IMG/VR virus record: IMGVR_UViG_3300031417_000358
DNA: 64,000 bases
Origin: a virus
Reading direction: 5' to 3' (one strand)
This document shows positions 1 to 64,000 of the stretch, piece after piece. The position numbers were made by a program, and so were the translations under genes. Numbering within the stretch: the first letter of the stretch is position 1; each line of letters begins with the position of its first letter. The notes below the pieces were generated by a model, which had not been told where the DNA came from, did no database searches, and was given only the letters and a program-made list of their open reading frames with translations.

Positions 1-41
1 CGGTCGACACCTCCCGCCATCGGTTAATTCCTCAGTCCCTG

Positions 42-71
42 AAGCCCCGCCCGCGCGGGGCTTTTCTTTTT
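42..71 (+). terminator. Rho-independent terminator of an upstream gene
   Basis: AAGCCCCGC..GCGGGGCTT stem followed by a T-rich tract. Confidence 0.7.
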
Positions 72-280
72 CCGCCGGCGGCCGCGGAGCCAACTTTCAC
101 CAAAATACCGCCAGAAGCCGACGTGTTGGCAGCTTTTCAAGCAAGCCGCGCTTCGCGCTGCCTATACTGTCTGTGGCCACCGCAGATGTATTAGTTAACT
201 GTCTGACCAAGGTGGCGCAAAGTGGTTATATATGGTATACTACTTGCGTCCAACTATAACTTCGTGAGTGGTTTCGAGCC

Positions 281-715
281 ATGACCAACCCTGCTATGCG
301 CGTCCTGCCGGCTTTTGCCTGGCACATGTCTCACCTGCTGAGCTTCCAGCACGACGGCCGTGGCCTGCCGCGGCTGGGAAGTCCCCTGCTGGTGCTGATG
401 GTGGGGCTGAAGCTGGTGCTGACCTGCATGGTCGTCACCCAGCTGATGCCGGATGTGGGGATGGCCTTTGGCCTTGTGAAGTCGCTGTTGGCGGTTGTTG
501 CGCTGTATCTGTGCGCCTCCGTCACGCGACGGTTTTACGCGTTCTCGGGCTACCTGTTGCTGTGGTCGGGTGTGGATGTCGGATTGCTGGGCCTAAGCTT
601 GGTAGTGGACCGCGTCCCCGATGCCTTCATCACGACCTGCTATGCCTGGGGTCTTTCAGCTTTTATCGTGCTGCTCTTCCGAGCGGCGTCAGAACATGAA
701 AAAAACACAACTTAA
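281..715 (+). CDS. Integral membrane protein, unknown function
   Basis: 144 aa with about four hydrophobic segments; first gene of an apparent operon with the RNB and SLT genes. Confidence 0.7.
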   Translation: MTNPAMRVLPAFAWHMSHLLSFQHDGRGLPRLGSPLLVLMVGLKLVLTCMVVTQLMPDVGMAFGLVKSLLAVVALYLCASVTRRFYAFSGYLLLWSGVDVGLLGLSLVVDRVPDAFITTCYAWGLSAFIVLLFRAASEHEKNTT

Positions 716-751
716 TAATCTGGCGCATGCGCCCCTCTGGGAGGCGCGCTA

Positions 752-2770
752 ATGCTCCGTCGCAAAATCTTCTCTAACGACAGTCTCGACGACATCCTCC
801 TCAGCATGGACCCGCGCAGCCAGGGTCCGGCGCACCTGCCTGTCGCCAAGCCGCAAACCAAGACCGCGGCGCTGACCGGTACCGTTTCCCTCAATGCCCG
901 CGGCTTCGGCTTCATCGCTGCCGAGAACGGCGAAGCCTACTTCCTGCGTGCCAATCTCGCTCGCTTCCTGCTGACCGGCGACACCGTCCGCTTTCTGCCG
1001 CTCGACGGCAGCAGCGGTGACCGCGACAGCCGTGAAGCGCGCGCCCTGGTGTCCGTGTCCCGTCCGGCCGGACGCTTGCTGTGCGAAGTGCACCAGGTGG
1101 CCGACCTGCTGCACCTGGTTCCGGACGAGCCGTGCTTCCTTGCGCTGCAGTTCGAAAGCAATGACGTGAGCTTTGTCCCGGGTGACGTCGTCGCCGTGTC
1201 GGTGCCGAGTTACGACGGCGCCCCGGTGGCGCGCCCGCTGGCGGTGGTCGTCGAGCGCAACCTGGGCCCGCGTACCCGTCCCGGGTTCGACCTGGACTAT
1301 GCGCTCGTGCGTTACGCGTTCGACAACCGCATGCCTGAGGACCTCGAGCAGCTGCGCGCGGCGGGCACTGGCCACCTGGAGTGGCAAGGCGCCAACAGCG
1401 TACCGTTCGTCACCATCGATGGCGAGAGCACCCGCGACTTCGACGACGCGGTCTTCGGCCGCGCGTTGCCAGACGGCGGCTGGGAGGTCCAAGTGGCCAT
1501 CGCCGACGTCTCCTGGTATGTAGAGCAGGGCTCCGACCTTGACCAGTGGGCGGCCAAGCGCTGCACGTCGCTGTATTTGCCGGGTCGCACGCTGCCGATG
1601 TTGCCGGAAGGTCTGTCGACGGACCGCTGCTCGCTGGTGCCGGGCGCGCCGCGGCGCGCGGTGGTGCTCACCCTCGAGCTCGATACCGCCGGCAACGTGC
1701 GCTCGAGCAAGCTGGAGCGCACCCTCATCGAGTCCGCCGCCCGCCTGACGTACACCCAGGTCGCCGGCTACATGGCCGGCAAGCCGGACGTGCGCTTTTC
1801 CCTGCCGGTGGAACACAGCCTGCAGGTGCTCACCGACGTCTACCGCGTGCTCGCCGAGCGCCGCACGCAAGCGGGACGGCTCGAATTCGACGACCCGGAG
1901 CCGACCATGGTCCAGGCCGAAGACGGCACCTGGTCGCTGCGATGGGAGAGCCGCAACGACGCGCACAAGCTGGTGGAGGAGCTGATGCTCCTGGCGAACA
2001 CGACGGCCGCGTCGATGCTGGTGCGTCGGTACAATGCCGGACTGTTCCGGTGCCAGCCGGCGCCGGATGCGGCAGCCTGGGGCGAGCTCCAGGACTGGGC
2101 CCGGTCGAAGTCGCATGCGCTGCCGAACGTGCCGAGCCTGCGGTCGATGGCCGAGCTCGTTGCATCCCAGCCGAGCCCTGAAGCCCAGGCCGCGGCATCG
2201 CTCAAGATTCGCTCCACGATGCGTCCGGCGCGCTACGTCGTGCAGAACCGCCAAGAGCAAGGCGGCCACTTCTCGCTGAGCGTGGACTGGTACACCCACT
2301 TCACGAGCCCGATTCGCCGCTATGCAGACTTGCTGGTGCACCGGCTGCTGCTGGCGCCGGAAGGCTATCAGCTTACGGTCCAGGAATGGGAGACGCTGTC
2401 GGCCCAGGTGGCCCGCTGCTCCGAGCGGGCACAGGCTGCGCGCCTGGCTGAACGCATGGTTTGGGACCGGTTGAAGCTGCAGGGCTTCATGAGCGCGAAT
2501 ACCGTCGACGACGTCGTCCTTGCGCGCGTGGTGCGTACCAACCAGCGCGGCATGCGTGTGGTGCTGTCGGGCTGGCAGTGCAGCGCTTGGCTGCCGGGCG
2601 CCGACCTGCGCGCGAATGGCTACCAATGGACCGACGAGGTGTGGGTGAGCAACGAGCCGGCCACCGCACGGGTGCTGCACGAGGGCGTCCAGGTGTCGGT
2701 CTCCTGGACGTCGCTGTCCCTGACCCGACCTGCCTACCCGGAGCTGCAGGTCAAGTTGCAGCGGGGGTGA
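752..2770 (+). CDS. RNB-family 3'-5' exoribonuclease (RNase R/II-like)
   Basis: Cold-shock-like N-terminus (GFGFI), catalytic TIDGESTRDFDDA, HFTSPIRRYADLLVHR. Confidence 0.92.
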   Translation: MLRRKIFSNDSLDDILLSMDPRSQGPAHLPVAKPQTKTAALTGTVSLNARGFGFIAAENGEAYFLRANLARFLLTGDTVRFLPLDGSSGDRDSREARALVSVSRPAGRLLCEVHQVADLLHLVPDEPCFLALQFESNDVSFVPGDVVAVSVPSYDGAPVARPLAVVVERNLGPRTRPGFDLDYALVRYAFDNRMPEDLEQLRAAGTGHLEWQGANSVPFVTIDGESTRDFDDAVFGRALPDGGWEVQVAIADVSWYVEQGSDLDQWAAKRCTSLYLPGRTLPMLPEGLSTDRCSLVPGAPRRAVVLTLELDTAGNVRSSKLERTLIESAARLTYTQVAGYMAGKPDVRFSLPVEHSLQVLTDVYRVLAERRTQAGRLEFDDPEPTMVQAEDGTWSLRWESRNDAHKLVEELMLLANTTAASMLVRRYNAGLFRCQPAPDAAAWGELQDWARSKSHALPNVPSLRSMAELVASQPSPEAQAAASLKIRSTMRPARYVVQNRQEQGGHFSLSVDWYTHFTSPIRRYADLLVHRLLLAPEGYQLTVQEWETLSAQVARCSERAQAARLAERMVWDRLKLQGFMSANTVDDVVLARVVRTNQRGMRVVLSGWQCSAWLPGADLRANGYQWTDEVWVSNEPATARVLHEGVQVSVSWTSLSLTRPAYPELQVKLQRG

Positions 2771-2773
2771 CCG

Positions 2774-3457
2774 ATGGCTACAACTCTCGCACGAACAGCG
2801 ACACTCTCGACGCGCCTGACGAGTCTGCTCTACGGGGCGCTCATGTCGGCCGTTGCCCTGGCCAGCGTCCCAGGGCTGCATTACACGACAAAGGGTAATT
2901 ACGAGGCGGAGCCTACCGCCGAGGCCCGGCCGGTGCCGCAGCCGCAGCCGCAGCCGCGTGTGGCGCCACGCCAGGCGGGCGGCATCAGCCAGCCCGTGCT
3001 GGCCTCCTATCTGGCGCGGGAATGGAGCCTGGGTCGTGGATATGCCACTCAGGTTGCATCCGCCATGCTGTCCTCATCCAAACGCCATGGCGTGGACCCC
3101 TTCCTGCTGATGGCCGTGGCCGCGGCGGAGTCCTCATTTCAGCATTCGGTCGGCAATCCGGATGGGGGTTTCGACCCGATGAAGCCGTTCGGCATCATGC
3201 AGGTGGCAGGGCAGTTCCACCCGGACAAGTTCCCCGGCGGCCAGGTCAAGCCGACTTCGGTCGTGGAGAATGTCGACATCGGCGCGCGCGTACTCAAGGA
3301 ATATCTGGTCTCCGAACGGGGTAATGAGCGCCGCGCTCTGCTGCGCTACAACGGTTCCCTGCACGTGAGCGATAAATATTTTCAGAAGGTGAACCGGTTC
3401 AAGCAACGCTTGCTGCGCGGGCTGCGCGGTACCCCGAGCGACGAGGAGGCATCCTAA
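2774..3457 (+). CDS. Lytic transglycosylase (SLT domain) with N-terminal hydrophobic segment
   Basis: AVAAAESSF (catalytic Glu), FGIMQV, ALLRYNG. Confidence 0.85.
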   Translation: MATTLARTATLSTRLTSLLYGALMSAVALASVPGLHYTTKGNYEAEPTAEARPVPQPQPQPRVAPRQAGGISQPVLASYLAREWSLGRGYATQVASAMLSSSKRHGVDPFLLMAVAAAESSFQHSVGNPDGGFDPMKPFGIMQVAGQFHPDKFPGGQVKPTSVVENVDIGARVLKEYLVSERGNERRALLRYNGSLHVSDKYFQKVNRFKQRLLRGLRGTPSDEEAS

Positions 3458-3487
3458 AGCTTTGATGTAAAAGGCATTTAACGGTAT

Positions 3488-3515
3488 ACGGCAGCTCAAT
3501 CGGGCTGCCGTTTTT
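3488..3515 (+). terminator. Rho-independent terminator
   Basis: ACGGCAGCTC-AATC-GGGCTGCCGT followed by T tract, downstream of the SLT gene. Confidence 0.75.
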
Positions 3516-3657
3516 CATTTGCGGACTCCAGTAAATACAAGCGGCAGTGTGAATATTCTCATTTTGCACTTGCATAAATGCGATTACATGCTATACTAAG
3601 TCATCTCGTAGCCAAACAGCGCTGCGACGAGTAACCAAACCTGGAGTATTTCAGAAA

Positions 3658-3948
3658 ATGAGCACCCCGACTTTCAACATGAAAGACCTGTCCGATGCCG
3701 TCGCCGAGCGCTTCGAGCTGACCCACCAAGCCGGCGCCGACATCGCCCGCTTCGTGTTCGACCGCATCAAGGATGAACTGACCGCTGGCAAACAAGTCCG
3801 CCTGCACAAATTCGGTACCCTGGAAGCCAACCAGCGCGCCGCCGGCGTCGCCCGCAATCCGGTCACTGGCGACCGCATCACCGTGCCGTCGCGCCGTGTG
3901 GTCAAGCTGACCGTTTCGCCGGCCCTGAAAGGCCAGCTGAACAAATAA
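3658..3948 (+). CDS. hup: HU/IHF-family histone-like DNA-binding protein
   Basis: VRLHKFGTLE, ARNPVTGDRITVP, LKGQLN. Confidence 0.92.
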   Translation: MSTPTFNMKDLSDAVAERFELTHQAGADIARFVFDRIKDELTAGKQVRLHKFGTLEANQRAAGVARNPVTGDRITVPSRRVVKLTVSPALKGQLNK

Positions 3949-4062
3949 TTCGGCGAAGTCCGCGCCCGCAACGCACAGCGTGCGGGCATCATGAAGTTTT
4001 ACGCTATACGGTTTGGTCAACACAATAACTGTTGACATTCCTGTCTTAATAGAAAGATTCAA

Positions 4063-5019
4063 ATGAACAAATTCAATAAACTGTCCGGCGCCATCCTGGT
4101 CGCCCTGCTGGCAACTGCAACCGCACAAGCTGCCCCAACCTTCTACGGCAACATCGACATGGGCGTGACCAGCGCTTCGGTCAACGGCAAGAACGTGTCC
4201 CGCGTCGACAACGGCAGCTCGAGCGCCAGCCTCTACGGCATTCGCGGCACCGAAGACCTGGGCGGCGGCCTGCAAGCCATCTTCCAGCTGGAAGGCTCGT
4301 TCAAGGGCGACGACGGCTCGCAAGGCATGACCAACACGCCCTTCAACCGTGACACCTTCGTCGGTCTGACCAACGGTACCCACACCGTCAAGCTGGGTCG
4401 CCTGAAGACCCTGAACCGCGCCGTCGTGCTCGAGTACGATGCGTTCAACGCGTCGGCATGGGGTATCGCGATGTCGGCCATGGACCAGAACGGCAACTTC
4501 GCTGCCAACTCGGCCCAATACGACTACACCGGCCACGGCGTGAAAGTCAGCTACCAGCACACCGCCGGCGAAGTCGCCGAAGGTGGCATCCAGACCGGCT
4601 CGAGCGACTCCGCATCGGTTCGTTACGCCAATGGCCCGCTGTCGGCTACCCTGGTCCACACCCGCGTCGACGACGCTGCGCCGCTGTCGGCCAGCACCAC
4701 CAATACCATGGTCGGCGCCGGCTACGACTTCGGTGTCGTGAAGACCACCGTGATGTACCAGAACTCGAACGCCAACAAGGCCAACCCGGTCGACAGCCGC
4801 TTCGTGGTGAGCGCCGTGGCCCCGGTGGCCTCGAACGTGAACATCATGGCACAGGCTGGCCAGGTCAAGCTGGCAAACGGCGACAAGGTGACCCTCGCTG
4901 CCATCGGCGGCCAGTACATCCTGTCGAAGCGTACCAACCTGTACGCCTCGCTGAACCGCAACGAAATCCCGGGCCAGGACGGCCACGCGCTGACCGCCGG
5001 CATCCGTCACCAGTTCTAA
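4063..5019 (+). CDS. Gram-negative general porin
   Basis: Sec signal; FYGNIDMG, GIRGTEDLGGGLQAIFQLE, YILSKRTNLYA, C-terminal GIRHQF. Confidence 0.92.
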   Translation: MNKFNKLSGAILVALLATATAQAAPTFYGNIDMGVTSASVNGKNVSRVDNGSSSASLYGIRGTEDLGGGLQAIFQLEGSFKGDDGSQGMTNTPFNRDTFVGLTNGTHTVKLGRLKTLNRAVVLEYDAFNASAWGIAMSAMDQNGNFAANSAQYDYTGHGVKVSYQHTAGEVAEGGIQTGSSDSASVRYANGPLSATLVHTRVDDAAPLSASTTNTMVGAGYDFGVVKTTVMYQNSNANKANPVDSRFVVSAVAPVASNVNIMAQAGQVKLANGDKVTLAAIGGQYILSKRTNLYASLNRNEIPGQDGHALTAGIRHQF

Positions 5020-5027
5020 GCAATCCC

Positions 5028-5115
5028 GGGGCTACGTTAGACACGTAGCCCCGCTAACCAGGTGCTGCGCATGTCGTGCAGCACCTACCACTCGGGGCCT
5101 CTCATGAGGAGGTCC
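5028..5115 (+). other. Three consecutive stem-loops between porin and amidase genes
   Basis: 9-bp stems at 5028-5052 and 5060-5086, 7-bp stem at 5095-5115; no U tract. Confidence 0.6.
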
Positions 5116-5144
5116 TGCAACCTAGAAATTAAAGTAACACTGAA

Positions 5145-6617
5145 ATGCAAAACTCCCGTCGTACCTTCCTGAAGACCTCCGCTGCTGGCGCAGTAACCGC
5201 AGCAGCTGCCGGCTCGGCGCTGGCAAAAGGCAACACCGCAATCCCGGCTGGTCCGGCTTCCCAGGCAGACGTCGCACAACCGGCGGCTGTCATCGAGAAA
5301 AAGCTGGCCAATGGCGAGATTTCGGCACGTGCTATCGTCGAGCGCAACCTGGCGAACATCGCGAATCCGGACGGCGAAGGCAAGCGCGCCTTCGTGAAAG
5401 TGAACGTCGAGCAAGCTCGTGCAGCTGCTGACGCCATCGACCTGCAGCGCAAAGCCGGCCTGCCGCTGGGCCCCCTGGCTGGCCTGACCATCGGCGTCAA
5501 GGACCTGTTCGACACCAAGGGTGACGTTACCCTGGACGGCACCATCGTCATGGCCAAGAACGCCCCGGCAACCGCCGACGCGACCGCTATCGCCCGCCTG
5601 CGCAAAGCCGGCGCCATCATCATCGGCCGCAACACCATGGTCGAAGCTGCTTACTCGGGCATGGGCACCAACAGCCACTACGGCACCCCGAAGAACCCGT
5701 ATGACCGTGCAACCGGCCGTATCCCGGGCGGCTCGACCTCGGGCGGCGCCGTGGCAGTTGCCGACGGCATGGCCTTCGCTGCCATCGGTTCGGACACCGG
5801 CGGCTCGGCACGTATCCCGGCTGCGCTGTGCGGTCTGGCCGGCTTCAAGTCGTCGCAGTTCCGTATCCCGCTGGATGGCGCCGTGCCGCTGTCGACCACC
5901 CTGGACTCGGTGGGCCCGATTGGCCGCACCGTCGCTGACCTGATTCTGCTGGACGCAGTCATGGCCGGCGAAGCCGAAACCACCCTGACCCCGGTTCCGC
6001 TGAAGGGCGTGCGTTTCCTGCTGCCGACCAACTACATGCTGGACGGCGTGACCGACGAAGTGCGTCACTGCTTCGAGCGTGCCGTGGCTCGCATCAAGGC
6101 CCTGGGCGCAACCGTCGTCGAGATGGACCTGCCCCTGCTGAACAAGGCCGGCACCGTCAACCCGAAGGGCACCCTGGCTGCGGTCGAAGGCCACAACGTG
6201 CATCGCAAGTACCTGGAAGCGTCGCCGGAACAGTACGACCCGCGCGTCGTGAAGCGTATTCTGCCGGGCGCCAACATCAAGGGTATCGACTACGCGCAGA
6301 CCCTGAAGAACGTCGCCGAGTTCGGCCGCGACATGACCGCAGCTCTGGCTGGCTTCGACGGCCTGATTTCGCCCACCGTCGTCGACATCGCTCCGACCAT
6401 CGCCGAAGTCACCGCGAACGAAGACGAGTACTACCGCTTCAACGGCCGCATGCTGCGCAACTGCTCGGTCGCCAACCTCATCGACGGCTGCGGTATCTCG
6501 GTACCGTGCCACGCCGAAGGCAAGGCACCGGTCGGCTTCATGGTGACTGGCGTGCGCGGCTCCGACCGTCGCGTGCTGGCCATCGGCCTGTCGCTGGAAG
6601 CAGCTTTCCGCGGCTAA
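5145..6617 (+). CDS. Amidase-signature family enzyme with Tat signal peptide
   Basis: SRRTFLK twin-arginine motif; KDLFD, GGSTSG, GSDTGGSARIPA. Confidence 0.92.
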   Translation: MQNSRRTFLKTSAAGAVTAAAAGSALAKGNTAIPAGPASQADVAQPAAVIEKKLANGEISARAIVERNLANIANPDGEGKRAFVKVNVEQARAAADAIDLQRKAGLPLGPLAGLTIGVKDLFDTKGDVTLDGTIVMAKNAPATADATAIARLRKAGAIIIGRNTMVEAAYSGMGTNSHYGTPKNPYDRATGRIPGGSTSGGAVAVADGMAFAAIGSDTGGSARIPAALCGLAGFKSSQFRIPLDGAVPLSTTLDSVGPIGRTVADLILLDAVMAGEAETTLTPVPLKGVRFLLPTNYMLDGVTDEVRHCFERAVARIKALGATVVEMDLPLLNKAGTVNPKGTLAAVEGHNVHRKYLEASPEQYDPRVVKRILPGANIKGIDYAQTLKNVAEFGRDMTAALAGFDGLISPTVVDIAPTIAEVTANEDEYYRFNGRMLRNCSVANLIDGCGISVPCHAEGKAPVGFMVTGVRGSDRRVLAIGLSLEAAFRG

Positions 6618-6731
6618 TCCAGTGTAAGTGAGGCGGGGAGGCTGGCCAGGACAGGCGGTCTCCCCGCTTTTCATACCTCAACAACAAGTGTCAAAATTGC
6701 AGGGCGTGCGCGCTCTGCCGGGGAGTAAAAA

Positions 6732-6944
6732 ATGGGTTCAATGAGTATCATGCACTGGGGCATCGTGCTGGTTATCGTGATGCTGCTGTTCGGCACCAAG
6801 AAACTGACCAGCGCCGGTAGCGACCTGGGCAAAGCCATCAAGGGCTTCAAGGACGGCGTCAACGGCGCCGACGAGCCGACCGGCACCGCCCCGGTGGCCG
6901 CCAAGGCCATCACGGCCGGCGAGCCGCAGGCTGAAGCCAAGTAA
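6732..6944 (+). CDS. tatA: Twin-arginine translocase subunit TatA/E
   Basis: [30 protein letters not shown]. Confidence 0.92.
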
Positions 6945-6958
6945 GGGGCACGCCCCTC

Positions 6959-6997
6959 AAAAAAGCCCGAGAGTCATCCTCTCGGGCTTTTTGTTTT
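6959..6997. terminator. Bidirectional Rho-independent terminator
   Basis: A tract, AGCCCGAGAG..CTCTCGGGCT stem, T tract. Confidence 0.8.
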
Positions 6998-7047
6998 CTG
7001 CAGTAGTTCTGCCCAATCCAGTAAATCCTCATGAATGTAAAATGCTC

Positions 7048-7076
7048 TTGCAAATAACGCTAATTTTTGATATACT
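7048..7076 (+). promoter_or_regulatory. Sigma70-type promoter of the MCP gene
   Basis: TTGCAA-17 bp-TATACT with TG extension. Confidence 0.6.
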
Positions 7077-7188
7077 ACGGTTTCAGTTAAGGTAGCAAGG
7101 CGGTTCAGACTCCTCGGTGCGAGGGTACTGCAGCTGTGTGTACTTGTCGACCTGCGGCTAACTCAATCCATAACGGAGGACATATACG

Positions 7189-8733
7189 ATGAAACGCTTG
7201 ACCCTGAATGCAAAGGCCTGGGTATCGATGGGGATTCTGTGGGGCAGCCTGCTGTCCCTGGGTGCTTATGACGCCGTGCAGGTGCGTAACACCATGCTGC
7301 ACGACCGTGAGACTACCTTGGACAGCGTGCTGGACGCAGCCAAGAACATCGTCGCGGGCTACCAGGCCCAGGCCGATTCCGGCGCCATTACCAAGGAAGA
7401 CGCGCAGACCCGCGCCCTGGCTGAGCTGAAGAAGATGAAGTACGGTGACATGGGCTATGTCTATGTCAGCAACACCAAGCCGGTGGTTCTGATGCACCCG
7501 GCTCGCCCAGAATTCGTTGGCAAAGACGCCACCAATATGCTCGACCCGACCGGCAAGGCTACGTACGTCGAGACGTCCAAGATGGCAAAAGAGCACGGCC
7601 GCGGCTATGTCGACATGATGTTCCCGCGTCCAGGGCAGACGGTAGCCGTTCCCAAGCGTGTGGCTGTGCGCTACGTCGAGCAGTGGGACTGGGTCATCCT
7701 GTCCGGGCTGTACCTGGACGACATCCAGGCCGACTTCCGCCGCGACCTGCTGACGCATGCCCTGGCCTCGATGCTGCTGGCCGGTATCTCGTCCCTGGTG
7801 CTGTTCGCCATCATGCGTAACATCCGCAAGGAGCTCGGTGGTGAGCCGGCGTATGCCGCCGAGGTGGCTGAGCGCATCTCGCAGGGCGACCTGACCGTAC
7901 CGGTGCTGCTGGCGCCGAACGACAACCAGAGCATGCTGCATGCCATGTCGGCGATGCAGTCGAACCTGCGCAAGCTCGTCGGCCAGATTCACCAGGGCGC
8001 CGAGGCCATCGCGGCCGGCGCCGAGGAAATCGCTCACGGCAACTCGGACCTGTCCATTCGCACTGAAACTGCCGCTGCTGCACTGGAAGAGACCGCCTCG
8101 AGCGTCGACGAGATGACCTTGACGGTTCGCCAGACGGCAGATAACGCCCGCCACGCCAACCAGCTGGCCCAGGCGGCGTCAACGACGGCCGTGAAAGGCG
8201 GTGAAGTGGTCGGCCAGGTCGTGGACACCATGCGCCATATCGAAGAGGAGTCCAAGCGCATCGTCGACATCACCGGCGTCATTGAGGGCATCGCCTTCCA
8301 GACCAACATCCTGGCGCTGAATGCTGCCGTGGAGGCGGCACGAGCCGGTGAGCAAGGTCGCGGCTTCGCCGTCGTGGCCTCCGAAGTGCGAGCGCTGGCC
8401 CAGCGCAGTGCTACGGCGTCCGCTGAAATCAAGAAGCTCATCGGTGCCTCGGTAGCGACCGTACAGGAAGGGTCGGTGCTGGTGGACGAAGCCGGCAAGA
8501 CGATGACCGACGTCGTGGCCTCGGTGCAGAAGGTGACAAGCATCGTGACCGACATCTCGGCAGCCACGGCAGAGCAGAGCCTGGGTCTGACGCAGGTGAA
8601 TGAAGCGGTGACTCAGATGGACAACGCGACCCAGCAGAATGCGGCACTGGTGGAAGAAGCAGCGGCTGCAGCGCAGTCCCTGCATGAGCAGGTTCAGCAG
8701 ATGCGCAACACGGTTGCAATGTTCAGGATGTAA
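7189..8733 (+). CDS. Methyl-accepting chemotaxis protein with Cache-type periplasmic sensor
   Basis: Two TM segments; [40 protein letters not shown]; YG..GYVYV..LMHP sensor motif. Confidence 0.95.
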
Positions 8734-8790
8734 CAACCGAGCCGCCCCGGCCGGATGTCCGGGGCAATTGTGGAAATAGGAGAGTATGTA

Positions 8791-8997
8791 ATGCGAAATC
8801 TGAAAACTGTGGCACTTGCAATCGTGGCTGGCGCTATCCTGGCAGCTTGCGGCAGCACCGAACCGGCACAGCGCCCGGCGACCGCATCGAATATCAGCCT
8901 GCTGACGGCGGACCAGGTCGCGGTACTGGCCGGCGACACCGACGACTCGGTAGTGCGCGACGCAGTCGATGGCGGCAAGGTCGTCAGCCTGAAGTAA
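8791..8997 (+). CDS. Small lipoprotein (68 aa)
   Basis: RBS AGGAGA; lipobox LAAC; start placed at ATG 8791. Confidence 0.75.
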   Translation: MRNLKTVALAIVAGAILAACGSTEPAQRPATASNISLLTADQVAVLAGDTDDSVVRDAVDGGKVVSLK

Positions 8998-9069
8998 GTC
9001 ACCACCAGCCGCTAGCCAATTACCTATTTGGCAGCTTCTACGCCGCCGACTGATTGCCTGTTAGACATC

Positions 9070-9100
9070 AAAAAAAAGCCCACGCAATGTGGGCTTTTTT
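9070..9100. terminator. Bidirectional terminator
   Basis: A tract, GCCCAC-GCAAT-GTGGGC stem, T tract. Confidence 0.8.
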
Positions 9101-9417
9101 GCATTAAACCAGGCATGCCTAAATGCCCAGTACTGCTGCTGATTTGGCATGTGCAGAACGCACAACTACCGATTCAGTGTTGCCGGTGCGCAACATCAAA
9201 TTCGTCAATTTTAGCCAAAGAATCCAGATTGCCTAAAGTTTTCCGGCGAGGTGGCCGTTAGCCTGCCCTGTAACGGCGCGGGAATGTTCGCCTAAGAGGA
9301 AAAAAGTTGGTAAATAAAGTGTTGATTTTGCTACGACTTTTAGTGAATGCGGTTGTTGCCCAGAATGTGTCGATTTCTTGTGGCATTTGCGAAAAACCGG
9401 TAGTCTTTCTTTCTTAG

Positions 9418-10983
9418 TTGATTTGGGGCAAGTCCCCTGTTTGGAAGGTATTTATGGGATTGCGGGCGTGGGTCAGACGGCTAAAAGCTCGGAATGGGGC
9501 CGTTGCTACACAAGCATCGATGTTCCCCGTTGCGGTGTTCTGGCGCTCGGTCTGCGCCATGAAGCAGCCAGTCCTACTGGTCAAGGGAGACGGGCTTCAG
9601 ATAATCGCAGCCACTGAAGAGGCGCATGAGCTTCTCGGAAGCCGGAACACGAGCGAAATCAGTGCGCTGTTGCAGGGCGGGTTGGACACGCACACGCTGT
9701 CGCGCATCCAGATTGCGGTCACGAACCCTGTCGCCCTGGTCACAGAGTTGCCGATTATGATACAGAGCCCGGGTGTTTATGTAAACGTCAACTTGACGGT
9801 ATCGACGTTGCCGGAATATCCGGAGCCGAACGCGGCCTTGCTGTTGCTGAAGGATGCGCGCAGCTCGTCCATGCCGGAGTGGGCGCGGACCGCCCGTGAG
9901 TTGCTGTCCCGGATTCCGTTGCCGGCCTGGGTCGTGGATGCGACAGGGAGCGTCGTGTTCTCGAATGCAGCCTATCCTGAGTTCCCGCTGGAACTCATCC
10001 GGGGCGAATCCCTGGCTGCTGAAAACTCGGATGGCGACGTTGCCGAGAACATGGCGCGGCTTCTGGCCGATGTTCAACGTGTCCCGCTGAAGGTCAGAAG
10101 TACATCGACGATGTCGGAGGAGAAGTACAACCTGGGCGCGCACGGCCAGTGGCGCGTGCTGCATTTCCCGCTGAAGAACCGTGCCGGCGGCCGTTTTGTG
10201 GGCGTGGTCGCCATACCGCAGGACAAGCCCCAATCGCGCCGATGTGTCCGCATGCTGGATGCGCTGGACGCGCAGTCGCTGCCGGACCCGGACGCGCTGA
10301 CGCAGGTTTTGCAAGTCAAGGAGGCCGAGCGCACTGCCCTGGCGCGGGAGATTCACGACTCGCTCGGGCAGGAGCTTACCGTGCTCAAGCTGGAGCTGCG
10401 CCGCCTCTACAACATGGTGGTCGGTACGGCCGCCGCGTCGACGCTGATAGTGGAGCACTTCAATTCCGTGCGCCACCTGGTCGACAACCTGGCAAAGTCT
10501 GCGCGCCGGATTGCGTATGAAATGCGGCAGGACATGGTAACCGGCGGAGGCTTGTCCCAGTCAGCCCAGCAGCTGGTTGTCGATTTGCGCGAGCGGCTGG
10601 GCCTGCAAATTCAGCTTGAAATCATGCCGGGTTGGGTGGACCCGGAGCAGGGCATGGCGCACCACATGCATCGGAGCCTGCAGGAGATGCTCAACAACGT
10701 GAGCAAGCATGCAAAGGCAAACCGCTGCCTGGTGCGGATGGGCCTGACCGGCAACGCGTTCTGGCTCGAGGTGCGCGATGACGGAATCGGCATGCCGGCC
10801 CAGATGACCAAGCGGTCCATCGGACTGCGCAGTCTGACCGAGCGCGCGGAAATCTACGGCGGACGGGTGAGCATCCAGACACGTCCGGAAGTGGACGGCA
10901 CGCTCGTGCGGATGGAATTGCTGGAGCGTCGGCTTCAGCCGGCAGGGCGCCAATCGCAGCCGGCGCTCGGCCACGTGCAATAA
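9418..10983 (+). CDS. HisKA_3 (NarX/UhpB-type) sensor histidine kinase with PAS-like domain
   Basis: AREIHDSLGQEL H-box, LQEMLNNVSKHA N-box, VRDDGIG G1 box; start uncertain (alternative ATG 9559). Confidence 0.88.
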   Translation: MIWGKSPVWKVFMGLRAWVRRLKARNGAVATQASMFPVAVFWRSVCAMKQPVLLVKGDGLQIIAATEEAHELLGSRNTSEISALLQGGLDTHTLSRIQIAVTNPVALVTELPIMIQSPGVYVNVNLTVSTLPEYPEPNAALLLLKDARSSSMPEWARTARELLSRIPLPAWVVDATGSVVFSNAAYPEFPLELIRGESLAAENSDGDVAENMARLLADVQRVPLKVRSTSTMSEEKYNLGAHGQWRVLHFPLKNRAGGRFVGVVAIPQDKPQSRRCVRMLDALDAQSLPDPDALTQVLQVKEAERTALAREIHDSLGQELTVLKLELRRLYNMVVGTAAASTLIVEHFNSVRHLVDNLAKSARRIAYEMRQDMVTGGGLSQSAQQLVVDLRERLGLQIQLEIMPGWVDPEQGMAHHMHRSLQEMLNNVSKHAKANRCLVRMGLTGNAFWLEVRDDGIGMPAQMTKRSIGLRSLTERAEIYGGRVSIQTRPEVDGTLVRMELLERRLQPAGRQSQPALGHVQ

Positions 10984-11017
10984 CTTGGTGTTTGAATAAA
11001 AAGAAGGAGAATCACTG

Positions 11018-11656
11018 GTGACTCTGCCAGAAGTAGTTGTTGTAGATGACCACAGCATGGTGCGCAAGGGCGTCACGGGGCTGTTGCAGGAGCTGGGCTG
11101 GACCATCACCGCCCAGGCGGCATCCCTGCAGCAGGCGCGGGAAGTGTTGTCAGAGCATAACTGGACCATGCTGGTGCTGGACCTGAACCTGCCTGATGGA
11201 GATGGACTTGAACTCATTGAGGAGTTACGGTCGGCCGGCCACAGCCAGCCAATTCTCGTCCACAGCCTGATGCCGGACGCCGCGGTGGCGGCACGCGTGT
11301 TCAAGGCCGGCGGAAACGGGTTCATCGGCAAGACGTGCGAGCCGGAGGATTTCCAGGCAGCGTGCCGCAAGGTGTTCGCGGGCGGCCGATACGTCAGCAC
11401 CGAGTACGCGGAAGCGCTCGCGATGTCGCTTTCCGGCGGCGCGTCGTCCAACCCGCACGAGAAGCTGTCGGACCGGGAATACAAGGTAATGTGCCTGATT
11501 GCCGCCGGCAAGACGCCATCGCAGGTAGCGGCAGCCCTGGACTGTAACGTGAATACGATTTCGACCTTCCGGGCGCGCATCCTCAAGAAGCTCGACCTCA
11601 AGACCAGCATGGACATCATGCGTTACGCGTTGAGCCGGAAGCTGGTGAACCTTTGA
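11018..11656 (+). CDS. NarL/FixJ-family response regulator (REC + LuxR HTH)
   Basis: VVVDDH, LDLNLPDGDG, LSDREYKV..IA..L..TISTFRARILKKL. Confidence 0.93.
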   Translation: MTLPEVVVVDDHSMVRKGVTGLLQELGWTITAQAASLQQAREVLSEHNWTMLVLDLNLPDGDGLELIEELRSAGHSQPILVHSLMPDAAVAARVFKAGGNGFIGKTCEPEDFQAACRKVFAGGRYVSTEYAEALAMSLSGGASSNPHEKLSDREYKVMCLIAAGKTPSQVAAALDCNVNTISTFRARILKKLDLKTSMDIMRYALSRKLVNL

Positions 11657-11691
11657 CAAATAGACCGCACGGGCTGTGCGGTCTATTTGTC
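11655..11691. terminator. Perfect 16-bp stem hairpin between convergent genes
   Basis: GACAAATAGACCGCAC-GGGCT-GTGCGGTCTATTTGTC. Confidence 0.75.
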
Positions 11692-11701
11692 GTGGCCTAG
11701 C

Positions 11702-12553
11702 TTATTTTCCGCTGACGGTCATCGGAACCGTGTACCCGGGATGGACCGGGCCAAAGTTCAAGTAAAGTCGGTAGGTCACGGGGCCTACTGCGGTGGGTGT
11801 CGCAGTGACAGTGAACGTACACGAGCTGCCGCCAGGTAGCTGGTACGTGTTGTCCGTCGGGCAGCCTTGGGACACGTTGAATACGACACGGTTACCCGCG
11901 CTGTCGCCCTCCTGGCCAAACCCGATGTAGTGCGGGGCATCGCCAGTGTTTGTCACGGTCACGGACTTCACCACGGAGGCGCCAACTGCCACTGTACCAA
12001 AGTCCAGGGACGCGACATCGATGACCGGCGATGCAACACCTCCTTTTCCGGTAACGTTGTATGTAGCGACCGGCTCCGTGGTCGATGCCGAGCGCAGGTA
12101 AACCGTTGCAGCGTAGTCGATGCGGTCCGTTGGGTTGAACCCAATGGTAGCTTTGCAGGTTGCGCCCGGCGCGAGATTGAGTTTCCGGTTCGGCAGGCCG
12201 CACGTGGTTTGCATCGGCCCAATCCTGACGTTAAAGCCACTGCCGACGCTCTCCATGAACGAGTCTGTAATCGGCACCGACCCTGTGTTGGTGATGGTGA
12301 GCTGAACCCCACTGCCGTTGCCAATTGCGACCACGCCCAAATTGCTGCCGGTGCTGGATGTAATGCGTCCCTGCGGGGTATTCGGCTTCTCCGGTGCGGC
12401 AGCGGGGGTATCGGAGGGCCGCGCACGCATGGCACAGCTGGCGCCGGTGCACTTGGCTGGCGCGGGTACGCGCATGAAGTATTGCTCAGCCGCGCTGGCA
12501 GGCAGCCCGATAGCAGCAAGGACGAGGGCGAGGAGGATATTGGATTTTTTCAT
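11702..12553 (-). CDS. Secreted protein with two Ig-like (ASH/choice-of-anchor D-like) domains
   Basis: Sec signal; LTITNTGSVPI, SLDFGTVAVG..SVTVTNTG, C.FTVTATPT. Confidence 0.75.
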   Translation of the reverse strand: MKKSNILLALVLAAIGLPASAAEQYFMRVPAPAKCTGASCAMRARPSDTPAAAPEKPNTPQGRITSSTGSNLGVVAIGNGSGVQLTITNTGSVPITDSFMESVGSGFNVRIGPMQTTCGLPNRKLNLAPGATCKATIGFNPTDRIDYAATVYLRSASTTEPVATYNVTGKGGVASPVIDVASLDFGTVAVGASVVKSVTVTNTGDAPHYIGFGQEGDSAGNRVVFNVSQGCPTDNTYQLPGGSSCTFTVTATPTAVGPVTYRLYLNFGPVHPGYTVPMTVSGK

Positions 12554-12577
12554 AATGGATAGAGAGTCTTTCGCGTA

Positions 12578-12970
12578 TCACGCGTCCTGGCTGCAGCACA
12601 CTGCAGTGCCGGCGTAGGTGGCGTCCGAGCACGCGGGGACCGTGTGCACCCCGACTTTCTCATTCGCGGCCAGGCAGACATCGCGGTTATCCACCGACCG
12701 GTACGCGTAGCCGTCGATGATTTCCCACCCCGGCAGCGCCGTGGTCAGTGTCTTGCTGGTGACCAGGTCAGTCACCGAAGTCGCTTCCGCACCCGTGTTG
12801 GCTTGGTAAAGCACCAAGGCGCCGCGCAGTTGCGACCCTTCATTCAGGATTTGTGCGGATTGTGCGTGGCGGCTCCCTTCGGTGACGGTATCACCTCCGT
12901 GATACAAGGTGGCCGCAACGACCGCGACGACTAGCGCCACGCTGACAATAACGATGATGAGAGAAAACAT
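12578..12970 (-). CDS. Type IV pilin-like protein lacking a class III leader and Glu5
   Basis: MFSLIIVIVSVALVVAVVAATLYHGG hydrophobic N-helix, amphipathic helix ..QLRGALVLY, C-terminal Cys residues. Confidence 0.7.
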   Translation of the reverse strand: MFSLIIVIVSVALVVAVVAATLYHGGDTVTEGSRHAQSAQILNEGSQLRGALVLYQANTGAEATSVTDLVTSKTLTTALPGWEIIDGYAYRSVDNRDVCLAANEKVGVHTVPACSDATYAGTAVCCSQDA

Positions 12971-13100
12971 AATATTGACTACCTGTTAACTGTGTTGGCG
13001 GATGAGCTCTAGGGCTGTCCCCTTAAAAATTAGTATAGGAACGCAAGGGATTGATGCGGCCGGCTATGTCCTTGGCTCCGTCGCCGAAGTAAGCCGTTTC

Positions 13101-13207
13101 GTGGCTAAAGTTGGGCATTTCATAGGATACTAACGGTATCGCCCCGTACATCCCATATCTATGACAAGCCCTCCACGTAAGCGCAAGCCGCGGAGTGCCT
13201 CCGGCGC
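13101..13207 (+). repeat. Diverged copy of the ruvB promoter and first ~16 codons
   Basis: Aligns with 14349-14453; encodes [16 protein letters not shown] vs [16 protein letters not shown]. Confidence 0.85.
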
Positions 13208-13253
13208 TATACACCACAGGTCGCCCGACCAGTTTCTTCCATTTGTGAGCGCC

Positions 13254-14333
13254 GTGCCCAACAAAACAGCCGTCCAATCTGCCATTCTGGCCGCCGCCCT
13301 GGCGGCCAGTCTGCCTGCGCTTGCCACCGACTTCTACGTCGTGGTACCCGTAAAAAACCGTACCGGGACGGCGCCCAGCGTTGCCGTGGAGCTGAGCCCG
13401 TACAGCCTTACAGCTGGCCAGGTCGGCCAAGCCTATGCCGGCTTCGATTTCAACCAGGTGCTGCGAGTCACCGGAGACCCCGCGTTCGCCCCTGGTCGAG
13501 TACGCTGGGCACTTGCGGCGGGCGCGCTGCCGCAGGGCCTCGCGCTCGGGGCCAACGGTCTGCTCAGCGGCACGCCGGCCGGCGCCGGCACAGCCCGCTT
13601 CGAGGTCACCGCGACGTACGGCGCCAAGTCGGGTGCCCAGGCCTACGAGGTGGCGGTTGCCGAGCGGCCCGACATCGCACAGCTCGGCGGAGCCCGCGCC
13701 TGGGCGGACGGCACCTACGCCGCCACCTGCAACGGTTACCGGAACCCGGCGGCACCGCGGCGCTACTTCGGCGCCACCGGAGATGGCATCTACCGCATCA
13801 ACGCCGGCGGCGGGCTTACGGACGTCTACTGCGACATGACCACCAACGGCGGCGGCTACACCGTGGTGGCGGTGGCGCGTGATAGTCGACCCAGCGGCGC
13901 GACGTATCTGCAGGCCGCACCGGATGCCCCGCCCACGCCAGGCCAGCCAAATGGCGCCTACCTTCCCCGGGCAGTTGGCCTTGCCCTGGCCAACCTCGCT
14001 GCGGAGGTGCGCATCTCCGAGTACGGCACCGGCAACGCCGTCTGGTCTAGCCATTCAACAGTGCTGGGGAACCTGCGCCAAGGTCGTGTGGCCAACTATA
14101 CCGCGCAGCAGACGCTTGACCCGTCTGACCAGTGGGCGCAGAGCCAGCCGGGGGTGACGCAGTTCAACACCACCTGCGCCAACGCGCCGAGCGGCGACAA
14201 CCAGAACAACACCTACCCGAGCTTCTACTGGGGCGGCTGTAACATGCATGGCCTGCACATTCTGGTAGGCGGGGAGGCGACTTGGGACTTTTCTGTGGCC
14301 GGTACCCGGCAATTCGTCATCAGCTACCGTTGA
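13254..14333 (+). CDS. Secreted Ig-domain + fibrinogen-like (YCDxxxxGGG) protein, putative adhesin
   Basis: Signal peptide from GTG 13254 (ORF is open from 13161); FYVVVPV motif, LPQGL.L...GLLSGTP Ig repeat, DGIY..VYCDMTTNGGGYT. Confidence 0.8.
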   Translation: MPNKTAVQSAILAAALAASLPALATDFYVVVPVKNRTGTAPSVAVELSPYSLTAGQVGQAYAGFDFNQVLRVTGDPAFAPGRVRWALAAGALPQGLALGANGLLSGTPAGAGTARFEVTATYGAKSGAQAYEVAVAERPDIAQLGGARAWADGTYAATCNGYRNPAAPRRYFGATGDGIYRINAGGGLTDVYCDMTTNGGGYTVVAVARDSRPSGATYLQAAPDAPPTPGQPNGAYLPRAVGLALANLAAEVRISEYGTGNAVWSSHSTVLGNLRQGRVANYTAQQTLDPSDQWAQSQPGVTQFNTTCANAPSGDNQNNTYPSFYWGGCNMHGLHILVGGEATWDFSVAGTRQFVISYR

Positions 14334-14348
14334 GACGTCCCCATCCGC

Positions 14349-14453
14349 GTGGCCTAAATAGGTATTTCATGGTATACTAAGGGTATCCACTTACCTTCCT
14401 GTATCCATGACAGACACTCCGCGTAAGCGCAAGCCACGCAGTGCCGGCGGCGC
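14349..14453 (+). repeat. ruvB promoter and 5' end, duplicated at 13101-13207
   Basis: Shared ATTTCAT..ATACTAA.GGTATC and CGTAAGCGCAAGCC. Confidence 0.85.
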
Positions 14454-15471
14454 CGAGCAGGCCGCCGCGCCCACGACCATCGTATCCCCTGCAACCCAGC
14501 CCGGGGAGCCCGGCGAAGACCGCGCGCTGCGGCCAAAGCGCCTGGCCGACTACGTTGGCCAGCAGCTCCTGCGCGACCAGCTGGCCATCTCCCTCGAGGC
14601 GGCTTCCGCCCGAGCTGAGGCGCTCGACCATGTGCTGCTGTTCGGACCGCCTGGCCTGGGCAAGACGACACTGGCGCAAATCATCGCGGCCGAGCTCGGT
14701 GTCGGCCTGAAGGTGACCGCGGGGCCGGTGCTGGAGAAGCCGGGCGACATCGCCGTGCTGCTCACGCAGCTCTCGGCAAACGACGTGCTGTTCATCGACG
14801 AGATTCACCGGCTACCCCCGGTGGTCGAAGAAGTGCTCTACCCGGCAATGGAAGATTACAAGCTCGACATCCTGGTCGGCGAAGGCTCCGAGGCGCGCAC
14901 GGTCACCGTGCCCCTGGCGCCATTTACCCTGGTAGGCGCCACCACGCGCGCGGGCAGCCTGACGGCGCCCCTTCGCGACCGTTTCGGCATTACCGGCCGC
15001 ATGGAGTATTACACCGCGCCGGAGCTGGAAGCCATCGTGACCCGGTCCGCCGGGCTACTAGGGCTGGTGCTGCAGCCTGGTGTTGCGCTGGAGGTGGCGC
15101 GCCGCGCGCGCGGGACCCCGCGAATCGCCAACCGGCTGCTGCGCCGGGTGCGGGACTATGCGCAGGTACGCGGCCCGGTCGTAGGCGAGGTTCGACTGGA
15201 GGAGGCGAAGGCCTCGCTGGCGCTGCTGCGCGTGGACCCGGTCGGTTTGGACCAGCAAGACCAGCGGCTGCTGCGCGCGCTCGTGACCACCTACGGCGGC
15301 GGCCCAGTGGGCCTGGAGACGCTCGCCGCGGCGCTGGGCGAGAGCAGCGACACGCTCGAGGACGCGGTGGAGCCGTACCTCATCCAGCAAGGCTACCTGC
15401 AGCGCACGCCGCGCGGCCGTGTCGCCACCGACCTGGCCAAGAGCCACATGTCCAGCATCGAGGAGATTTAG
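14407..15471 (+). CDS. ruvB: Holliday junction branch migration ATPase RuvB
   Basis: [41 protein letters not shown]. Confidence 0.96.
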
Positions 15472-15473
15472 CC

Positions 15474-16097
15474 GTGACTGTGGAACCGCAAGAGAAAACG
15501 TCCTGGGCATCCAGGCTGCTGGCCGCGGCCAAGACCGGCCTGACATCAGTTTTTCCCGCGCTGGGTGCCGTCGACGCTGCGAAGGATTTCATCTCCGAGG
15601 CGGTCGCGCAGCGCATTCGCGATGAGGCCTGTGCAAAGGCGCAGGCCCTGCTGACCCAGGCGCACCGGGACGTCATCCACAATATCGCCTGGCAGAACGG
15701 CTTGCTCCTGCTGTCGATATTGCCGGTGTACCTGCTGCACTCAGCGGTGCCGTTCTACGTCGCCTACGCCTGCGTGGCCGGCTACACGGCGTACTCGGTG
15801 TTCCAGTCACGCGCCCTGGTGGCCAAGCTGCTGGGCACGCGCAGCCTCACCCAAACGCTGGCGCTGGAAGTGCGCGAAGCTGTCGAGCAGGAGCTGACGC
15901 AGCGGCAGTTTTACGAGCGCAAGGTCGTCGAGTGGCTCGGGCCAGACCTGGACCGGCTGTCCCAGGATGTTGCTCGCAAGCTCCGTCCAGAGGTGCGTGC
16001 GGCCGTCGTGAACATGGCCTTCACGCTCCTCATGGCATTCGTGGCCTTCCGCCTTTTCGCCATCCCGCTGCTCGAGCACAAGGCGCTCATGCACTGA
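15474..16097 (+). CDS. Hypothetical membrane protein
   Basis: GTG start 2 bp after the ruvB stop; hydrophobic segments. Confidence 0.7.
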   Translation: MTVEPQEKTSWASRLLAAAKTGLTSVFPALGAVDAAKDFISEAVAQRIRDEACAKAQALLTQAHRDVIHNIAWQNGLLLLSILPVYLLHSAVPFYVAYACVAGYTAYSVFQSRALVAKLLGTRSLTQTLALEVREAVEQELTQRQFYERKVVEWLGPDLDRLSQDVARKLRPEVRAAVVNMAFTLLMAFVAFRLFAIPLLEHKALMH

Positions 16098-16109
16098 CGC
16101 GGCCCGCGG

Positions 16110-17183
16110 TCACGCCCGGCGCCGCTCGCCGGTCTCCATCCTGTCGACGTACCGGGCCATCAACGGCAGGAATTCATAATTCCCGCTGGGCATGATGTCC
16201 TCGGTTTCGCGCGTAGCACGGTACCGGATACCGGGGATGAGTTTGCGTTCGTCCATCCAGACGAGTTGGACGCCATAGCGCGGTTCGGCGCCGAAGGCTG
16301 CGAGCCCCTGGAACAGGCGGGACTGCCAGTCGCCTATCAGGCGCCACTGTACACGTTGCTCCAACCAGATGTCGCGCACCACCGGGCCGCTGCCAGCGGC
16401 CCACTGCTGTAGCTCCTCCAGGGAGAACCAGCCGGTATTGAACAGCTTCGGCTGGTTCGTGTCCAGGTAGAAAATCACCTCGTCCTTGGCGTCGTCGAAC
16501 CAGGCTGGCGTGAGCGTGCGGTAGGTGCAGCCGGCGGCCTCAAGCTGCCCAATGAGGCCTGTCGCATCTACCGCGCGCGCCAGTTCGCGCGTGGTCAAGT
16601 CCCGCTCCACCAGATGCGCGTGGTCTTCAGGCGTCAACCGGCTCATGCGCAGCAGCTTCATGGGCCCTGGGCTGCCGGTCAACCTTGGCGGCTCCAACAC
16701 GGCTACATCGCGGGCCAGCAGCGCGTCCTGAAGTTGCTGCAGCAAAGCGAGGTTCGCCTGTCCGCGAGCGTGCACGGCGAAACCGCTGGCCCCCCAAGCG
16801 GCCACCACGTCGTGTTCGGGCAAACTCAGCCGATGCGTAGGGTCATGGAAGAACTCAACGTCGAAGCGCCGCGCCAGCTCGAGCTCGGGCTCCCCGGGCG
16901 CAACAGACGGTTCGGTCAGCAGCAGCAGGGCAGCCGGGTAGGAGCGCCGATTGCTCAGCCTCGGCCGGGACACATACGGCAAGTACCGCAGGCCCGGAAG
17001 GGCAGGGTTGACCTGTCGGTCGACCAGGCCAATCGGATACTCCGGGAGCTCGACGCCCAGCAAGCCAAGGAGCGGCGAGATGCCCTGGACGTGCTCGGCG
17101 CGCCGGTCGAACCCGAGCGACAGCCCGACCATCACGCCGTTGGTGTCGAACAGCCAGCCGACGTCCTGATAGGACCGTTTCAT
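16110..17183 (-). CDS. Hypothetical protein (357 aa)
   Basis: Long ORF with protein-like composition; no recognised motif. Confidence 0.75.
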   Translation of the reverse strand: MKRSYQDVGWLFDTNGVMVGLSLGFDRRAEHVQGISPLLGLLGVELPEYPIGLVDRQVNPALPGLRYLPYVSRPRLSNRRSYPAALLLLTEPSVAPGEPELELARRFDVEFFHDPTHRLSLPEHDVVAAWGASGFAVHARGQANLALLQQLQDALLARDVAVLEPPRLTGSPGPMKLLRMSRLTPEDHAHLVERDLTTRELARAVDATGLIGQLEAAGCTYRTLTPAWFDDAKDEVIFYLDTNQPKLFNTGWFSLEELQQWAAGSGPVVRDIWLEQRVQWRLIGDWQSRLFQGLAAFGAEPRYGVQLVWMDERKLIPGIRYRATRETEDIMPSGNYEFLPLMARYVDRMETGERRRA

Positions 17184-17395
17184 AACCCCACCCTAATGCC
17201 GCCAGAGCAGGACATCCCGCGCGTAATCGCCATCTTGTTCCTCTTTAGCCGTGTGCTCGAGGTGCTTGTGCCTGAACCAAGTCGGCCCGGCGCCTGCCGC
17301 AGTTGCGACACGAGCAGGTCAGCACCATGCGTTCAGCATATCAAAAAAGACATTTTTACCGCTTTTTACACTCGCCAAGCGTGCGGGCTCCGCAC

Positions 17396-17413
17396 CTATA
17401 CTCGGATAGGACA
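17396..17413 (+). promoter_or_regulatory. CTATAC-N6-AGGACA motif
   Basis: Exact motif upstream of the 17530 gene. Confidence 0.6.
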
Positions 17414-17529
17414 TATCTGCAAGGAACCCGTGTCTTCAGGAGTTTGGCTTTACAGCTAAACATGCACAAATTTGCCAGGCGAAGTTAACTATGGGTGAAC
17501 CAGCCTGGTATTCACACAAGGGATAAATT

Positions 17530-17745
17530 ATGCTTTTCGGTTTCGCAATCAATAACAACGGCAGCACCAACTTCGGCATCACTAAAGAAAATTCGGAAGA
17601 GGCCGCTCGCCAGAAGGTCGCCACCGAGACCGGCGTCTCCATCGACGATGTCGTCATGATGTCGGCCGAGGAAGCGCTGAACGAGTACGATGAAGTTGCC
17701 TTCCTGGCACCTGCTGAGCTGGCGCCGGCGGACATCGACGAGTAA
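17530..17745 (+). CDS. Small acidic hypothetical protein
   Basis: 71 aa; AGGGA RBS; followed by a terminator at 17761-17800. Confidence 0.7.
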   Translation: MLFGFAINNNGSTNFGITKENSEEAARQKVATETGVSIDDVVMMSAEEALNEYDEVAFLAPAELAPADIDE

Positions 17746-17962
17746 CAGCACTCCCCTCTCAACCCTTCAACTGTCTTTGACAGCTGGAGGGTTTTCTTTT
17801 GTCAACACCAGCGCCGGGCGCGCGAAGTCTCTGTGTAGCGACATTGGTAAGGCAGCGTCTGTTGCGTAGCTGTTTTGGTAACTCAGGTAGTGGTTTACGC
17901 GTGCGCCGGCGCTCGCCGCTATACGGAATGTAGGTCATTTACAATAGGACATTGGAGAAATC

Positions 17963-18439
17963 ATGAAAATCTGGAAAGCACGTGGCAAACAAGACGGCAA
18001 GCTGGGGGAAGTATCGGTTCGCGGCGAAACCTGGAAGGTAGCGGAAGCTGCCGCGCGCGCCGAGCACGGCATGGAGGTTCGCGACATGGTGCTGGTGGGC
18101 CTGCCGGACATCCTGCTCGGTCGTCTTTGCTCCGAGCATGGCTGGACCCGTGACCGCATTGTGCCCACGGTGTGGAAAGACTTCCCGACGGCGGTCGGCC
18201 CGAGGCGTGCATTCGTCCAGGTGGTCGTGCCCGACAACGGCCTGGGCCAAATCTGGCTGACGGGCGAATACACCAGCGAAGGCAACAATGCGCTGGTGGG
18301 CTGCGCGGCTTACCTGTCGCAGGATTCCGACCTCGAAGAACTCGACGCCGGCGTTGACGCGTTCGCACAGAGCGTGACGAAGGTAATCTCGGAGACCTAC
18401 GCAGGCCGGCTGCTGCGTCCGTATCCTCTGCCGTTATAA
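17963..18439 (+). CDS. Hypothetical protein
   Basis: GGAG RBS, CTATAC at 17919, terminator at 18460-18484. Confidence 0.75.
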   Translation: MKIWKARGKQDGKLGEVSVRGETWKVAEAAARAEHGMEVRDMVLVGLPDILLGRLCSEHGWTRDRIVPTVWKDFPTAVGPRRAFVQVVVPDNGLGQIWLTGEYTSEGNNALVGCAAYLSQDSDLEELDAGVDAFAQSVTKVISETYAGRLLRPYPLPL

Positions 18440-18539
18440 GGCATTCCCGTAGCATCCTCAAGCCCAGCACTGCTGGGCTTTTTTCGTGGGCGCGCAAAAG
18501 AAAATCGCTCCGGTGAGGGAGCGATTAGGGGAGAAAGGG

Positions 18540-18920
18540 TCAGTCGTACATACGGTTACTGTGCACGAGGTCGTACTGCCTCATCAGGTCTGCCAGGTTG
18601 TCGCGGAAGCGTTTGTCCAGTTCGGTGTCGATGAAACCAATCTGCTTGACGCTTTTCACGAAGTCCGAGTCAATCGAATAGAGCGCCGCGTTGCGGACCC
18701 AGACGATGACTTCGTCAGCATGAAAGCTGCTGTCCTTGAATGCCGGGCTCTTCTTGGTCAGAAGCGCGCCACCAACCGGAACTTCACCTGTGCGCATGAC
18801 CAGGGTCGTGCACGGTGCGACTGCGATACGGCCATTGACCATACCCAGAACCACAGCAGGACGACGTTTCTTATGCGGGTCCGACGGGTCAACCCAACCA
18901 GTGATAGTTACTAATTTCAT
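18540..18920 (-). CDS. PemK/MazF-like protein
   Basis: KKRRPAVVLG...IAVAPCTT matches the PemK/MazF N-terminal motif; GGAGG RBS before ATG 18920. Confidence 0.55.
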   Translation of the reverse strand: MKLVTITGWVDPSDPHKKRRPAVVLGMVNGRIAVAPCTTLVMRTGEVPVGGALLTKKSPAFKDSSFHADEVIVWVRNAALYSIDSDFVKSVKQIGFIDTELDKRFRDNLADLMRQYDLVHSNRMYD

Positions 18921-19097
18921 AAATGCCTCCATATCGGCTATTTCCACGTATTCGTATAGCGCGAAATGATGTGTATCCCGGTGCTGGAGGCTGCGTGGTA
19001 CGTTTTTCCGTGACGCATAACGACAAATAGGATTATCGTGATGTGTCACAAAAAACCTCCATGGCATTGCTGCGCATGGAGGTCGGAGAGCGGTTTT

Positions 19098-19334
19098 TCA
19101 GATTTCCCAGAGGTTCATCGACATGAATTTTCCGGTGTCGTCGAATTCGAACTGGGTCTGGAAGTTACTGTAGCCACCGATTTTCGGGTCGCCAGACTCA
19201 CAGTTGAGGCAGTTCGATGTCTTATCCTGTTTAAAGCCGATGCCCAGTTCGGTGAACAGCGCCATCACCTTTTCCTTGTCGGTCGGCGGCGTGACGGCAG
19301 TCTCGGTGATGGTCGGTGCGGTGTTGGTGCTCAT
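19098..19334 (-). CDS. Small hypothetical protein
   Basis: Own motif (19358-19375) and terminator (19050-19083). Confidence 0.75.
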   Translation of the reverse strand: MSTNTAPTITETAVTPPTDKEKVMALFTELGIGFKQDKTSNCLNCESGDPKIGGYSNFQTQFEFDDTGKFMSMNLWEI

Positions 19335-19357
19335 GTGCTGCCCTTTCTTTCAGTGGT

Positions 19358-19375
19358 TGTCCTGTTACGGTATAG
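19358..19375 (-). promoter_or_regulatory. CTATAC-N6-AGGACA motif
   Basis: Exact motif on the minus strand. Confidence 0.65.
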
Positions 19376-19474
19376 CGCACGCGATAGCAGGGCCGCACGG
19401 CACTGAAGATGTGACGCATCACGAAAAATCTCCACGCGCAGTAGTGCCGTGGAGATTGAGTGGGTCAGATTGGC

Positions 19475-19843
19475 CTAGCCCTGGTAGCCTGGAGCTGCCC
19501 TGGTTTCCTTGCACCAGGGATGCGCTGCTGCCGGCTCGCCTGCAAATCCCCGGGCGCCGGGCAGCGAGGCAGTCCAGACGGTTTTGACTCCGTCCGTCAG
19601 CTCGATGGCAGCCAGCTGGCGCACCCCAAAGCAGATGGTGAAATCATGCTTGTAGCGCACCAGGCGTCCGGTTCTGCTCGGGCCCCAGTAGAACGTTGGC
19701 AGCACCAGGTTCAACGCCAGAGCGGCCAGCTTCATCTTCAGACTGGCGAGGCGCAGCGAGCAGGCGCTCGAGCGGTACATCGTCGAACCGCGGCCGACGC
19801 CCCAGTCCAGCCATACTTCAGCTACATAGGGCGGTTTTTTCAT
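19475..19843 (-). CDS. Hypothetical protein
   Basis: ATGA overlap with the upstream gene. Confidence 0.65.
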   Translation of the reverse strand: MKKPPYVAEVWLDWGVGRGSTMYRSSACSLRLASLKMKLAALALNLVLPTFYWGPSRTGRLVRYKHDFTICFGVRQLAAIELTDGVKTVWTASLPGARGFAGEPAAAHPWCKETRAAPGYQG

Positions 19844-20355
19844 ATTGCGCCCTTGTCGCCGAACTTGTCTGCGTCGATACACGAGCCGCACTGGCCATCA
19901 TAGCTGTCGCCGTCGAGCTGCGCGCCGCATTCGGAGCAATGCTCTTCGTCGCCACCGTTGCACACAATCTGGTGCAACACCCAAGCCCAGTACGCGTTCG
20001 AGTCCGAATTGAACTCCGCGGCGTGAGGCCAGGCGCTGCGCCCGTAGGTCGGGTGCTCGCCAGCCTCGTTGCCGTCGGCGAACCGGTCGACCTGCACCTT
20101 ACGCTCGCGTGCGGCGATGTCGAGCAACCACTTCTCCTGCGGTTCGGTGACCGACTGGAAGGTGTTGAGCCGCATCCGGCAATTCCGGACCAGGCTGCGC
20201 TCCTTCTCCGTCAGGCTTTCGTCACGCTGCAGGCACAGCTCGACGGCCGCGCGCAGCATTTTGTCGTGCGCCTCGACGCGGGCTTGCTCGGCTTCTTGCT
20301 CCGCGCGGAACTTGGCCTGCCACTTCGGGTCACGCAATTTTGCAAAATCAACCAT
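19840..20355 (-). CDS. Hypothetical protein with C-terminal Cys cluster (CxxC..CxxC)
   Basis: GGAGG RBS; CSEC and CGSC. Confidence 0.7.
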   Translation of the reverse strand: MVDFAKLRDPKWQAKFRAEQEAEQARVEAHDKMLRAAVELCLQRDESLTEKERSLVRNCRMRLNTFQSVTEPQEKWLLDIAARERKVQVDRFADGNEAGEHPTYGRSAWPHAAEFNSDSNAYWAWVLHQIVCNGGDEEHCSECGAQLDGDSYDGQCGSCIDADKFGDKGAI

Positions 20356-20371
20356 TCTTCTTCCTCCGATT

Positions 20372-21016
20372 TCAGTGTAATGCGTCTTCAAAATAGGGGC
20401 GCGGCGCCTGCAGTGCGATGAAGCACGTCTGGTCGTCCAGGTCGCCCACCTGTTCCTTCTTTGCGGTATTTACGTACTGCACCATGCCAAAGCCGCGAGC
20501 CACAAGGATGTCCCGGTACGCACGAGCGATGTCGGCCTGCAGGGCGCGATGTTCTCGCAGGTCCGTGTACCCGGCCATTTCCCATGCGCCGCTCTTGCGG
20601 ATGTGCTCGAGGAGCGATGGCCCATCCGGGTAGCCAAACACCGGCGCCAGGCGCGCGACCAGGTCGGGGCGTTCGGGGAATACCACCTTGCCGATGTCGT
20701 GCGCGATGGCGTGGTAGTCCACCGCGAATAGCCCAAGCCAGTAGCCCTTTTCAGGGTGCATGAGCCGGCTGTATGCGCCGGGGAAGTCCGAATACTGCTG
20801 GTTCACCTTGTAGATGGCGCCGGTCAGGCGCACCGGCATGATGCGTCCGCCGTACCGCTTGCCATGTCCTTTGCGTCCGGGGTTCCTGAGCGCGAAGCGG
20901 TTGGCCAGGGCGGGTGTCTTCGAGAAGTGCGGACCGACCATGCGGTCGACCGACTCTTCTCCGGTGATGAAATTGTCGATGTCGACTTTGGTGCCGTGAT
21001 AGCCGATGATGTGCAT
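20372..21016 (-). CDS. ADP-ribosyltransferase-like protein (ART-PolyVal-like)
   Basis: YHGT, GPHFS..P..A..FA, GRIMPVRL, GFGMVQY.N. Confidence 0.55.
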   Translation of the reverse strand: MHIIGYHGTKVDIDNFITGEESVDRMVGPHFSKTPALANRFALRNPGRKGHGKRYGGRIMPVRLTGAIYKVNQQYSDFPGAYSRLMHPEKGYWLGLFAVDYHAIAHDIGKVVFPERPDLVARLAPVFGYPDGPSLLEHIRKSGAWEMAGYTDLREHRALQADIARAYRDILVARGFGMVQYVNTAKKEQVGDLDDQTCFIALQAPRPYFEDALH

Positions 21017-21032
21017 GCTGCCTCCAGAAATG

Positions 21033-21050
21033 TGTCCTGAAGGCGTATAG
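21033..21050 (-). promoter_or_regulatory. CTATAC-N6-AGGACA motif
   Basis: Exact motif. Confidence 0.65.
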
Positions 21051-21083
21051 CCAAATGCAGGCAGCGGCCGGCGCGGCGCAAAG

Positions 21084-21110
21084 AAAACCGCGACCAGAGA
21101 CTGGCCGCGG
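21084..21110 (-). terminator. Terminator, duplicated at 22679-22705
   Basis: AAAACCGCGACCAGAGA(C/A)TGGCCGCGG, 26 of 27 bases identical. Confidence 0.75.
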
Positions 21111-21122
21111 CGGGGTTGAGGT

Positions 21123-22211
21123 TTAGATTGTCCGTACGTTCACGCAGGCGATGGCGGTCTTGAGCTTGCTGGTGGCCAGCTCGCGGTAGTCCTCCTTGTT
21201 CGACCTCACGTACACGTTGGCGCCGGTGGCCATCACGAAGTCACGCAGCACGTCCAGCGCCAGCTGATAGTGCGGCATGTCCAGGTAGGTCAGCACGTCG
21301 GTGATGCCCAGCCACGATTGCGGCGTGACGTCATCGAAGGCCAGGGCCAGGTAGACGCAGAACGCCAGACCATACTGCTCTCCGGTGCCCAGCGCATACC
21401 AGGACATCGGAGACCGCTCGCCGCAGCGCTCGACGATGACGTCCGCAGCACCAGGCCCCAGTTCGAAGTCGGTACCCATGACGCGCCGCACGAGCACATT
21501 TGCCAACGCGGTGAGCCGGCGGCTGCGCGGATGCTGGTTCAGCTTGTCGAGCCAGCAGCGCGGGTCGCGAACATACGCAAATGGGTGCGTGACCGTCGCG
21601 GCGAAGTCGCGCATCGGGGCATGGCCCTGGAGCGGATTCTCGCGCTGCACGTCAAACGCCGGCAGGCGGAAGCCCTTGTGAGTCTTCCCGAACGGGTTGG
21701 CCAGCAGGCCAGCCAGCTCACGCCCGCGGCAGACGACCTTGCGCACGCCACGCACATCCTGTTCGAGCAACCGCGCGAGGTCCCGGTTTTCCGGTTTCTC
21801 GAGCCAGTTGTCCATGTCGACGATGTACAGGTAGGCGTGCGGTCCGACCAGGCTGCTGCACGCGTCCTGGTACATCGCGACCTTCAGGCTGAAAAGGTCC
21901 GTTGCCGCGACCATGCGGCCAGCGAGCGCGCGCGCCAGGCGCTTCTCGTGGAAGTCGTCGGTGGCGAACAATTCGTCAGCCGACACCAGTGCAACCAGGG
22001 AGGCCGGCGATGGCGAGCTCGGGGTGAGCAGCACCAGGCCGTCCTGTTCGACGCACGACAGCTGCAGCATGTCCAGCAGCGCCGTCAGGCGTGCCGGTCC
22101 GGTTTCGTCCGGCGCCGTCAGGCCGTAGGTTTCGCGCCGTTCGCGGATTGTTTCCCAGTCCGTGCAGGCCGATGCTTCGAAGTCTTCTTCTTTCAACAGG
22201 GGTAATGCCAT
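21123..22211 (-). CDS. Degenerate ABC/SMC-type ATPase-like protein, paralog 1
   Basis: LGTGEQ signature-like, WLGITDVLTYLD Walker B/D-loop-like, no GK in the P-loop position. Confidence 0.6.
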   Translation of the reverse strand: MALPLLKEEDFEASACTDWETIRERRETYGLTAPDETGPARLTALLDMLQLSCVEQDGLVLLTPSSPSPASLVALVSADELFATDDFHEKRLARALAGRMVAATDLFSLKVAMYQDACSSLVGPHAYLYIVDMDNWLEKPENRDLARLLEQDVRGVRKVVCRGRELAGLLANPFGKTHKGFRLPAFDVQRENPLQGHAPMRDFAATVTHPFAYVRDPRCWLDKLNQHPRSRRLTALANVLVRRVMGTDFELGPGAADVIVERCGERSPMSWYALGTGEQYGLAFCVYLALAFDDVTPQSWLGITDVLTYLDMPHYQLALDVLRDFVMATGANVYVRSNKEDYRELATSKLKTAIACVNVRTI

Positions 22212-22231
22212 GATAAGTCCTCCAGTGAGAT

Positions 22232-22249
22232 TGTCCTAAAGCGGTATAG
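22232..22249 (-). promoter_or_regulatory. CTATAC-N6-AGGACA motif
   Basis: Exact motif. Confidence 0.65.
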
Positions 22250-22385
22250 GCTCAAGGAGGCTGGTAGCCGTGCGGGTTGTCGCTTGCTCGGCGTGCGCCG
22301 GTAGGTAAATTGGAGCTGCAACCCGGCTCCGTCGAAAAACAAAACCTCCCAAGTGGGAGGTTTCATAGAGTGGGCGGTGGTCGAG

Positions 22386-22568
22386 TCAGGCTTGCTTCTG
22401 GTAGAGCCAGAGATTTAACAGCAGGTATAACGCGTTGGTACCGAGGGTGAATGTCCGACCAAAGCGAACGAAGTCACTTGGGGCGTTGACCTGAAAGAGG
22501 TACAGGCCCATGCCGAGCAGTACCAGGTTCAGCCCCATCAGCAGTTTGAGGATGTTTTTTGCCGACAT
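22386..22568 (-). CDS. Small two-TM membrane protein (60 aa)
   Basis: AAAGGA RBS before MSAKNIL; CTATAC at 22604-22609. Confidence 0.6.
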   Translation of the reverse strand: MSAKNILKLLMGLNLVLLGMGLYLFQVNAPSDFVRFGRTFTLGTNALYLLLNLWLYQKQA

Positions 22569-22678
22569 AATATTTCCTTTGGATAGTAAGTTTCCACGTT
22601 GCAGTATAGCCATCGCCGGCCAGCGTCTTGTCATGCCTCGAGGAACTGGTGCCAACATGCGCGCCGGCGCCGCAAGAT

Positions 22679-22705
22679 AAAACCGCGACCAGAGAATGGC
22701 CGCGG
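22679..22705 (-). terminator. Terminator, duplicate of 21084-21110
   Basis: Near-identical hairpin after paralog 2. Confidence 0.75.
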
Positions 22706-22715
22706 TGGATGAGAC

Positions 22716-23807
22716 TTAGGTTGCCAACGCTTTGAGGTGCTTGCCGGCGGCCTCGAGCTTGGCGCTGGTCAGCTCCCGGTAATCGCTCTTGTTGGTCCTG
22801 AAGTAGACGTTCGCACCGGTGGCCACGACGAAATCGCGCAGCGCATCCATCGCAAGCAGATACTTCGTCAGGTCCAGATAATTCAGGACTTCCGAGATGC
22901 CGAGCCAGGTGTCCGGGGATGCCTCCTCGAACGCCAGGGTCAGGTATGCACAGAATGCCAGGCCATACTGCTCGCCGTTACCCAGGCAATGCCAAGGCAC
23001 CGACGAGCATTTGCCCCAGCGCTCCAGCAGCACGTCATCACTGTCGAGCTGCAACCGGTAGTCCACGCCTACGACACGGCGCGCGAGGGCGTTGGCCCGG
23101 GTGAGCAGTCGTGCCGCATCCGGATGGTGCTGCAGCGTCTCCATCCAGGTGAAGGAGTCGGGCACGCGCGCAAACGGATGGGTGACGGTCGCGGTGAAAT
23201 CACGCACGGGGGGCTCAAACGGCAGCTGGTCCCTGCGGTGCACCTCGAACTCCGGCCGGTGGGTCCCCGTGTAGGCGTCCCCGAACGGATTGGCCAGCAG
23301 CTGGGCCAGGTCACCGGGGCGGCAGATGAACTTGCGCACGACGCGGTCGTCCTGCTCGGTCATCAGCGCGATAGCCTGGTTGGTCGAGTCGGCCAGCCAG
23401 TTGTCCAGGTCGACCACGTACAGGTACGCGTGCAATCCGGACAGCGAGCGGAAGCTGCTCTGCCACAGCGCGGCCTTTTTGCTGAACAGGTCGCCGGTGC
23501 CAGGTACACGGGAAGTGCGCCGCTGCGCCAGGCGCTCGTCCTGCGCGGCATCCCAGGCGAACAGTTCGCTCGCCGAGACTAGGGCGATGGTGGAATGGGA
23601 CGGGCGGTCTGGGGTCAGCACCACCAGTCCTTTCACCTCGCAGTGGGGCAGACCCAGTTCCGACAGCAGCGCCATGATGCGCGCCGGGCCGGTTTCATCC
23701 GGCGCCGACACGCGGTAGTCCTCGCGCTGTTCACGAATGGCGGCCCAGTCGGTGGGGCCTTCGCCGGCGTAGGGCAGGCGAGCGGTAGTGGAATTTGCGG
23801 TAGTCAT
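22716..23807 (-). CDS. Degenerate ABC/SMC-type ATPase-like protein, paralog 2
   Basis: LGNGEQYGLAF, WLGISEVLNYLD; aligns end to end with 21123-22211. Confidence 0.6.
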   Translation of the reverse strand: MTTANSTTARLPYAGEGPTDWAAIREQREDYRVSAPDETGPARIMALLSELGLPHCEVKGLVVLTPDRPSHSTIALVSASELFAWDAAQDERLAQRRTSRVPGTGDLFSKKAALWQSSFRSLSGLHAYLYVVDLDNWLADSTNQAIALMTEQDDRVVRKFICRPGDLAQLLANPFGDAYTGTHRPEFEVHRRDQLPFEPPVRDFTATVTHPFARVPDSFTWMETLQHHPDAARLLTRANALARRVVGVDYRLQLDSDDVLLERWGKCSSVPWHCLGNGEQYGLAFCAYLTLAFEEASPDTWLGISEVLNYLDLTKYLLAMDALRDFVVATGANVYFRTNKSDYRELTSAKLEAAGKHLKALAT

Positions 23808-23830
23808 GATGTTGTCCTCCAGTGGTTGAT

Positions 23831-23884
23831 TGTCCTGAAGAGGTATAGGCCGCCGCGCGCGGCGCTATACGGCAGGGTAGGACC
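23831..23884. promoter_or_regulatory. Back-to-back divergent CTATAC motifs
   Basis: Minus: CTATAC-N6-AGGACA at 23831-23848; plus: CTATAC-N8-AGGACC at 23865-23884. Confidence 0.65.
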
Positions 23885-23947
23885 AACACGCTGGCCAAGG
23901 TATTTCGCCCGCCATGCATAGGACATATCACTTATAAAGGAATCAAC

Positions 23948-24520
23948 ATGCAACTGAACCTAGCACAATTTCTGCTCGCGCTGACCGCTAACTTCACCCA
24001 GGGTCTGACGGCAGAAAAGGGCATCGTCACGCTCGAAAGTGGCGACACGTTCGACGTCAAGGCGAACGCGAAGGCCCTGCAGACGCTCCTGATGTCGGCA
24101 TCGCTCGACCTGAAGGACGCGCACGAGCAAATGGTGCAGTTCGTCTCGAACCAGCCGGAAGACACGCCGTACTACCACGAGACGCGTGAGCAGCTCGTGG
24201 CCTACCGCCGCGGCCTCGAAGTCCTCGGTCTTGGTCTCGACGTCGCGCCGGTCGCCCTCGCAGCCGGTGACCCGGCCATGCAGGTGAGCACGGATGGCGG
24301 GATGACCTACCAGCCGGCGCTCAACGGCGTGCGCATCATCTACAGCAAGGTGGCCATTCCGGGCGAAGATTCGCCAGGCGAGCTGCACGTCAACGCCTCG
24401 TCCGAGGGCATCATCCTCGATGCGTGGACCACGCGTGATGAGCCGCTCGACCACAACATTGGCACTTCGTCGGAATCGACCGGCGACATCCTCGAACGCC
24501 TCGTGAAGGACAACGAGTAA
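23948..24520 (+). CDS. Hypothetical protein sharing its N-terminal ~37 aa with 24661-25269
   Basis: MQLNLAQFL..G.VT.E.GDTFDV. Confidence 0.75.
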   Translation: MQLNLAQFLLALTANFTQGLTAEKGIVTLESGDTFDVKANAKALQTLLMSASLDLKDAHEQMVQFVSNQPEDTPYYHETREQLVAYRRGLEVLGLGLDVAPVALAAGDPAMQVSTDGGMTYQPALNGVRIIYSKVAIPGEDSPGELHVNASSEGIILDAWTTRDEPLDHNIGTSSESTGDILERLVKDNE

Positions 24521-24528
24521 TCCCTCAA

Positions 24529-24559
24529 CCCCGCGCCACTATGGCCGGGGTTTTTTCAC
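24529..24559 (+). terminator. Terminator, duplicated at 25296-25329
   Basis: CCCCGCGCCA..TGGCCGGGG plus T tract. Confidence 0.75.
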
Positions 24560-24576
24560 GCCCGCCGTCGGCGCCG

Positions 24577-24596
24577 CTATACAGCGAGGTAGGACA
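24577..24596 (+). promoter_or_regulatory. CTATAC-N8-AGGACA motif
   Basis: Same spacing as the paralogous cassette at 23865. Confidence 0.6.
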
Positions 24597-24660
24597 TGCA
24601 TCCTTGCGCGAGCTTTTACGCGTCAAGGCAAGAGGTATACCATTCAAAAAAGGGAAGCAC

Positions 24661-25269
24661 ATGAAACTCAATCACGCACAATTTCTGGCCGCGCTGCAGC
24701 AGGCCAACGGTTCGGTGTCGGTCGCCGCTGGCCTCGTGACGTTCGAAAACGGCGACACGTTCGATGTCGCCGAGCACTCGCCGAGCGACACCGAGCAAGG
24801 CACCCCGTTGGAGGCGGCCCGCGCGCTGGCGGCAATCCACAAGAACGAGCCCGCCATCGTCGACGCGTTCCGCGGCATCAGCCAGCGCGAGCGCAACCAC
24901 CTGGCGGCCGCGCTGTCGGCGTTCTACCCGGTGCTGGTCATGGAGAACAAGTACCAGCCTGTGCTGCTGGATGAGCCCATCAAAATCCCGGTGACCACGT
25001 ACGAGGAGGGCCTGGCCGTCCAGCGCGCACTGTTCGCCCTGGGCTGTGGCTTCCACCATGGCAGCTACCCTCTGGCGAAGGACATCTCGGACGAGTGTAC
25101 GCTCAGCGGCATTTTCGTGAGCCGCAAGGGCGTCATGACTGTCATGCCGTTCGCGGAGAAGGGCAGCGTCGACTACGTGGCAAACCACAAGGACCGTGCG
25201 GTGTCGCCCGCTACCGTGCTGGAGGCGACGACCCTGGCCGAGTTGCTGGGCTGTGACGCATCACGGTAA
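24661..25269 (+). CDS. Hypothetical protein sharing its N-terminus with 23948-24520
   Basis: MKLNHAQFL..GLVTFENGDTFDV; AAGGGAAG RBS. Confidence 0.75.
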   Translation: MKLNHAQFLAALQQANGSVSVAAGLVTFENGDTFDVAEHSPSDTEQGTPLEAARALAAIHKNEPAIVDAFRGISQRERNHLAAALSAFYPVLVMENKYQPVLLDEPIKIPVTTYEEGLAVQRALFALGCGFHHGSYPLAKDISDECTLSGIFVSRKGVMTVMPFAEKGSVDYVANHKDRAVSPATVLEATTLAELLGCDASR

Positions 25270-25295
25270 ATCAAGCAGGTAGCCTTCGAACTCCG

Positions 25296-25329
25296 CCCCG
25301 CGCCATGTTTGGCCGGGGCTTTTTTTCAC
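25296..25329 (+). terminator. Terminator, duplicate of 24529-24559
   Basis: Same stem sequence. Confidence 0.75.
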
Positions 25330-25365
25330 CCGCATAGACCCACCAACGGACCGCGCGCGAAAAAG

Positions 25366-25667
25366 AAAAGTCAATTTACGGACAGGCAAGCGCCGCAGCC
25401 CCGGAGCCTGTTCCTGGCTGCCCACCAAACGGGAGGGGCCCGAGGCCCATTTCTCTGAAAATCAATTTACGGACAGGTGGCCTGCCGGCCCCTGGTCGAA
25501 GCCCACCGTCTGCTCGCCGGGTTTTCGGAAATCCCATACTTGGCTATTCCGGGTCCGGCTATTCCAGATTCGGCTATGCCGGGGTACGGCTATTCCGAAA
25601 ACCAAGACAGCCAGCAGGGAGAGGAGGGGGGGGTTTGGCCCTGCCGCTGGTCCGTAAATTGACTTTT
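25366..25667. repeat. Symmetric non-coding repeat element
   Basis: TCAATTTACGGAC direct at 25371 and 25462, inverted at 25650-25662; 11-bp IR at 25520/25593; four GGCTAT(T/G)CC units at 15-16 bp period. Confidence 0.85.
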
Positions 25668-25784
25668 GAAATAGCAGTCGTTTTTCAGGTCTCGCCTGCC
25701 CTCTCGGTGGCCAGCGCCAATAGAAAAACCGCCGGCGTGAACGCGGGCGGCGAGAGGGTGGTTCGGCGTGTTGCGGCCGGTCGG

Positions 25785-26219
25785 TTACTGGATGCTCAGC
25801 TTGTCCGGCATGAGACCAATGGCCATGTCGATGCGGCCGTCGGGCTCCTGCAGATAGATGATGTCGTAGCCCTGGATGATGAGCTCGGTCCGGTACGCGG
25901 TGTAAATGCGTCGCTCGGTCGCCGCAACTTCATCATCGTCGGCCAGCTCCCGGGTGAGGCGGCCCACCTCGTTGTTCAGGCGGCTCAGCTCCTGCAGCTG
26001 CATCACGTAGGGCTTCTCGACGCGCACGTCCACGTCCAGGCAGGTCTTGCCGAATCGCTCGGCAAGCTCACGCCCAACGGCCAGCCACACGCCCAGGTGC
26101 CCGTTGCCCGACATGCCCGGGCGCGCAGCGAAGTCCAGGCTGAAGCGCTCGAACCGCTGTTGCGCGCCGTGGTACATGCGAACCGTGCCGGCCATAGCCA
26201 GCGGCGTGGTGTGATTCAT
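25785..26219 (-). CDS. ADP-ribosyltransferase-like protein (ART-PolyVal-like)
   Basis: MYHG....FERF, GNGHLGVWL...A..FG, V.VEKPY, QGYDII. Confidence 0.55.
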   Translation of the reverse strand: MNHTTPLAMAGTVRMYHGAQQRFERFSLDFAARPGMSGNGHLGVWLAVGRELAERFGKTCLDVDVRVEKPYVMQLQELSRLNNEVGRLTRELADDDEVAATERRIYTAYRTELIIQGYDIIYLQEPDGRIDMAIGLMPDKLSIQ

Positions 26220-26236
26220 AAGGGTCTCCATGTCAA

Positions 26237-26254
26237 TGTCCTTGTCCGGTATAG
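26237..26254 (-). promoter_or_regulatory. CTATAC-N6-AGGACA motif
   Basis: Exact motif. Confidence 0.65.
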
Positions 26255-26289
26255 CGGCAAGGCCCGGCGCCGTGCTCGGCGCGGCAACG

Positions 26290-26307
26290 CTATACCTCTG
26301 CATGACA
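26290..26307 (+). promoter_or_regulatory. CTATAC-N6-ATGACA variant overlapping a start codon
   Basis: ATG 26302 occupies the AGG position of the motif; no SD visible. Confidence 0.55.
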
Positions 26308-26883
26308 AAAACCTCCCTCGGCCTCCTGGCCCTCAGTCTGTGCACGACCGCGGTCGCCGCGCCGGCGCGCCAACCCTCGCTGGTCGGCGACGTCGCGCTC
26401 TCCGCCACCCCGGACGACGCATCGCTCAAGCCGCAATGGCGGGTCGACTTCGTGCCCCAGCGCGGCAACCAGCGGCCGCCGTTCTCGGGCCGGCTGCTCG
26501 TGTATCGCGCCGGCGAGCAGAAGCCGGCTGACGTCATCGGCGTCACCGCCCACGTGGCGCTGGAGGAGCTGCAGCTGTCCATGCCCGACGTCGACGGCGA
26601 CGGCCATCCCGACCTGGTGTTCGCCGGGGTGCGCGACCACGTCTACAAGCGCCAGGCTGACGCCGTCTACCTCTGGTCGGCGCCGCGCGGCCGGTTTGTT
26701 CTCGAGCCGGGCCTGTCGCGCCTGGGCACGGCCTACCCGTCAAACTCGACGCCAGGCTGCGTCACGGTGGAAACCTGGTGCGGCGACACGAGCATCGACA
26801 CCGTGGAGCTGTGCCGCAGGCCGAGTACCGGCCGCTGGGTGCAAACGCCCAACCCCAATCCCGTCTGCGAGGACCGCGATTAG
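26302..26883 (+). CDS. Secreted protein with a DxDGDGxxD (FG-GAP-like) motif
   Basis: Sec signal; DVDGDGHPDL; Cys residues near the C-terminus. Confidence 0.7.
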   Translation: MTKTSLGLLALSLCTTAVAAPARQPSLVGDVALSATPDDASLKPQWRVDFVPQRGNQRPPFSGRLLVYRAGEQKPADVIGVTAHVALEELQLSMPDVDGDGHPDLVFAGVRDHVYKRQADAVYLWSAPRGRFVLEPGLSRLGTAYPSNSTPGCVTVETWCGDTSIDTVELCRRPSTGRWVQTPNPNPVCEDRD

Positions 26884-26987
26884 CCGGTCGACACCGGCGC
26901 CGCGCGGCCAGTAAAAAAACCTCCACGCACCGCAGTGTCGTGGAGGCGAGGCGGCGTCATCGAGGTGCCGCGGGCGGGCTGACCTGG

Positions 26988-27674
26988 TCAGATGTCCAGC
27001 GGAAAGACCTTCTCGGGCTCGGTCGCGCGTTCGGACGCAATCCGGGTCAACAGGTGCTGGGAATAGGGACTGTCGCCGTGGCCGAACAGGTTGTCGCCGC
27101 GGATGTACGCCGACGCCCAGGGTCCGACCTTTCCCAACGCCAGTGCTACATGCCGCAGCCAGTGCGTCAACGCCTGGCTGCCCTCGATGCGTGCGTTCAG
27201 CGCTGCGGTCGCGGCCACGTCCGGCTTCGAGTGGTGCGGCCCGTCCGGAATGCGGCAGCTGAGGGAGCCGTATACCTTGCGGTGGCGGTCTCGCTCGTTG
27301 CACAGCTGGATGTCGCAGCGCTCGGTTGGGTGCGCAGCGAAGAAGACCTGCATCTCGACCAGCATCGCGCGAAACTCGGCCAGTTCTTCCGCCGGCGCCA
27401 CGGCGGGCAGCAGCAGGAGCTTGGCCAGGTTCAGCGAGAGGAAGGTGCCATTTTCGGCCGGCGTCAGCACCAGGTCGACTTCCGAGATAGCCTTCTTGAC
27501 CTTGTCGATTTTGAGCGTCAGCAGGTGCAGCTCCATGAACACGGTCAACAGCCATTCCCGCGCGTGGTCCTTCGTGCGCATCGCCTCGCTCTTCGGCACC
27601 CTGATGTGCACGCGACCGTCCGCATCGGCGGAGTCGATGAGCGTGAGCATGCTCCAGGTGTTTGCAGGGGTCAT
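26988..27674 (-). CDS. Hypothetical protein
   Basis: AAAGGA RBS; motif at 27704-27721; terminator at 26913-26946. Confidence 0.75.
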   Translation of the reverse strand: MTPANTWSMLTLIDSADADGRVHIRVPKSEAMRTKDHAREWLLTVFMELHLLTLKIDKVKKAISEVDLVLTPAENGTFLSLNLAKLLLLPAVAPAEELAEFRAMLVEMQVFFAAHPTERCDIQLCNERDRHRKVYGSLSCRIPDGPHHSKPDVAATAALNARIEGSQALTHWLRHVALALGKVGPWASAYIRGDNLFGHGDSPYSQHLLTRIASERATEPEKVFPLDI

Positions 27675-27703
27675 CAGTTTGTCCTTTCAAAAAACAGCGA
27701 AGT

Positions 27704-27721
27704 TGCTGCATCCCCGTATAG
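27704..27721 (-). promoter_or_regulatory. CTATAC-N6-GCAGCA motif
   Basis: Exact second-subfamily motif. Confidence 0.6.
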
Positions 27722-27840
27722 CCGGCGGGCCAGGGTGTTGTCGCCTTGACAGCGTCGCGGGCGTCGCGCACCATAAGCACCGGTGCCGAAGACCACCCCG
27801 TACCGTGGGAAATCGGCAATCTGCGAGGTACGCGCGGACG

Positions 27841-27870
27841 AAGGCCGGGACATCCTGGCCTTTTTCTTTA
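27841..27870 (+). terminator. Plus-strand terminator with no plus-strand CDS immediately upstream
   Basis: AAGGCCGGG-GACAT-CCTGGCCTT plus T tract. Confidence 0.6.
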
Positions 27871-27959
27871 TGCGACGCGAAAAAAGCGCCAATTGGTGGC
27901 GCTTGAGTATGGATTAGTGTCAGGGCTCAGGTGCTGCAAGCATCAATGCCGGCCTGGAT

Positions 27960-28205
27960 GTGCTCAATGAGCTCCGCACGGAACTCTGCGTCTATCGGCT
28001 GTTGAGCCTGGAAGTAACTTACGACCGCCGCCAGGGCCGTGTACAGGGCCATCGGCGGCTCTTTGCTATTGCGCATGAAATGCAGCGAGGCGGAGCACGC
28101 GTTGTAGATTTCGTCGCGCTGGCCTGGGCCTGGATTTTGAATGTATTCCAGGCCGCGTTCCAGCTGCGATTTAATTGTCTCAGGGGAGAGGTCCGGCTCG
28201 CGCAT
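27960..28205 (-). CDS. Small helical hypothetical protein
   Basis: AAAGGA RBS before MREPDL; CTATAC at 28241-28246. Confidence 0.7.
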
Positions 28206-28270
28206 AGTCTGTCCTTTGTTTATGAGTTGGTCACGGGGCAGTATAGGCCGGCACCGCTCATCGGCCAGCG

Positions 28271-28540
28271 CTACGCTGCGCGCGCGACCAGGTGGTGCGC
28301 GGGATGCTGCCCAGTCAGCAGCAGGAACAGCTCCCACACGGCCAACGGCATGGCTCGGTGGTCGGTCTTGCCAACCTCGACTTCGTAGCCCTGCCACGCC
28401 CGCTCCGCACGCTCGGGTCCCACCGGCGATACTAGCAGGGCGGCCTGCGCCTGCGTGAGCTTGACCGCCTTGCGCGCGGCTTTCACCTGGTCCGGCGTGG
28501 GCTGGGTTACCCGCAGGGTGATTGGTTCGAACGGTGTCAC
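28271..28540 (-). CDS. XRE-family HTH regulator (KorC-like)
   Basis: PTPDQVKAAR..LTQAQAA.LV..WQ.YE..MP..WELFLL. Confidence 0.75.
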   Translation of the reverse strand: MTPFEPITLRVTQPTPDQVKAARKAVKLTQAQAALLVSPVGPERAERAWQGYEVEVGKTDHRAMPLAVWELFLLLTGQHPAHHLVARAA

Positions 28541-28890
28541 TTCAGTACCCGGCCACCGGCCGCCTTGATGGCCGCCATGACGGCTTCGAGCTTGGATTCA
28601 TCGCACTCGACCGCGAATGAGCGGGTCGTCTGCTGCTTGCGCCAGCGCTTGAAGTAGGACTCGAAGGACGGCTCGTTGTCGGCCTTCCATTTCGGACCGA
28701 AGACAATGCCGCCGGCTACGAGCACGATGGCGTCGTCGGCCAGGCCGGCAATCTCGAAGTTCGGCTCCATCACTTCGCCATTGACGGTGATGGTCTCGTC
28801 CTCGTGCCAGGTATTGCCTTCGGTTTGCGGCCAATACTCCGGGTCTTGGTAGAAGCGCTTCAGTTCGGCGCCTGTGGTCCTGGTTGCCAT
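28537..28890 (-). CDS. Hypothetical protein
   Basis: 4-bp overlap with the HTH gene. Confidence 0.75.
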   Translation of the reverse strand: MATRTTGAELKRFYQDPEYWPQTEGNTWHEDETITVNGEVMEPNFEIAGLADDAIVLVAGGIVFGPKWKADNEPSFESYFKRWRKQQTTRSFAVECDESKLEAVMAAIKAAGGRVLK

Positions 28891-28928
28891 GGGTGAGTCT
28901 CTCGGAATCCGATTGTGTGCCGCCGAGC

Positions 28929-29183
28929 TTAGCCGCGCTGCAGGTAAGGCACGATGTTCTTGATGTTGCCGTTCATGCGTTTGAGGGCAATGCTTCGCCC
29001 CCGGCACCAGGTTTCGACCTGCTCGATGGCCAAGCCCTTGGCCCAGGCGAAGGAGGGGCTTGCATCGAGCACGGCGCCAGTATCATCAGCCTTGAGCCAC
29101 GACCGGCTGCGCGCTCGCGGCAGCCTCGCGGTGAAGAACCGGGCCGGCTGGACGGGCAGGTGGCGATAGCGGTCGTCGGCCAT
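28929..29183 (-). CDS. Small basic hypothetical protein
   Basis: GAGG RBS before MADDRY. Confidence 0.6.
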   Translation of the reverse strand: MADDRYRHLPVQPARFFTARLPRARSRSWLKADDTGAVLDASPSFAWAKGLAIEQVETWCRGRSIALKRMNGNIKNIVPYLQRG

Positions 29184-29190
29184 GGCAGCC

Positions 29191-29439
29191 TCAGGCGTTC
29201 GATGCGCCAGCCAGGTGGCGCGCCGGCAGCGGTCCGTAGAAGACGCCTTCGCAGACGCTGCCATCGCTGTAGCGCAGGCGCAGCGCGTGCGTATGGCCGT
29301 CCTCGGCGACGAATGCGCCACCGATTTCGCCATGCCGGTCCTTGGTCAGAAAGCCGATGTGGCGCAGACCCTTCGCGTTAATCCATTCGTAGGCGCCCGG
29401 TTCGGTGACCTCGTTCGACTTCAGTGCTTTTTCGCTCAT
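29191..29439 (-). CDS. Small hypothetical protein
   Basis: GAAAGG RBS before MSEKAL. Confidence 0.65.
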   Translation of the reverse strand: MSEKALKSNEVTEPGAYEWINAKGLRHIGFLTKDRHGEIGGAFVAEDGHTHALRLRYSDGSVCEGVFYGPLPARHLAGASNA

Positions 29440-29456
29440 GGCCGAGCCTTTCTGAT

Positions 29457-29846
29457 TTAGGGTAAAGCTGGAACGGCGGGGAGCTGGCCACCCGGCACGT
29501 CGAGCATGGTGAGGTTTTTGGCGGCGACCGCGGCCGCCGCCTGCGTGATGGCGCGCCACATCGCCCGCAATGGGGCAAAGCCGAACGGCACCCGCTGTGG
29601 CGTGATGCCGGCCCACGGCACGCTCGCAATCGCCGAGTTGGCATCGCGGGAAAGTTGCATCTGCAGCACCACCGACACCCACATCGCCTGCTCGCCGTCC
29701 AACAACGGGTTGAAGCGACGACCATCGGCCAGGCGCAACCAGCCCTTGGACGGGTGCTCCAACGCCACGCACCCGGTGTACGCCAAGTTACAGGCGCGTG
29801 CAACAGCGGGAAGCAGGTCGGTCAGTGGAGTTTCGATAAGGGACAT
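29457..29846 (-). CDS. Hypothetical protein, paralog of 31427-31810
   Basis: FNP...EQAMW..PWAGI.PQ.VP..A...AI..AAAAVAA shared. Confidence 0.75.
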   Translation of the reverse strand: MSLIETPLTDLLPAVARACNLAYTGCVALEHPSKGWLRLADGRRFNPLLDGEQAMWVSVVLQMQLSRDANSAIASVPWAGITPQRVPFGFAPLRAMWRAITQAAAAVAAKNLTMLDVPGGQLPAVPALP

Positions 29847-29871
29847 GTGGCGCTCACGAATTCAATTCCGT

Positions 29872-29900
29872 AGTATACACGCAATGCGGGTATTTTGCAA
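29872..29900 (-). promoter_or_regulatory. Sigma70 promoter with palindromic operator in the spacer
   Basis: TTGCAA-17-TATACT; TACACGCAATGCGGGTA at 29876-29892. Confidence 0.7.
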
Positions 29901-29978
29901 GCGCCAACACCGTCTTGTCGCATTTGTGCGATTCGGTGTTATATGCGGGGCAACGCCGGCGCGGCGCCCTCCGCGCAC

Positions 29979-30623
29979 TCAGGTCGCGGCGACGCGGGCG
30001 ACATGTTCCATCGCGAGGAGCTCGAAGTCGGCGGTTTCCATCCAGTCCTTGAGGAAGGGCAGCGCGCCGGCGGGCATCATGTCGCGAAGCTTCGTCAGCC
30101 GGGCCTGAATCGGGACGGCCAGGTCGAACATGACATTGCGTACCGCCGTGGCGTCCAGCTCGTTGGCGCGCTCGACGCTCTCCAGGCGCCAGTCTGGGAA
30201 GTGGTTCAGGTAGTAGCTCGACTCGTCCTTGAAGTGTCCAAGCAGCGCGACACGCCGCGCCCCACGCGCCCGGCGCGCGACCGCTTCCTGCACGGCCGCG
30301 ACCCACTCGTCGTTGGTCTGGCAGTCTGGGACGGCCACGAACCGGACCCGCTGCGCGGCGTCTGCCGGCAGCGACAGCGAAACCATCAGCGCGCGTTCCA
30401 GCGCGAGCAGGGGGTTTTTCAAGGTGCGCTCATTGCTGTCCGACCCCAGGACCAATATGACCGTTTTGCCCAGGCGCAGCGCGCGCAGCAGCAGAATGAG
30501 GTGGCCCAGGTGGAAAGGCTGGAAGCGGCCGATGTAGACGACGACGTCGTAATGGAACCCGTTCGCGTCCGCGAGAATGGCCTCGACAATGTTCGGCTGT
30601 CCGCTGAATGCTTCTGATTTCAA
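29979..30623 (-). CDS. NMN adenylyltransferase (NadM-type domain, no Nudix domain)
   Basis: YIGRFQPFHLGH, LGS...RTLKNP, GHFKDESSYYL..FPDW; TTG start inferred. Confidence 0.85.
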   Translation of the reverse strand: MKSEAFSGQPNIVEAILADANGFHYDVVVYIGRFQPFHLGHLILLLRALRLGKTVILVLGSDSNERTLKNPLLALERALMVSLSLPADAAQRVRFVAVPDCQTNDEWVAAVQEAVARRARGARRVALLGHFKDESSYYLNHFPDWRLESVERANELDATAVRNVMFDLAVPIQARLTKLRDMMPAGALPFLKDWMETADFELLAMEHVARVAAT

Positions 30624-30649
30624 GGTTTTTCTTCTCTCTGTGCAGATGG

Positions 30650-31414
30650 TTACTGGTCCGGCATCCAGCCGATGGCCCGGTCGAAATCTTCTTGCGACAT
30701 CGGCACACCCACGCGGCAGATGCGCAGGAAAGCGTGACGCGCTTCCGCCGGGGTAGCGTCGGCAATGACCGTCTCCGCCGTTCTCGCGCCGGCAAAGCGT
30801 GCCCGAACCTGGTCCCACAGCTCGAAGAAATCGTCGACCTGGTCGTTGCTGAAACGCTTTGGCCACTCGTGCTGCCACAGCTGACGCACATAGAAGTTCG
30901 CTTCGTGATGCATTTCGGTGCTGGCCGCCGACATGAGCGTCCAGGCCGGCAGGCGCAAGCCAACGGTTGCCTCCGCTTTCGGGACGAATCGAACAGAGCG
31001 CGTCTCGAAGTCCAGCACCAGGCATGCATCGCCCAGCCAGGTTTCGCGCTCAGCCTCGGACACCGGGAAGGGCACCGGCGCGTCATCCCGGCGCATCATC
31101 CACGCAAACGTGGCCAGCCTGTTCTGACCGTCGAGGAGCAGGCAGTACGGGTGGAATGCGTTGACCGCGGATTCGGGGGCCGGAGCGATAGGCCCCAGCC
31201 GGCCTTTCGACAGCTTCGCCAGGTCAGCATGGTTGCCCGGCGCCCACATCAGGAACGCGCCGATGGGAAAGCCGCTCACAATGCTGTCGCACAACGCCTC
31301 GACGTCGTGTTTGGACCAGACATACGGGCGCTGCATCGCCGCGGGCAGCATGCGGCCGGCAGCAACGTCGGCCACCAGCGACATGAGGAAGCTCTGGCTT
31401 TGTTTGACTTCCAT
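30650..31414 (-). CDS. Stand-alone DUF262 (GmrS/ParB-like) protein
   Basis: QRPYVW, DSIVSGFPIGAFLMW, LLDGQNRL. Confidence 0.85.
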   Translation of the reverse strand: MEVKQSQSFLMSLVADVAAGRMLPAAMQRPYVWSKHDVEALCDSIVSGFPIGAFLMWAPGNHADLAKLSKGRLGPIAPAPESAVNAFHPYCLLLDGQNRLATFAWMMRRDDAPVPFPVSEAERETWLGDACLVLDFETRSVRFVPKAEATVGLRLPAWTLMSAASTEMHHEANFYVRQLWQHEWPKRFSNDQVDDFFELWDQVRARFAGARTAETVIADATPAEARHAFLRICRVGVPMSQEDFDRAIGWMPDQ

Positions 31415-31426
31415 GTTGCGCTCCTG

Positions 31427-31810
31427 TTAAGCGGGGATGTTTTGTACGGACAGGCCTTGGGCCGCGACCGCAGCCGCGGCACGCACGATGGCCAGGCACA
31501 GCGCGCGCATCGGCTCGCCGTCGTACGGCACCAACTGCGGCTCGATGCCCGCCCACGGCGCGTCGACAACCACGGTGTTGTTCTCGTGGCGCTGCGACAT
31601 GCGCAGTTCCAGGGATAGCCACATGGCCTGCTCGGGTTGGCGGATAGGGTTGAACACCATCCGGTTCGGCAGCAGCAGACCTTCGGAGGATGGATAGCTC
31701 TCGCGCACCCACTGCAGATAGGTCAAGTTGTAGGCCTGCGCAGCGGCAAGCAGCAGCTCTTTCGGCGACATATCAGCGGGACGCATCGGGGGAACCTCAT
31801 TCGATTTCAT
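31427..31810 (-). CDS. Hypothetical protein, paralog of 29457-29846
   Basis: Same conserved blocks. Confidence 0.75.
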   Translation of the reverse strand: MKSNEVPPMRPADMSPKELLLAAAQAYNLTYLQWVRESYPSSEGLLLPNRMVFNPIRQPEQAMWLSLELRMSQRHENNTVVVDAPWAGIEPQLVPYDGEPMRALCLAIVRAAAAVAAQGLSVQNIPA

Positions 31811-31817
31811 GGGACGC

Positions 31818-31846
31818 ATTATACACGCATTGCGTGTAATGCGCAA
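31818..31846 (-). promoter_or_regulatory. Sigma70 promoter with perfect palindromic operator
   Basis: TTGCGC-17-TATAAT; TACACGCA-T-TGCGTGTA at 31822-31838. Confidence 0.75.
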
Positions 31847-31935
31847 TTGTGCAAGCGTGTCGGCCTCAAATTCTAGGACCATTGTGCAGCCTTTGACACA
31901 TTAGACGCTATACGCTGCAAAGGCTTTCACATCCT

Positions 31936-32295
31936 ATGCGCGTCTACGTCTACTTCAATCTGCACAAGCTCCTGTGGTCTGTCCGAGCCCTGGAGGGCCC
32001 GAACAAGGGCCGCGTCATCCAGCACGCGCACGAGGTGTATCTGGTCGACTGCCAGTTCCGGGTGTCCGAGGCAGGCCGGCAGCGCGTGCTCCGCGAAAAG
32101 CGGAAGAACGTGCACGCCGGCGTCGTCGGTCACCTGGCGGAAGTTCCCGCCGGCGCGCCATCTGGCGACCGGGTCTCCTACAATCCGTACAAGCACCCGA
32201 CGTTTGTGCGCGCAAACTCGCTCGAGCCGGTCCGCCGCGCTGACTCGGTACTGCTGCGGGGCAAAGCCGCATTTGCGCACCTGGCCAGCGGGTAG
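31936..32295 (+). CDS. Phage-type conserved hypothetical protein
   Basis: VYFNLHK..WSV, AGRQRVLREKRKNVHA, YNPYK; CTATAC at 31908. Confidence 0.8.
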   Translation: MRVYVYFNLHKLLWSVRALEGPNKGRVIQHAHEVYLVDCQFRVSEAGRQRVLREKRKNVHAGVVGHLAEVPAGAPSGDRVSYNPYKHPTFVRANSLEPVRRADSVLLRGKAAFAHLASG

Positions 32296-32359
32296 AAGAG
32301 AGCCTCCGTCGCGATGCGAGGAGGCTCTTTGAGTTGCTGCGGCGCGTTACCCGGCGTTG

Positions 32360-32710
32360 TTACCACTCATAAATGCGGCCGTTGTGAACGGCAAAGTAGG
32401 TGTTGCGCACTTCCTTGAGACGCTCGAAATTCGCATCGCGGCGTGCTTGGAAGTGGGCATACGACTTGCCATCATCGATTTGAACCGGGTACAGCTGCAT
32501 CGATGGGTACGATTCACCAGCCCGCTCGCCGGTGACGTACCGCGGTCGTCCGGGATGAGCCATGCTTTTATCGAAGCGATAGCCCAGTTCGCGAAGCATC
32601 TCGGTGAGCCGCGCCACGGTGACCTGCACCATGCCAAGCTTTTCACGGGAGCTAAGTTCGGCGGCCAAGTCGTCAGGGACGGTGGATGCTACGGCAATTG
32701 CGTTCGACAT
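32360..32710 (-). CDS. Hypothetical protein
   Basis: AGAGG RBS; motif at 32739-32756. Confidence 0.75.
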   Translation of the reverse strand: MSNAIAVASTVPDDLAAELSSREKLGMVQVTVARLTEMLRELGYRFDKSMAHPGRPRYVTGERAGESYPSMQLYPVQIDDGKSYAHFQARRDANFERLKEVRNTYFAVHNGRIYEW

Positions 32711-32738
32711 AATATTTTTCCTCTAGGGTGGGTTAGAC

Positions 32739-32756
32739 TGCTGCACTCCCGTATAG
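32739..32756 (-). promoter_or_regulatory. CTATAC-N6-GCAGCA motif
   Basis: Exact motif. Confidence 0.6.
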
Positions 32757-32774
32757 GGAAAACACCTGCATGCG

Positions 32775-33413
32775 TCAGCAGTCAGCCGGCACCGAGGCCA
32801 ACGCCTGCGTGAAGCGCGGCAGCGCCAGCGCGGTGCCATAGAGGTATTGCCGGCCATCAAATGTGCGTCTGCCGTACGAGCCAATTTCCACGCCGTTGAG
32901 CATCAGGTCTATCTGCTCGGCACCGGGGTACACGACATCCACGCGCACCGGTGAGCGTTCGCCGGCGTGCTGCGCCATGGCACAGAACAGGCGGGCCTGC
33001 TCGTCGACCAGGTGGTGCAGCCTGTCATCCCAGGAGCCCGCGTTGCCTGCCATGAGCGGGACAAACCATTCCGCCTTCATGAACCCGTGCTGATGGAATT
33101 CGTCGAGCACATCGTCACGAAGGCAGGGCGTCCAGCCAACGTAGCCCTGCGCGCCCCACAGCTGGCCGGCCTGCCACAGCTGCAGGAAGCTCTGTTCGCC
33201 CGACGCGACAAAGGAGCCATGCAGCGTCTGGATGTCCCGGCACTCCGGCGGCCGCGTGGCGTCGGAAAACTCCTTGGGCACCATCCAGGGCAAGTCCACA
33301 TACCGGAAGCCATGACCTACCCACCACTCCAGGGCGCGGTGCAGCAGCATCAGGCTGTCGGCGGTGAAGGGGCCGGTGACCGGCGACGGGGTTAGTTTAG
33401 CTGCGTCGACCAT
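32775..33413 (-). CDS. Minimal class II aminoacyl-tRNA synthetase-like catalytic core
   Basis: Motif 1 GFRYVDLPW, motif 2 PCLRDD..H..FMKAE, EIGSYG, motif 3 YGTALALPR; no anticodon-binding domain. Confidence 0.7.
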   Translation of the reverse strand: MVDAAKLTPSPVTGPFTADSLMLLHRALEWWVGHGFRYVDLPWMVPKEFSDATRPPECRDIQTLHGSFVASGEQSFLQLWQAGQLWGAQGYVGWTPCLRDDVLDEFHQHGFMKAEWFVPLMAGNAGSWDDRLHHLVDEQARLFCAMAQHAGERSPVRVDVVYPGAEQIDLMLNGVEIGSYGRRTFDGRQYLYGTALALPRFTQALASVPADC

Positions 33414-33690
33414 TTTCGAAGGCTCGCTTGGTGATGGCCGAGAACGTCAGGACGTCCTGAATCGTGGTGCCCGGCAGGTGGCGGTCCATGAACGCCTGGA
33501 TGGCGCCCATCATGTCCGAAAGTTCGACGGCGGCCATGATGCGCGAGCCCTGGGCCATCGCATCGCGCAGCTCGTCGAGCTCCTCCTGGACTTTCGACAG
33601 TTCGCCCAGCTCCCCGCGGGGAATGGCAACCAGGTGGTAGCCCGGCTTGTCGAGCGGCGTTCCGGCCGGCGGTTGGGTGTGTTGTGTCAT
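33397..33690 (-). CDS. MazG-like all-alpha NTP pyrophosphohydrolase
   Basis: SKVQEELDE..DA....ELSD (ExxE..ExxD); overlaps the aaRS-like gene by 17 bp. Confidence 0.6.
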   Translation of the reverse strand: MTQHTQPPAGTPLDKPGYHLVAIPRGELGELSKVQEELDELRDAMAQGSRIMAAVELSDMMGAIQAFMDRHLPGTTIQDVLTFSAITKRAFENGRRS

Positions 33691-34169
33691 CGGTCGAGTT
33701 GCTCCGGGCAGGTGGTGGCTTTACCGGGACGGCGAACACGGTCGGCACGCCGTGCGTCCCGGCTGTAGGCAATGATGGCGGAGGCTTCGGCCCTGGTCAG
33801 CGACCGGCACAGCGCGCGCACCTGTGCCAGGTAATCGGCAACCCCACGTACATCCCGCGAACGCTCAACGAGGGGATGCTGGCCCTCGGTCATTGGCTCC
33901 AGGTTGTTCAGCGCCACGTAGATGAGCTGCAGCGCCTGGATGGCGCCGAGTACGACTAGCGCCAGCATGACCGCCACGGGAATAACCAAGACAGCGAAGT
34001 CGCTATAGCTGACAGAAAACCAGAGTGCAACCCCAAGCAGGATGAGCGCCAGGCCCAGATAGGCTTGCCAGTCGGTCTGGCGGTTTTTCAGCCGCGCGCG
34101 CTTGGCCGCCAAGGCCGACGGCGACAGCGGCGCGCAGGCCAATGCAACCCGGGAACGGTAGCGGAACAT
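33687..34169 (-). CDS. Membrane protein
   Basis: Two N-terminal TM segments; overlaps its neighbours. Confidence 0.7.
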   Translation of the reverse strand: MFRYRSRVALACAPLSPSALAAKRARLKNRQTDWQAYLGLALILLGVALWFSVSYSDFAVLVIPVAVMLALVVLGAIQALQLIYVALNNLEPMTEGQHPLVERSRDVRGVADYLAQVRALCRSLTRAEASAIIAYSRDARRADRVRRPGKATTCPEQLDR

Positions 34170-34699
34170 CAGGCCTCCACGCGCTGTGGCGGAGCGTCTT
34201 CGCCGAACAGTTCCTTAAAGCGCTCAGGCGTGAATTCCTCGCTGTTGAAAAACCAGCGCTTTGCTTCCATCGTCGTTACCGAGCGGGTGTCCTCGATGTG
34301 GCGGCACACCGCCGCCGTGCAGCTGTACTGGATAAAGGGCAGCGAATCCGGAGTAAGCAGGGCGGAGCGGTAGGTGAATCGGAAGTAGCGCCCGTTTTTT
34401 GTGCGCGCCAGGCCGTGCATAGTGACCGAGCTCCCGAACATCGACTGCGCTCGCTGTGGCTTGGTTGTTACCAGCAAGGCCGAGCTTTTTCCCTGGAAGA
34501 CCAGGGCGGGCGCCGGTCCGCGTAGCCCACCCTCGGCAGGCTCCTCGAATTCAATCTTGGTGAAGTCCGACGGCAGGCCAGCCTGCATGGCAGTGCCAAC
34601 ATCGGCCGCCAACTCGTCGGAGCTCTGGCCGCAGCCGGTCAGCGCCAGCATGGTGACGCCGAGCGCCGCTACAACCTTGCATTTTTTGAATAGTTTCAT
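34169..34699 (-). CDS. Lipoprotein
   Basis: Lipobox LTGC. Confidence 0.75.
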   Translation of the reverse strand: MKLFKKCKVVAALGVTMLALTGCGQSSDELAADVGTAMQAGLPSDFTKIEFEEPAEGGLRGPAPALVFQGKSSALLVTTKPQRAQSMFGSSVTMHGLARTKNGRYFRFTYRSALLTPDSLPFIQYSCTAAVCRHIEDTRSVTTMEAKRWFFNSEEFTPERFKELFGEDAPPQRVEA

Positions 34700-34921
34700 G
34701 TTTTATATGTGGTCCGCCGACGTACGCTTTGCTCGCGCCGGAATCGACCGGCCGCATTGTGGCTTTCGCGTATCAGGTCCGCATTGTGCTGTTCATGGGA
34801 TAGGTGGTACTATACTATTTAAACCACATTTACGCAAGTCCGCGCCCCGAAATCTCGGCACGGTTAGTAGGCGTTTGCAATAATTCCTACTATACGGCGG
34901 GCATCCATCAACCCACCTTCT

Positions 34922-34939
34922 CTATACTGATTTGCAGCA
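34922..34939 (+). promoter_or_regulatory. CTATAC-N6-GCAGCA motif upstream of RNR
   Basis: Exact motif. Confidence 0.6.
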
Positions 34940-34972
34940 AATTGCTGTTTCAATATAGAGGAAATACACATC

Positions 34973-37318
34973 ATGATGAACACTATCAAGAACCCGTCTC
35001 TGGGCAAGCGCATGCTGTCCGAATCGAAATTTTTCATGGGCTATTCCCGCTGGATGGACAACGCGAAAGCGTACGAAACCTGGGACCAGTCCATTGACCG
35101 CGTCATGGACATGCACGCCAAGAAGTACGGTCCGAAGATGACCCCTGAGCTGAAGGCCTACATGGACAAAGCGCAGAAGGCCTACTCGAGCCAGCTGGTG
35201 CTGGGCGCCCAACGTGCCCTGCAATTCGGCGGCGAGCAGCTGATGAAGCACGAAGCGAAGATGTACAACTGCTCCGTGTCGCATGCAGACCGCATCGCCT
35301 TCTTCCAGGAAGCGATGTACCTGCTGCTGTGCGGCTGCGGCGTGGGCTTCTCGGTTCAGCAGCGCCACGTCTCGAAGCTGCCGCGCATCGTGGCACGTTC
35401 CGAAGACAAGGTGAAGGTCTTCCAGATTCCCGATTCCATCGAGGGCTGGGCTGACGCGTACGGTGTGCTGTTGTCGTCGTACGCTGAGGATGGTGGTACC
35501 TTCCCCGAGTACAAAGGCTACCGCGTGCTGTTCGACTACTCGCTGATTCGTGCCAAGGGCTCGCTGATTTCCGGCGGCTTTAAGGCACCGGGTCCGGATG
35601 GCCTGCGCGCATCGCTGGTCAAGTGCGAAGCCCTGCTGGAGCGGGCGCTGAAGCGTCTCGAAGTGACGACCGTCGGTGCCGCCTGGGACCGTCCTGTTGT
35701 TGCGTCGGAACTGATGGTGCTGAAGGAGGGCTTCGCGCTGCACATCCAGACCCCGGATAAGGGCCTGGAAAGTGCCAAGCTGAAGCCCATCGAGGTCTAC
35801 GACTTCGTGATGCACATGTCGGATGCCGTGCTGTCGGGTGGTGTGCGCCGTTCGGCCACCATCTGCCTGTTCGACAAGTTCGACGACGAGATGATGAAGG
35901 CGAAAACGGGCGACTGGTTCATCCACAACCCGCAACGCGGCCGCAGCAACAACTCCGTGGTCCTGAAAAAGGACGAGATTTCGCGCGAGGAGTGGCATGA
36001 AATCATGCTTTCCGTGCGTGACTTCGGCGAGCCGGGCTTCATCTTCGTGGACGACTACGACTTCTGCTACAACCCGTGCGTCGAAATCGGCATGCGTCCC
36101 ATCTGCGTCGACACCGGTGAGACAGGCTTCCAGTTCTGCAACCTGACCGAAATCAACGGCGGAAAGTGCGTGAGCGAAGAGCTCTTCTATGAAGCGTGCG
36201 AAGCCGGCGCCATCCTGGGTACCCTGCAAGCTGGTTACACCAACTTCAAGTACCTGAGCGACGCCACCCGCCGCATCACCGAGCGCGAGTCCCTCATCGG
36301 CGTGTCCATCACGGGCTGGATGAACAATCCGGGCGTGCTGTTCGATGAACGTATCCTGAAGAAGGGCGCGGAAATCGTCAAGCGTGTGAACCGTGAAGTG
36401 GCCAAGCTGCTGGGTATCCGTCCGGCCGCCCGTACCACCTGCGCCAAGCCTTCGGGCAACGCGTCGGTCCTCCTGGGCACTGCTTCGGGTATCCACGGCG
36501 AACACGCTCCGATGTACTTCCGCAACGTGCAGATGAACATCGACGATGAAGTGGCCAAGCTGATTCAGCGCGTCAACCCGAAAATGGTTGAGAAGAGCGT
36601 CTGGAGCAGCAACGGCACCGACATCGTGGTTAGCTTCCCTGTCATCTCGAAGGAAGGCTCCATCTACAAGTCGGACCTGATGGGCGTCAAGCAGCTGGAG
36701 TTCGTGCGGAAGGCCCAGATGCACTGGGTCGAAAACGGCACCAACGTCGACCTGTGCGTGCACCCGGACCTGCGTCATAACATTTCGAACACCATTTCGG
36801 TGGACGACTGGGATGCCGTGGAAGAGTACATCTTCGAGAATCGCAAGCACTTCGCTGGCATCTCGCTGTTGGCTGCGGCCGGTGACAAGGCATACGCCCA
36901 GGCACCGTTCACCGAAGTCAGCACTGCAGAAGAAATTCTGAAGAAGTACGGCGATGCCAGCATGTTCGCTTCGGGTCTGATTGTTGACGGCCTCGAAGCC
37001 TTCAACGACAACCTGTGGCTGGCTTGCGACACGGCGATGGGTTCGGGCGAACAGCTCGAGGCAGAAGACTCCCGTGACCTGCTCAAGCGTGACTGGGTCC
37101 GTCGCTTCGGGAAGTTCTCCGAGAACTTCTTCGGCGGCAACGACCAGAAGGCTTCCTTCTGCCTGAAGGACTGCTACAACCTGCACAAGTGGGTCAGCAT
37201 CCAACAGACCATGAAGGCCATCGACTTCGCCGAGGCTCTGGCCAAGCGCGATGACGTGGACGCCGACACCCTGGCTTCCCAGGGTTGCGCAGGCGGAGTG
37301 TGCGAAATTACCTTCTAA
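34973..37318 (+). CDS. Ribonucleotide reductase, most like monomeric class II (NrdJ-type)
   Basis: YNCS, GCGVGFSV, GGVRRSA, NPCVEI, FCNLTE, CAKPSGN, C-terminal GCAGGVCE; no beta subunit gene in the window. Confidence 0.88.
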   Translation: MMNTIKNPSLGKRMLSESKFFMGYSRWMDNAKAYETWDQSIDRVMDMHAKKYGPKMTPELKAYMDKAQKAYSSQLVLGAQRALQFGGEQLMKHEAKMYNCSVSHADRIAFFQEAMYLLLCGCGVGFSVQQRHVSKLPRIVARSEDKVKVFQIPDSIEGWADAYGVLLSSYAEDGGTFPEYKGYRVLFDYSLIRAKGSLISGGFKAPGPDGLRASLVKCEALLERALKRLEVTTVGAAWDRPVVASELMVLKEGFALHIQTPDKGLESAKLKPIEVYDFVMHMSDAVLSGGVRRSATICLFDKFDDEMMKAKTGDWFIHNPQRGRSNNSVVLKKDEISREEWHEIMLSVRDFGEPGFIFVDDYDFCYNPCVEIGMRPICVDTGETGFQFCNLTEINGGKCVSEELFYEACEAGAILGTLQAGYTNFKYLSDATRRITERESLIGVSITGWMNNPGVLFDERILKKGAEIVKRVNREVAKLLGIRPAARTTCAKPSGNASVLLGTASGIHGEHAPMYFRNVQMNIDDEVAKLIQRVNPKMVEKSVWSSNGTDIVVSFPVISKEGSIYKSDLMGVKQLEFVRKAQMHWVENGTNVDLCVHPDLRHNISNTISVDDWDAVEEYIFENRKHFAGISLLAAAGDKAYAQAPFTEVSTAEEILKKYGDASMFASGLIVDGLEAFNDNLWLACDTAMGSGEQLEAEDSRDLLKRDWVRRFGKFSENFFGGNDQKASFCLKDCYNLHKWVSIQQTMKAIDFAEALAKRDDVDADTLASQGCAGGVCEITF

Positions 37319-37380
37319 CGAAGGGTGTTCTGAAAGTCCGGCGCAAGTCGGACTAACAGGCAAAGCGTAACATCTCAACC

Positions 37381-37415
37381 AACCCTCCAGGCTTCGGCTT
37401 GGAGGGTTTTTCTTT
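37381..37415 (+). terminator. Terminator with UUCG loop
   Basis: AACCCTCCAGGC-TTCG-GCTTGGAGGGTT plus T tract. Confidence 0.8.
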
Positions 37416-37500
37416 GCGCGCGCCATGAAAAAAACCCCCGGGCAGAACCTGCGCGGGGGTGAGATGGGAGTTATCGGCTGCCTACCGAGCAACAGCCGTA

Positions 37501-37794
37501 TTATGCCGGGATTTCGTTGGCGACCGGTGTACGCTCGTGCAGCCAACCTGGCAAGCCGGCCCTTACGCAGGCAAGCATGGGCGCGCGGCCGTCAGCGTCA
37601 ATGTCGACCTCGACGAAGCGTATGCCATTAGGGCGGCCGCCTTCCCAGGTAGCGAGGTGTGCCTCGGCCTCCTGGGCGTCATCGAAGGCCACCGCGGAAT
37701 CCTGGCCGACCGGGTCCAGGTTGGACCAGAACGCCAGTCCCAGGCAAGTCCCCAGGTACACGCCATCGGTTTCGCTGTAAATCACAAGTGCCAT
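37501..37794 (-). CDS. Hypothetical protein
   Basis: AGGAG RBS; CTATAC at 37829-37834. Confidence 0.75.
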   Translation of the reverse strand: MALVIYSETDGVYLGTCLGLAFWSNLDPVGQDSAVAFDDAQEAEAHLATWEGGRPNGIRFVEVDIDADGRAPMLACVRAGLPGWLHERTPVANEIPA

Positions 37795-37918
37795 TGCTCT
37801 CTCCTAAAGTGTTGTCCTCGATGCTACCGTATAGCCGGTTGCCGGCTGCGCCCTGGCGGCCGACGTAAAAAAGCCCGCACGCTTTGGCCTGCGGGCTTTT
37901 TGCCGAGTTGACTGGCTG

Positions 37919-39934
37919 TCAGTTGCTCACTGCCGTCGGCGTCAGTCGGTCGTCAGTGGTGCCATCGCCAACCCGACCGTCGTAGTTTTGGCCCCAGCAT
38001 TTCACGGTGTTATCCGCCAGCACCGCACAGGTGTGGGTCGACCCTGCGACGATGCTCTTCACCGGGCCCAGTGCGGACAGGTCCGACGTGTCAGTGCCCC
38101 ACACACCCGACTTGCCGTTGCCGAGCTGGCCCGAATAGTTATTGCCATAGCACCGCGCCGTGCCTGCGCTCGTCACCAGGCAGGAGTGGGTGTCACCGCC
38201 ATAAATTGCACGGGCGCCATCGTTGATGAACCGGGGCGTGTACGATTCGGTCGTCGTGTTGTCGCCGTACTGGCCGAACCGATTGTCACCCCAGCACGCG
38301 CGGCTGCTCGTGGTCAATACACAGGTATTCCAGTTGCCAGCCTCAAGCTTCGTTACGCCGGTGAGCCCCGTTACTGCCACCGGGACAGCCTTCGACGTCG
38401 TGGTGCCATCGCCCAGCGCGCCGGTGCTACCTTGACCCCAGCACATCACGGTCCCTCCGGACAGCAGCGCACAGGCGTGGCTTTGGCCCGTCGACACGCT
38501 GGTCGCACCGGACAAGCCTGTGACCAGCACGGGCGAATACTGGTTATCGTAGGCGCCGTTACCCATCTGGCCGTCACGACCGGCGCCCCAGCACTTGACA
38601 TTGCCGGACACCACAGCGCAGTTGGATTCATATCGAACAGAGAGGCTCGTAACGCCGCTCGTCAGGCCCGGGACGTCAACGGGTACCGCGCTGTCCGTCT
38701 GGTCGCCCCGGCCGAGTGCGCCGTCGCCAGCCCAACCCCAGCACTTGACGCCGCCGGCCGTGGTGAGGGCACAGCTGTGCCAACTCCCTACCGATACGCT
38801 GCGAACGCCACTGCTGAGACCGACCGCAGCCACCGGCGTGCTGCTGTCCGTGCTGGTGCCATTACCAAGCTGGAAGCTCTCGTTTGCGCCCCAGCACATC
38901 ACACCGCCGGTCGTCGTTACCGCACAGGTGTGAGTTTCACCGAGAGCGAGCTGCGTCACTTCCAACGCCTGGCCGTTGACAATCAACGTGTAGACCTGCT
39001 GGCCAGACGTGTTCTTGTAGCTGGCCGCGATGGTGAAGCTGGTGCCGGCCGTATTCTTCGTCTTCGGCGTGCCGGTCAGCACCCCGGTGTTGGAGAGCGT
39101 CAGCCCATCCGGCACGCCGGTGGCGCTGAACGTAACGTTGCTGGCGTTGTAGCCCGGGTCGCCGCTGACCTTCAGCTGGTTCTTGAAGTCGAACGCGCCG
39201 TAGGCCGTGCCCACTTTCGCTGCCGGCAGGGTGGCGGCGTCCAGGCCAACCTGGATGTTGAGCGACACGACCTGGTAGGTCTGCTCACCTTTGCTGGTGC
39301 GGTACGTCGCGCGGGCAGTCACTGCGCCCGAGCCAGCCGCGGTCGGCGTGCCGGAAATCGTGCCGTCAGCGAGCAGCTTCAGCCCGACCGGCAGCGTGTC
39401 GGCGACCACCGACCAGGTGACGCCTGAGCCGTTGTAGGCGCTGTCGCCGGTCACCGACAGCAACTTCTTGAGGTCATAGCTGTAGGCTTGGCCGACAATG
39501 GCCTCTGGCGGCGTCGCGGCGGCCAGCGCCACCGTGAGATTGGCCACCACGATTTGATAGGACTGCACGCCGCCCTTGGTTTTATACGTGGCCTTCACCT
39601 GGAAAGCGCCTGTACTGCTGGCGGTCGGGGTGCCGCTGATGGTGCCGTTGGCGTTCAGCGTCAGACCCTCGGGCAGGCTGCCCGAGACCAGGCTCCACTT
39701 CACACCATAGCCGGAGTACGCCGGGTCACCGGACACCGACAGCAGGGTTTTGAGGTCGAAACCGGCGTAGGGCATGCCGACCAGGCCGGAAGGCAGCGAG
39801 TAGCTGTTCAGCGTGACTTTAATGCTGTCGGCGGAAGAGGTGCGCGCGGGCACCGGCACGACAACGTAATAGCTGGACGCGAAGCTCGAGAGGCTGACCA
39901 GTGCCAGCGCAGTTGCAAGAAGGGTTTTTTTCAT
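37919..39934 (-). CDS. Secreted 3x Ig-repeat + RCC1-repeat beta-propeller protein
   Basis: Signal peptide, YYVVVPV, three LP.GL.L..G..SGTP repeats, repeated HTCA....G.V.CWG.N..GQLG. Confidence 0.9.
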   Translation of the reverse strand: MKKTLLATALALVSLSSFASSYYVVVPVPARTSSADSIKVTLNSYSLPSGLVGMPYAGFDLKTLLSVSGDPAYSGYGVKWSLVSGSLPEGLTLNANGTISGTPTASSTGAFQVKATYKTKGGVQSYQIVVANLTVALAAATPPEAIVGQAYSYDLKKLLSVTGDSAYNGSGVTWSVVADTLPVGLKLLADGTISGTPTAAGSGAVTARATYRTSKGEQTYQVVSLNIQVGLDAATLPAAKVGTAYGAFDFKNQLKVSGDPGYNASNVTFSATGVPDGLTLSNTGVLTGTPKTKNTAGTSFTIAASYKNTSGQQVYTLIVNGQALEVTQLALGETHTCAVTTTGGVMCWGANESFQLGNGTSTDSSTPVAAVGLSSGVRSVSVGSWHSCALTTAGGVKCWGWAGDGALGRGDQTDSAVPVDVPGLTSGVTSLSVRYESNCAVVSGNVKCWGAGRDGQMGNGAYDNQYSPVLVTGLSGATSVSTGQSHACALLSGGTVMCWGQGSTGALGDGTTTSKAVPVAVTGLTGVTKLEAGNWNTCVLTTSSRACWGDNRFGQYGDNTTTESYTPRFINDGARAIYGGDTHSCLVTSAGTARCYGNNYSGQLGNGKSGVWGTDTSDLSALGPVKSIVAGSTHTCAVLADNTVKCWGQNYDGRVGDGTTDDRLTPTAVSN

Positions 39935-40078
39935 GGCATAGAGTTAAAGGCAGGTCTTAGGTATAGCGTTTTCAAACGCTGCACCCGCCGACTATCAAAA
40001 TTCTGGCCGCGTGCAGGTGCGGCCAGATAAGAGCCCGCACACGTGCATGTGCGGGCCTGATACCGGATTACCCGGCGG

Positions 40079-42118
40079 TTAGTTCAAAGGCAAAACATCG
40101 ACGGGCGAGTGCCGCTCAGTGGTCGTGCCGTCGCCCAGCTCGCCGTTCGGGTTTGAACCCCAGCATTTGGCTTCACCGTTCGACAGCGTCGCGCAGGTAA
40201 GGTAGGAGCCCGCCGAGATGCTCTGTACGCCACTGGTGAGCTCCGGGATATTGACCGTCGTGCCAGTCGAGGCTACGGTTGTACCGTAACCGAGTTCACC
40301 ATTGGAGTTCCCGCCCCAGCAGCGTGCGGCGCCAGCGCCCGTCACGGCGCAGGTATGCTCCTCGCCGGCGGAGACGATGCGCGAGCCATCCAGGGTGGTC
40401 ACTGGAGAGGGTCGGTTAGTGTTCGTGCCATCGCCGAGCTCTCCGTAATAATTGTCACCCCAGCACGCGCGACCAGCAGTGCCATTGACCACTACGGCGG
40501 CACAGGTGTGGTAGCCCCCTGCCGACAGCGCGGTTACACCAGTCAGGCCGGCCACAGCAACGGGAGCAGTGACGCCCCCCGTCGTGCCATTGCCCATCTC
40601 GCCCTCATTGTTGCGTCCCCAGCACATCACGCTACCGGACGACAGCAGGGCACAGGAGTGATAATCACCGGCCGCGACTGCGGTCGCGCCGCTCACGCCC
40701 GGAACGTCGACCGGATTATCGCTGTAGGGTTGTGTGGTTACGACACCCAGTTGACCTTTGTAATTGTCGCCCCAGCACTTGACGCCACCGGCCGAGGTAA
40801 CGGCGCAGGTATGGTACTCCCGGGCGGACAGGCTCTTGACCCCGCTGGTCAGGCCAGGTACATCCACTGGCGTGAGCTTGTCAGCCGAATAGCTCGCGCC
40901 CAATTCACCGGCCTCCCCCCAGCATTTCACGCCACCCGCCGTGGTAAGGGCGCAGGTGTGATTCTGTGCAGGGTAGATGCTTGCCACGCCGCTGGAGAGC
41001 CCGCTGACCACGGCGGGAGTGCTGCGGTTTGTCGTCGTACCGTCGCCAAGCTGGCCGTACCAGTTGGCGCCCCAGCAAACCGCGGCGCCGGCGGGGGTCA
41101 CCGCACAGCTATGGTAGTAGCCTGCGTAGACTTGCTTCACCTGCAGGGCCAGTCCGTTGACCACAATGGTGTAGAACTGCTCGTTGCTGACGTTCTTGTA
41201 GCTGGCGACGACACTAAACTGGCCGCCGGCCGTGTTCTTTACCGCAGGTGTTCCGGTCAGCACGCCGGTCGACAACAAGGTCAGGCCTTGTGGCAAGCCA
41301 TAGGCGGTGAACTGCGCATTGTTTGCCGTGTACGCCGGGTCGCCAGTGACAGTCAACTTGGACTTGAAATCGAAAGGCGCATAACTGGTGCTGACTTTCG
41401 CCGGCGGAAGCGTTGCCGTGGCCAACGCGACTTTGATGTCCAGCGACACCACCTGGAAGGTTTGGTCGCCGTTGCGGCCTTTGTACGTTGCACGGGCCGT
41501 CAGACTGCCGTTGCCGCCGGCGGTGGGTGTACCCGTAATCGTGCCATCGGTCTTCAGCTGCAGCCCAGCCGGCAAGGTGTCGGCAACCACCGACCAGGCC
41601 ACGCCCGAGCCGTTATATGCGCTGTCGCCGGTCACCGACAGCAGCTGCTTCAGGTCGTACAGGTAAGCTTTGCCGACGACCGCTTCGGGCGGCGTGCCGG
41701 CGGCCAGCGCGACGGTGATGTCGGCCACCACGATTTGGTACGACTGCACGCCGCCCTTGGTCTTGTAGGTCGCCTTCACCTGGAACGCGCCCGTGCCGGT
41801 GGCGGTCGGGGTGCCGCTGATGGTGCCGTCGGCGTTCAGCGTCAGGCCCGCCGGCAGGCTGCCCGAGGCGACGCTCCATTTCACGCCATAGCCGGAGTAG
41901 GCCGGGTCCCCGGCTACCGACAGCAGGGTCTTGAGGTCGAAGCCGGCGTAAGGGGTGCCTACCAGGCCCGTGGGCAGTGAATAGCCATTCAGCGTGACGC
42001 GAACGGCATCCGCGGTGGCGCTGGTACGGCCTTTCACCGGTACGACAACGTAGTAGCTCGACGCGAAGCTCGAGAAGCTGGCCAGGGCCAGCAGCGATGC
42101 AATGAGAGATTTTTTCAT
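40079..42118 (-). CDS. Secreted 3x Ig-repeat + RCC1-repeat protein (tandem paralog)
   Basis: Same architecture; start at ATG 42118 (MKKSLIAS). Confidence 0.9.
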   Translation of the reverse strand: MKKSLIASLLALASFSSFASSYYVVVPVKGRTSATADAVRVTLNGYSLPTGLVGTPYAGFDLKTLLSVAGDPAYSGYGVKWSVASGSLPAGLTLNADGTISGTPTATGTGAFQVKATYKTKGGVQSYQIVVADITVALAAGTPPEAVVGKAYLYDLKQLLSVTGDSAYNGSGVAWSVVADTLPAGLQLKTDGTITGTPTAGGNGSLTARATYKGRNGDQTFQVVSLDIKVALATATLPPAKVSTSYAPFDFKSKLTVTGDPAYTANNAQFTAYGLPQGLTLLSTGVLTGTPAVKNTAGGQFSVVASYKNVSNEQFYTIVVNGLALQVKQVYAGYYHSCAVTPAGAAVCWGANWYGQLGDGTTTNRSTPAVVSGLSSGVASIYPAQNHTCALTTAGGVKCWGEAGELGASYSADKLTPVDVPGLTSGVKSLSAREYHTCAVTSAGGVKCWGDNYKGQLGVVTTQPYSDNPVDVPGVSGATAVAAGDYHSCALLSSGSVMCWGRNNEGEMGNGTTGGVTAPVAVAGLTGVTALSAGGYHTCAAVVVNGTAGRACWGDNYYGELGDGTNTNRPSPVTTLDGSRIVSAGEEHTCAVTGAGAARCWGGNSNGELGYGTTVASTGTTVNIPELTSGVQSISAGSYLTCATLSNGEAKCWGSNPNGELGDGTTTERHSPVDVLPLN

Positions 42119-42285
42119 AAAAAACAGATAGATATGGGTATTCCGTATAGCGTCGGCTGGAGGCCGCTGTGGCATGCTTGACTTAATTTCTCGCCGGCGG
42201 CTCTATGAATTCGACGTTGGCGTGCTCACAGAGCGCAATGAAGTCCGCCAGGCTGAAGGCGGTGACGTAGCCCATGCGCTTTTCC

Positions 42286-42618
42286 TTATTCTCGTTCGAG
42301 GCGGCGCTGCGCTTGGTACTGCTGCAGCCAGGCGATGGCGTCGTCCGGATTGCCCAGGGCCCCGGTGACGCGCCGGCGCGCGTTCATGGCGCCAGCCTGC
42401 TTCCAGGTGATGGCCACGGCGCCGGCGGCCAGCGCCAGCGCTTTCTTCGACAGGCAGATGTCGTAGTGGCTGCTGTGCTTCGGCGGGGCTTGGTGCCAGC
42501 GGCGCGCCACGCCGATGCGCGCCGCCATGGCGTGCAGCTCTTCATCTGAATCCGCGAGGAGGTGCGACATTTTCATGCCGCGATACGGAGCCTCCATGTC
42601 ATCGACGTAGACAGCCAT
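42286..42618 (-). CDS. DUF4031-like protein
   Basis: MAVYVDD..SHLLADSDEELHAMA.RIG..WHQ..HYDI. Confidence 0.8.
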   Translation of the reverse strand: MAVYVDDMEAPYRGMKMSHLLADSDEELHAMAARIGVARRWHQAPPKHSSHYDICLSKKALALAAGAVAITWKQAGAMNARRRVTGALGNPDDAIAWLQQYQAQRRLERE

Positions 42619-42620
42619 AT

Positions 42621-42980
42621 TTAGTCTCCCTGCTTGGTGGTGTCGGCCGCGCGCGCCGCACGTGCTTGACGAATCGTCTCGTTCAGCTCGAAGTCCTCTT
42701 TGCTCGGGTAAGGGCCGGCGCAGGCCAGCACCAGGGGCACCGGCGCCAGCAAGCCGTAAGGCAGGAGCATCGCGACATGGACGATGTACGGGGCCTGGAG
42801 GATGTAGGTCAGCACAGGAGCGCCCGGCACCACAGTTGGCATGTGAGGCAGGTAGAGCGCCCGGAGCAGCCAGGCCGCCACCGGAGCGACCAGCAGTGAA
42901 ACCGGCAGGTGGCGCCGATAGGCTGTCCACAGGCTCCGTCGCCAGTCGGCGCGCAGCTCGGCCAAGGTTTTATGCGTCAT
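42621..42980 (-). CDS. Membrane protein
   Basis: Two hydrophobic segments; tight operon spacing. Confidence 0.65.
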   Translation of the reverse strand: MTHKTLAELRADWRRSLWTAYRRHLPVSLLVAPVAAWLLRALYLPHMPTVVPGAPVLTYILQAPYIVHVAMLLPYGLLAPVPLVLACAGPYPSKEDFELNETIRQARAARAADTTKQGD

Positions 42981-42981
42981 A

Positions 42982-43791
42982 TCATTGGCTCCTTGCGTAA
43001 CGGCCAAACGGGCCGGCGCCTTCCGGCTCGAACAGGTCGACCAGCGGCAGCACCACCGGTGCCGGCGATGTGATGATGCCGGTCTGACAGGCCAGGTTGG
43101 CCACGGTCAGCTTGCCCGGCGCCTGGCCAAGTGCCCCAAACACCGCCCCGGTATCGATGAAATAGCAGTTGCCCAGCCGGCGCGCGCCCCCGAACTGCGG
43201 CGTGTGTCCGCAGAAGATGCGGCCGACGCCAGCAACACCGGACGCCACGTTCCTGGTTGCCCGCACGCGACCCCAGAGGGCGCTCTGGATGGTGTGCGCA
43301 TCGCCGCCTTCCAGGCGCGCTACGAAGGTCGGCCAGTCCATACCGACCGGCACCTCGGCGTGCACTAGGCCTACGGTGCCTCGCTCGGTTTCTACTTCCA
43401 TGGCGACCGGCAGGCGGGAAAAGGCGTCGAGCAGCGCCGCGCGGCGCTCAAGCGGCGTCTCCAGCCACCAGCCCATGCCGTTGCGCTCAACGTTGAAGCG
43501 CAGGGCGTCCTGGTCGAGTGTGCCGCTGGCGTACATGTCCAGCACCATCTGCTCGTGGTTGCCGCGAATCGCGAAAACCCAAGGCTGGTTGAGGAACTCG
43601 AGGGCGGCCTGCGAATACCAGCCGCGGTCGACCAGGTCGCCGACAATGAACAGGCGGTCGATGGCCGGGTCGAAGTCGAGCTTTTCCAGCGCCAGTAGCA
43701 CTAGGTCGAAGGTCCCGTGCGCGTCAGCCAGCACGAAGTTGCGGCCCCGCCCGCGGCCGATACGAACGAATATCTTAAAAGGCTGCTTCAT
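42982..43791 (-). CDS. Metallophosphoesterase, PphA/NinI-like Ser/Thr phosphatase
   Basis: DAHG, GDLVDRG, RGNHE, GHTP, IDTGA. Confidence 0.92.
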   Translation of the reverse strand: MKQPFKIFVRIGRGRGRNFVLADAHGTFDLVLLALEKLDFDPAIDRLFIVGDLVDRGWYSQAALEFLNQPWVFAIRGNHEQMVLDMYASGTLDQDALRFNVERNGMGWWLETPLERRAALLDAFSRLPVAMEVETERGTVGLVHAEVPVGMDWPTFVARLEGGDAHTIQSALWGRVRATRNVASGVAGVGRIFCGHTPQFGGARRLGNCYFIDTGAVFGALGQAPGKLTVANLACQTGIITSPAPVVLPLVDLFEPEGAGPFGRYARSQ

Positions 43792-43999
43792 TGTTATCTG
43801 CCTTTCGGCCAGTCGGCGCCAGATGCTCGAGTAAGCCGAAGATGAAAAGGAGCGCGCCCGCAGTGGCACAAACGGACGCTAGTGAGCCGTGGTGGGCATC
43901 GGTAGACGCCAGTTGAGGAAACGCCAGTGCCACCGCAGTAAGAGGTGCGCCCACGAGCATCTCGAGAACAGCAACAAATTGTCGTACTTCGGTATTCAT
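43775..43999 (-). CDS. Small membrane protein
   Basis: Two TM segments; overlaps the phosphatase start. Confidence 0.55.
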   Translation of the reverse strand: MNTEVRQFVAVLEMLVGAPLTAVALAFPQLASTDAHHGSLASVCATAGALLFIFGLLEHLAPTGRKADNNEAAF

Positions 44000-44010
44000 A
44001 GCGAGGTCGC

Positions 44011-44229
44011 CTACTTGAGCGTGATGATGAAGGGCGCACGCTCCACGACGATGAGCCACCACGCAGCGCCCAATGCCAGGCCGGCGCCGGCCGCAACCAT
44101 GCGCTCGGCCCTGGTGACGCTCTTGCGAGCGCTGTAGCTGCCCAGGTAGAAGGGCGCGACAATCCACCACAGGATGCTGAGCACACTGATGACGCCGGTG
44201 ACGAAAAGCCAGCCAATGACCGCCATCAT
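44011..44229 (-). CDS. Small membrane protein
   Basis: Two TM segments; ATGA overlap. Confidence 0.65.
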   Translation of the reverse strand: MMAVIGWLFVTGVISVLSILWWIVAPFYLGSYSARKSVTRAERMVAAGAGLALGAAWWLIVVERAPFIITLK

Positions 44230-44609
44230 CGCGCCTCCGGTTTGGCCGGGACGAGCTCCACGCTCAGCCTGTTCACATCGCTGAGCTTGGCCCAGAAGCG
44301 AACCTGGCGGCGGGTGGTCTTGCTGAAGTACGGGTGCGACTTCGCGACTGCATTCGCGCCAGCGATTCGGAAGCTCACGCTGTCGAAGTCGCCCAGGTTC
44401 TGCTTGATGTAGTACCGGTCGATGATGAGCTCGGTGCCCGCTGGCAGCGAGGCGTCGACAGACGTAGGTTCGTGGCCTACGGTCTCGCGCGCGTCGCCGA
44501 GCAGCGCCATCAGCGTAGCATTGCGGTGCTCGTTAAACAGCTGGAAGTCCCAGCGCTCCGCCAGCACGAGGCGGGTGCCCAGCGGCGGCACGAAGAGGGT
44601 AAACGGCAT
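44226..44609 (-). CDS. Hypothetical protein
   Basis: AGGAG RBS before MPFTLF; extended -10 upstream. Confidence 0.7.
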   Translation of the reverse strand: MPFTLFVPPLGTRLVLAERWDFQLFNEHRNATLMALLGDARETVGHEPTSVDASLPAGTELIIDRYYIKQNLGDFDSVSFRIAGANAVAKSHPYFSKTTRRQVRFWAKLSDVNRLSVELVPAKPEAR

Positions 44610-44724
44610 GCGATAAATCTCCTTAGGATACCAGATAGTATATCGTGAAAAGGTACTTACGGCAAGCAAACAAAAAGCGCAAGGGCCTTGTGGGCGCTTG
44701 CGCTTCTGTGCGGGTTCTGTTTTG

Positions 44725-44955
44725 CTACACCGGGGTAACGGTCAGCAGCGTTTCGTCGGCAATCAGGTGGGTAGCGCCGTCGTCCCGCGCTACTTCGATG
44801 AAGGGCGTCTTCGGCAGACCCACGGCGCCCTTGTTGATGCGCCGGATGAATTTGCGTACCTTCCGCTCGCCAGGAACGAGCGCGCCGTCGGGCGCCTCCC
44901 AATCCTTGGTATGGAAGGCGTAGGTTTCGCCGGGTTTCAAGCTGGCCAGGTCCAT
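44725..44955 (-). CDS. Small hypothetical protein
   Basis: Start inferred at MDLASLK. Confidence 0.55.
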   Translation of the reverse strand: MDLASLKPGETYAFHTKDWEAPDGALVPGERKVRKFIRRINKGAVGLPKTPFIEVARDDGATHLIADETLLTVTPV

Positions 44956-45021
44956 GTGTCGTGCTGTCCGGATGGTGAACTTGCACGGCGCCGGGTAAGC
45001 GCCGTGCAAGTCCAGCTGCCA

Positions 45022-45774
45022 TTACTTGCCGGTCAGGCGGCGCAGGCGGTCGGCGGCCGATTCGGCAGCCGGGGTGTTGGTGCCGGCGGCGATGCGGCGC
45101 GCTTCTTCGACGGCGTTCATGCGGTCGAGGGGACGCTGACCGATGTCGGCTTCGATGCGGCTGGCCTCGGCCTGGACGCGCAGCTGTTCGGTCTTCGCGG
45201 CCAGGGCGCCCATTCCGGTCGCGTGCGCGCCCTGGCCGGACGTCGCTGCGCGCAGTTCGTCTTGGGCCTTCAGGCGCTGCTGCTCACGCGAGAGGTCAGC
45301 CTGGGCCTGCGCGAGGGCGCGCTTGGCTTTCTGGGCATTCGCATCGAAGTCGGCCAGCTTCTTCTCGCCCTGGTCGACCAGGCCCTGGTAGGTGTCGAGC
45401 AGCTGCTTGGCGTCGACGACGTCCTGTTGTTCGCCCGGCAGGCGCGCCTTCATCGCTTCCAGGTTGTTGGCGAATTCGGTCAGGGTGGCCTCGTCGATTT
45501 GGCCGGCGTCGAACTTGCTGAGCAGCACGGCAGCGGCGGCTTCGTCCTTCGCAATCTGCGCGGCCAGGTCGTCGGCTTCCTTCTTCTCGACGTTGTACTT
45601 TGCCTGGTGTTCCGCCAGCTTGGCGATGAACCCGCGCAGTTCGGCCTTCAGGTTGTCGCGGTCGACTTCGGTCGCGGTTTCCGGGTCGAATGCCGCCAGG
45701 CGCTGAGCCAGGCTGTTGCCGATGTTACCGAATTGTTTGCCGAGCAGCGCAGCGGAGAGCTTCCAACCGGACAT
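45022..45774 (-). CDS. PspA/IM30 (YjfJ)-like coiled-coil protein
   Basis: Long Ala/Glu/Lys-rich coiled coil, C-terminal AADRLRRL; same strand as a DUF2491-like gene. Confidence 0.65.
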   Translation of the reverse strand: MSGWKLSAALLGKQFGNIGNSLAQRLAAFDPETATEVDRDNLKAELRGFIAKLAEHQAKYNVEKKEADDLAAQIAKDEAAAAVLLSKFDAGQIDEATLTEFANNLEAMKARLPGEQQDVVDAKQLLDTYQGLVDQGEKKLADFDANAQKAKRALAQAQADLSREQQRLKAQDELRAATSGQGAHATGMGALAAKTEQLRVQAEASRIEADIGQRPLDRMNAVEEARRIAAGTNTPAAESAADRLRRLTGK

Positions 45775-45840
45775 GTGTGAATCCTTTTCGTGATGTACGT
45801 GTTAACGATAGTCCGGCCGTCTAGTACCGAACATGCACAT

Positions 45841-45857
45841 AGTATATCACAAAACAC
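45841..45857 (-). promoter_or_regulatory. GTGTTTTGTGATATACT extended -10 box (copy 1)
   Basis: Identical to 49134-49150. Confidence 0.7.
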
Positions 45858-45991
45858 GTTAAATTGCGAAGCTGAATTCGTACATATTTAACTGCGATTT
45901 TTGCAACGATTCGTGTGCCGTTGAACGTGCTCCGGCCACGCGCGATTCGTCGTACACTTTCCGCACAACGATGTTTTGAGAGAGGATTGTC

Positions 45992-46252
45992 TTGAACGAT
46001 ACCAACCAGACTGCCGCTACGGGTCCCAAGGAGCACGTGCTGCGCGCGCTCCAGTCGGCAACCGGCCCCCTGGACTCATACGAACTGGCCAAACTGTCCG
46101 GTGCAACACCTACTCAGGTAGGGCGCACTCTTGCAAAGCTGGCAGCTAAAGGTATTGCGGTCACGGATGACCCGCTGGCCACGGAGAACGACTTGTCGGC
46201 GCGTTACAGGCTGGTTGAGGGCAGGGGCGTCGGCACGGCTCCGGCCGGGTGA
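45992..46252 (+). CDS. Small winged-HTH protein
   Basis: VLRAL..PL.SYELAKLSG.T..QVGRTL.KL..KG; AGAGG RBS. Confidence 0.65.
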   Translation: MNDTNQTAATGPKEHVLRALQSATGPLDSYELAKLSGATPTQVGRTLAKLAAKGIAVTDDPLATENDLSARYRLVEGRGVGTAPAG

Positions 46253-46431
46253 AACACCTCGCAACGGCCGCAGTACCGGTGCCGGACATCGTCAGGGTGG
46301 TATGACGTCATGTTACACGTCAGGCAAGTGATGGTGCGACCGTTGTCACCGATGCGGTAATGCACGGGGCCCCGCCGGCCGGCCGCCGCCGCGGCCTGTT
46401 CTCGCTCTTCTTCGCTGGGTATGTATCGCAT
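46204..46431 (-). CDS. Small Zn-finger-like protein
   Basis: CLTC..H..CGRC..H. Confidence 0.6.
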   Translation of the reverse strand: MRYIPSEEEREQAAAAAGRRGPVHYRIGDNGRTITCLTCNMTSYHPDDVRHRYCGRCEVFHPAGAVPTPLPSTSL

Positions 46432-46518
46432 GTTGTCTCCCGTAACCGACGGTAGCGTACCACATGTGGCTTCGACCTATCCGTGGGACTGTGGGAAGGG
46501 AACCCGGGGCGGCGCTCG

Positions 46519-46848
46519 TCAGCGACAGGCACTCGATGTGCCGTGCGCGTCGGGCACTGCGGGCAGGCCAGGGAGGCGGTGGTCCGGCGCTAGGCGATAC
46601 CTGGTGGGCTCGCCGGCCAGCTGGACAGCATACTCGACGGTCCCCTCTGCAGCCGGCACCGCAATGATGTGCGCGAGCGGGCCATCTACCGGTACTGCCG
46701 CGGCCTTCGCTTCGGCGTCGCGCCGGCGTTGGTTGCCGGCTTCGACCATCCGGCGGTCGAAGTTGCGAACCGGGCGCCAGAGCGCAATCGCACCCGCCAG
46801 GCCGATGAGAATTATTGTGAAAGTAACCATGTTGCTACTGGAATGCAT
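46519..46848 (-). CDS. Membrane-anchored hypothetical protein
   Basis: N-terminal TM segment; TGATG coupling. Confidence 0.6.
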   Translation of the reverse strand: MHSSSNMVTFTIILIGLAGAIALWRPVRNFDRRMVEAGNQRRRDAEAKAAAVPVDGPLAHIIAVPAAEGTVEYAVQLAGEPTRYRLAPDHRLPGLPAVPDAHGTSSACR

Positions 46849-47213
46849 CAGGCCTGCGCCGTCGCGGCGTTGCGGAAATCGCGTACATACTTCAGACCAG
46901 GAAATACTCGAAACTCGACCCGGTCGCCAGGCGCGGTCAGCTCCCCGTGCCCACCAGGTGGCAGCATGTTCGAGGTGATGTGATAGACCTCATTGTCGTC
47001 AACAAGCTTAAACGAGTAGTCGACTGAATATTCGTCGGTGGCTGATGGGGCGAATCGTGCGACCGTGCCTGCCACCCTATACGAGCGCGCCTCTGCCTCT
47101 TTCACCTTCTTGGCGCTTTTCCGGTCCTCGAGGGCAACCACCAACAGAATGGCGCCCGGGAAGCCCGGTATCATGGCAAGGATGCTGATGGCCAGCCAGG
47201 TATCAGTGCTCAT
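46848..47213 (-). CDS. Membrane-anchored hypothetical protein
   Basis: N-terminal TM segment; ATGA overlap. Confidence 0.7.
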   Translation of the reverse strand: MSTDTWLAISILAMIPGFPGAILLVVALEDRKSAKKVKEAEARSYRVAGTVARFAPSATDEYSVDYSFKLVDDNEVYHITSNMLPPGGHGELTAPGDRVEFRVFPGLKYVRDFRNAATAQA

Positions 47214-47998
47214 AGCACCTTCAGTTTCAGCGGTTCGAGTGTCAGCCCAACAAGGAAGTCAACGTGCACGCTTGGCGCACGCTCGCCGTCAACCGATTCC
47301 ACCACTTCGAACGAGATGAGCAGGTTCTCTCGGTTGCCGTCCGGCAGCTCGCGGAAGTACGGCATGAAGTGCAGCTTCTGGCGCATGCCCTTCAAGCCCG
47401 TCGGGTCGTCCAGGCGGTTTTCCACCGCGGTGTAGGGGCGCACGTAGTCGGTGGTCACCGGCGTGTCGCGCTGGAAGTCGAGCGATTCCGCGTCACCCAG
47501 CAACGCCACGATTTGCGGCTCCGTCAGCCCGCTCAACGCCAGCTGCTCCGCGCCCAGGTTGTACCAGAGCTCACCCAGGCCGAAGCCGTGACCCTGGTAG
47601 GCCTCCTGTTCCTCGGCCGAGGTTGGCACCAGGCGGAACAGCTGCTGATAATAGACGGCCTCGACCGGTTGACCGTTTTGGGCGAGCACCTGCAGGAAGC
47701 CCTGGCCAGCATCGGTGCGGCGGTCGCCGGTATCGGTGTAGAGGCGGTACATTTCCAGCGAGGGGTCCGCATCGAGGCGGACGCGGCCGACGGCCTGCAC
47801 CTGCATCTGGGCCGACGCCGGCACTTTTAACAGGGTGCCATCGAGGATAGCGAACGACGCGCGCGGGACGGCCATCAGGCTGCCAATCTGGGCGCCGTAC
47901 GGCAGACCGACGTCCTGGCGAGGCAGCTTGTTCTGCGGGGCGGTGGCCTGCGCAATGCGTTTGCCAAGGATGCGTTTTCCGAGTTCGAATACGGACAT
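47210..47998 (-). CDS. DUF2491 (YjfK)-like protein
   Basis: GLP.GA.IG, AVGRV.L..RLYT..FLQV, AML-equivalent HFMPYFR, DFLVGL.L. Confidence 0.65.
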   Translation of the reverse strand: MSVFELGKRILGKRIAQATAPQNKLPRQDVGLPYGAQIGSLMAVPRASFAILDGTLLKVPASAQMQVQAVGRVRLDADPSLEMYRLYTDTGDRRTDAGQGFLQVLAQNGQPVEAVYYQQLFRLVPTSAEEQEAYQGHGFGLGELWYNLGAEQLALSGLTEPQIVALLGDAESLDFQRDTPVTTDYVRPYTAVENRLDDPTGLKGMRQKLHFMPYFRELPDGNRENLLISFEVVESVDGERAPSVHVDFLVGLTLEPLKLKVL

Positions 47999-48007
47999 GT
48001 CTGTTCC

Positions 48008-49102
48008 TTACAGGGTGTAATTTGGCTTCTTCGCGGCCTGTTTGGCCTGCTTTTTCTTGGCAATGTCGTTGCCGAAAACCAGGTACAGCACGACACCGGC
48101 GATAACCAGCAGCGCCAACACCAGCAGGAAGCCCAGGACCGGGCTGGTCGAGCTGCGAGCCGGGGCCGGGGCCGTCGTCGTGGTCACGACAGCCGGCTGG
48201 CTGGTCCGTGCTTGCGGTACGACGGCGGGAGCCTGGTAGGTACTGCCGTACTGCACGTCATTCGCACGGGCGTCGCGCTGCGCTGCACGCACGCCTGCGC
48301 GATACGCCTGGTCCATGTCCCACAGCGCGTCGTCACGGGAATAGTGGCGCGGATGCGATGCTTCCTGCACGATGATGACCTGGGGCTGCGCCGGCGTCGG
48401 GTGGTAACTCGGTGCGCTTGGGACCGTGGCCTGGGCCACGTGAGGGGTCTCGCGGACGGTCGTAGTGTTGCGCGAAACGGTCGAATCGGACACAGGCACC
48501 GCCGGTGCGGCAGCTGCGGCCTGGCTGTGGTCATACGCGGCAACCGCATCATGGTTGGCCTGCGCCGCATAGAGCGCGCCGCCCAGGGCGGTGGCGCCGG
48601 CGACGGCTGCGACTTTCTTTTTCGTGCTTGCGCTTGCGCCGCTGGTGAATCCCGACGTAACGGGCGCGCTCGGCACTGCGGCCACGACCGGCGCGGCCGT
48701 AATGCGGGCAGCGACTGGTGCTGCGCGGCTGGTGTCGACTGGCCGCGGCTGCGGCGTCACACGGTTCGATGGGACGTACGAAGGTGCGGACACCGGGGCC
48801 GGAGCGGCATCAGCCCGGCGGCTGCCCGAGCCGAAGCCCCAGCTGTTGCCGTAATCGCGTTTCGGCGCCGCGGCGCTCGACGTCGACGAGCTCGATTCGC
48901 GCTTCGGCGAGGAAGAGCTTGAGCCCGAGCTGCTGCCCCAGCCGGACGAACCCGACGAGCCGGACTTCGTGCCGGAGCTGGTTTTCGTGCTCGAGCTCGA
49001 GCCTGAGCTCGATTTGCTTCGGCTGAATCCGGAGGCGGCATCGGCGTAAGGCGCCGCCATGAGCGCCGCCGACAGCGCCGCGAGGATAAGCTGTTTCTTC
49101 AT
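48008..49102 (-). CDS. Exported Ser/Ala-rich low-complexity protein with C-terminal TM segment
   Basis: Signal peptide, SGFSRSKSSSG.. tract, C-terminal TM and basic tail. Confidence 0.8.
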   Translation of the reverse strand: MKKQLILAALSAALMAAPYADAASGFSRSKSSSGSSSSTKTSSGTKSGSSGSSGWGSSSGSSSSSPKRESSSSTSSAAAPKRDYGNSWGFGSGSRRADAAPAPVSAPSYVPSNRVTPQPRPVDTSRAAPVAARITAAPVVAAVPSAPVTSGFTSGASASTKKKVAAVAGATALGGALYAAQANHDAVAAYDHSQAAAAAPAVPVSDSTVSRNTTTVRETPHVAQATVPSAPSYHPTPAQPQVIIVQEASHPRHYSRDDALWDMDQAYRAGVRAAQRDARANDVQYGSTYQAPAVVPQARTSQPAVVTTTTAPAPARSSTSPVLGFLLVLALLVIAGVVLYLVFGNDIAKKKQAKQAAKKPNYTL

Positions 49103-49133
49103 CGATACCGCCTTGGATTGGTTGAGTGCATGC

Positions 49134-49150
49134 AGTATATCACAAAACAC
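49134..49150 (-). promoter_or_regulatory. GTGTTTTGTGATATACT extended -10 box (copy 2)
   Basis: Identical to 45841-45857. Confidence 0.7.
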
Positions 49151-49197
49151 CTATTAACGCATCACCCTTTAGTTAACCGTAGATTTAATGGTATGGC

Positions 49198-49689
49198 TTA
49201 ATAGGGGTGCTTAGGCTGGTTCTCGGCCAGGCGTTCTGCCTCGCACTGGGCGAATTCGACCATGTCCGAGACGAAGTTCATCGGGTGGTCCTTGAGCCAG
49301 AGTTTGATGGCGGCGCGGTCGTCTTCGGTCTGCGCGGTCGCGTAGGCCTGCACGAGACGAGCGTACTCCTGCTGCAGCCAGAGCGGATGGTCTGCCAGGT
49401 TGAAGGGGCGGCGTTCGTAGAGCGGCAAGTCGCCGGGCTTGCGACGCGCACTGCGCAATGCCGCGGCCAGCCGCTCGCACCAGGTCGCCAGCTTCTCGCG
49501 CGCGTTGTCGATGCTGTCGGTTTCGAGGTCGGTCACGTGCATGACACCGTTGACCTTGCCCGTCTCGACGTCGATGCGCAGCTCCAGGGTCTGCTCGAGC
49601 GTCGTGCGCAGCCGACCGACGTTGTGCCGCACGGTATAGGCCAATACCGCCTTGCCATCCTGGAGACTAAATCCGGTCAGCTCAAGCAT
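49198..49689 (-). CDS. Hypothetical protein
   Basis: AGGAG RBS; protein-like ORF. Confidence 0.75.
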   Translation of the reverse strand: MLELTGFSLQDGKAVLAYTVRHNVGRLRTTLEQTLELRIDVETGKVNGVMHVTDLETDSIDNAREKLATWCERLAAALRSARRKPGDLPLYERRPFNLADHPLWLQQEYARLVQAYATAQTEDDRAAIKLWLKDHPMNFVSDMVEFAQCEAERLAENQPKHPY

Positions 49690-49701
49690 GATGCGCTCCT
49701 G

Positions 49702-49932
49702 TTATCTGCGCTTGGGGACGAGCGGCCAGGCTAACGACATCACCGCGCCTTTGATTGCCTTCGAATACGTCGGGGCGCCAATGGTCTGCCCGAACACACG
49801 CACCTGTCCAACAGCGGTCCACACCGAGAGCGTGGCTACGACCAGAATGCTGTCATAAACAAAGGTTTCGATGAGCGTGCTGATGACACTTACAATCACT
49901 GCGGTGACGATGGTTACACGGAACAGGTCCAT
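49702..49932 (-). CDS. Small membrane protein
   Basis: Hydrophobic, 76 aa. Confidence 0.6.
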   Translation of the reverse strand: MDLFRVTIVTAVIVSVISTLIETFVYDSILVVATLSVWTAVGQVRVFGQTIGAPTYSKAIKGAVMSLAWPLVPKRR

Positions 49933-49956
49933 AATATTCTTGAATTACAGTCAATA

Positions 49957-50682
49957 TTAAGTTGGAGCCTTCGCCAATGCGGGCTCCAGACTCGCGCCAA
50001 GGATGGCGCTCCAGTCCTCGTCGGTCAGATAGCCCAGCGCCAGCCGGGCGAACATCGCTTTTTCCCGCAGCTGCCCATACTCCAGGACACTAAGGCCCTG
50101 AAGGTGCTGCGTCGGCCATCCGCTGACATCCAGCGCCAGCCGCTGCAAGCCGGTCACGGACATGGTCAGGCTGCGCGCCTCGCGCAACACCGACAGCCAA
50201 GCGTCGTGCACGGTCTTGATGACAGTGCGCAGCTCGAGCTCGGGGCCCAGCGCGGCGAGCTTGCTGACTGCTCGCGCGTTCATCGTGGAGTAGAGCACGG
50301 GCGGCAGGGTAGGGATGAGCTCGGCCCAGAAGCGCGCGCCCTTGGAGGTGCGCAACTCAGAGGTGCTGGCGTAAATCCGGTCGCCGAACGCCAGCATCCA
50401 GTCGTGTTTAAGCCGGTGGCGCGTCACGCCGTAAAGCGTTCGCAGCGCGGCGGCCGCGTCCGAGTCCGGGAACCGGCGCAGGACCTGCTCCTCAATCCAT
50501 CGCTCCGGCGAGCCGGTGCTGCCGAGAAGCTTGAACGCCGCCTCTTCGCCCGTCACGTTGTGGCGCATCATGACATACAGGACGGCTTCATTCACGATTA
50601 CGCCTGCGGCCAGCTCGCGCGGCTCCACGCCAGGCGACAGCGAAAGATGAAAATCTCTGTAAACACTTGGATGCATCGGCAT
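49957..50682 (-). CDS. Hypothetical protein
   Basis: 241 aa; AAAGAA RBS; extended -10 at about 50706-50715. Confidence 0.7.
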   Translation of the reverse strand: MPMHPSVYRDFHLSLSPGVEPRELAAGVIVNEAVLYVMMRHNVTGEEAAFKLLGSTGSPERWIEEQVLRRFPDSDAAAALRTLYGVTRHRLKHDWMLAFGDRIYASTSELRTSKGARFWAELIPTLPPVLYSTMNARAVSKLAALGPELELRTVIKTVHDAWLSVLREARSLTMSVTGLQRLALDVSGWPTQHLQGLSVLEYGQLREKAMFARLALGYLTDEDWSAILGASLEPALAKAPT

Positions 50683-50800
50683 ATTTCTTTTGACGAGTGA
50701 GCATTAGTATATCACGAAATGAAGATTGCGCTACGCAGAATTTGCTTGACCTTCTTGTAGACATGTAGACAATAACCATACCTAAACTGGGGAGATTTTT

Positions 50801-51748
50801 ATGGCCCGCGCAGAAGTAGCACAGCCAGCACGCAACAACGATTTCTGGCCTGCCCAGAGCCTGTCGGCCTGGCGCAGTGACCCGGAGCGCAGCTTCCTCG
50901 CCTGGCTGGCGGAACAGCGCGTGGGCGACGTGCGTCAGTTCCGGGACTCCTCGCGCGAGACGTACGCGGCGATGTTCTCCTGGTGGCTGGCGGCCCTGGC
51001 CGCCAAGGGGCTTGACCTGCTCGAGGCGACGCCACAGGACGCAACCCAGTTCTTCTCGGCCAGCGAGTTCGAGCCGGTCTCCCGGCGCCGATACCTGCAG
51101 CTGCTCGACCGGGTGTACCGGCACCTGCTCAGCATTGGCTGGGTAGGAAAAAGTCCGCTTGCACTCGAGTTGCGCAAGGAGCGCGAACTGGAGATTGCAC
51201 TCCCGCCGGGCCTGGACGACACCGAACTGGCACAGGTCGTTGACGTGTTGAAATCGATTCCGGGCTGGAAGGGCGGCCGCGACCGTTGTGCAGCCGCACT
51301 GCTGCTGGGTGCCGGCCTGCGGGTCAATGAGTTCATCCACCTGAGGGTAGGTGAGGTTTCGGAACGTTACAACATTGACATCAAGCCTCACAGCGTACAC
51401 CGCGAGCATACGACCCTGATTCTGCCGGACGGACCGTGGAGAGAGTGGTGTCAGGCCTGGATTACGCAACGTCAGGAGCTGGCAATTCCCGGTGAGGTTT
51501 TGTGCCCGGGAACGCTCAAGGGTGTCCCGTATTCGCCGTCCGGACTATTTCGCCGGGTGAGCGCGTGGCTGACCCCGCTGAAAAATACATTGCCACAAAC
51601 AGGTCCGAACCTTTTACGCAACACCTTCGCACGGCAGGCATTAACCTGCGGACGCTATGCGCCGCAGGAGGTTCAAGAGTTTCTAGGGCATGAGGAGCTT
51701 AGAGCGACCTCGCGACATGTCGCCGCTATCGAAGCGATTAAGTTCTAA
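50801..51748 (+). CDS. Tyrosine recombinase-family protein lacking the catalytic Tyr
   Basis: GAGLRVNE; PNLLRNTF (HxxR His to Asn); LGHEELRATSRH (Tyr position is His). Confidence 0.85.
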   Translation: MARAEVAQPARNNDFWPAQSLSAWRSDPERSFLAWLAEQRVGDVRQFRDSSRETYAAMFSWWLAALAAKGLDLLEATPQDATQFFSASEFEPVSRRRYLQLLDRVYRHLLSIGWVGKSPLALELRKERELEIALPPGLDDTELAQVVDVLKSIPGWKGGRDRCAAALLLGAGLRVNEFIHLRVGEVSERYNIDIKPHSVHREHTTLILPDGPWREWCQAWITQRQELAIPGEVLCPGTLKGVPYSPSGLFRRVSAWLTPLKNTLPQTGPNLLRNTFARQALTCGRYAPQEVQEFLGHEELRATSRHVAAIEAIKF

Positions 51749-51801
51749 GTGGTGACTCGTGGCTTAATATATGATACTTTCCCAACGTCAATTTTATTAC
51801 G

Positions 51802-53535
51802 TTGTTCCTTGGGATGTCAAAGCACCTACCGCGCCTTCGACTGGTCATATATCTGGTCATAATAATTACTATTACGGTCTTACTTGCACTCATTTATTCT
51901 GAGGTATTGCCAGTAATATACGACGCCATGCCGACAATGCGACATTTGCATGACGGAAGACCGTATGTAATTGATACTGTTTTAACGATGGGAGTGCTGC
52001 CTTTAGCTCTTCTCGGGTTTTCAAGAAGCACAATATTGCAAAGAAAACTACTTCGGGCCTTGGGCGCATTTAGTACCCTTAATGAAGTTATAACAGCGGC
52101 CGAATATAATCCGGACGGGGGTGCGGTGTACTTTGATAGCGATGGCCGGATTTTGTCTGCCAGTCGACTTTTAGTCAGACTAGCGGGGGCCGAATCACCT
52201 GGAGCTATTCTAGGTAAACGATGTGGCGAGGTATATCCGGACAAGCTTTCAAGGTTGTTAACAGACCTGACTGCAAAAGCAAAGAATACCCGGCAAGTCG
52301 CAGTGGGCGACATTTCTGACTGGACCCTTTACTGCTCGTTAACGCTCGGTCCGGTAATGCTGGTGGTAATTCCCGCGTTTATCGGTTCCGAATATGTAGG
52401 CGCGTCTGTATCGCTCAGGAGCACCGCTGAGCTAAGAATCGCTGAGGACTCGGCCATCCTCCACCAGATGAACTATCAGGTGCTTTTTGACAGTTTGCCA
52501 ATCGGCGCTGCGGTGTTCCGTCCTGCTGTTGCAGCCGATGGCGGCCCGGATGGCTATATCGTTGAGGCAAACGCGGCTTTGAAGAAAACGACTGAGGGCA
52601 TTCCCCTGCCGTACACCGAGCCTTGCTCCGTGGTCTGGCCGAGTTTTGCTCGCCAGGAGAAGCTGCGCGATGGCATTTCGCAGGTTGCTTCGGGCGCCTT
52701 GAACGCCAAGTGCGAGTTTTTCTCGCCGGCGCTGGGCAAGCACCTTGACGTTTCTCTGGCGCCATTACCCGGCGGCCGAGTTCTGGCCATGGTGGCTGAC
52801 CAGACGGACGCGCGCATCCACGAGAAGCAAGTCCTGGAACTCAATGACCAACTGCATCGCACGATAGCCCACCAGTCCGATTTTATTGCGAAGTTAATCG
52901 ACGACGTTCAGCATTTTAACCAGGCAACTGCCGACATCGTTGAGTGTCATCTTGAGCAGATTAGTCAGCTTTTGCCGCAATTGCCGGATGCGGCGGCGCC
53001 ATTGATTGCCGATGCCTTGGCCGCTCTTTACCGTACGCTGCATCAGATGCTGCGCTACCACAATGTGGCAAATCTGCCGTTCAAAGAACTTTCGCTGGTG
53101 TACCCCGCCGAAATCGTCACGCGACTTGTCGAATCGCTCAGTAACCGGTACCCAGACATCACATTCCATGTTGGCAGTCTTCCTGCGGTCGTGGCGAGCC
53201 AGGAAGTGCTGGCCAGCATACTGGAGCAGCTCGTGGCCATGCTGGCCCGCCTGCCTGTAACCGCGGCGCCAGCACGAGTCGAGGTTGGTAGCCAAGCAAA
53301 CTTTCTCGACACGACGCTGTACGTGGCCGGCTGGGGCTTCGATACCGAACAGCTGTTCATCGAAATCCCGGAGGAGAAGCAATCTCTCGACTGGACGCAT
53401 ACCAGCGACCTGGACATGGCTCCGGTACGCCGGATGGTAACTAAGCATGGCGGTGACCTCTGCATCGCGCAGACGGAGGACCGATTGGGCGTCCAGCTCT
53501 CGTTCACGATAGGCGCGCCGACATCCCCGACATAA
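51802..53535 (+). CDS. Membrane PAS-domain sensor with degenerate histidine kinase C-terminus
   Basis: Two TM segments, two PAS-like regions; N/G1/G2 boxes eroded; alternative start ATG 51814. Confidence 0.7.
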   Translation: MFLGMSKHLPRLRLVIYLVIIITITVLLALIYSEVLPVIYDAMPTMRHLHDGRPYVIDTVLTMGVLPLALLGFSRSTILQRKLLRALGAFSTLNEVITAAEYNPDGGAVYFDSDGRILSASRLLVRLAGAESPGAILGKRCGEVYPDKLSRLLTDLTAKAKNTRQVAVGDISDWTLYCSLTLGPVMLVVIPAFIGSEYVGASVSLRSTAELRIAEDSAILHQMNYQVLFDSLPIGAAVFRPAVAADGGPDGYIVEANAALKKTTEGIPLPYTEPCSVVWPSFARQEKLRDGISQVASGALNAKCEFFSPALGKHLDVSLAPLPGGRVLAMVADQTDARIHEKQVLELNDQLHRTIAHQSDFIAKLIDDVQHFNQATADIVECHLEQISQLLPQLPDAAAPLIADALAALYRTLHQMLRYHNVANLPFKELSLVYPAEIVTRLVESLSNRYPDITFHVGSLPAVVASQEVLASILEQLVAMLARLPVTAAPARVEVGSQANFLDTTLYVAGWGFDTEQLFIEIPEEKQSLDWTHTSDLDMAPVRRMVTKHGGDLCIAQTEDRLGVQLSFTIGAPTSPT

Positions 53536-53600
53536 TGCAAAAAGCCCCGCCAAGCGCCCAGCTATGCTGGGCGTTTTGCTTTATATGGGTTATACTGTAA

Positions 53601-55664
<2,064 letters not shown>

Positions 55665-55721
55665 GCCCGATGAAAAGAAGCCTCCCAGGAGGAGGCTTCC
55701 AGAGTACGAGGTCGGCTGGCG

Positions 55722-55835
55722 TCAGCTGACTTTCTGCATGACACCGCGGCTGCATGCGTGACAACCGTCGCCGGCAGGCTGGTTGGTGGTTTCGGTGCCA
55801 CAGTAGGTGCAGCGAACAAGGGGTCGGTACGTCAT
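55722..55835 (-). CDS. 37-aa Zn-ribbon microprotein (below the ORF-track cutoff)
   Basis: GGAGG RBS; MTYRPLVRCTYCGTETTNQPAGDGCHACSRGVMQKVS; terminator at 55678-55698. Confidence 0.7.
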   Translation of the reverse strand: MTYRPLVRCTYCGTETTNQPAGDGCHACSRGVMQKVS

Positions 55836-55865
55836 GTGTTGTCCTCCAGTTAATTGTTTGCTTTG

Positions 55866-56156
55866 TCAGGCCAAGGCCGGTTCGCCTGCCGTGCGCAGGG
55901 ATGCCGATGCCTCAGTCTGGTCCTGCACTATCCGCAGCGCGTCAACGGCAGCCTGGTTGTGCACGTTTTCTTCCACATCGTAGTGCTCTGCGATGATGTC
56001 CGCAAATTCAGCGAAAGTGTACGCGCGCGGCGGCTGGCTGCGCAACAGGTAGCCGTACGAACCAATGGCCCAGTCGACGAGCATCGCCTGACCCTGGGTT
56101 GCAGCGAACGGTTTAATCTGGATTGCGCGGACGGCGGTAACGGTGATGAGTTGCAT
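55866..56156 (-). CDS. Hypothetical protein
   Basis: GAGG RBS before MQLITV; CTATAC at 56190-56195. Confidence 0.7.
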   Translation of the reverse strand: MQLITVTAVRAIQIKPFAATQGQAMLVDWAIGSYGYLLRSQPPRAYTFAEFADIIAEHYDVEENVHNQAAVDALRIVQDQTEASASLRTAGEPALA

Positions 56157-56345
56157 GGTTTTCCTCGAAAAGTAGTTGAACTGCATTCCGTATAGGTCGG
56201 CCGCGCGCCGTCCTGGCGTTGACCACCTGCAACCCGTAGCGAAGCCCTCTACCCGGAGGGCTTTTTTATTGCGCGCATCAGCCGGCGGCCCGGCTGTTTC
56301 TTCCTATACCGGTTGAGTTCAATCATTTTTAGAGAGGAAACAGCT

Positions 56346-58544
56346 ATGGATATGCAAGTGGATATGTTGAGCAGCATGACGCACACGAACGTCGTTCCGC
56401 TCGTTTTTCGCCCGAAGGTAAAGACCGAGGAGTTCGAGCCAGTCATCCTGGCTGCAGCGCCCGACGCAATTCTGGCCATGCCGGAAAACACCCTCCACGA
56501 GAAGGTGCTCAAAGGCGTGGCGGTGCTGAAGTGGGTGATGGCGCGCCACGAAATCTGTTTCAGCTACTCAGGTGGCAAGGACAGTTCGACGGTGCTTTCG
56601 CTGGGGATGGCAGCTGCCGCGCAGCTGCAGGCCGAGGGCAAGACTGTGAAGCGCTTCCTGGTGCTGAACAGTAATACCCAGGTCGAGAACCCGGAAGTTC
56701 TGGCGGTGGTGAACAGCGAGCTGGCTCGCATACGGCAGTGGATTGCGGCACATGGCCTGCCTGGGCACATCCGCATCACCGAGCCGTACCTGCTGAGCCA
56801 GTGGGCCGTCACCATCATCGGCGGACGCAACCTCATCAGTACGCCGCTCACGAACCGGAACTGCACGACGAACCTCAAGTCCGACCCGCTGAACCGCGTT
56901 CGCAAGCAGTTTTTCGGGCCGAACGAGGTCTCGAAGGGACAATTCACTGTCGGGGTCACCGGCGTGCGTTTTTCCGAGAGCGTCGAGCGGGCGGGCAACA
57001 TGGAGAAACGAGCCGAGTCACCCGTGCAGATTGTCCAGACCAGTGCGGACCAGGACGTGTTCCTGGCACCGATTGCAACCTGGTCGACCGACGACGTGAT
57101 GGAGTTCATCGGCCTGGCCGTCAACCGCGATGTTTTACCGGAAGACGAGCGTCTGCCCATCGGCACGTACAGCGACCTGGCGGACGTCTGGCGCATCTAT
57201 AAGGATGCGGAAGGCGAATGCACGGTTGGCCGCGGCGACAAGCCCTCGAAAGGCTGCGGAGCCAGGCACGGCTGTTTTGTGTGTTCTATGGTCAGCAACG
57301 ACCGTTCGATGGATGCGTTCCTCCTCCAGGAGCAATACAGCTACATGGCGCCGCTGGCGGCGTTCAGGGAATACCTGAACAACACCGTGCACGACTACAG
57401 CAAGCGCACCTGGATTGGCCGCACCATCAACGACGGGCATATTGCGTTTGGCCCGGACGTCTACTCGGCAGAGTATGTCCAGGACCTGCTGCGGTATGCG
57501 CTGACGATTGACCGCGATGAGAAGCGCGCAGCTGCGAAGCTGGGCATCGCACCTCGGTTCGAAATCGTCAGCATGCGTGCGCTGGTGGCCATCGACGCGT
57601 TGTGGTCTCTCCAGGCCTTCACGATGCCGTACGCCGCCCTGGCCATCTACCATGACGTTTATGTCAAGGGCAGGTCGTTCGCTGTGCCCTCGGTGCCCCT
57701 GGTGCCGAAGGGGACCTTGCCGGCGACACGCTACATCCCCGTCGAGGACTGGGATGATGGGGCAGCGGGGTTCCTCACGGGCCTTCGCAATCCCCTGCTG
57801 GAGCTGGCGTCGACCCAACCGCGAGAGATAGAAGTCAAGGGTGAGCTGCGCATGGCGATGGGCACGCATAGCGGACCGATGTTCGAGGTCCACGATGAGT
57901 CCGTCGAGATGATTCTGCTGTTCGAGCTGGACCGCCTGGTAGCCCGCTATCACGAGGCAGCCAGGGCAGAAGGGCGCCGCGCCTTCCGCGTGGCCGGCGA
58001 AGCGTACACCTTCTATGCCCAGTACGGTGCCATCTCCCTGGCCCGGTCGCAAGTCGGAGAAGTGGACTCCACCCTGCGTCGTTCCGCCTGGCGCGAACGG
58101 CAAGGGCTGGCAGGCTACAACTACGACCACGACAAGGCCTTCGCGATGTCGCTGGAAAAGCCGGTACCGGTCGCCGCGCGCAAGCGCCCGCCCGTGCCGA
58201 CTGCCGCTGAAATCCGGGAGACCGAGCGTCGTCATCGTCGCAATCTGGTTCACGGCCGGCGCATCCCGCTGGATGTGTTGTTCCGTGAATGGGCGCCGGA
58301 CGTCGCATGGCACCGGGTAGGCAAGCGGGGGCTCACGCTGTATCGGCTCCCGGCGAATTGCCTGCAGAAGGAAAAGAAGCAGTACAGCACCTGCCGGCGC
58401 AAGGGATGGGCCCTCCATCACTGCGTGCATCACGGTGACCTGGTTCGCTTCATCCGGGATAATCCGGACATCGCCCGGCGCGTGGTGGCTCACCGCTCGG
58501 CATCGTCCCGTCCTGGCCGGCAGATGGCACTCTTCGCAGCATAG
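56346..58544 (+). CDS. PAPS-reductase-family (DndC-like) protein with C-terminal extension
   Basis: SYSGGKDS, NCTTNLK, GVRFSES..R, GARHGCFVC; start ATG 56346 after AGAGG. Confidence 0.85.
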   Translation: MDMQVDMLSSMTHTNVVPLVFRPKVKTEEFEPVILAAAPDAILAMPENTLHEKVLKGVAVLKWVMARHEICFSYSGGKDSSTVLSLGMAAAAQLQAEGKTVKRFLVLNSNTQVENPEVLAVVNSELARIRQWIAAHGLPGHIRITEPYLLSQWAVTIIGGRNLISTPLTNRNCTTNLKSDPLNRVRKQFFGPNEVSKGQFTVGVTGVRFSESVERAGNMEKRAESPVQIVQTSADQDVFLAPIATWSTDDVMEFIGLAVNRDVLPEDERLPIGTYSDLADVWRIYKDAEGECTVGRGDKPSKGCGARHGCFVCSMVSNDRSMDAFLLQEQYSYMAPLAAFREYLNNTVHDYSKRTWIGRTINDGHIAFGPDVYSAEYVQDLLRYALTIDRDEKRAAAKLGIAPRFEIVSMRALVAIDALWSLQAFTMPYAALAIYHDVYVKGRSFAVPSVPLVPKGTLPATRYIPVEDWDDGAAGFLTGLRNPLLELASTQPREIEVKGELRMAMGTHSGPMFEVHDESVEMILLFELDRLVARYHEAARAEGRRAFRVAGEAYTFYAQYGAISLARSQVGEVDSTLRRSAWRERQGLAGYNYDHDKAFAMSLEKPVPVAARKRPPVPTAAEIRETERRHRRNLVHGRRIPLDVLFREWAPDVAWHRVGKRGLTLYRLPANCLQKEKKQYSTCRRKGWALHHCVHHGDLVRFIRDNPDIARRVVAHRSASSRPGRQMALFAA

Positions 58545-58572
58545 GAAAAACTACATTGAAAGGGACCATACG

Positions 58573-58743
58573 TTGAAAATTATCCGCGTGCACGTGCACA
58601 AGAAGCCGCGTGCGTTCGCACTGCCGGTCAGCCTGTGCCAGAAGGCCGCACTGCTCATGCGCGGTTGGCGCCCCGCTGACCTGCCCCATGTCCCTATGGC
58701 CTGGTGGAGCCGGCCCCGCCAGCCAGTCGGCGCAGTGCAGTAG
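58573..58743 (+). CDS. Possible small basic protein (56 aa)
   Basis: TTG start after GAAAGGGA; ends before a terminator. Confidence 0.35.
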   Translation: MKIIRVHVHKKPRAFALPVSLCQKAALLMRGWRPADLPHVPMAWWSRPRQPVGAVQ

Positions 58744-58767
58744 TTTTGCTTGAAGCAGTACCTCCAG

Positions 58768-58799
58768 ACGCCATGCATCCGTGCATGGCGTTTTCTTTT
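58768..58799 (+). terminator. Terminator, duplicated at 59403-59434
   Basis: ACGCCATGC-loop-GCATGGCGT-TTTCTTTT. Confidence 0.75.
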
Positions 58800-58859
58800 C
58801 CGCGCGCGCGTCAGATTTGCCTATACAGAGCGTGGTCATTCAACTAGGAGGAAAACACC

Positions 58860-59384
58860 ATGCAAACCGTCAACCAAAACCCGTGCGCAGCCGCTACCGT
58901 CGCCAACCCTGTCAAGGTCTTCCACGCTATCCGCAATATCCAGCTGGAATTCGACCCGTCGGTGGGTGCGGAGTGGGGCGTCGCGTATGCCTACTGCGAA
59001 GATAACAAGCGTATGTCCGAGCTGTTTTCCCATCGCGATGCCGGCACTTTGCCCGAACTGTATGCCAAGCTGCCTTTCACGCGCGGCAAGCAGTCGGTAG
59101 CCTGTGGCGACTGGATGGCCTGCGTGCGCACCAGCGCGCCGACCGCCACTGCCCAGGTCGTTACCGCGGACGACATCGAGCACGTCCTGCAGGAATACAG
59201 CCTGCGCGTCCTGGACACCCAAGGCAAGTCCTTCGAAACGATGGCCGCTGAACTCGTCGACGAACTCGACCTGAGCTCGGTCATCCAGGCAGCTGCCGCC
59301 GCTGACACCCTGACTGCCAAGCAGCAGGCCGTGTTCGACGCGCTCCACACGCTGCTGGTCAAAGAAGGCGTCATCGACTTCTGA
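58860..59384 (+). CDS. Hypothetical protein
   Basis: AGGAGG RBS; CTATAC at 58821. Confidence 0.75.
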   Translation: MQTVNQNPCAAATVANPVKVFHAIRNIQLEFDPSVGAEWGVAYAYCEDNKRMSELFSHRDAGTLPELYAKLPFTRGKQSVACGDWMACVRTSAPTATAQVVTADDIEHVLQEYSLRVLDTQGKSFETMAAELVDELDLSSVIQAAAAADTLTAKQQAVFDALHTLLVKEGVIDF

Positions 59385-59402
59385 TGCGCCCCTAAGCACC
59401 TC

Positions 59403-59434
59403 ACGCCATGCTTCCCGCATGGCGTTTTCTTTTT
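59403..59434 (+). terminator. Terminator, duplicate of 58768-58799
   Basis: Same stem and tail. Confidence 0.75.
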
Positions 59435-59496
59435 AGCTCGGCTGGGCCACGAAATCTCCCGGCGACAGGCTGCGAAAAATGCTGGCAACTATTTTC

Positions 59497-59554
59497 TTGA
59501 CGCAACGTGGTTTTAACACTATACTTTATCGTAAATCGCAATTAACATGTATCT
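59497..59554 (+). promoter_or_regulatory. Sigma70 promoter plus box shared with the NAMPT-like gene
   Basis: TTGACG-17-TATACT, then GTAAATCGCAA..AACAT.TATC. Confidence 0.75.
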
Positions 59555-59564
59555 GGAGCCAGCC

Positions 59565-60425
59565 ATGACCCACCTCGCACTGACCTGTCAAACTCCTTCC
59601 GGCGCGCGTGCCTTCAACATCGAATGCTTTTCGTTCCCGGGCGGGGAGCGCCACGTTCGGCTGCCCGCGGAGGAAATGGAGGCGGCTGACTCGCGCGACT
59701 GGACCATCGAGGCCCGGGTCTATACGCCGGCGGAAATCATGGACCTGCTGCTGGCGACCGATGCTGTGCGACGTGTGATTCCGGCAGGGAGCCGGTTGTG
59801 CCTGCTGATGCCGTACGTGCCCTACGCCCGGCAAGACCGCGCCGCCCTGGAAGGCGAGCCGCTTTCTGCCAAGGTGTTCGACAACCTCATTAATGCCCTG
59901 AACTTTGACCAGGTGGAAATCTGGGACCCGCATAGCGACGTGACGGGCGCGATGCTCAACAACGTACGCATCCGGCGCTCGAAGGAGCTGCTGCAGGCCG
60001 CCTTCGACCAGAAGGGCGCTGGTCACCTGCTGCGCGAGTGTGCCTTCGTGGCGCCTGACGCTGGCGCGCACAAGCGCGTCGCCAAGCTGGCCGAGAAATT
60101 TGGCACCGCCGTCGTTTTCGCTGAAAAGGAGCGCGACCTGGCGACCGGCCGCATCTCGGGGACCCGAGTCCAGGGCGACCTGCCCCAGAAGCCGCTGCTG
60201 ATAGTGGACGACATCTGCGATGGCGGTTGGACCTTCATCGAGCTGGCGCGCGTGCTGCGTGCGAAGACGTCACAACCGCTGTACCTGTACGTCACGCACG
60301 GCCTGTTCACCAAGGGCTTGGACCCGCTCAAGGCCTGCTACGATGGCGTATTCTCGGCAAATTGCCGGGATGCCGCTATCGACCAGCAGCTCGGCATTTT
60401 CCAGGTGGACCAGAAAGCGGCCTGA
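59565..60425 (+). CDS. Ribose-phosphate pyrophosphokinase-like (Prs/Adps-like)
   Basis: FPGGE, PYVPYARQDR, DPHS, PDAGA, VDDICDGG.TF, VTHG; start ATG 59565 after GGAG. Confidence 0.9.
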   Translation: MTHLALTCQTPSGARAFNIECFSFPGGERHVRLPAEEMEAADSRDWTIEARVYTPAEIMDLLLATDAVRRVIPAGSRLCLLMPYVPYARQDRAALEGEPLSAKVFDNLINALNFDQVEIWDPHSDVTGAMLNNVRIRRSKELLQAAFDQKGAGHLLRECAFVAPDAGAHKRVAKLAEKFGTAVVFAEKERDLATGRISGTRVQGDLPQKPLLIVDDICDGGWTFIELARVLRAKTSQPLYLYVTHGLFTKGLDPLKACYDGVFSANCRDAAIDQQLGIFQVDQKAA

Positions 60426-60449
60426 CGTGCGTCGCCGGTGTACCGCCAG

Positions 60450-62615
60450 CTAGGCGCGCGTCGGACCCGCGTGGAGCAGCAGCTCGAATGCAGGTGCCGA
60501 CACCGCCGTTGAGAACAGGTACCCTTGGCCGTAATCGCAGCCTGCCGCCTGGAGCAGCGCCTCCTGCTCGGCGGTTTCGATGCCCTCGGCGACGACTTTC
60601 AGGCCCAGCTTGTGCGCCATGGCAATGATGGACTCGGCCAGTGCCAGGCTTTCCTTTTTGGTATCGATATTCTGGATGAAGCTCTTGTCTATTTTCAGAT
60701 AGTCAATATCGAACTGGGTCAGGTAGGACAGCGCCGAATATCCCGTGCCGAAGTCGTCCAGCGCCACCTGGATGCCCGCGGCCCGGTACTGCGTAAAGAC
60801 CTCGGCCACCCGAGGGGACGCCTGGAGCAACATCCCTTCGGTGATTTCAATGACAACACTACCAGGCAGCAGGGCTTTCTTAGCCATGCGCGACAGCCAG
60901 TGGTCGGAGTTTCGAGCGAGCAGCTGTATCGGTGAGCAGTTGACCCCGACCTGAAAAGCCTGTCCACGGGAAGCCCCCCATTTCCGCGCACAATTCATGG
61001 CTTCGTCGAACACCCAGTCGCCAATTTCATGGATGAGCCCGGACTCCTCTGCGAGAGGAATAAAATCTGCTGGACTGACGGCGCCGTATCGCGGATGTTC
61101 CCAGCGCAAGAGAGCTTCAGCTTTGACAATCAGGCCCGACTGCAGCTCGACGATAGGCTGGTAATGCACCTGCAGCTGTTTTGCCGTGAGCGCCTGGCGC
61201 AGGTCGTGTAGCAGCTCTACCCGGCGCTGCGCGGCGTCCTTCATCGCCTTGGTGAAGAACCGGAACTGGTTGCGGCCGGCATTCTTGGCCGCGTACATCG
61301 CTTGGTCGGCATTACGAATCAGGTCCTTGGAGTCGGTACCGTCCTTCGGGTACATCGTAATGCCGATGCTGGCCGACAGGTGTATCACATCGTCCTGCAA
61401 GTAAAACGGTGCCGCTATCCGGTTGATGAGCTTTTGCGCGGTCTGCGCGACATTGGCCGTGCCATGCAAGTCAGGCAGCAGCACCGTAAACTCGTCCCCG
61501 CCACGCCGCGCTACCGTATCCGAGTCGCGCACGCAGCTTGCGAGGCGCTGCGCAACCTGAACCAGCAGTTGGTCGCCAATGTCATGCCCGCGTAAATCGT
61601 TCACCTCCTTGAATCGGTCCAGGTCGATGAACAGTAATGCGAATTCCACACCTTCCCGAGCGCCACGTCGAATCTCACTTTCCATCCGGTCGCGGAAGAG
61701 CCGACGGTTTGATAGCCCGGTTAGGTGGTCGGTGGTGGCGTAATGCCAGATAGTCTCCTCTGCTTCTTTCTTTTCTGAAATATCGGTCAACGTCCCTGTT
61801 AAACGCAGAGCCTGGCCGTCTTGGTCACTGGCCACTACGACACCCCGGCTCAAGACCCATTTGTAGCTGCCGGTTTCGCACCGCATGCGGTACTCAATAT
61901 TGTATGGTGGTCCGCCCTGCAGCGTTCCCCGCAAAGCCGCCATCACGCGGTCGTAATCATGCGGATGGATGGTCTCGGTCCAGGCCTCAAACGTGGGCAT
62001 CGGGTCATCGCTGGTGTAACCCAAGATTTCCTTATAACGGTTCGACCGAAATACCTGTCCAGTTTTTACGTCCCAGTCCCAGACCCCGTCGCGGGCGCCT
62101 TCAATCGCAAACATCCAGCGCTCGGTACTGACGCGCAGCGCGTCCTGCGCCAACTTGTGGTCTGTGACATCGTTTCCTTGGATAAATACACCAAACACCC
62201 TGCCTTGAGCGTCAAAAAGGGGCTGGAATACGAAATCGAAATAACGGTCGACCCAATCTCTGGTGGGGGACGTAAGCTGGACTTTCGCGTGCATCTGGCG
62301 GCCCACGAATGGCTTTCCAGATTGAAAAACCTGGCTTGCCAGGGCTACGTACTCAGGCAATTCGGGCACCGCCTCCCGGGCGGGCTTGCCCAGTAACTCG
62401 CGATGGCCCAACAGCTCGTAGTAGGCCGGGTTCACCAGCTTGAAAATGAGGTCTGGGGTTTCCACCAGGGCATTGAAGCCTGGCGCCTGCTCGAACATGA
62501 CACGAAGGCGGGCAGCTTCCTCGTCGCTCAAGGGACTTCTCATATCGGTTGGACTGGCCGCGGCCGCGCTGCCGGCGCCAGCAGGCGAGGGCCTAGCGGG
62601 ATTCTCGTGTTTCAT
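60450..62615 (-). CDS. PAS-PAS-GGDEF-EAL diguanylate cyclase/phosphodiesterase
   Basis: DGVWDWD PAS, GGDEF, EALLRW, DDFGTGYS. Confidence 0.95.
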   Translation of the reverse strand: MKHENPARPSPAGAGSAAAASPTDMRSPLSDEEAARLRVMFEQAPGFNALVETPDLIFKLVNPAYYELLGHRELLGKPAREAVPELPEYVALASQVFQSGKPFVGRQMHAKVQLTSPTRDWVDRYFDFVFQPLFDAQGRVFGVFIQGNDVTDHKLAQDALRVSTERWMFAIEGARDGVWDWDVKTGQVFRSNRYKEILGYTSDDPMPTFEAWTETIHPHDYDRVMAALRGTLQGGPPYNIEYRMRCETGSYKWVLSRGVVVASDQDGQALRLTGTLTDISEKKEAEETIWHYATTDHLTGLSNRRLFRDRMESEIRRGAREGVEFALLFIDLDRFKEVNDLRGHDIGDQLLVQVAQRLASCVRDSDTVARRGGDEFTVLLPDLHGTANVAQTAQKLINRIAAPFYLQDDVIHLSASIGITMYPKDGTDSKDLIRNADQAMYAAKNAGRNQFRFFTKAMKDAAQRRVELLHDLRQALTAKQLQVHYQPIVELQSGLIVKAEALLRWEHPRYGAVSPADFIPLAEESGLIHEIGDWVFDEAMNCARKWGASRGQAFQVGVNCSPIQLLARNSDHWLSRMAKKALLPGSVVIEITEGMLLQASPRVAEVFTQYRAAGIQVALDDFGTGYSALSYLTQFDIDYLKIDKSFIQNIDTKKESLALAESIIAMAHKLGLKVVAEGIETAEQEALLQAAGCDYGQGYLFSTAVSAPAFELLLHAGPTRA

Positions 62616-62944
62616 GTTGTTCTTTGTTCAATTTGACCTTAATTCCCGCAAGCAATAAACCGGGACGGTAGACTTAGAGCTCGTGATTCTTTCAAAAGTT
62701 TTCAACATTTTCACGAAACAATTGACAATTGTTGCGCCAAATCGCCTTTGCCTGCCCAGCTGTGCCAGAAGGGCGGGTATTGCCATCTTAGTACCCCTCG
62801 CGGGATAAGCGAGCACCGTTGCATCTCAGAAATGACATTGCCCGGCTGTACCAAGGAAGCCGACGCGCACTTGCGCCTCAGCCAAGTACGCAGGCAGCAA
62901 AAATCGCTTCTGATACCAGAATGAATTTTCTTCGACAATGTTGC

Positions 62945-63001
62945 TTGACATCAATGCTATTAAGCACTATACTTAGTTGTAAATCGCAACAAACATATAT
63001 C
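62945..63001 (+). promoter_or_regulatory. Sigma70 promoter plus box shared with the Prs-like gene
   Basis: TTGACA-17-TATACT, then GTAAATCGCAA..AACAT.TATC. Confidence 0.8.
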
Positions 63002-63018
63002 ACCACTGAGAGAGCAAC

Positions 63019-64000
63019 ATGAACGCCCCATTCGCATTCGCCAAAACCCTGAACGGTACCATCCCGATGAACCTCGCCGACTTCTACAAGACCGGCCACC
63101 CGGGCATGTACCCGGAGGAGACTGACCTGCTGGTGGCCAACTGGACGCCGCGCGCCGACAAGTACGCACCGGTGGCGCTCTCTCCGCTGTACGACAGCAA
63201 GGTCGTCTGGTTCGGTATCACCGGCTTCATCAAAGAATTCCTCATCGACACGTTCAACCGCGACTTCTTCCAGAAGCCGAAGGCCGAGGCCGTGCGCAAG
63301 TACAAGCGTCGCATGGACACCGCGCTGGGCCTGAACAAGGTAAAGATGACGCAGCTGGAAAAGCTGCATGACCTGGGCTACCTGCCGCTGGAAATCCGCT
63401 CGCTGCCAGAAGGTTCGCGTGTCAACATCAAGGTCCCGCCGGTCGTGTTCCTCAACACGAACGATGCCTTTCCCTGGGTGTCGACCTACTTCGAGTCCCT
63501 GTTCAGCTGCGAGAGCTGGAAGCCGTCCACGGTCGCAACCATCGCGTTCGAGTTCCGCAAAATCCTGACCTACTTCGCGCACCTGACCGGCTCGCCGCTG
63601 GACTTCGTCAACTGGCAGGGCCACGACTTCTCGATGCGCGGCATGAGCGGCGTGCACGATGCGATGCGCTGCGGCGCCGGCCACTTGCTGTCGTTCTTCG
63701 GCACCGACACCATTCCGGCCATCGACTACCTCGAAGACTACTACGGCGCCAACAGCGATACCGAGCTGGTCGGCGGCTCCGTGCCGGCGACCGAGCACAG
63801 CGTCATGACCCTGCGCATCCTGCTGTGGGTCAAGCGCCTGGCTCGCGACCCGGCCAATGCCGGCAAGAGCGAGAAGGAACTGCGCAAGATGGCCGAGCTG
63901 AACGTCATCCGCGAGCTGGTCACCGAGCTGTTCCCATCGGGCATTGTATCCATCGTGGCCGACTCGTTCGACTTCTGGAACGTCATCACCAACATCGCCG
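63019..64000 (+). CDS. Nicotinamide phosphoribosyltransferase-like (NadV/Namat-like), truncated by the window end
   Basis: Translated by hand: DFYKTGH..MYP, HDFSMRG, GTDTIPA, PATEHSVM, GIVSIVADSFDFW; no stop, so missing from the ORF track. Confidence 0.92.
   Translation, partial: MNAPFAFAKTLNGTIPMNLADFYKTGHPGMYPEETDLLVANWTPRADKYAPVALSPLYDSKVVWFGITGFIKEFLIDTFNRDFFQKPKAEAVRKYKRRMDTALGLNKVKMTQLEKLHDLGYLPLEIRSLPEGSRVNIKVPPVVFLNTNDAFPWVSTYFESLFSCESWKPSTVATIAFEFRKILTYFAHLTGSPLDFVNWQGHDFSMRGMSGVHDAMRCGAGHLLSFFGTDTIPAIDYLEDYYGANSDTELVGGSVPATEHSVMTLRILLWVKRLARDPANAGKSEKELRKMAELNVIRELVTELFPSGIVSIVADSFDFWNVITNIA

Follow-up and report, generated by a model that had tools for sequence, protein, structure and literature searches.

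A strict CTATAC(C/G) signal as a predicted −35-independent promoter class of giant plasmid-like elements of Burkholderiales

RESULTS

In this study, we analyzed a 64-kb stretch of DNA (the window, meaning that whole stretch) and found that the hexamer CTATAC is strict, oriented, and intergenic in it, lies at a fixed distance upstream of start codons, and is conserved while its flanks drift. Because this strict signal, CTATAC(C/G), comes without a −35 element and is unchanged in related elements, its sequence pattern almost certainly marks a special promoter class, very probably a promoter whose transcripts would start at the seventh base after the hexamer. More tentatively, and a little short of an even chance, CTATAC(C/G) may be the −10-like core of a −35-independent class private to giant plasmid-like elements of Burkholderiales. 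The initial annotation had proposed an element-wide promoter-like code; the motif does behave as one and is common to a whole family of elements.

Abundance and placement of the motif

Both strands of the window together hold 36 CTATAC copies, where ∼6 are expected (6.4 ± 2.4, maximum 11, in dinucleotide-preserving shuffles). About 28 of them have a plausible start codon 6 to 80 nt downstream in the sense direction, mostly with a Shine-Dalgarno (SD) sequence, which bears out the earlier claim of sense copies shortly upstream of more than 20 genes; about 25 genes, mostly of no known function, appear to be preceded by CTATAC(C/G). All coordinates given in the initial annotation for the hexamer and for its two N6 composites were found again, with exact CTATAC-N6-AGGACA at 17396, 19358, 21033, 22232, 23831, and 26237 (7 matches with at most one mismatch, compared to 0.12 expected) and exact CTATAC-N6-GCAGCA at 27704, 32739, and 34922, and the N8 variants were likewise confirmed at 23865 and 24577. 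The intragenic copies at 14096, 47077, 49634, and 59720 look like chance occurrences, and those at 162 and 4004 are ambiguously placed. Across the window and five related loci (157.5 kb), noncoding DNA makes up 25% of the total and holds 76 of 103 copies, and the intragenic density equals chance expectation. The gene classes said to follow the motif were also recovered, namely, ART-like genes, 362-aa paralogs, RNR-like genes, and Ig/RCC1 secreted proteins. The sites and their genes are as follows.

13033..13038, − strand: CTATACT, 62 nt upstream of a 130-aa membrane (pilin-like) gene (12578-12970), whose Variovorax homolog is also preceded by CTATAC-N6-GCAGCA
13207..13212, + strand: CTATAC, ∼32 to 41 nt upstream of the start of a He_PIG secreted protein gene (to 14333); conserved in L081
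17396..17413, + strand: predicted CTATAC-N6-AGGACA promoter, followed by a 9-codon mini-ORF
17530-17745: first sizeable ORF (71 aa) after the 17396 site, only 128 nt downstream
17919..17924, + strand: predicted CTATAC promoter with N7 AGGTCA, a second AGGACA adjoining the SD; conserved 158-aa gene (17963-18439)
18954..18959, − strand: predicted CTATAC promoter, start region GTGGAAAT; gene 18540-18920, with the promoter also before its orthologs in L081, L082, L085, L087, and L145
19358..19375, − strand: predicted CTATAC-N6-AGGACA promoter; 78-aa gene (19098-19334)
21033..21050, − strand: predicted CTATAC-N6-AGGACA promoter; ART-like gene (20372-21016); a terminator at 21087-21111 follows the gene upstream
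22232..22249, − strand: predicted CTATAC-N6-AGGACA promoter; 362-aa paralog (21123-22211); footprint conserved in a seven-sequence alignment
22604..22609, − strand: predicted CTATACT promoter; 60-aa gene (22386-22568), in a cassette absent from L081
23831..23848, − strand: predicted CTATAC-N6-AGGACA promoter; 363-aa paralog (22716-23807); back to back with the next site, 16 bp between hexamers
23865..23870, + strand: CTATAC N8 variant GTAGGACC; gene 23948-24520, 71-nt leader with a second AGGACA at 23919-23924
24577..24582, + strand: CTATAC N8 variant GTAGGACA; gene 24661-25269, structured 72-nt leader, the true start likely being ATG 24661
26237..26254, − strand: predicted CTATAC-N6-AGGACA promoter; ART-PolyVal-like gene (25785-26219)
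26290..26304, + strand: predicted CTATAC-N6-ATG leaderless start; secreted 193-aa protein (26302-26883), ATG kept at N6 or N5 in the L082, L081, and L087 orthologs
27704..27721, − strand: predicted CTATAC-N6-GCAGCA promoter, GCAGC...GCTGT forming a 5′-terminal hairpin; gene 26988-27674
28241..28246, − strand: predicted CTATACT promoter; 92-aa gene (27927-28205)
31908..31913, + strand: CTATAC, 22 nt upstream of an L5-gp82-family gene (31936-32295)
32739..32756, − strand: predicted CTATAC-N6-GCAGCA promoter; 116-aa gene (32360-32710)
34810..34939, + strand: three tandem CTATAC (34810, 34890, 34922), of which 34922 bears the GCAGCA 5′ hairpin, and L145 and L146 keep 34810 and 34922; class II RNR-like gene (34973-37318)
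37829..37834, − strand: predicted CTATAC promoter; 97-aa gene (37501-37794)
39961..39966, − strand: CTATAC, 26 nt upstream of an Ig(He_PIG)/RCC1 secreted protein gene (37919-39934) without SD
42145..42150, − strand: CTATAC, 26 nt upstream of a second Ig/RCC1 gene (40079-42118) without SD
56190..56195, − strand: predicted CTATAC promoter, start region CAGTTCAAC; gene 55866-56156; divergent from 56304
56304..56309, + strand: predicted CTATAC promoter, start region AGTTCAATC; PAPS-reductase-domain gene ending at 58544, its start likely ATG 56346
58821..58826, + strand: predicted CTATAC promoter; 174-aa gene (58860-59384)

Sequence rules of the signal

Over the 157.5 kb, the 103 copies of CTATAC compare to 7 to 22 for hexamers with other first letters and 8 to 12 for those with other last letters, single-mismatch hexamers being at background level only; CTATAC lies at N6 from 20 of the 89 AGGACA copies and a variant hexamer from none. 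Among 26 AGGACA-class sites, 25 have C or G as the following base (−7) and one has T (P ∼ 7e-5), which confirms the first report that most copies lack the final T; G predominates at the second base, and a G/C-rich discriminator takes the place of an A/T-rich one. The early remark that the copies checked have no TTGACA-like −35 also held: 61 sites share no conserved −35, with information content of ∼0 from −45 to −4, and the CTATAC(C/G) class has no such hexamer 16 to 18 bp from the −10.

These features invite a comparison with ordinary host RpoS promoters, in which CTATAC would form C(−13)TATAC(−8) within the RpoS −10 box and accessory genes of the element would be tuned to host RpoS with no need for an element factor, as transfer competence is in ICEclc. 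We regard this explanation as a real contender, though well below an even chance. Promoters of group 1 and group 2 σ factors almost always carry T(−7), and its replacement by C or G speaks against RpoS, as do the missing A/T-rich discriminator with G dominating the second base and the disuse of one-mismatch variants, unlike in degenerate host regulons. On the other hand, the hexamer strictly keeps C as its first and last letter, and C(−13), C(−8), and the lack of a distinctive −35 are RpoS-selecting features (PMC3923258).

Three CTATACT copies in the window, the only ones with a TTGACA-like −35, have it at a good spacing of 16 to 17 bp.

3591..3597, + strand: predicted TTGCAT-16-TATACT promoter; HU gene (3658-3948)
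59519..59525, + strand: predicted TTGACG-17-TATACT promoter; Prs-like gene (59547-60425)
62967..62973, + strand: predicted TTGACA-17-TATACT promoter; NAPRTase-like gene (from 63019)

We rejected these as members of the CTATAC(C/G) class, since a −35 together with T(−7) makes them ordinary σ70-type promoters. Their shared CTATACT −10 would suit the idea that the host housekeeping σ70 also reads −10-only promoters, a G-rich discriminator and A(+1)G(+2) offsetting the missing −35 and T(−7), and a pyrimidine at −1, a purine at +1, and G second in the AGGACA start fit the start preferences of the bacterial core polymerase. Nevertheless, T(−7) is found on all −35-bearing promoters and avoided by the −35-less class, the aligned sites have no TG extended −10, and a σ70 promoter lacking −35, extended −10, and T(−7) together should be nearly inactive, making this idea improbable.

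Where transcription would start

At the seventh position past the hexamer, 51 of 61 sites carry a purine, and the last base of N6 (−1) is a pyrimidine in 21 of 26. Two leader types occur, one beginning with AGGACA and one with a 5-bp GCAGC/GCTGT hairpin, and nine 5′-terminal hairpins begin at the same base, the first after N6. Four orthologs with signal peptides have ATG at N6 or N5 and no SD and would be leaderless. The distance from the hexamer to the SD is ∼20 nt at most, which means that the start must lie between the two. The leaderless orthologs, the hairpins, and the Y(−1)R(+1) step lend indirect support to the earlier suggestion that +1 is the first base of AGGACA or GCAGCA. The two start-site subclasses proposed with it exist as leader types; their reading as temporal classes is unsupported. 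The leader of the RNR gene is of the hairpin type in the window and of the AGGACA type in Variovorax.

Long leaders also have AGGACA ∼20 nt before ATG, independent of any CTATAC (23919; L082 and L085), and in one relative AGGACA is the SD itself. Together with the strictness of the hexamer, which resembles that of a protein-binding site, this would fit an operator for an element regulator or an RNA-level leader signal, with the real promoters elsewhere; at the RNA level, AGGACA could act as a standby site for ribosomes or be recognized by an RNA-binding protein. We give such explanations only a small chance. The hexamer is non-palindromic, strictly oriented, and close to the SD; the leaderless orthologs fix ATG 5 to 6 nt from it; no other conserved promoter-like element lies upstream, canonical promoter matches in 17 to 37 kb showing no enrichment (6 compared to 4.7 expected); and CsrA was not found on the Variovorax plasmid described below.

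Promoters of T7-like polymerases are conserved over ∼20 contiguous bases between −17 and +6. In the CTATAC class, the conserved block comprises only 6 to 7 plus ∼6 bases with a free N6, unlike the contiguous stretch of such single-subunit polymerases.

Conservation across related elements

Orthologous genes on seven related contigs (L081, L082, L083, L085, L087, L145, and L146, with L083 from Paraburkholderia aspalathi) are preceded by the same signal. When seven orthologous or paralogous promoters are aligned, nothing but the motif and start region stays invariant, and the flanks, including the N6 spacer, drift. The hexamer stays the same in two host families and among elements whose proteins are only 30 to 65% identical, as would also suit a conserved host σ factor such as RpoS.

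The signal is present, more sparsely, on a cultured 839-kb tRNA-carrying Variovorax megaplasmid with F-type tra genes. The plasmid shares 18 of 73 window proteins, mostly at 30 to 45% identity, among them the RNR-like protein (74%), LigA, an RNase II/R-like protein, DUF262, and the 362-aa family. Five exact composite 18-mers, all sense and upstream of genes, occur on this plasmid, compared to 0 in the control. The density of CTATACS-N5-R is 0.28 to 0.66 per kb in the element family and 0.085 per kb on the Variovorax plasmid. The proposed comparison of element with host chromosome was run on two unrelated Burkholderiales replicons as proxies, a 2.1-Mb Ralstonia replicon (0.036 per kb) and pM7012 (0.046 per kb); both densities are below their own reversed-pattern controls, and neither replicon has the composite 18-mer. 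This lack of enrichment counts against the host RpoS explanation, albeit as a weak control, because the background would mask a small regulon.

Related plasmids have been described as the pPBL-H6-1 group, tRNA-carrying megaplasmids of linuron-degrading Variovorax (PMC7313664). Carriers in culture include Variovorax sp. strains PBL-H6, SRS16, and WDL1. We found no mention of σ factors or RNA polymerase in that paper, which thus seems silent on transcription signals, and our literature searches returned no description of the CTATAC(C/G) motif.

Search for the reader protein

The initial annotation had also postulated a regulon of an element-specific σ factor or activator, for which no gene came to light. 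Pfam and PHROGs scans of the ∼70 window ORFs, covering 64 kb of the ∼508-kb contig, returned no σ factor, phage-type polymerase, or activator, and nothing like gp55 or gp33. On the complete Variovorax plasmid, Sigma70_r2 had zero matches and no canonical σ70-family gene was found; matches to r4 and r4_2 were generic HTH only, mostly below the cutoff and in repeated copies, and PF00940 had no match there or in the control genomes. With no candidate in the window and no canonical one on the Variovorax plasmid, the reader would be either an unrecognized element factor or a host RpoS-like σ factor, to whose credit these results also count. A host-encoded reader and a non-canonical one would account equally well for the absence of Sigma70_r2 from the Variovorax plasmid.

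DISCUSSION

Based on these rules, we propose that a multisubunit bacterial RNA polymerase initiates at a purine seven bases downstream of the hexamer CTATAC, a step that we strongly infer. The outcome would be (i) short unstructured leaders starting with AGGACA; (ii) leaders starting with the 5-bp GCAGC/GCTGT hairpin, probably an mRNA-stabilizing 5′ stem-loop; or (iii) for one conserved gene, leaderless mRNA. Since position −7 stays C or G and hexamers that differ by one letter are unused, the reader would be a dedicated specificity factor on the host core polymerase rather than the housekeeping σ70. The likeliest form of such a reader may be a non-canonical element-encoded protein, analogous to T4 gp55, that current profiles miss; that it is an unrecognized factor of the element is plausible, with the balance somewhat against it, and a host RpoS-like σ factor is only slightly less likely. 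The broader proposal, that giant tRNA-carrying conjugative-plasmid-like elements of Burkholderiales encode a non-canonical factor that has no detectable σ70 regions and redirects the host core RNA polymerase to CTATAC(C/G), we rate well below an even chance. If true, it would mean a phage-style private transcription program in a plasmid lineage, and −10 recognition by such a factor would bypass the T(−7) pocket.

The late promoters of phage T4, TATAAATA, are recognized by gp55 together with gp33 and the gp45 clamp. They resemble the signal described here in being −35 independent, in relying on one short near-invariant −10-like word, and in serving many separate genes of one large element with conservation across very divergent relatives. 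However, the word differs, general profile scans found no gp55- or gp33-like gene here, and the element resembles a relative of conjugative megaplasmids, as the F-type tra genes in Variovorax indicate, rather than a T4-like phage.

Compared to RpoS promoters, given as CTAtacT with no distinctive −35 for Escherichia coli σ38 (PMC3923258) and quoted as CTATACT for a Pseudomonas RpoS site (PMC9866239), our signal has the same six letters, including C(−13) and C(−8), and likewise no distinctive −35. It differs in that 25 of 26 sites have C or G where RpoS promoters have T(−7), in a G/C-rich instead of an A/T-rich discriminator, and in a hexamer that tolerates no mismatch and is followed by a conserved start region (AGGACA or hairpin).

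SigN (ZpdN) of the Bacillus subtilis plasmid pBS32 is a recognizable plasmid-encoded σ70-family protein with its own regulon (PMC6751061). As there, a large plasmid would have its own promoter class apart from the host housekeeping promoters, whereas no σ70-family gene was found in the window or in the complete Variovorax relative. The closest cultured relatives, the Variovorax pPBL-H6-1 group, carry the motif much more sparsely than the element family studied here, but they place the same promoter word before their genes.

Results

CTATAC occurs 36 times in the window, against 6.4 ± 2.4 expected (maximum, 11) in dinucleotide-preserving shuffles, and every coordinate proposed by the initial annotation is present. 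With at most one mismatch, the composite CTATAC-N6-AGGACA (N6, the six bases after the hexamer) has 7 matches against 0.12 expected. About 28 copies lie, on the motif strand, 6 to 80 nt 5' of a plausible start codon, usually with an SD.

CTATAC sites in the window
17396, 19358, 21033, 22232, 23831, 26237: exact CTATAC-N6-AGGACA
27704, 32739, 34922: exact CTATAC-N6-GCAGCA
14096, 47077, 49634, 59720: intragenic copies (n = 4)
162, 4004: ambiguous copies
3591, 59519, 62967: copies ending in T, with a good −35 at 16 to 17 bp

In the window and five related loci taken together (157.5 kb), the noncoding quarter of the DNA, as delimited by a crude gene mask, holds 76 of 103 copies, and the intragenic density equals the compositional expectation. 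That the motif has a role other than that of a promoter is, we judge, improbable. A MITE-like repeat was rejected because the flanks are not conserved, and an integron-like or recombination-site reading was rejected as well.

The window, part of a contig of ∼508 kb, is probably of phyllosphere metagenome origin; it contains no tRNA genes and no structural phage genes (PHROGs). Its 362-aa protein family, encoded by paralogous genes at 21123-22211 and 22716-23807, is rare, with 26 database relatives: neither the protein nor its family alignment has a match in species-representative genomes, the family has none in IMG/VR viral contigs, and its PLSDB occurrences are confined to four Variovorax megaplasmids. 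Contigs bearing this family (L081, L082, L085, L087, L145, L146, and L083 from Paraburkholderia aspalathi) show synteny with the window and have in common with it a RuvB-like gene, a He_PIG protein, a histidine kinase with its response regulator, ART-PolyVal, and DUF262. The 839-kb plasmid of the cultured Variovorax sp. PBL-H6, one of the tRNA-carrying Variovorax megaplasmids with F-type transfer genes (PMC7313664), has homologs for 18 of the 73 window proteins, with identities of 74% for the RNR-like protein, 49% for LigA, and 24 to 43% for the others. Given this synteny and these common proteins, the element is best described as a relative of the tRNA-carrying Variovorax giant plasmids. The stand-alone RuvB-like gene (14407-15471), without ruvA or ruvC, adjoins the motif-rich region and is kept beside it in six related contigs at 74 to 92% identity; on the Variovorax plasmid, its sole counterpart is a distant AAA relative. 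The RNR-like gene was rejected as a marker of the element, being widespread (599 viral-contig relatives) and showing no CTATAC enrichment at its viral-contig loci. A Variovorax "recombinase" (NZ_LR594660.1 752621-754852, equal to 19299-21530 of L088, a part of the same plasmid) matches the RNR-like protein of 34973-37318 along its entire length with 74% identity; the record probably misnames what is a class II RNR-like homolog.

The motif follows this family of elements. CTATACS-N5-R is found in all related loci at 0.29 to 0.66 per kb, against 0 to 0.19 per kb in the reversed control, and precedes orthologous genes. Across seven aligned promoters of the 362-aa genes, CTATAC and AGG..CAA are invariant and the upstream DNA and N6 vary freely, and the RNR promoter is kept in L145 and L146, including an upstream CTATACT copy and the hairpin leader. 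The Variovorax plasmid holds five exact 18-mers (none in the reversed control, ∼0.05 expected), all in the sense direction and 20 to 110 nt 5' of a gene (a macro-domain protein, an AAA ATPase, two hypothetical proteins, and the RNR-like gene), together with about a dozen looser sites. On the plasmid record (NZ_LR594660.1), CTATAC lies at 71570, 158095, 293816, 717027, and 752508. On two unrelated Burkholderiales replicons, the 2.09-Mb megaplasmid of Ralstonia GMI1000 and the 582-kb Burkholderia plasmid pM7012, the 18-mer does not occur, and CTATACS-N5-R falls below its reversed control (75 versus 106 and 27 versus 42, respectively). Because all relatives carry the motif and neither control replicon is enriched, the code is, as far as tested, specific to this element family, with the two other replicons as the controls.

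The word itself is strict. Position matrices built from 28 window sites and from 61 sites of the window and its relatives contain no information upstream of CTATAC, and therefore no −35, apart from a G or C as the preceding base. Any one-letter change brings the count from 103 to background (CTATAA, 8; ATATAC, 13; TTATAC, 7), and CTATAC stands exactly six bases 5' of AGGACA in 20 of 89 AGGACA copies, with no one-letter variant at that distance from any of them. The base after CTATAC is C or G in 25 of 26 AGGACA-class sites (P ∼7e-5 for so few A/T). This systematic C or G in place of T(−7), the G/C-rich discriminator, and the disuse of degenerate hexamer variants argue against reading by ordinary RpoS or σ70, and σ70 alone as the reader is unlikely. 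The promoters at 3591, 59519, and 62967 are ordinary σ70-type promoters and form a separate class. Those at 59519-59546 and 62967-63018, canonical TTGAC(G/A)-17-TATACT promoters, precede a Prs-like and a NAPRTase-like gene, and just 3' of the −10 both carry the identical 11-mer GTAAATCGCAA, which probably serves the two as the operator for a regulator of NAD salvage. Readings of the motif as a σ54, ECF, or T7-like promoter were rejected.

In divergent gene pairs, CTATAC hexamers also stand back to back, 16 to 39 bp apart, and both promoters should therefore compete for polymerase.

Back-to-back CTATAC pairs
Window: 23843-23870, 26249-26295
L081: 4311-4359
L082: 2723-2764
L087: 2111-2161

The SD lies only ∼19 to 25 nt after CTATAC, so transcription must start between them. 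Most likely the start is the first base after N6, on which three independent sequence features agree. The final N6 base is a pyrimidine in 21 of 26 AGGACA-class sites and the proposed +1 a purine in 51 of 61 sites; a Y(−1)R(+1) start pattern is that of multisubunit bacterial polymerases. The gene for a secreted 193-aa protein (26302-26883) has its ATG exactly at CTATAC+N6, without an SD, and its orthologs have theirs at N6 in L082 and L081 and at N5 in L087, with N-terminal signal peptides in all of these proteins; with this arrangement kept in three relatives, the mRNA appears to be leaderless. The 193-aa protein has a weak FG-GAP match. GCAGCA-class transcripts would open with a 5-bp GCAGC/GCTGT hairpin, which in nine such promoters (from the window, L085, L145, and L146) begins at the same base, the first after N6, and would fit a stabilizing 5'-terminal stem-loop. 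Predicted leaders would be 20 to 35 nt long and mostly unstructured. The sequencing runs listed with the window DNA are two phyllosphere metagenome DNA runs only, from which the window may itself derive, with no RNA run among them.

Where leaders are long, a second AGGACA is found ∼20 nt 5' of the ATG (at 23919 in the window, as well as in L082 and L085), and one relative uses AGGACA itself as its SD. The word may therefore have a further function at the mRNA level, possibly that of a ribosome standby site. CsrA was rejected as its partner, there being no CsrA gene on the Variovorax plasmid. Of the two proposed start-site subclasses, both composite words are exact in the window, and both leader types are real. 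The GCAGC hairpin type is gene specific and no class of its own: the RNR gene has the hairpin in the window and L145 and AGGACA in Variovorax. For temporal classes, which the initial annotation had considered, we saw no evidence. After several CTATAC copies, AGGACA is replaced by a third recurrent word.

Start-region word (A/C)GTTCAA(T/C)
Window: 56190-56320, 58821-58845
L083: 9957
L087: 2156
L145: 5663, 9979

Most genes preceded by the motif lack a functional assignment; those assigned are as follows.

Assigned genes downstream of the motif
Two ART-PolyVal-like genes
Two 362-aa paralogs
L5-gp82-family gene
Class II RNR-like gene
Two Ig/RCC1 secreted proteins
PAPS-reductase-domain protein

Good terminator hairpins follow several of the motif genes (18460-18480, 18503-18526, 21087-21111, 22682-22706, and 27840-27863), and promoter-gene units are gained and lost among relatives, as with the 60-aa gene at 22386-22568, missing in L081. 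An organization in single-gene cassettes holds for much of 17 to 43 kb, but terminator-like matches overall, 20 versus 17, are at chance level. In the stretch 17396-17745, a 9-codon mini-ORF equipped with an SD comes after a perfect CTATAC-N6-AGGACA, and the first sizeable ORF (71 aa, 17530-17745) begins only 128 nt downstream; the product here may be a leader peptide or else a small RNA. A 158-aa protein (17963-18439) is kept in all relatives and is 30% identical on the Variovorax plasmid. Its AlphaFold model, a confident one (pLDDT 83), has two beta-sheet/helix units, the second beta-beta-beta-beta-alpha, and no PDB fold match at an E value of ≤0.001. In one stretch of 18 residues it is similar to the junction between TAL-effector repeats, but the PDB sequence match to a TAL effector is a nonrobust sum of 16 weak matches to that one motif.

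The motif would be read by a dedicated specificity factor, other than the housekeeping σ70, on the host core polymerase. The initial annotation had inferred an element-specific sigma factor or activator; searches of the ∼70 window ORFs (PHROGs among them) found no sigma factor, polymerase, or obvious activator. The whole Variovorax plasmid has no match to Sigma70_r2; its matches to r4 and r4_2 are either weak or of a generic HTH kind, partly repeated copies, and it gave no match to a T7-type polymerase, though control genomes gave none either. Atlas look-ups of a 357-aa and a 207-aa protein yielded nothing usable. These absences from the window ORFs and, for Sigma70_r2, from the plasmid favor a host-encoded reader, as does a word unchanged across two host families. 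The comparison with RpoS-type −10 boxes was right for the hexamer: σ38 promoters of Escherichia coli read CTAtacT and lack a distinctive −35 (PMC3923258), and for Pseudomonas the RpoS site is quoted as CTATACT (PMC9866239). A host RpoS-like sigma is, in our judgment, only somewhat less likely as the reader than the candidate that we favor. We tentatively prefer an unrecognized element-encoded factor, in the manner of T4 gp55, as a plausible reader held with less than even confidence.

Discussion

If this code operates as proposed, about one-third of the window genes would be under one signal that the housekeeping σ70 should not read, and dozens more would be so switched on related elements of up to 0.8 Mb. 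A group of giant plasmids about which little is understood would thereby gain a defined regulon, with genes mostly of unknown function and including ADP-ribosyltransferase-like, DUF262, RNR-like, and secreted Ig/RCC1 genes, and the motif would offer a simple sequence handle to find such plasmids' genes in metagenomes. Recognition of a −10 without T(−7) would imply either that a new specificity factor exists or that RpoS is used in an unusual way, a question that the motif's presence on cultured Variovorax megaplasmids opens to direct bench testing.

In the literature, we found no description of the CTATAC(C/G) word and nothing specific on rpoS in Comamonadaceae. New here are (i) the tie to cultured Variovorax megaplasmids without a canonical sigma gene, (ii) the negative controls on other replicons, and (iii) the leaderless-ortholog and 5'-hairpin evidence on the start site. 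As a concept, a plasmid-owned promoter class is represented by SigN of pBS32 (PMC6751061). With its nearest known counterparts the overlap is partial: with RpoS promoters the CTATAC class has the word in common but not the T(−7) rule, whereas with T4 late promoters, whose reader is known, it has the architecture in common and differs in the word.

What the first reader, a model, noticed from the sequence alone, without database searches (positions are those of the whole stretch)
21084..23848. Duplicated pseudo-ABC ATPases with every catalytic motif eroded
Seen: two ~362-aa paralogs, each with its own motif promoter and near-identical terminator. They keep ABC/SMC motif order but lose key residues: P-loop position GLV(L/V)LT-P..PS..S without GK; signature LG(T/N)GEQ; Walker B WLGI(TD/SE); D-loop YLD; H-loop replaced by RSN/RTN. 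Established: ABC-type ATPases (AAA_15/AAA_21, OLD, Rad50-like) are the sensors of PARIS, Gabija and Septu. Inference: catalytically dead mimics retained and duplicated as dominant-negative decoys, or nucleotide-independent scaffolds.
Basis: partly seen in the sequence, partly recalled or inferred. Interest (0 to 1): 0.65.

Follow-up and report, generated by a model that had tools for sequence, protein, structure and literature searches.

The report
Rad50-like pseudo-ATPase gene pair
Two diverged copies of an unnamed gene encode proteins whose second half is a Rad50/SMC-type ATPase head that keeps the motifs touching a partner's ATP but has lost every motif needed to bind or split ATP itself; what they do is unknown.

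Summary
Genes A (21123-22211, minus strand) and B (22716-23807, minus strand) are 53% identical. Each has a CTATAC-N6-AGGACA promoter-like motif and a near-identical terminator.

They belong to a small unnamed family: about 59 clusters, all 320-365 aa, with no Pfam, NCBIfam, PHROG or PADLOC match. I found it only on very large plasmid-like replicons of Burkholderiales.

A confident AlphaFold model (pLDDT 86) and a profile-profile match show that residues ~181-355 are a compact Rad50/SMC-type ABC head without a coiled coil. Across the family:
- the signature motif (S-x-G-E-Q/R/K) and the D-loop (L-D) are conserved;
- Walker A is absent in all 51 representatives;
- the Walker B Asp/Glu and the H-loop His positions are not conserved.

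That stretch lies in a separate N-terminal alpha/beta domain that gave no ABC match.

The genes are under moderate purifying selection (dN/dS 0.36-0.53), so they are not decaying. The pseudo-ATPase status is well supported. The decoy or scaffold function is untested.

My best guess is that the protein docks in trans onto an ATP-loaded Rad50/SMC-like head. No partner gene lies nearby.

The parts
23831..23848 (-). Promoter-like motif CTATAC-N6-AGGACA upstream of gene B
   Evidence: Exact match. The window has 9 sites against 0.74 expected. It is followed by a GGAGG ribosome-binding site and the ATG at 23807.
22716..23807 (-). Gene B, 363 aa (P0018), Rad50/SMC-like pseudo-ATPase
   Evidence: ORF. 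53% identical to A. Scores 354 bits against the family profile.
22968..22982 (-). B signature motif G-N-G-E-Q (family consensus S-x-G-E-Q/R/K)
   Evidence: Read from the sequence. Column counts over 51 representatives: S 41, G 41, E 49. Aligned to the Rad50 SGGER motif.
22872..22907 (-). B Walker-B-position strand and D-loop (WLGISEVLNYLD)
   Evidence: Aligned to Rad50 LLILDEPTPYLD. Here the Walker B Asp is replaced by Ser and the Glu is retained. Neither position is conserved across the family, whereas the D-loop Asp is present in 45 of 51.
22679..22705 (-). Intrinsic terminator of B
   Evidence: The stem CCGCGGCC..GGTCGCGGTTT is identical to that of A and of the relative in L001.
22386..22568 (-). 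Intervening small gene (about 60 aa from the ATG at 22568, hydrophobic) with its own CTATAC-like site and terminator. It lies between the two copies and is not shown to belong with them.
   Evidence: ORF listing and sequence. The locus L001 has one family gene.
22232..22249 (-). Promoter-like motif CTATAC-N6-AGGACA upstream of gene A
   Evidence: Exact match. The 5' leader AATC..CACTGGAGGA is conserved with B and L001.
21123..22211 (-). Gene A, 362 aa (P0001), Rad50/SMC-like pseudo-ATPase
   Evidence: ORF. AlphaFold model pLDDT 86.3, pTM 0.85.
21681..22121 (-). A N-terminal alpha/beta domain (residues ~31-177), fold unassigned
   Evidence: Folded alone: pLDDT 84.7. Best structural Z is 6.4, to nuclease domains of Cdn1 and Can2, Mus81-Eme1, FokI and Vsr, and also to CheY-like receivers. 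Foldseek found nothing below E 0.038. Family-wide conserved residues: E150, D152, K158 (50 of 51), P173, F174.
21147..21671 (-). A ABC-head core (residues ~181-355) without coiled coil
   Evidence: VIA Z 10.6-10.8 to Rad50. Residues 226-355 match the Rad50 and SMC C-halves; residues 181-225 match part of the N-half. hhalign probability 93.8% to a canonical ABC ATPase.
21375..21389 (-). A signature motif G-T-G-E-Q
   Evidence: Sequence, column counts, Rad50 alignment.
21279..21314 (-). A Walker-B-position strand and D-loop (WLGITDVLTYLD)
   Evidence: Walker B Asp replaced by Thr and catalytic Glu by Asp. D-loop LD retained.
21084..21110 (-). Intrinsic terminator of A

Best explanation
SHOWN. 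A and B are two old, diverged members of an unnamed protein family carried as stand-alone, individually promoted and terminated genes by very large plasmid-like replicons of Burkholderiales. Each protein has two parts. The first is an N-terminal alpha/beta domain of unassigned fold. The second is a compact Rad50/SMC-type ABC head that lacks the coiled coil. The head keeps the signature motif S-x-G-E-(Q/R/K) and the D-loop L-D. It has no Walker A, no conserved Walker B Asp/Glu and no H-loop His.

INFERRED. In canonical ABC dimers the lost motifs bind and hydrolyse the nucleotide within one subunit. The two retained motifs reach across the interface to the ATP held by the opposite subunit. The protein therefore most likely cannot load ATP itself. 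I propose it works by docking head-to-tail onto an ATP-loaded canonical Rad50/SMC-like head, either of the host or encoded elsewhere on the element. That would form an asymmetric one-site dimer that holds, blocks or regulates the machine. Candidate partners are SbcC/Rad50, RecN, SMC/MukB-like proteins, Lamassu LmuB and Wadjet JetC. The N-terminal domain would supply specificity or a second contact. The partner is unidentified.
For: Fold: Foldseek top hits are all Rad50, SbcC, SMC or PtuA heads (probability 0.97-1.0, best E 1.5e-3). VIA gives Z 10.8, rmsd 2.7 A over 119 residues to the Pyrococcus Rad50 C-half, and Z 10.6-10.7 over 156-158 residues to whole Rad50 heads.

Sequence: the family profile matches the Rad50 C-half at E 0.0017 among PDB sequences, with the motifs aligned. 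hhalign gives probability 93.8%, E 1.7e-7 to a 1033-aa AAA_23/SMC_N/AAA_13 protein.

Motif pattern over 51 representatives:
- GxxxxGK[ST] is absent in all.
- Signature S 41, G 41, E 49; D-loop D 45.
- The Walker B positions have no majority residue, and there is no His at the H-loop position.

Selection: dN/dS is 0.36-0.53, with uniform length in about 59 clusters.

Two diverged copies share a contig in four cases.

The gene sits in a block syntenic from ruvB to the ribonucleotide reductase gene in two related metagenome contigs.
Against: No partner has been identified. RuvB carries the only genuine Walker A in the 64-kb window. In the Variovorax plasmid the AAA_23-like genes lie far from the family member.

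No multimer prediction, binding data or coordinates were available, so the trans-docking geometry is inferred from motif conservation alone.

The conserved signature could instead bind a phosphate of DNA or of another ligand.

Conserved N-domain residues (E150, D152, K158) hint at an activity of its own that this model does not explain.
Confidence: 0.35

Rival explanations
1. Nucleotide-independent DNA-maintenance protein of the element itself. A and B form homo- or heterodimers through the ABC-like face. Together with the nuclease-fold-like N-terminal domain they bind DNA or branched DNA as a structural or recombination accessory factor, with no canonical ABC partner.
For: The gene lies in a conserved syntenic block between ruvB and ribonucleotide reductase, not in a variable island. 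The N-domain's best, though weak, structural matches are nuclease domains such as Mus81-Eme1, Hef, FokI, Vsr, Can2 and Cdn1. Two copies per element on four contigs fits a heterodimer. No partner ABC gene lies nearby.
Against: N-domain Z scores (6.4 or less) are within the tool's stated noise range, and CheY-like folds score similarly. I saw no conserved pair of acidic residues and Lys on neighbouring strands of the kind I expect from PD-(D/E)xK nucleases (own knowledge); the conserved E150, D152 and K158 lie at a helix end and the next strand. This reading does not explain why the signature and D-loop stay conserved while the other ABC motifs do not.
Confidence: 0.3
2. One reading: dominant-negative decoys of host OLD/AAA_15/AAA_21-type defence sensors (PARIS AriA, Gabija GajA, Septu PtuA).
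For: Retron/Septu PtuA chains appear among the Foldseek matches (probability 0.97-0.99). Protein-language-model neighbours include AAA_15 and AAA_21 clusters (scores 0.86-0.89, leads only). Neighbouring genes include ART-PolyVal-like proteins, which from my own knowledge are typical of conflict loci of mobile elements.
Against: Rad50/SMC-type heads score best by structure and are the only ones detected by sequence profile. There is no PADLOC, Pfam AAA_15 or AAA_21 hit at E up to 1. The host is a giant plasmid-like replicon, not a demonstrated phage. No relative was found in the phage collections searched.
Confidence: 0.1
3. Split ABC ATPase: a separate gene elsewhere supplies the Walker A half, and the two reconstitute an active enzyme.
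For: The best-matching solved chains are the isolated C-halves of Rad50 and SMC.
Against: The Walker B Asp/Glu and the H-loop His, which lie in the C-half, are also lost. RuvB carries the only genuine Walker A in the window. The model already contains a vestigial N-half segment at residues 181-225.
Confidence: 0.04
4. Decaying relics of a once-active ATPase, with no function.
For: All hydrolytic motifs are lost. dN/dS is fairly high (0.53 between A and B).
Against: Intact ORFs of uniform length occur in about 59 clusters. Near-invariant family positions include K158, F174, E278, T329 and G330. dN/dS is below 1 in all three comparisons. Promoter, ribosome-binding site and terminator are conserved. 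The fold prediction is confident.
Confidence: 0.02

Closest known systems
Rad50/SbcC ABC-ATPase head (for example Pyrococcus furiosus Rad50, PDB 1f2u and 9a9j; Thermotoga Rad50, 3qf7)
   Same: Same fold for residues ~181-355 (Z 10.6-10.8). The signature motif, the helix after it, the Walker-B strand, the D-loop and the last core strand follow in the same order and are alignable by sequence profile.
   Different: No Walker A, no Walker B Asp/Glu, no H-loop His, no coiled coil or zinc hook, and no adjacent Mre11-type nuclease gene seen among the neighbours scanned. An unrelated ~150-residue N-terminal domain is added.
SMC-family heads and the AAA_13 / AAA_23 clade of SMC-like ATPases (including Lamassu LmuB, PDB 9uxl)
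   Same: Structural Z 8-10. The only longer protein found by profile search is a 1033-aa AAA_23/SMC_N/AAA_13 ATPase, aligned over 115 columns at hhalign probability 93.8%.
   Different: That relative carries the AAA_23 and SMC_N domains that hold Walker A in canonical members. The family here is one third of its length and has lost the cis-acting motifs.
Degenerate nucleotide-binding sites of heterodimeric ABC proteins (own knowledge: CFTR NBD1, TM287/288, and the asymmetric Smc1/Smc3 sites)
   Same: One face of the dimer keeps contact motifs while catalytic residues are lost, giving an asymmetric dimer with a single competent site.
   Different: Those proteins still bind ATP through their own Walker A. 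Here the whole cis half of the site is missing, and the partner is unknown.
OLD/AAA_15/AAA_21 defence ATPases (PARIS AriA, Gabija GajA, Septu/retron PtuA)
   Same: Same ABC superfamily. PtuA chains appear among the Foldseek matches.
   Different: No profile match. There is no TOPRIM or HNH partner gene, and the family is closer to Rad50/SMC by every test run.

Membership tests
ABC ATPase superfamily, Rad50/SMC-type head | ABC head fold (C-half: beta-hairpin, signature helix, Walker-B strand, D-loop helix, H-loop strand) | tested here: met
   Z 10.8, rmsd 2.7 A over 119 residues to the Pyrococcus Rad50 C-half. Z 10.6-10.7 over 156-158 residues to whole Rad50 heads. Foldseek probability 1.0.
ABC ATPase superfamily, Rad50/SMC-type head | Signature (C-loop) motif LSGG(Q/E) | tested here: met
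   S-x-G-E-(Q/R/K): S 41, G 41, E 49 of 51. Aligned to the Rad50 SGGER motif.
ABC ATPase superfamily, Rad50/SMC-type head | Walker A GxxxxGK(S/T) | tested here: not met
   No match in any of 51 family representatives.
ABC ATPase superfamily, Rad50/SMC-type head | Walker B hhhhD followed by the catalytic Glu | tested here: not met
   The positions aligned to the Rad50 D-E pair are T-D in A and S-E in B. Across the family they have no majority residue.
ABC ATPase superfamily, Rad50/SMC-type head | D-loop (L-D after Walker B) | tested here: met
   L 39 of 51 and D 45 of 51.
ABC ATPase superfamily, Rad50/SMC-type head | H-loop histidine after the last core strand | tested here: not met
   Positions 337-338 are S/T and D/A/N, with no His.
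ABC ATPase superfamily, Rad50/SMC-type head | Long coiled coil inserted between the N- and C-halves | tested here: not met
   The proteins are 320-365 aa. The model has no long helical arm.
OLD / AAA_15 / AAA_21 defence ATPases (PARIS, Gabija, Septu) | Match to the family profiles (Pfam AAA_15 or AAA_21; PADLOC models) | tested here: not met
   No hit for A or B at E up to 1 in Pfam or 0.1 in PADLOC. AAA_15 and AAA_21 are absent from the weak hits of all 51 members.
OLD / AAA_15 / AAA_21 defence ATPases (PARIS, Gabija, Septu) | Adjacent nuclease effector (TOPRIM or HNH) | tested here: not met
   The neighbours scanned are orphan proteins, ART-PolyVal-like genes and an RCC1 protein. None matched a nuclease family.
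PD-(D/E)xK restriction-endonuclease-like fold (N-terminal domain) | Fold match and catalytic D...(D/E)xK residues on the core strands | tested here: inconclusive
   Best Z is 6.4, to the Cdn1 and Can2 nuclease domains, Mus81-Eme1, FokI and Vsr. This is within the tool's stated noise range, and CheY-like folds score similarly. Conserved E150, D152 and K158 do not sit in the canonical arrangement.
Lamassu / ABC-3C middle component (Pfam MComp1, PF20289) | Profile match above the gathering score | tested here: inconclusive
   5 of 51 members hit, with best E 0.0026 and 18 bits against a cut-off of 27.3, on the N-domain. There is no hit in the Variovorax plasmid.

The most novel reading that the evidence does not exclude
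This would be a previously unrecognised class of 'half-site' ABC head mimics. Giant plasmid-like replicons would encode proteins that present only the trans-acting face of a Rad50/SMC head (signature plus D-loop). These would clamp onto the ATP-loaded heads of host SMC-like surveillance or repair machines (Lamassu, Wadjet, SbcCD, RecN), trap them in a non-productive asymmetric dimer, and so protect the element.
Probability: 0.15. Interest if true: 0.8.

Novelty: new variant of a known kind. Interest (0 to 1): 0.5.

Why it matters
ABC heads of the Rad50/SMC type drive DNA repair, chromosome folding and several anti-plasmid and anti-phage systems. This is a naturally selected protein that keeps only the motifs reaching across the dimer interface and discards the whole nucleotide-binding half. 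I found no family model or paper for it in the libraries I searched.

If it docks on a canonical head, it would be a natural tool for freezing such machines in a one-site state. It would also be a new way for large mobile replicons to tune or evade them. If it acts alone, it shows that the ABC head scaffold can be reused without nucleotide.

Either way, the family (about 59 clusters, all annotated as hypothetical where a name is given) now has a fold assignment and a testable motif map.

Tried and rejected
Family libraries. Pfam, PHROGs, PADLOC and NCBIfam scans of A, B and eight neighbours gave nothing for A or B.

Third paralog. I tested ORF 16110-17183 (357 aa) as a possible third copy. hhalign probability was 0.2%, so I rejected it. 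A family HMM search of all ORFs in the window found only A and B.

Other collections.
- Relatives in IMG/VR viral contigs and in GTDB species genomes: none by pattern scan.
- INPHARED phages by tblastn: none.
- Plasmids by megablast: none.
- Plasmids by tblastn: four ~800-kb Variovorax plasmids with one distant copy each.

I therefore could not examine gene neighbourhoods for most homologues, and the copy number in the full 508-kb contig is unknown.

Partner search. RuvB carries the only genuine Walker A in the window. The AAA_23 and SMC_N hits on the Variovorax plasmid are not linked to the family gene.

Lamassu lead. The weak MComp1 (Lamassu middle component) hits stayed below the cut-off, and the Variovorax record gave no hit.

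Literature. Three searches for Walker-A-less ABC decoys or pseudo-ATPases, or for the host element type, found no precedent. The Krishnan et al. 2020 ABC classification paper is not held.

Element identity. I could not settle whether the element is a plasmid or a phage. I saw no phage hallmark gene and no IMG/VR relative.
Full report
**What is there**

The minus strand carries two intact genes. A is at 21123-22211 (362 aa) and B at 22716-23807 (363 aa). They are 53% identical over 343 residues (E 1e-128).

Each gene is preceded by an exact CTATAC-N6-AGGACA motif, at 22232-22249 for A and 23831-23848 for B. The motif occurs 9 times in the window against 0.74 expected by chance. A GGAGG ribosome-binding site follows about 7 nt before each ATG.

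Each gene is followed by a G+C-rich hairpin with a T tract, at 21084-21110 and 22679-22705. The two hairpins differ at a single loop base.

**Family**

Neither protein matches Pfam, PHROGs, PADLOC or NCBIfam.
- A word-indexed search found 26 close relatives of 343-374 aa (one is a 207-aa fragment). Where a source gives a name, it is 'hypothetical protein'.
- An exhaustive phmmer search of 1.84 billion cluster representatives found 59 hits, none longer than 365 aa.
- Named sources are two Paraburkholderia assemblies and four ~800-kb Variovorax plasmids.
- Several members lie on contigs of 450-610 kb, and the window's own contig is 508 kb.

The relatives L001 and L002 (metagenome contigs) are syntenic with the window from ruvB to the ribonucleotide reductase gene and carry the same CTATAC motif. 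The gene therefore belongs to a conserved block of a family of very large plasmid-like replicons of Burkholderiales.

Relatives of the window's RuvB co-occur on the same contigs as family members. I found no relatives in IMG/VR or INPHARED and could not decide between plasmid and phage.

**Fold**

With a 24-sequence alignment, AlphaFold2 gives a confident model: pLDDT 86.3, pTM 0.85.
- Foldseek against the PDB returns only Rad50, SbcC, SMC, cohesin, Smc5/6 and retron PtuA heads (probability 0.97-1.0, best E 1.5e-3, about 120-140 columns).
- VIA-align gives Z 10.8 (rmsd 2.7 A, 119 residues) to the isolated C-half of Pyrococcus Rad50, covering model residues 226-355.
- It gives Z 10.6-10.7 (156-158 residues) to whole Rad50 heads, covering model residues 181-352.

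BFVD gives the same picture with viral Rad50/SMC-like proteins.

**Sequence-level homology**

A profile of 51 family representatives hits the Pyrococcus Rad50 C-half at E 0.0017 among PDB sequences. The motifs are aligned: PLxxLSxGEq against PLTFLSGGER, and clgIxxxLxxLD against LLILDEPTPYLD.

A profile search restricted to longer proteins found one protein. It is a 1033-aa protein with AAA_23, SMC_N, AAA_13, AAA_15 and AAA_21 domains (E 6.9e-6 against 5.8 billion sequences). hhalign aligns 115 columns of its C-terminal end with probability 93.8%.

The C-terminal half is therefore a true, if distant, homologue of Rad50/SMC-type ABC heads.

**Motif audit (51 representatives)**

| Motif | State in the family |
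|---|---|
| Walker A GxxxxGK[ST] | absent in all 51 |
| Signature | S 41, G 41, E 49, Q/R/K 45 |
| Walker B Asp and catalytic Glu positions | T-D in A, S-E in B; no majority residue across the family |
| D-loop | L 39, D 45 |
| H-loop position | S/T then D/A/N, never His |

Further near-invariant positions are a family-specific A-T-G turn before the last core strand (46, 49 and 50 of 51), R243 and G246. In the N-terminal domain they are E150, D152, K158 (50 of 51), P173, F174 (50 of 51) and P184.

'Every catalytic motif eroded' needs qualifying, because the two motifs that act across the dimer interface are among the best conserved positions of the family.

**The supposed P-loop**

In the model this is a beta-hairpin of a separate domain.

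I folded residues 1-184 alone with a 60-row alignment (pLDDT 84.7) and searched with that model.
- Foldseek finds nothing below E 0.038.
- VIA's best Z is 6.4. Its top matches are nuclease domains (Cdn1, Can2, Mus81-Eme1, AF1548, FokI, Vsr, Hef) mixed with CheY-like receivers. These values are inside the tool's stated noise range.
- No ABC N-lobe appears among the matches.

Whole-head alignments instead put model residues 181-225 opposite the stretch of Rad50/SMC N-halves that begins at about residue 20. From my own knowledge the P-loop strand and its helix lie there. The family has a variable, often gapped loop at that place.

This last mapping rests on alignment ranges, not on residue-level superposition. 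I had no access to coordinates.

**Selection and history**

Nei-Gojobori estimates:

| Pair | dN/dS | dS |
|---|---|---|
| A and B | 0.53 | 0.73 |
| A and L001 | 0.36 | 1.23 |
| B and L001 | 0.39 | 1.21 |

For A against B and A against L001 the C-terminal half is more constrained than the N-terminal half. dS is near saturation, and at 62% G+C it is probably depressed by codon bias. The ratios are therefore rough, but all are below 1.

Combined with uniform length and near-invariant residues, neutral decay is excluded.

A maximum-likelihood tree (quick search, SH-aLRT support) gives three groupings.
- A falls in a clade with P0006, P0007 and P0009.
- B falls with P0016 and P0017.
- The second copies of three other contigs (P0021, P0022, P0024) form a third clade.

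Elements therefore repeatedly carry two members from different old sublineages (four contigs). This is not a recent tandem duplication.

The leader and terminator sequences are conserved between A, B and L001. The terminator stem is invariant, although synonymous sites are near saturation.

**Context**

Genes near A and B are mostly orphans.
- An ART-PolyVal-like gene follows A (20372-21016, E 0.0088). Its relative (61% identical) lies about 580 bp downstream of the L001 gene.
- A second, unrelated ART-like gene is at 25785-26582.
- RuvB carries the only genuine Walker A in the 64-kb window.
- In the Variovorax plasmid the single copy stands alone near a type I-E CRISPR-Cas locus and a DpdB gene. 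AAA_23-like ABC genes exist on that plasmid but lie far away.

**Mechanism**

Shown: this is a Rad50/SMC-derived head that lacks all cis-acting nucleotide motifs and conserves the trans-acting ones.

Inferred, from established knowledge of ABC dimers: the signature Ser/Gly and the D-loop contact the ATP and active site of the opposite subunit. On that basis the protein most plausibly docks on an ATP-loaded canonical head and forms an asymmetric one-site dimer, acting as a regulator or inhibitor. I give this about 0.35.

The main rival, at about 0.3, is a nucleotide-independent DNA-maintenance or scaffold protein of the element itself, using the N-terminal domain.

It is less likely (about 0.1), because every test points to Rad50/SMC rather than OLD-type relatives.

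A split enzyme (0.04) and decay (0.02) are unlikely.

**Verdict**

The pseudo-ATPase reading is supported. The function remains untested.

This is an undescribed, narrowly distributed variant of the ABC ATPase head with an unusual and informative pattern of motif retention. Interest is moderate (0.5).

Noticed in passing
window 21084-21110 and 22679-22705; L001 11108-11128: The terminator stem CCGCGGCC...GGTCGCGGTTT is sequence-invariant, with no compensatory changes, in A, B and the 49%-identical relative on another element. Synonymous sites are near saturation, so the hairpin sequence itself seems constrained. It may be more than a terminator.
   Followed up: partly
window 22386-22568 (minus strand): A small gene between the two copies, about 60 aa from the ATG at 22568 and hydrophobic. 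It has its own CTATAC-like site and a separate terminator (CCTCCCACTTGGGAGG plus a T run). The locus L001 has only one family gene.
   Followed up: no
window 23948-24520 and 24661-25269 (plus strand): Two adjacent orphan genes share a 38-residue N-terminal module (M.LN.AQFL.AL...G.VT.E.GDTFDV, 58% identity) but then diverge completely.
   Followed up: partly
window 14407-37315; L001 1-21068; L002 1-10279: The metagenome contigs are syntenic with the window from ruvB through the pseudo-ATPase and the ART-like gene to the NMNAT-like gene, the MazG and seryl-synthetase-core pair and the ribonucleotide reductase gene. L001 shares the CTATAC motif. This defines a conserved backbone of a family of 100-700-kb replicons whose nature, plasmid or phage, I could not settle.
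   Followed up: partly
one search hit list (RuvB relatives): Divergent RuvB copies, 65-87% identical to the window's, occur as singleton clusters on contigs of 330-700 kb. Two of these assemblies are labelled Burkholderia ubonensis and Paraburkholderia aspalathi. This suggests that such elements hide in isolate assemblies.
   Followed up: no
L003 (Variovorax sp. SRS16 plasmid 2, NZ_LR594667.1, 420615-444956): The distant family member sits about 4 kb from a type I-E CRISPR-Cas gene set (casA to cas6e, cas1, cas2e) in which no cas3 is annotated within the stretch shown. A lone DpdB (DGQHR) gene with a DUF6884 gene lies next to it.
   Followed up: no
P0034 residues 105-149 (N-terminal domain of a family member): Five of 51 family members give sub-threshold hits to Pfam MComp1, the Lamassu/ABC-3C middle component (best E 0.0026). 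If real, the family would combine LmuC-like and LmuB-like parts. A follow-up search on the Variovorax plasmid gave no hit.
   Followed up: partly

What the first reader, a model, noticed from the sequence alone, without database searches (positions are those of the whole stretch)
59565..64000. Dispersed NAD+ reconstitution capacity (NARP1- and NARP2-like) alongside NAD+ consumers
Seen: Prs-like (59565), NAMPT-like (63019 onward, with an apparent ~20-aa insertion after EHSVM) and NMNAT (29979) genes, plus LigA and two ART-like genes. Established: phage NARP1 (Prs-like Adps + NAMPT-like Namat) rebuilds NAD+ from ADP-ribose and nicotinamide, and NARP2 (Nampt + Nmnat) uses PRPP; both counter NAD-depleting defences such as Thoeris and SIR2 systems. 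Inference: a probably non-phage element carries parts for either or both routes, to survive NADase immunity and fuel its own ARTs and ligase. The sequence alone does not tell Adps/Namat from Prs/Nampt.
Basis: partly seen in the sequence, partly recalled or inferred. Interest (0 to 1): 0.78.

Follow-up and report, generated by a model that had tools for sequence, protein, structure and literature searches.

The report
NrtR-controlled NAD+ rebuilding gene pair
The Prs-like and NAMPT-like genes are a bacterial copy of the known two-enzyme route that rebuilds NAD+ from ADP-ribose and nicotinamide, with its usual ADP-ribose-sensing repressor gene just past the window end; here it sits on a large plasmid-like element and is split by an unrelated signalling gene, so it is a new member of a known kind.

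Summary
The genes are real. This is the long-known prs-nadV-nrtR cluster. In 79 of 80 related genome loci the two enzyme genes are adjacent, and 72 have nrtR beside them.

- The NAMPT-like protein carries the published Namat adenine-clamp motif (GSFLYQFNTRD). Its best solved relative is SPbetaL1 Namat.
- The Prs-like protein lacks the canonical Prs C-terminal module and groups with phage Adps.

So the NARP1-type reading is supported by sequence; no enzyme activity was tested.

The NARP2 reading is not supported. There is no PRPP-type Nampt, and the NadM-type NMNAT lies 33 kb away without the shared operator-like site. LigA is solid. The two ART-like genes reach only sub-threshold scores.

Both enzymes nest deep inside a betaproteobacterial clade (nearest: a Massilia MAG), so this is not a recent phage import. 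The host element looks like a megaplasmid, but this is unproven.

Unusual here: a PAS-GGDEF-EAL gene lies between the two enzyme genes, and each gene keeps its own promoter and operator-like site.

This scan has already noted the same module in at least 20 other genomes.

The parts
59497..59547 (+). Promoter and operator-like site of the Adps-like gene: TTGACG (59497-59502), 17-nt spacer, TATACT (59520-59525), then core CGTAAATCGCAA (59530-59541)
   Evidence: Promoter scan scores 10 of 12. The exact core occurs only at the three promoters of this cluster in about 74 kb. It aligns with the Massilia MAG promoter.
59565..60425 (+). Adps-like gene (Prs paralogue), 286 aa; probable ADP-ribose pyrophosphokinase
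   Evidence: 180-192 bits to phage Adps-type proteins against 66-76 bits to canonical Prs. Same side of a 100% supported long branch as validated SPbetaL1 Adps. Lacks the canonical Prs C-terminal module; K188 aligns with SPbetaL1 K162.
60450..62615 (-). PAS-PAS-GGDEF-EAL gene (721 aa) on the opposite strand between the two enzyme genes; inserted cargo, not part of the pathway
   Evidence: Pfam EAL 1e-72 and GGDEF 1e-53. No such gene lies between the pair in any of 80 related loci.
62945..62995 (+). Promoter and operator-like site of the Namat-like gene: TTGACA (62945-62950), 17-nt spacer, TATACT (62968-62973), then core TGTAAATCGCAA (62978-62989)
   Evidence: Promoter scan scores 11 of 12, the best in the region. 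Motif search; alignment.
63019..64000 (+). Namat-like gene: first 327 of 587 codons. The gene ends 782 bases past the window and is followed by nrtR (227 aa) 140 bases further on.
   Evidence: Full gene read from L001 and L003. Clamp motif GSFLYQFNTRD at residues 478-488. Best PDB match is 9W5W SPbetaL1 Namat at 460 bits, against 167 (Xcc Nampt) and 151 (mammalian). Tree.
29979..30623 (-). Stand-alone NadM-type NMN adenylyltransferase, 214 aa, no Nudix domain; unlinked to the cluster
   Evidence: NF010365 and NF003791 at 1e-37 to 3e-38. PDB 2QJO and 2QJT, N-terminal domain only. No operator-like site nearby.
53628..55664 (+). NAD+-dependent DNA ligase LigA (678 aa), an NAD+ consumer that releases NMN
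   Evidence: NF005932 at 765 bits. It is 47-54% identical both to chromosomal LigA of five betaproteobacteria and to megaplasmid LigA copies.

Best explanation
The region holds an NrtR-controlled NARP1-type module of bacterial (betaproteobacterial) lineage. The 286-aa Prs paralogue most likely acts as an ADP-ribose pyrophosphokinase (ADPR + ATP gives ADPR-PP + AMP). The 587-aa NAMPT homologue most likely acts as a nicotinamide ADP-ribose transferase (ADPR-PP + nicotinamide gives NAD+ + PPi). Together they would rebuild NAD+ from the two products of NAD+ glycohydrolysis. All three genes (both enzyme genes and nrtR) have a TTGACx-N17-TATACT or similar promoter with the same 12-nt operator-like core. 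At the enzyme genes the core lies just after the -10 box; at nrtR it overlaps the -35 box. NrtR probably represses all three and releases them when free ADP-ribose rises, which would make the pathway substrate-induced. The module sits on a large plasmid-like element and has been split by a PAS-GGDEF-EAL gene without losing either promoter. Shown here: gene identities, family placement, motifs, gene order in relatives and the shared promoter sites. Inferred: enzyme activities, NrtR binding, ADPR induction and the biological role (NAD+ homeostasis, and possibly protection from NAD+-depleting immunity).
For: Namat signature GSXfXfXfTRD, with aromatics at motif positions 3 and 7 (PMC12774641), is present as G478-S-F-L-Y-Q-F-N-T-R-D488; validated KVP40 Nampt and Ralstonia Nampt read GMGG(G/A)LLQQL(D/N)RD. 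PDB scores: 460 bits to SPbetaL1 Namat against 167 (Xcc Nampt) and 151 (mammalian NAMPT). Trees place both proteins with validated SPbetaL1 Adps and Namat across 100% supported long branches from canonical Prs and PRPP-type Nampt, and both show the same nearest neighbours (Massilia MAG, then Thiobacillus). The Prs-like protein lacks the canonical Prs C-terminal module and shares DDICDGG, DPHSDVT and PDAGAxKR with phage Adps-type proteins. Catalytic equivalents K188 (Adps K162) and R350 (Namat R306) are kept. Five betaproteobacterial genomes each hold one canonical Prs plus this paralogue. In 79 of 80 related loci the pair is adjacent, and 72 have nrtR. NrtR matches S. oneidensis NrtR 3GZ5 at 4e-25 and the NrtR_WHD domain. 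ADPR releases NrtR from prs-nadV DNA in vitro (PMC2330246). A bacterial NARP1 from Paenibacillus foliorum was shown active (PMC12774641). The operator-like core is found only at the three promoters.
Against: No member of this proteobacterial clade has, in the papers I could read, been assayed with ADPR or ADPR-PP. Namat also makes NMN from PRPP in vitro (bioRxiv 10.1101/2024.02.11.579819), so a salvage role is not excluded. Clamp motif position 4 is Leu, where Thr or Ser is usual. The Prs-like protein still scores above the cut-off of the general Prs subfamily model TIGR01251. The Prs/Adps tree has only canonical Prs as the contrast group, so the split is partly built in. The strict operator core is found in few relatives and does not show the GT-N7-AC core typical of NrtR sites.
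Confidence: 0.7

Rival explanations
1. Classical salvage reading (NARP2-like). The Prs paralogue supplies PRPP, the NAMPT homologue makes NMN from nicotinamide, and the distant NadM-type NMNAT completes NAD+.
For: Standard annotations fit: TIGR01251 above cut-off and PRK09198. An NMNAT is present in the window. Namat can form NMN from PRPP in vitro (bioRxiv 10.1101/2024.02.11.579819). This was the 2008 reading of prs-nadV (PMC2330246).
Against: The NAMPT homologue has the Namat clamp, not the Nampt sequence, and lies far from KVP40, Xcc and Ralstonia Nampt. SPbetaL1 Adps showed no Prs-type activity (same preprint). NMNAT is 33 kb away, lacks the operator-like site and is absent within 6 kb of all 80 related loci. 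Each of the five relatives' genomes searched already has a canonical Prs.
Confidence: 0.15
2. A dedicated counter-defence module of a mobile element. The megaplasmid carries an ADPR-induced NARP1 to survive NAD+-depleting host immunity (Thoeris, SIR2, DSR, short pAgo) on entry or during residence.
For: The carrier looks extrachromosomal: contig up to 507,881 bp and no held genome. Several genes best match betaproteobacterial megaplasmids. The conjugative 582-kb plasmid pM7012 carries nrtR, prs-like and nampt-like genes together, plus LigA. NARP1 neutralises such systems when expressed (PMC12774641; bioRxiv 10.1101/2024.02.11.579819).
Against: Most relatives are on large chromosomal contigs. 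AntiDefenseFinder finds NARP1 mostly in non-mobile chromosomal DNA and suggests housekeeping roles (PMC11724313). No rep, par or tra genes were seen in the 75 kb read. There is no functional test.
Confidence: 0.3
3. The module is phage-borne: the window is part of a huge phage or prophage that carries NARP1 as phages do.
For: The window holds a phage-type class II ribonucleotide reductase with at least 599 IMG/VR relatives at 56-71% identity. A Phage_phiTE_072 domain and an M23 peptidase lie downstream. Jumbo phages such as Phabio carry Adps/Namat pairs with the same insertions.
Against: No capsid, terminase, portal or tail match among the 20 proteins scanned against PHROGs. The nearest IMG/VR Adps relative is only 41% identical. 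Both enzymes nest inside a bacterial clade, not next to phage sequences. Porin, chemoreceptor, two-component system and GGDEF-EAL genes are unusual for phages.
Confidence: 0.1

Closest known systems
prs-nadV-nrtR operons of Shewanella oneidensis, Acinetobacter sp. ADP1 and Chromobacterium violaceum (Rodionov et al. 2008, PMC2330246)
   Same: The same three gene families side by side. The Prs gene is a second, divergent paralogue. NrtR belongs to the family shown to be released from prs-nadV DNA by ADP-ribose. Chromobacterium and Acinetobacter copies fall in the same clades as the window's proteins.
   Different: Here a PAS-GGDEF-EAL gene lies between prs-like and nadV-like, each gene has its own promoter and operator-like site, and the carrier looks like a megaplasmid. 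The 2008 paper read the enzymes as PRPP synthase and NMN-forming NadV.
Phage NARP1: Adps + Namat of SPbetaL1, Bas63 and FADO (Osterman et al., bioRxiv 10.1101/2024.02.11.579819; structures in PMC12774641 and PMC13586617)
   Same: Same two families. Namat clamp motif, Adps C-terminal truncation and catalytic Lys and Arg equivalents are present. Identity is 38-45% (Namat) and 38-41% (Adps) to SPbetaL1, Bas62 and Phabio. The two long insertions are shared with Bas62 and Phabio.
   Different: It is not in a phage and has an NrtR regulator, which the phage loci fetched (SPbetaL1, Bas62, Phabio and nine IMG/VR contigs) lack. The genes are not contiguous. The proteins nest in a bacterial subclade. 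Activity is untested.
Bacterial NARP1 of Paenibacillus foliorum (PMC12774641)
   Same: A cellular Adps-Namat pair; that one was shown to rebuild NAD+ in vitro and to neutralise SPARSA.
   Different: The tested pair is Firmicute and close to SPbetaL1 (54% and 72% identity). The window's pair belongs to the proteobacterial NrtR-linked branch, which I did not find assayed.
nrtR / prs-like / nampt-like cluster on conjugative megaplasmid pM7012 of Burkholderia sp. M701 (NC_022995.1)
   Same: Same module (48%, 64% and 35% identity) on a 582-kb plasmid that also carries a LigA copy, amid hypothetical genes.
   Different: In pM7012 nrtR is divergent upstream and the enzyme genes are contiguous, with no GGDEF-EAL insertion.
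NARP2: Nampt + bifunctional Nmnat of vibriophage KVP40
   Same: A NadM-type NMNAT is present (about 32% identical to KVP40-like phage NMNAT domains).
   Different: There is no PRPP-type Nampt; KVP40 Nampt is 28.5% identical and lacks the clamp. The NMNAT has no Nudix domain and is unlinked.

Membership tests
NARP1 (Adps + Namat) | Prs-family protein of the Adps clade, separate from canonical Prs | tested here: met
   Tree: 100% supported long branch. 180-192 bits to phage Adps-type proteins against 66-76 bits to canonical Prs. The contrast group contains canonical Prs only.
NARP1 (Adps + Namat) | Loss of the canonical Prs C-terminal alpha11-alpha12 module (PMC13586617) | tested here: met
   In the alignment the segment DTIPLS...AE..RI of E. 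coli, Massilia and Chromobacterium Prs is absent. Length is 286 aa against 315-342 aa.
NARP1 (Adps + Namat) | Catalytic Lys of Adps (SPbetaL1 K162) and catalytic Arg of Namat (SPbetaL1 R306) | tested here: met
   K188 and R350 align with them.
NARP1 (Adps + Namat) | Namat homologue within ten genes of adps | tested here: met
   It lies 2.6 kb downstream with one gene between. The two are adjacent in 79 of 80 relatives.
NARP1 (Adps + Namat) | Namat clamp helix motif GSXfXfXfTRD with aromatic residues at motif positions 3 and 7 (PMC12774641) | tested here: met
   GSFLYQFNTRD, residues 478-488, with F480 and F484. Position 4 is Leu rather than Thr or Ser. Nampt controls read GMGG(G/A)LLQQL(D/N)RD.
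NARP1 (Adps + Namat) | Clamp loop (beta1-beta2) with Arg, Lys or Tyr at its third residue | tested here: inconclusive
   TPRADKYAPV aligns with SPbetaL1 TPRTSRVEDI, placing K48 (followed by Y49) at the Arg position. I could not see the paper's figure, so the loop boundaries are my reading.
NARP1 (Adps + Namat) | ADPR is converted to ADPR-PP, and ADPR-PP is preferred over PRPP | not testable with these tools
   Needs enzyme assays.
NARP1 (Adps + Namat) | Counters NAD+-depleting defence systems | not testable with these tools
   Needs co-expression or infection assays.
NARP2 (Nampt + Nmnat) | NAMPT homologue of the PRPP-preferring clade (KVP40 type) | tested here: not met
   The only NAMPT homologue found in the 75 kb read is in the Namat clade.
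NARP2 (Nampt + Nmnat) | Nmnat encoded in the same genome | tested here: met
   29979-30623, NadM-type, but with no linkage or shared operator-like site.
NrtR regulon (prs-nadV-nrtR) | NrtR protein (Nudix-like domain plus winged helix) next to the target genes | tested here: met
   227-aa gene 140 bases after the Namat-like gene. NrtR_WHD at 1.4e-11; 3GZ5 at 4e-25.
NrtR regulon (prs-nadV-nrtR) | Conserved palindromic operator upstream of target genes (typically 21 bp, GT-N7-AC core) | tested here: inconclusive
   A 12-nt core YGTAAATYGCAA occurs only at the three promoters, with similar sites in L012, L020 and L047. The palindrome is imperfect and the GT-N7-AC core is not evident.
NrtR regulon (prs-nadV-nrtR) | ADP-ribose releases NrtR from DNA | not testable with these tools
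   Needs gel-shift assays.

The most novel reading that the evidence does not exclude
A megaplasmid uses an ADP-ribose-sensing NrtR switch to turn on NARP1 only when a host NADase defence fires, which would make it an inducible, plasmid-borne counter-defence. The c-di-GMP gene lodged inside the cluster and the unlinked NMNAT (recycling NMN released by the element's own LigA) would then belong to a wider element-encoded NAD+ economy.
Probability: 0.15. Interest if true: 0.6.

Novelty: new member of a known kind. Interest (0 to 1): 0.3.

Why it matters
It adds a plasmid-like carrier and an unusual split arrangement to the NrtR-linked bacterial branch of NARP1. It also shows that published sequence signatures can separate Adps/Namat from Prs/Nampt without experiments. 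Pairing a repressor whose family senses ADP-ribose with a pathway that probably consumes it gives a simple, testable circuit for what NARP1 does in bacteria, a question the published papers leave open. The module itself, its occurrence in bacteria and its detection outside prophages are already described. This scan has met it in at least 20 other genomes, so the gain is incremental.

Tried and rejected
- A near-identity DNA search of 59000-64000 against plasmids found nothing.
- No whole genome is held for the window.
- An exact-protein look-up with the long ORF start failed; the called 286-aa protein worked.
- IMG/VR holds no close relative of the Adps-like protein (best 41%) and none of a 362-aa unknown protein.
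- Viral contigs sharing the ribonucleotide reductase share nothing else with the window; the tblastx hits outside that gene were noise.
- The Massilia MAG locus is syntenic only over the three cluster genes.
- A strict operator pattern was found upstream of only 2 of 81 relatives' nampt-like genes; looser inspection showed similar sites only in the closest relatives and in those with the same gene order.
- PADLOC gave no defence-system match for the ART-like or neighbouring unknown genes.
- I did not fold the proteins. The Adps structures named in PMC13586617 did not appear among the PDB hits, so a fold comparison would not have discriminated.
- I considered a nicotinate-type variant, a lead from earlier notes. 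The window's protein keeps the GTD Asp found in SPbetaL1 Namat and in the Nampts. From my own knowledge this Asp corresponds to human NAMPT D219, which sets nicotinamide specificity.

Full report
**What is there**

The window is 62% G+C and comes from a phyllosphere metagenome. The Prs-like gene is 59565-60425 (+). Its 286-aa product is P0001 in the protein collection. It hits the Prs N-terminal, phosphoribosyltransferase and Prs-associated Pfam domains, and TIGR01251 at 127 bits.

The NAMPT-like gene starts at 63019 and runs off the window. Two metagenome contigs identical to the window over 14,436 bases give the whole gene (587 aa) and, 140 bases later, a 227-aa gene with an NrtR winged-helix domain. 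That protein's best solved relative is the Shewanella oneidensis NrtR, 3GZ5, at 4e-25.

Between the two enzyme genes, on the other strand, lies a PAS-PAS-GGDEF-EAL gene (60450-62615). LigA (53628-55664) is unambiguous. The NMNAT is 29979-30623 (-), with a probable TTG start. It is a NadM-type adenylyltransferase domain without a Nudix domain. The two ART-like ORFs reach only sub-threshold ART-PolyVal scores.

**It is the known prs-nadV-nrtR cluster**

A scan of one genome per species found 267 relatives of the Prs-like protein. Among the 80 best loci:
- 79 have the NAMPT-like gene immediately downstream; the exception is cut by a contig end.
- 72 have nrtR adjacent.
- None has an NMNAT within 6 kb.
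- None has a GGDEF-EAL gene between the pair.

These loci are mostly on large chromosomal contigs of Achromobacter, Chromobacterium, Paraburkholderia, Duganella, Roseateles and Thiobacillus. The nearest is an uncultured Massilia MAG, at 76%, 87% and 58% identity for the three proteins.

Five of these genomes each hold exactly two Prs-family genes: a canonical Prs (63-68% identical to E. coli Prs) and this paralogue (27-32%). This is the arrangement Rodionov et al. described in 2008 (PMC2330246). They also showed that ADP-ribose releases NrtR from prs-nadV DNA, and they called the dedicated Prs paralogue unexplained.

**Adps/Namat or Prs/Nampt? Sequence does tell**

Lan et al. (PMC12774641) define a Namat-specific clamp helix motif, GSXfXfXfTRD, in which the aromatic residues at motif positions 3 and 7 stack on the adenine of ADPR-PP.
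- The window's protein reads G478-S-F-L-Y-Q-F-N-T-R-D488.
- Validated SPbetaL1 Namat reads GSFTYQYNTRD.
- Validated KVP40 Nampt and Ralstonia Nampt read GMGG(G/A)LLQQL(D/N)RD.

Against solved structures, the full protein scores 460 bits with SPbetaL1 Namat (9W5W/9W5X). It scores 167 bits with Xanthomonas Nampt and about 151 bits with mammalian NAMPT. In a tree, PRPP-type Nampts sit across a 100% supported long branch from a clade that holds SPbetaL1 Namat, other phage Namats and all the prs-linked bacterial proteins. The window's protein sits deep in a betaproteobacterial subclade.

The Prs-like protein behaves the same way:
- It scores 180-192 bits with Bas62, Phabio and IMG/VR phage proteins, against 66-76 bits with canonical Prs.
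- It lies on the Adps side of a 100% supported long branch.
- It lacks the C-terminal module that Liu et al. (PMC13586617) call a defining loss of Adps.
- It shares DDICDGG, DPHSDVT and PDAGAxKR with phage Adps-type proteins, where canonical Prs has DDMxDT, DLHAxQIQGFF and PDxGGVVRAR.

K188 and R350 align with the residues whose mutation kills SPbetaL1 Adps and Namat. The two trees give the same nearest neighbours, so the pair has evolved together.

One caveat applies to the Prs tree: only canonical Prs was available as the contrast group. A second caveat is general: I found no assay of a member of this proteobacterial branch.

**The insertion**

The stretch after EHSVM is about 28 aa longer than in SPbetaL1 Namat, KVP40 Nampt and Ralstonia Nampt. 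The same insertion is present in the Massilia MAG, pM7012, Chromobacterium, phage Bas62 and phage Phabio. It is absent in Achromobacter xylosoxidans and Acinetobacter. It is a lineage feature within the Namat clade, not a peculiarity of this gene.

**Regulation**

The two best sigma-70-like matches in 59350-63050 lie just upstream of the two enzyme genes: TTGACG-17-TATACT at 59497 and TTGACA-17-TATACT at 62945. Four bases after each -10 box comes the core YGTAAATYGCAA.

In about 74 kb (window plus the downstream contig) this core occurs exactly three times. The third copy is inverted and overlaps the -35 box of the nrtR promoter. The Massilia MAG promoters align with them. Pigmentiphaga and Achromobacter anxifer, which share the adps, namat, nrtR gene order, also have a site before each enzyme gene.

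I read this core as the NrtR operator. However, the palindrome is imperfect and the GT-N7-AC core typical of NrtR sites is not evident. No such operator-like site precedes the NMNAT or LigA genes.

**The carrier**

- No genome is held for the window, and the longest contig with P0001 is 507,881 bp.
- The first 15 kb look cellular: RNase R-like, porin, amidase, chemoreceptor, two-component system and RuvB genes.
- RuvB is only 64-65% identical to that of five betaproteobacteria, and equally distant from all five. LigA is 47-53% identical. The NAD+ cluster is much closer to the Massilia MAG than these are.
- Of 20 proteins scanned against PHROGs, none matches a phage structural family.
- The PAPS-reductase/DndC-like protein, a 362-aa unknown protein, the NMNAT and LigA have their best plasmid matches in betaproteobacterial megaplasmids (Azospira, Variovorax at about 800 kb, Cupriavidus, pM7012).
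- The conjugative 582-kb plasmid pM7012 carries nrtR, prs-like and nampt-like genes, plus LigA.
- Against this, the class II ribonucleotide reductase belongs to a family with at least 599 IMG/VR relatives at 56-71% identity, and a phiTE_072 domain lies downstream.

I therefore call the carrier plasmid-like, unproven.

**Function**

The most likely function is substrate-induced rebuilding of NAD+ from ADP-ribose and nicotinamide. Whether that serves homeostasis or protection from NAD+-depleting immunity cannot be decided here. Homeostasis is favoured by the chromosomal distribution of relatives and by PMC11724313, which finds NARP1 mostly outside mobile DNA.

The NMNAT fits better as a recycler of the NMN that LigA releases than as a NARP2 partner. 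LigA and NMNAT also co-occur on the Variovorax megaplasmids. This is inference only.

**Novelty**

The pieces are already published:
- bacterial NARP1 (PMC12774641, and the Osterman et al. discussion);
- its abundance in Acinetobacter chromosomes (PMC11724313);
- the NrtR operon (PMC2330246).

I found no paper in the library that joins NrtR sensing and ADPR-PP chemistry explicitly. Earlier agents of this scan have noted that link in at least 20 other genomes. What is particular here is the plasmid-like carrier, the GGDEF-EAL gene inside the cluster, and the separate promoter and operator-like site kept by each gene.

Noticed in passing
window 34973-37318 (+): A 781-aa class II (RTPR-like) ribonucleotide reductase with no Pfam hit at 1e-3. 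It has a strong PHROG match (phrog_367, 2e-88) and at least 599 relatives on IMG/VR viral contigs at 56-71% identity. The viral contigs share nothing else with the window.
   Followed up: partly
window 14407-15471, 53628-55664, 752-2770; L003 11473-12696: Housekeeping-like genes that are unusually divergent. RuvB is 64-65% identical to five betaproteobacteria alike. LigA is 47-54% identical. An RNase R-like gene and a PurA-like gene score far below their NCBIfam cut-offs (PurA-like 128 against 402 bits). This suggests accessory copies on a giant extrachromosomal element.
   Followed up: partly
window, 36 sites (for example 59519, 62967): CTATAC occurs 36 times against 6.4 expected. At the two NAD+ genes it is part of a TATACT -10 box, 17 nt after a TTGACx -35 box.
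   Followed up: partly
window 56346-58544 (+): A 732-aa PAPS-reductase/DndC-like protein. Relatives occur in 2,696 plasmid records, 2,052 of them conjugative; the best matches are betaproteobacterial megaplasmids.
   Followed up: partly
window 30650-31414 (-): A DUF262 (GmrSD N-terminal) protein without the usual C-terminal nuclease half lies directly upstream of the NMNAT on the same strand. It matches PADLOC candidate families PDC-M55C and HEC-05.
   Followed up: no
window 60450-62615 (-): The PAS-PAS-GGDEF-EAL gene has intact GGDEF and EAL motifs. It converges on the Adps-like gene with only 24 bases between the two stop codons.
   Followed up: no
window 42982-43869 (-): A PrpA/PrpB-like serine/threonine phosphatase (NF008516, 8e-33) lies next to two RCC1-repeat / He_PIG secreted proteins of about 700 aa each.
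   Followed up: no
L020 and L047 (Pigmentiphaga, Achromobacter anxifer): Relatives with the gene order adps, namat, nrtR also have long spacers and a separate operator-like site before each enzyme gene. Independent promoters therefore predate the GGDEF-EAL insertion.
   Followed up: partly
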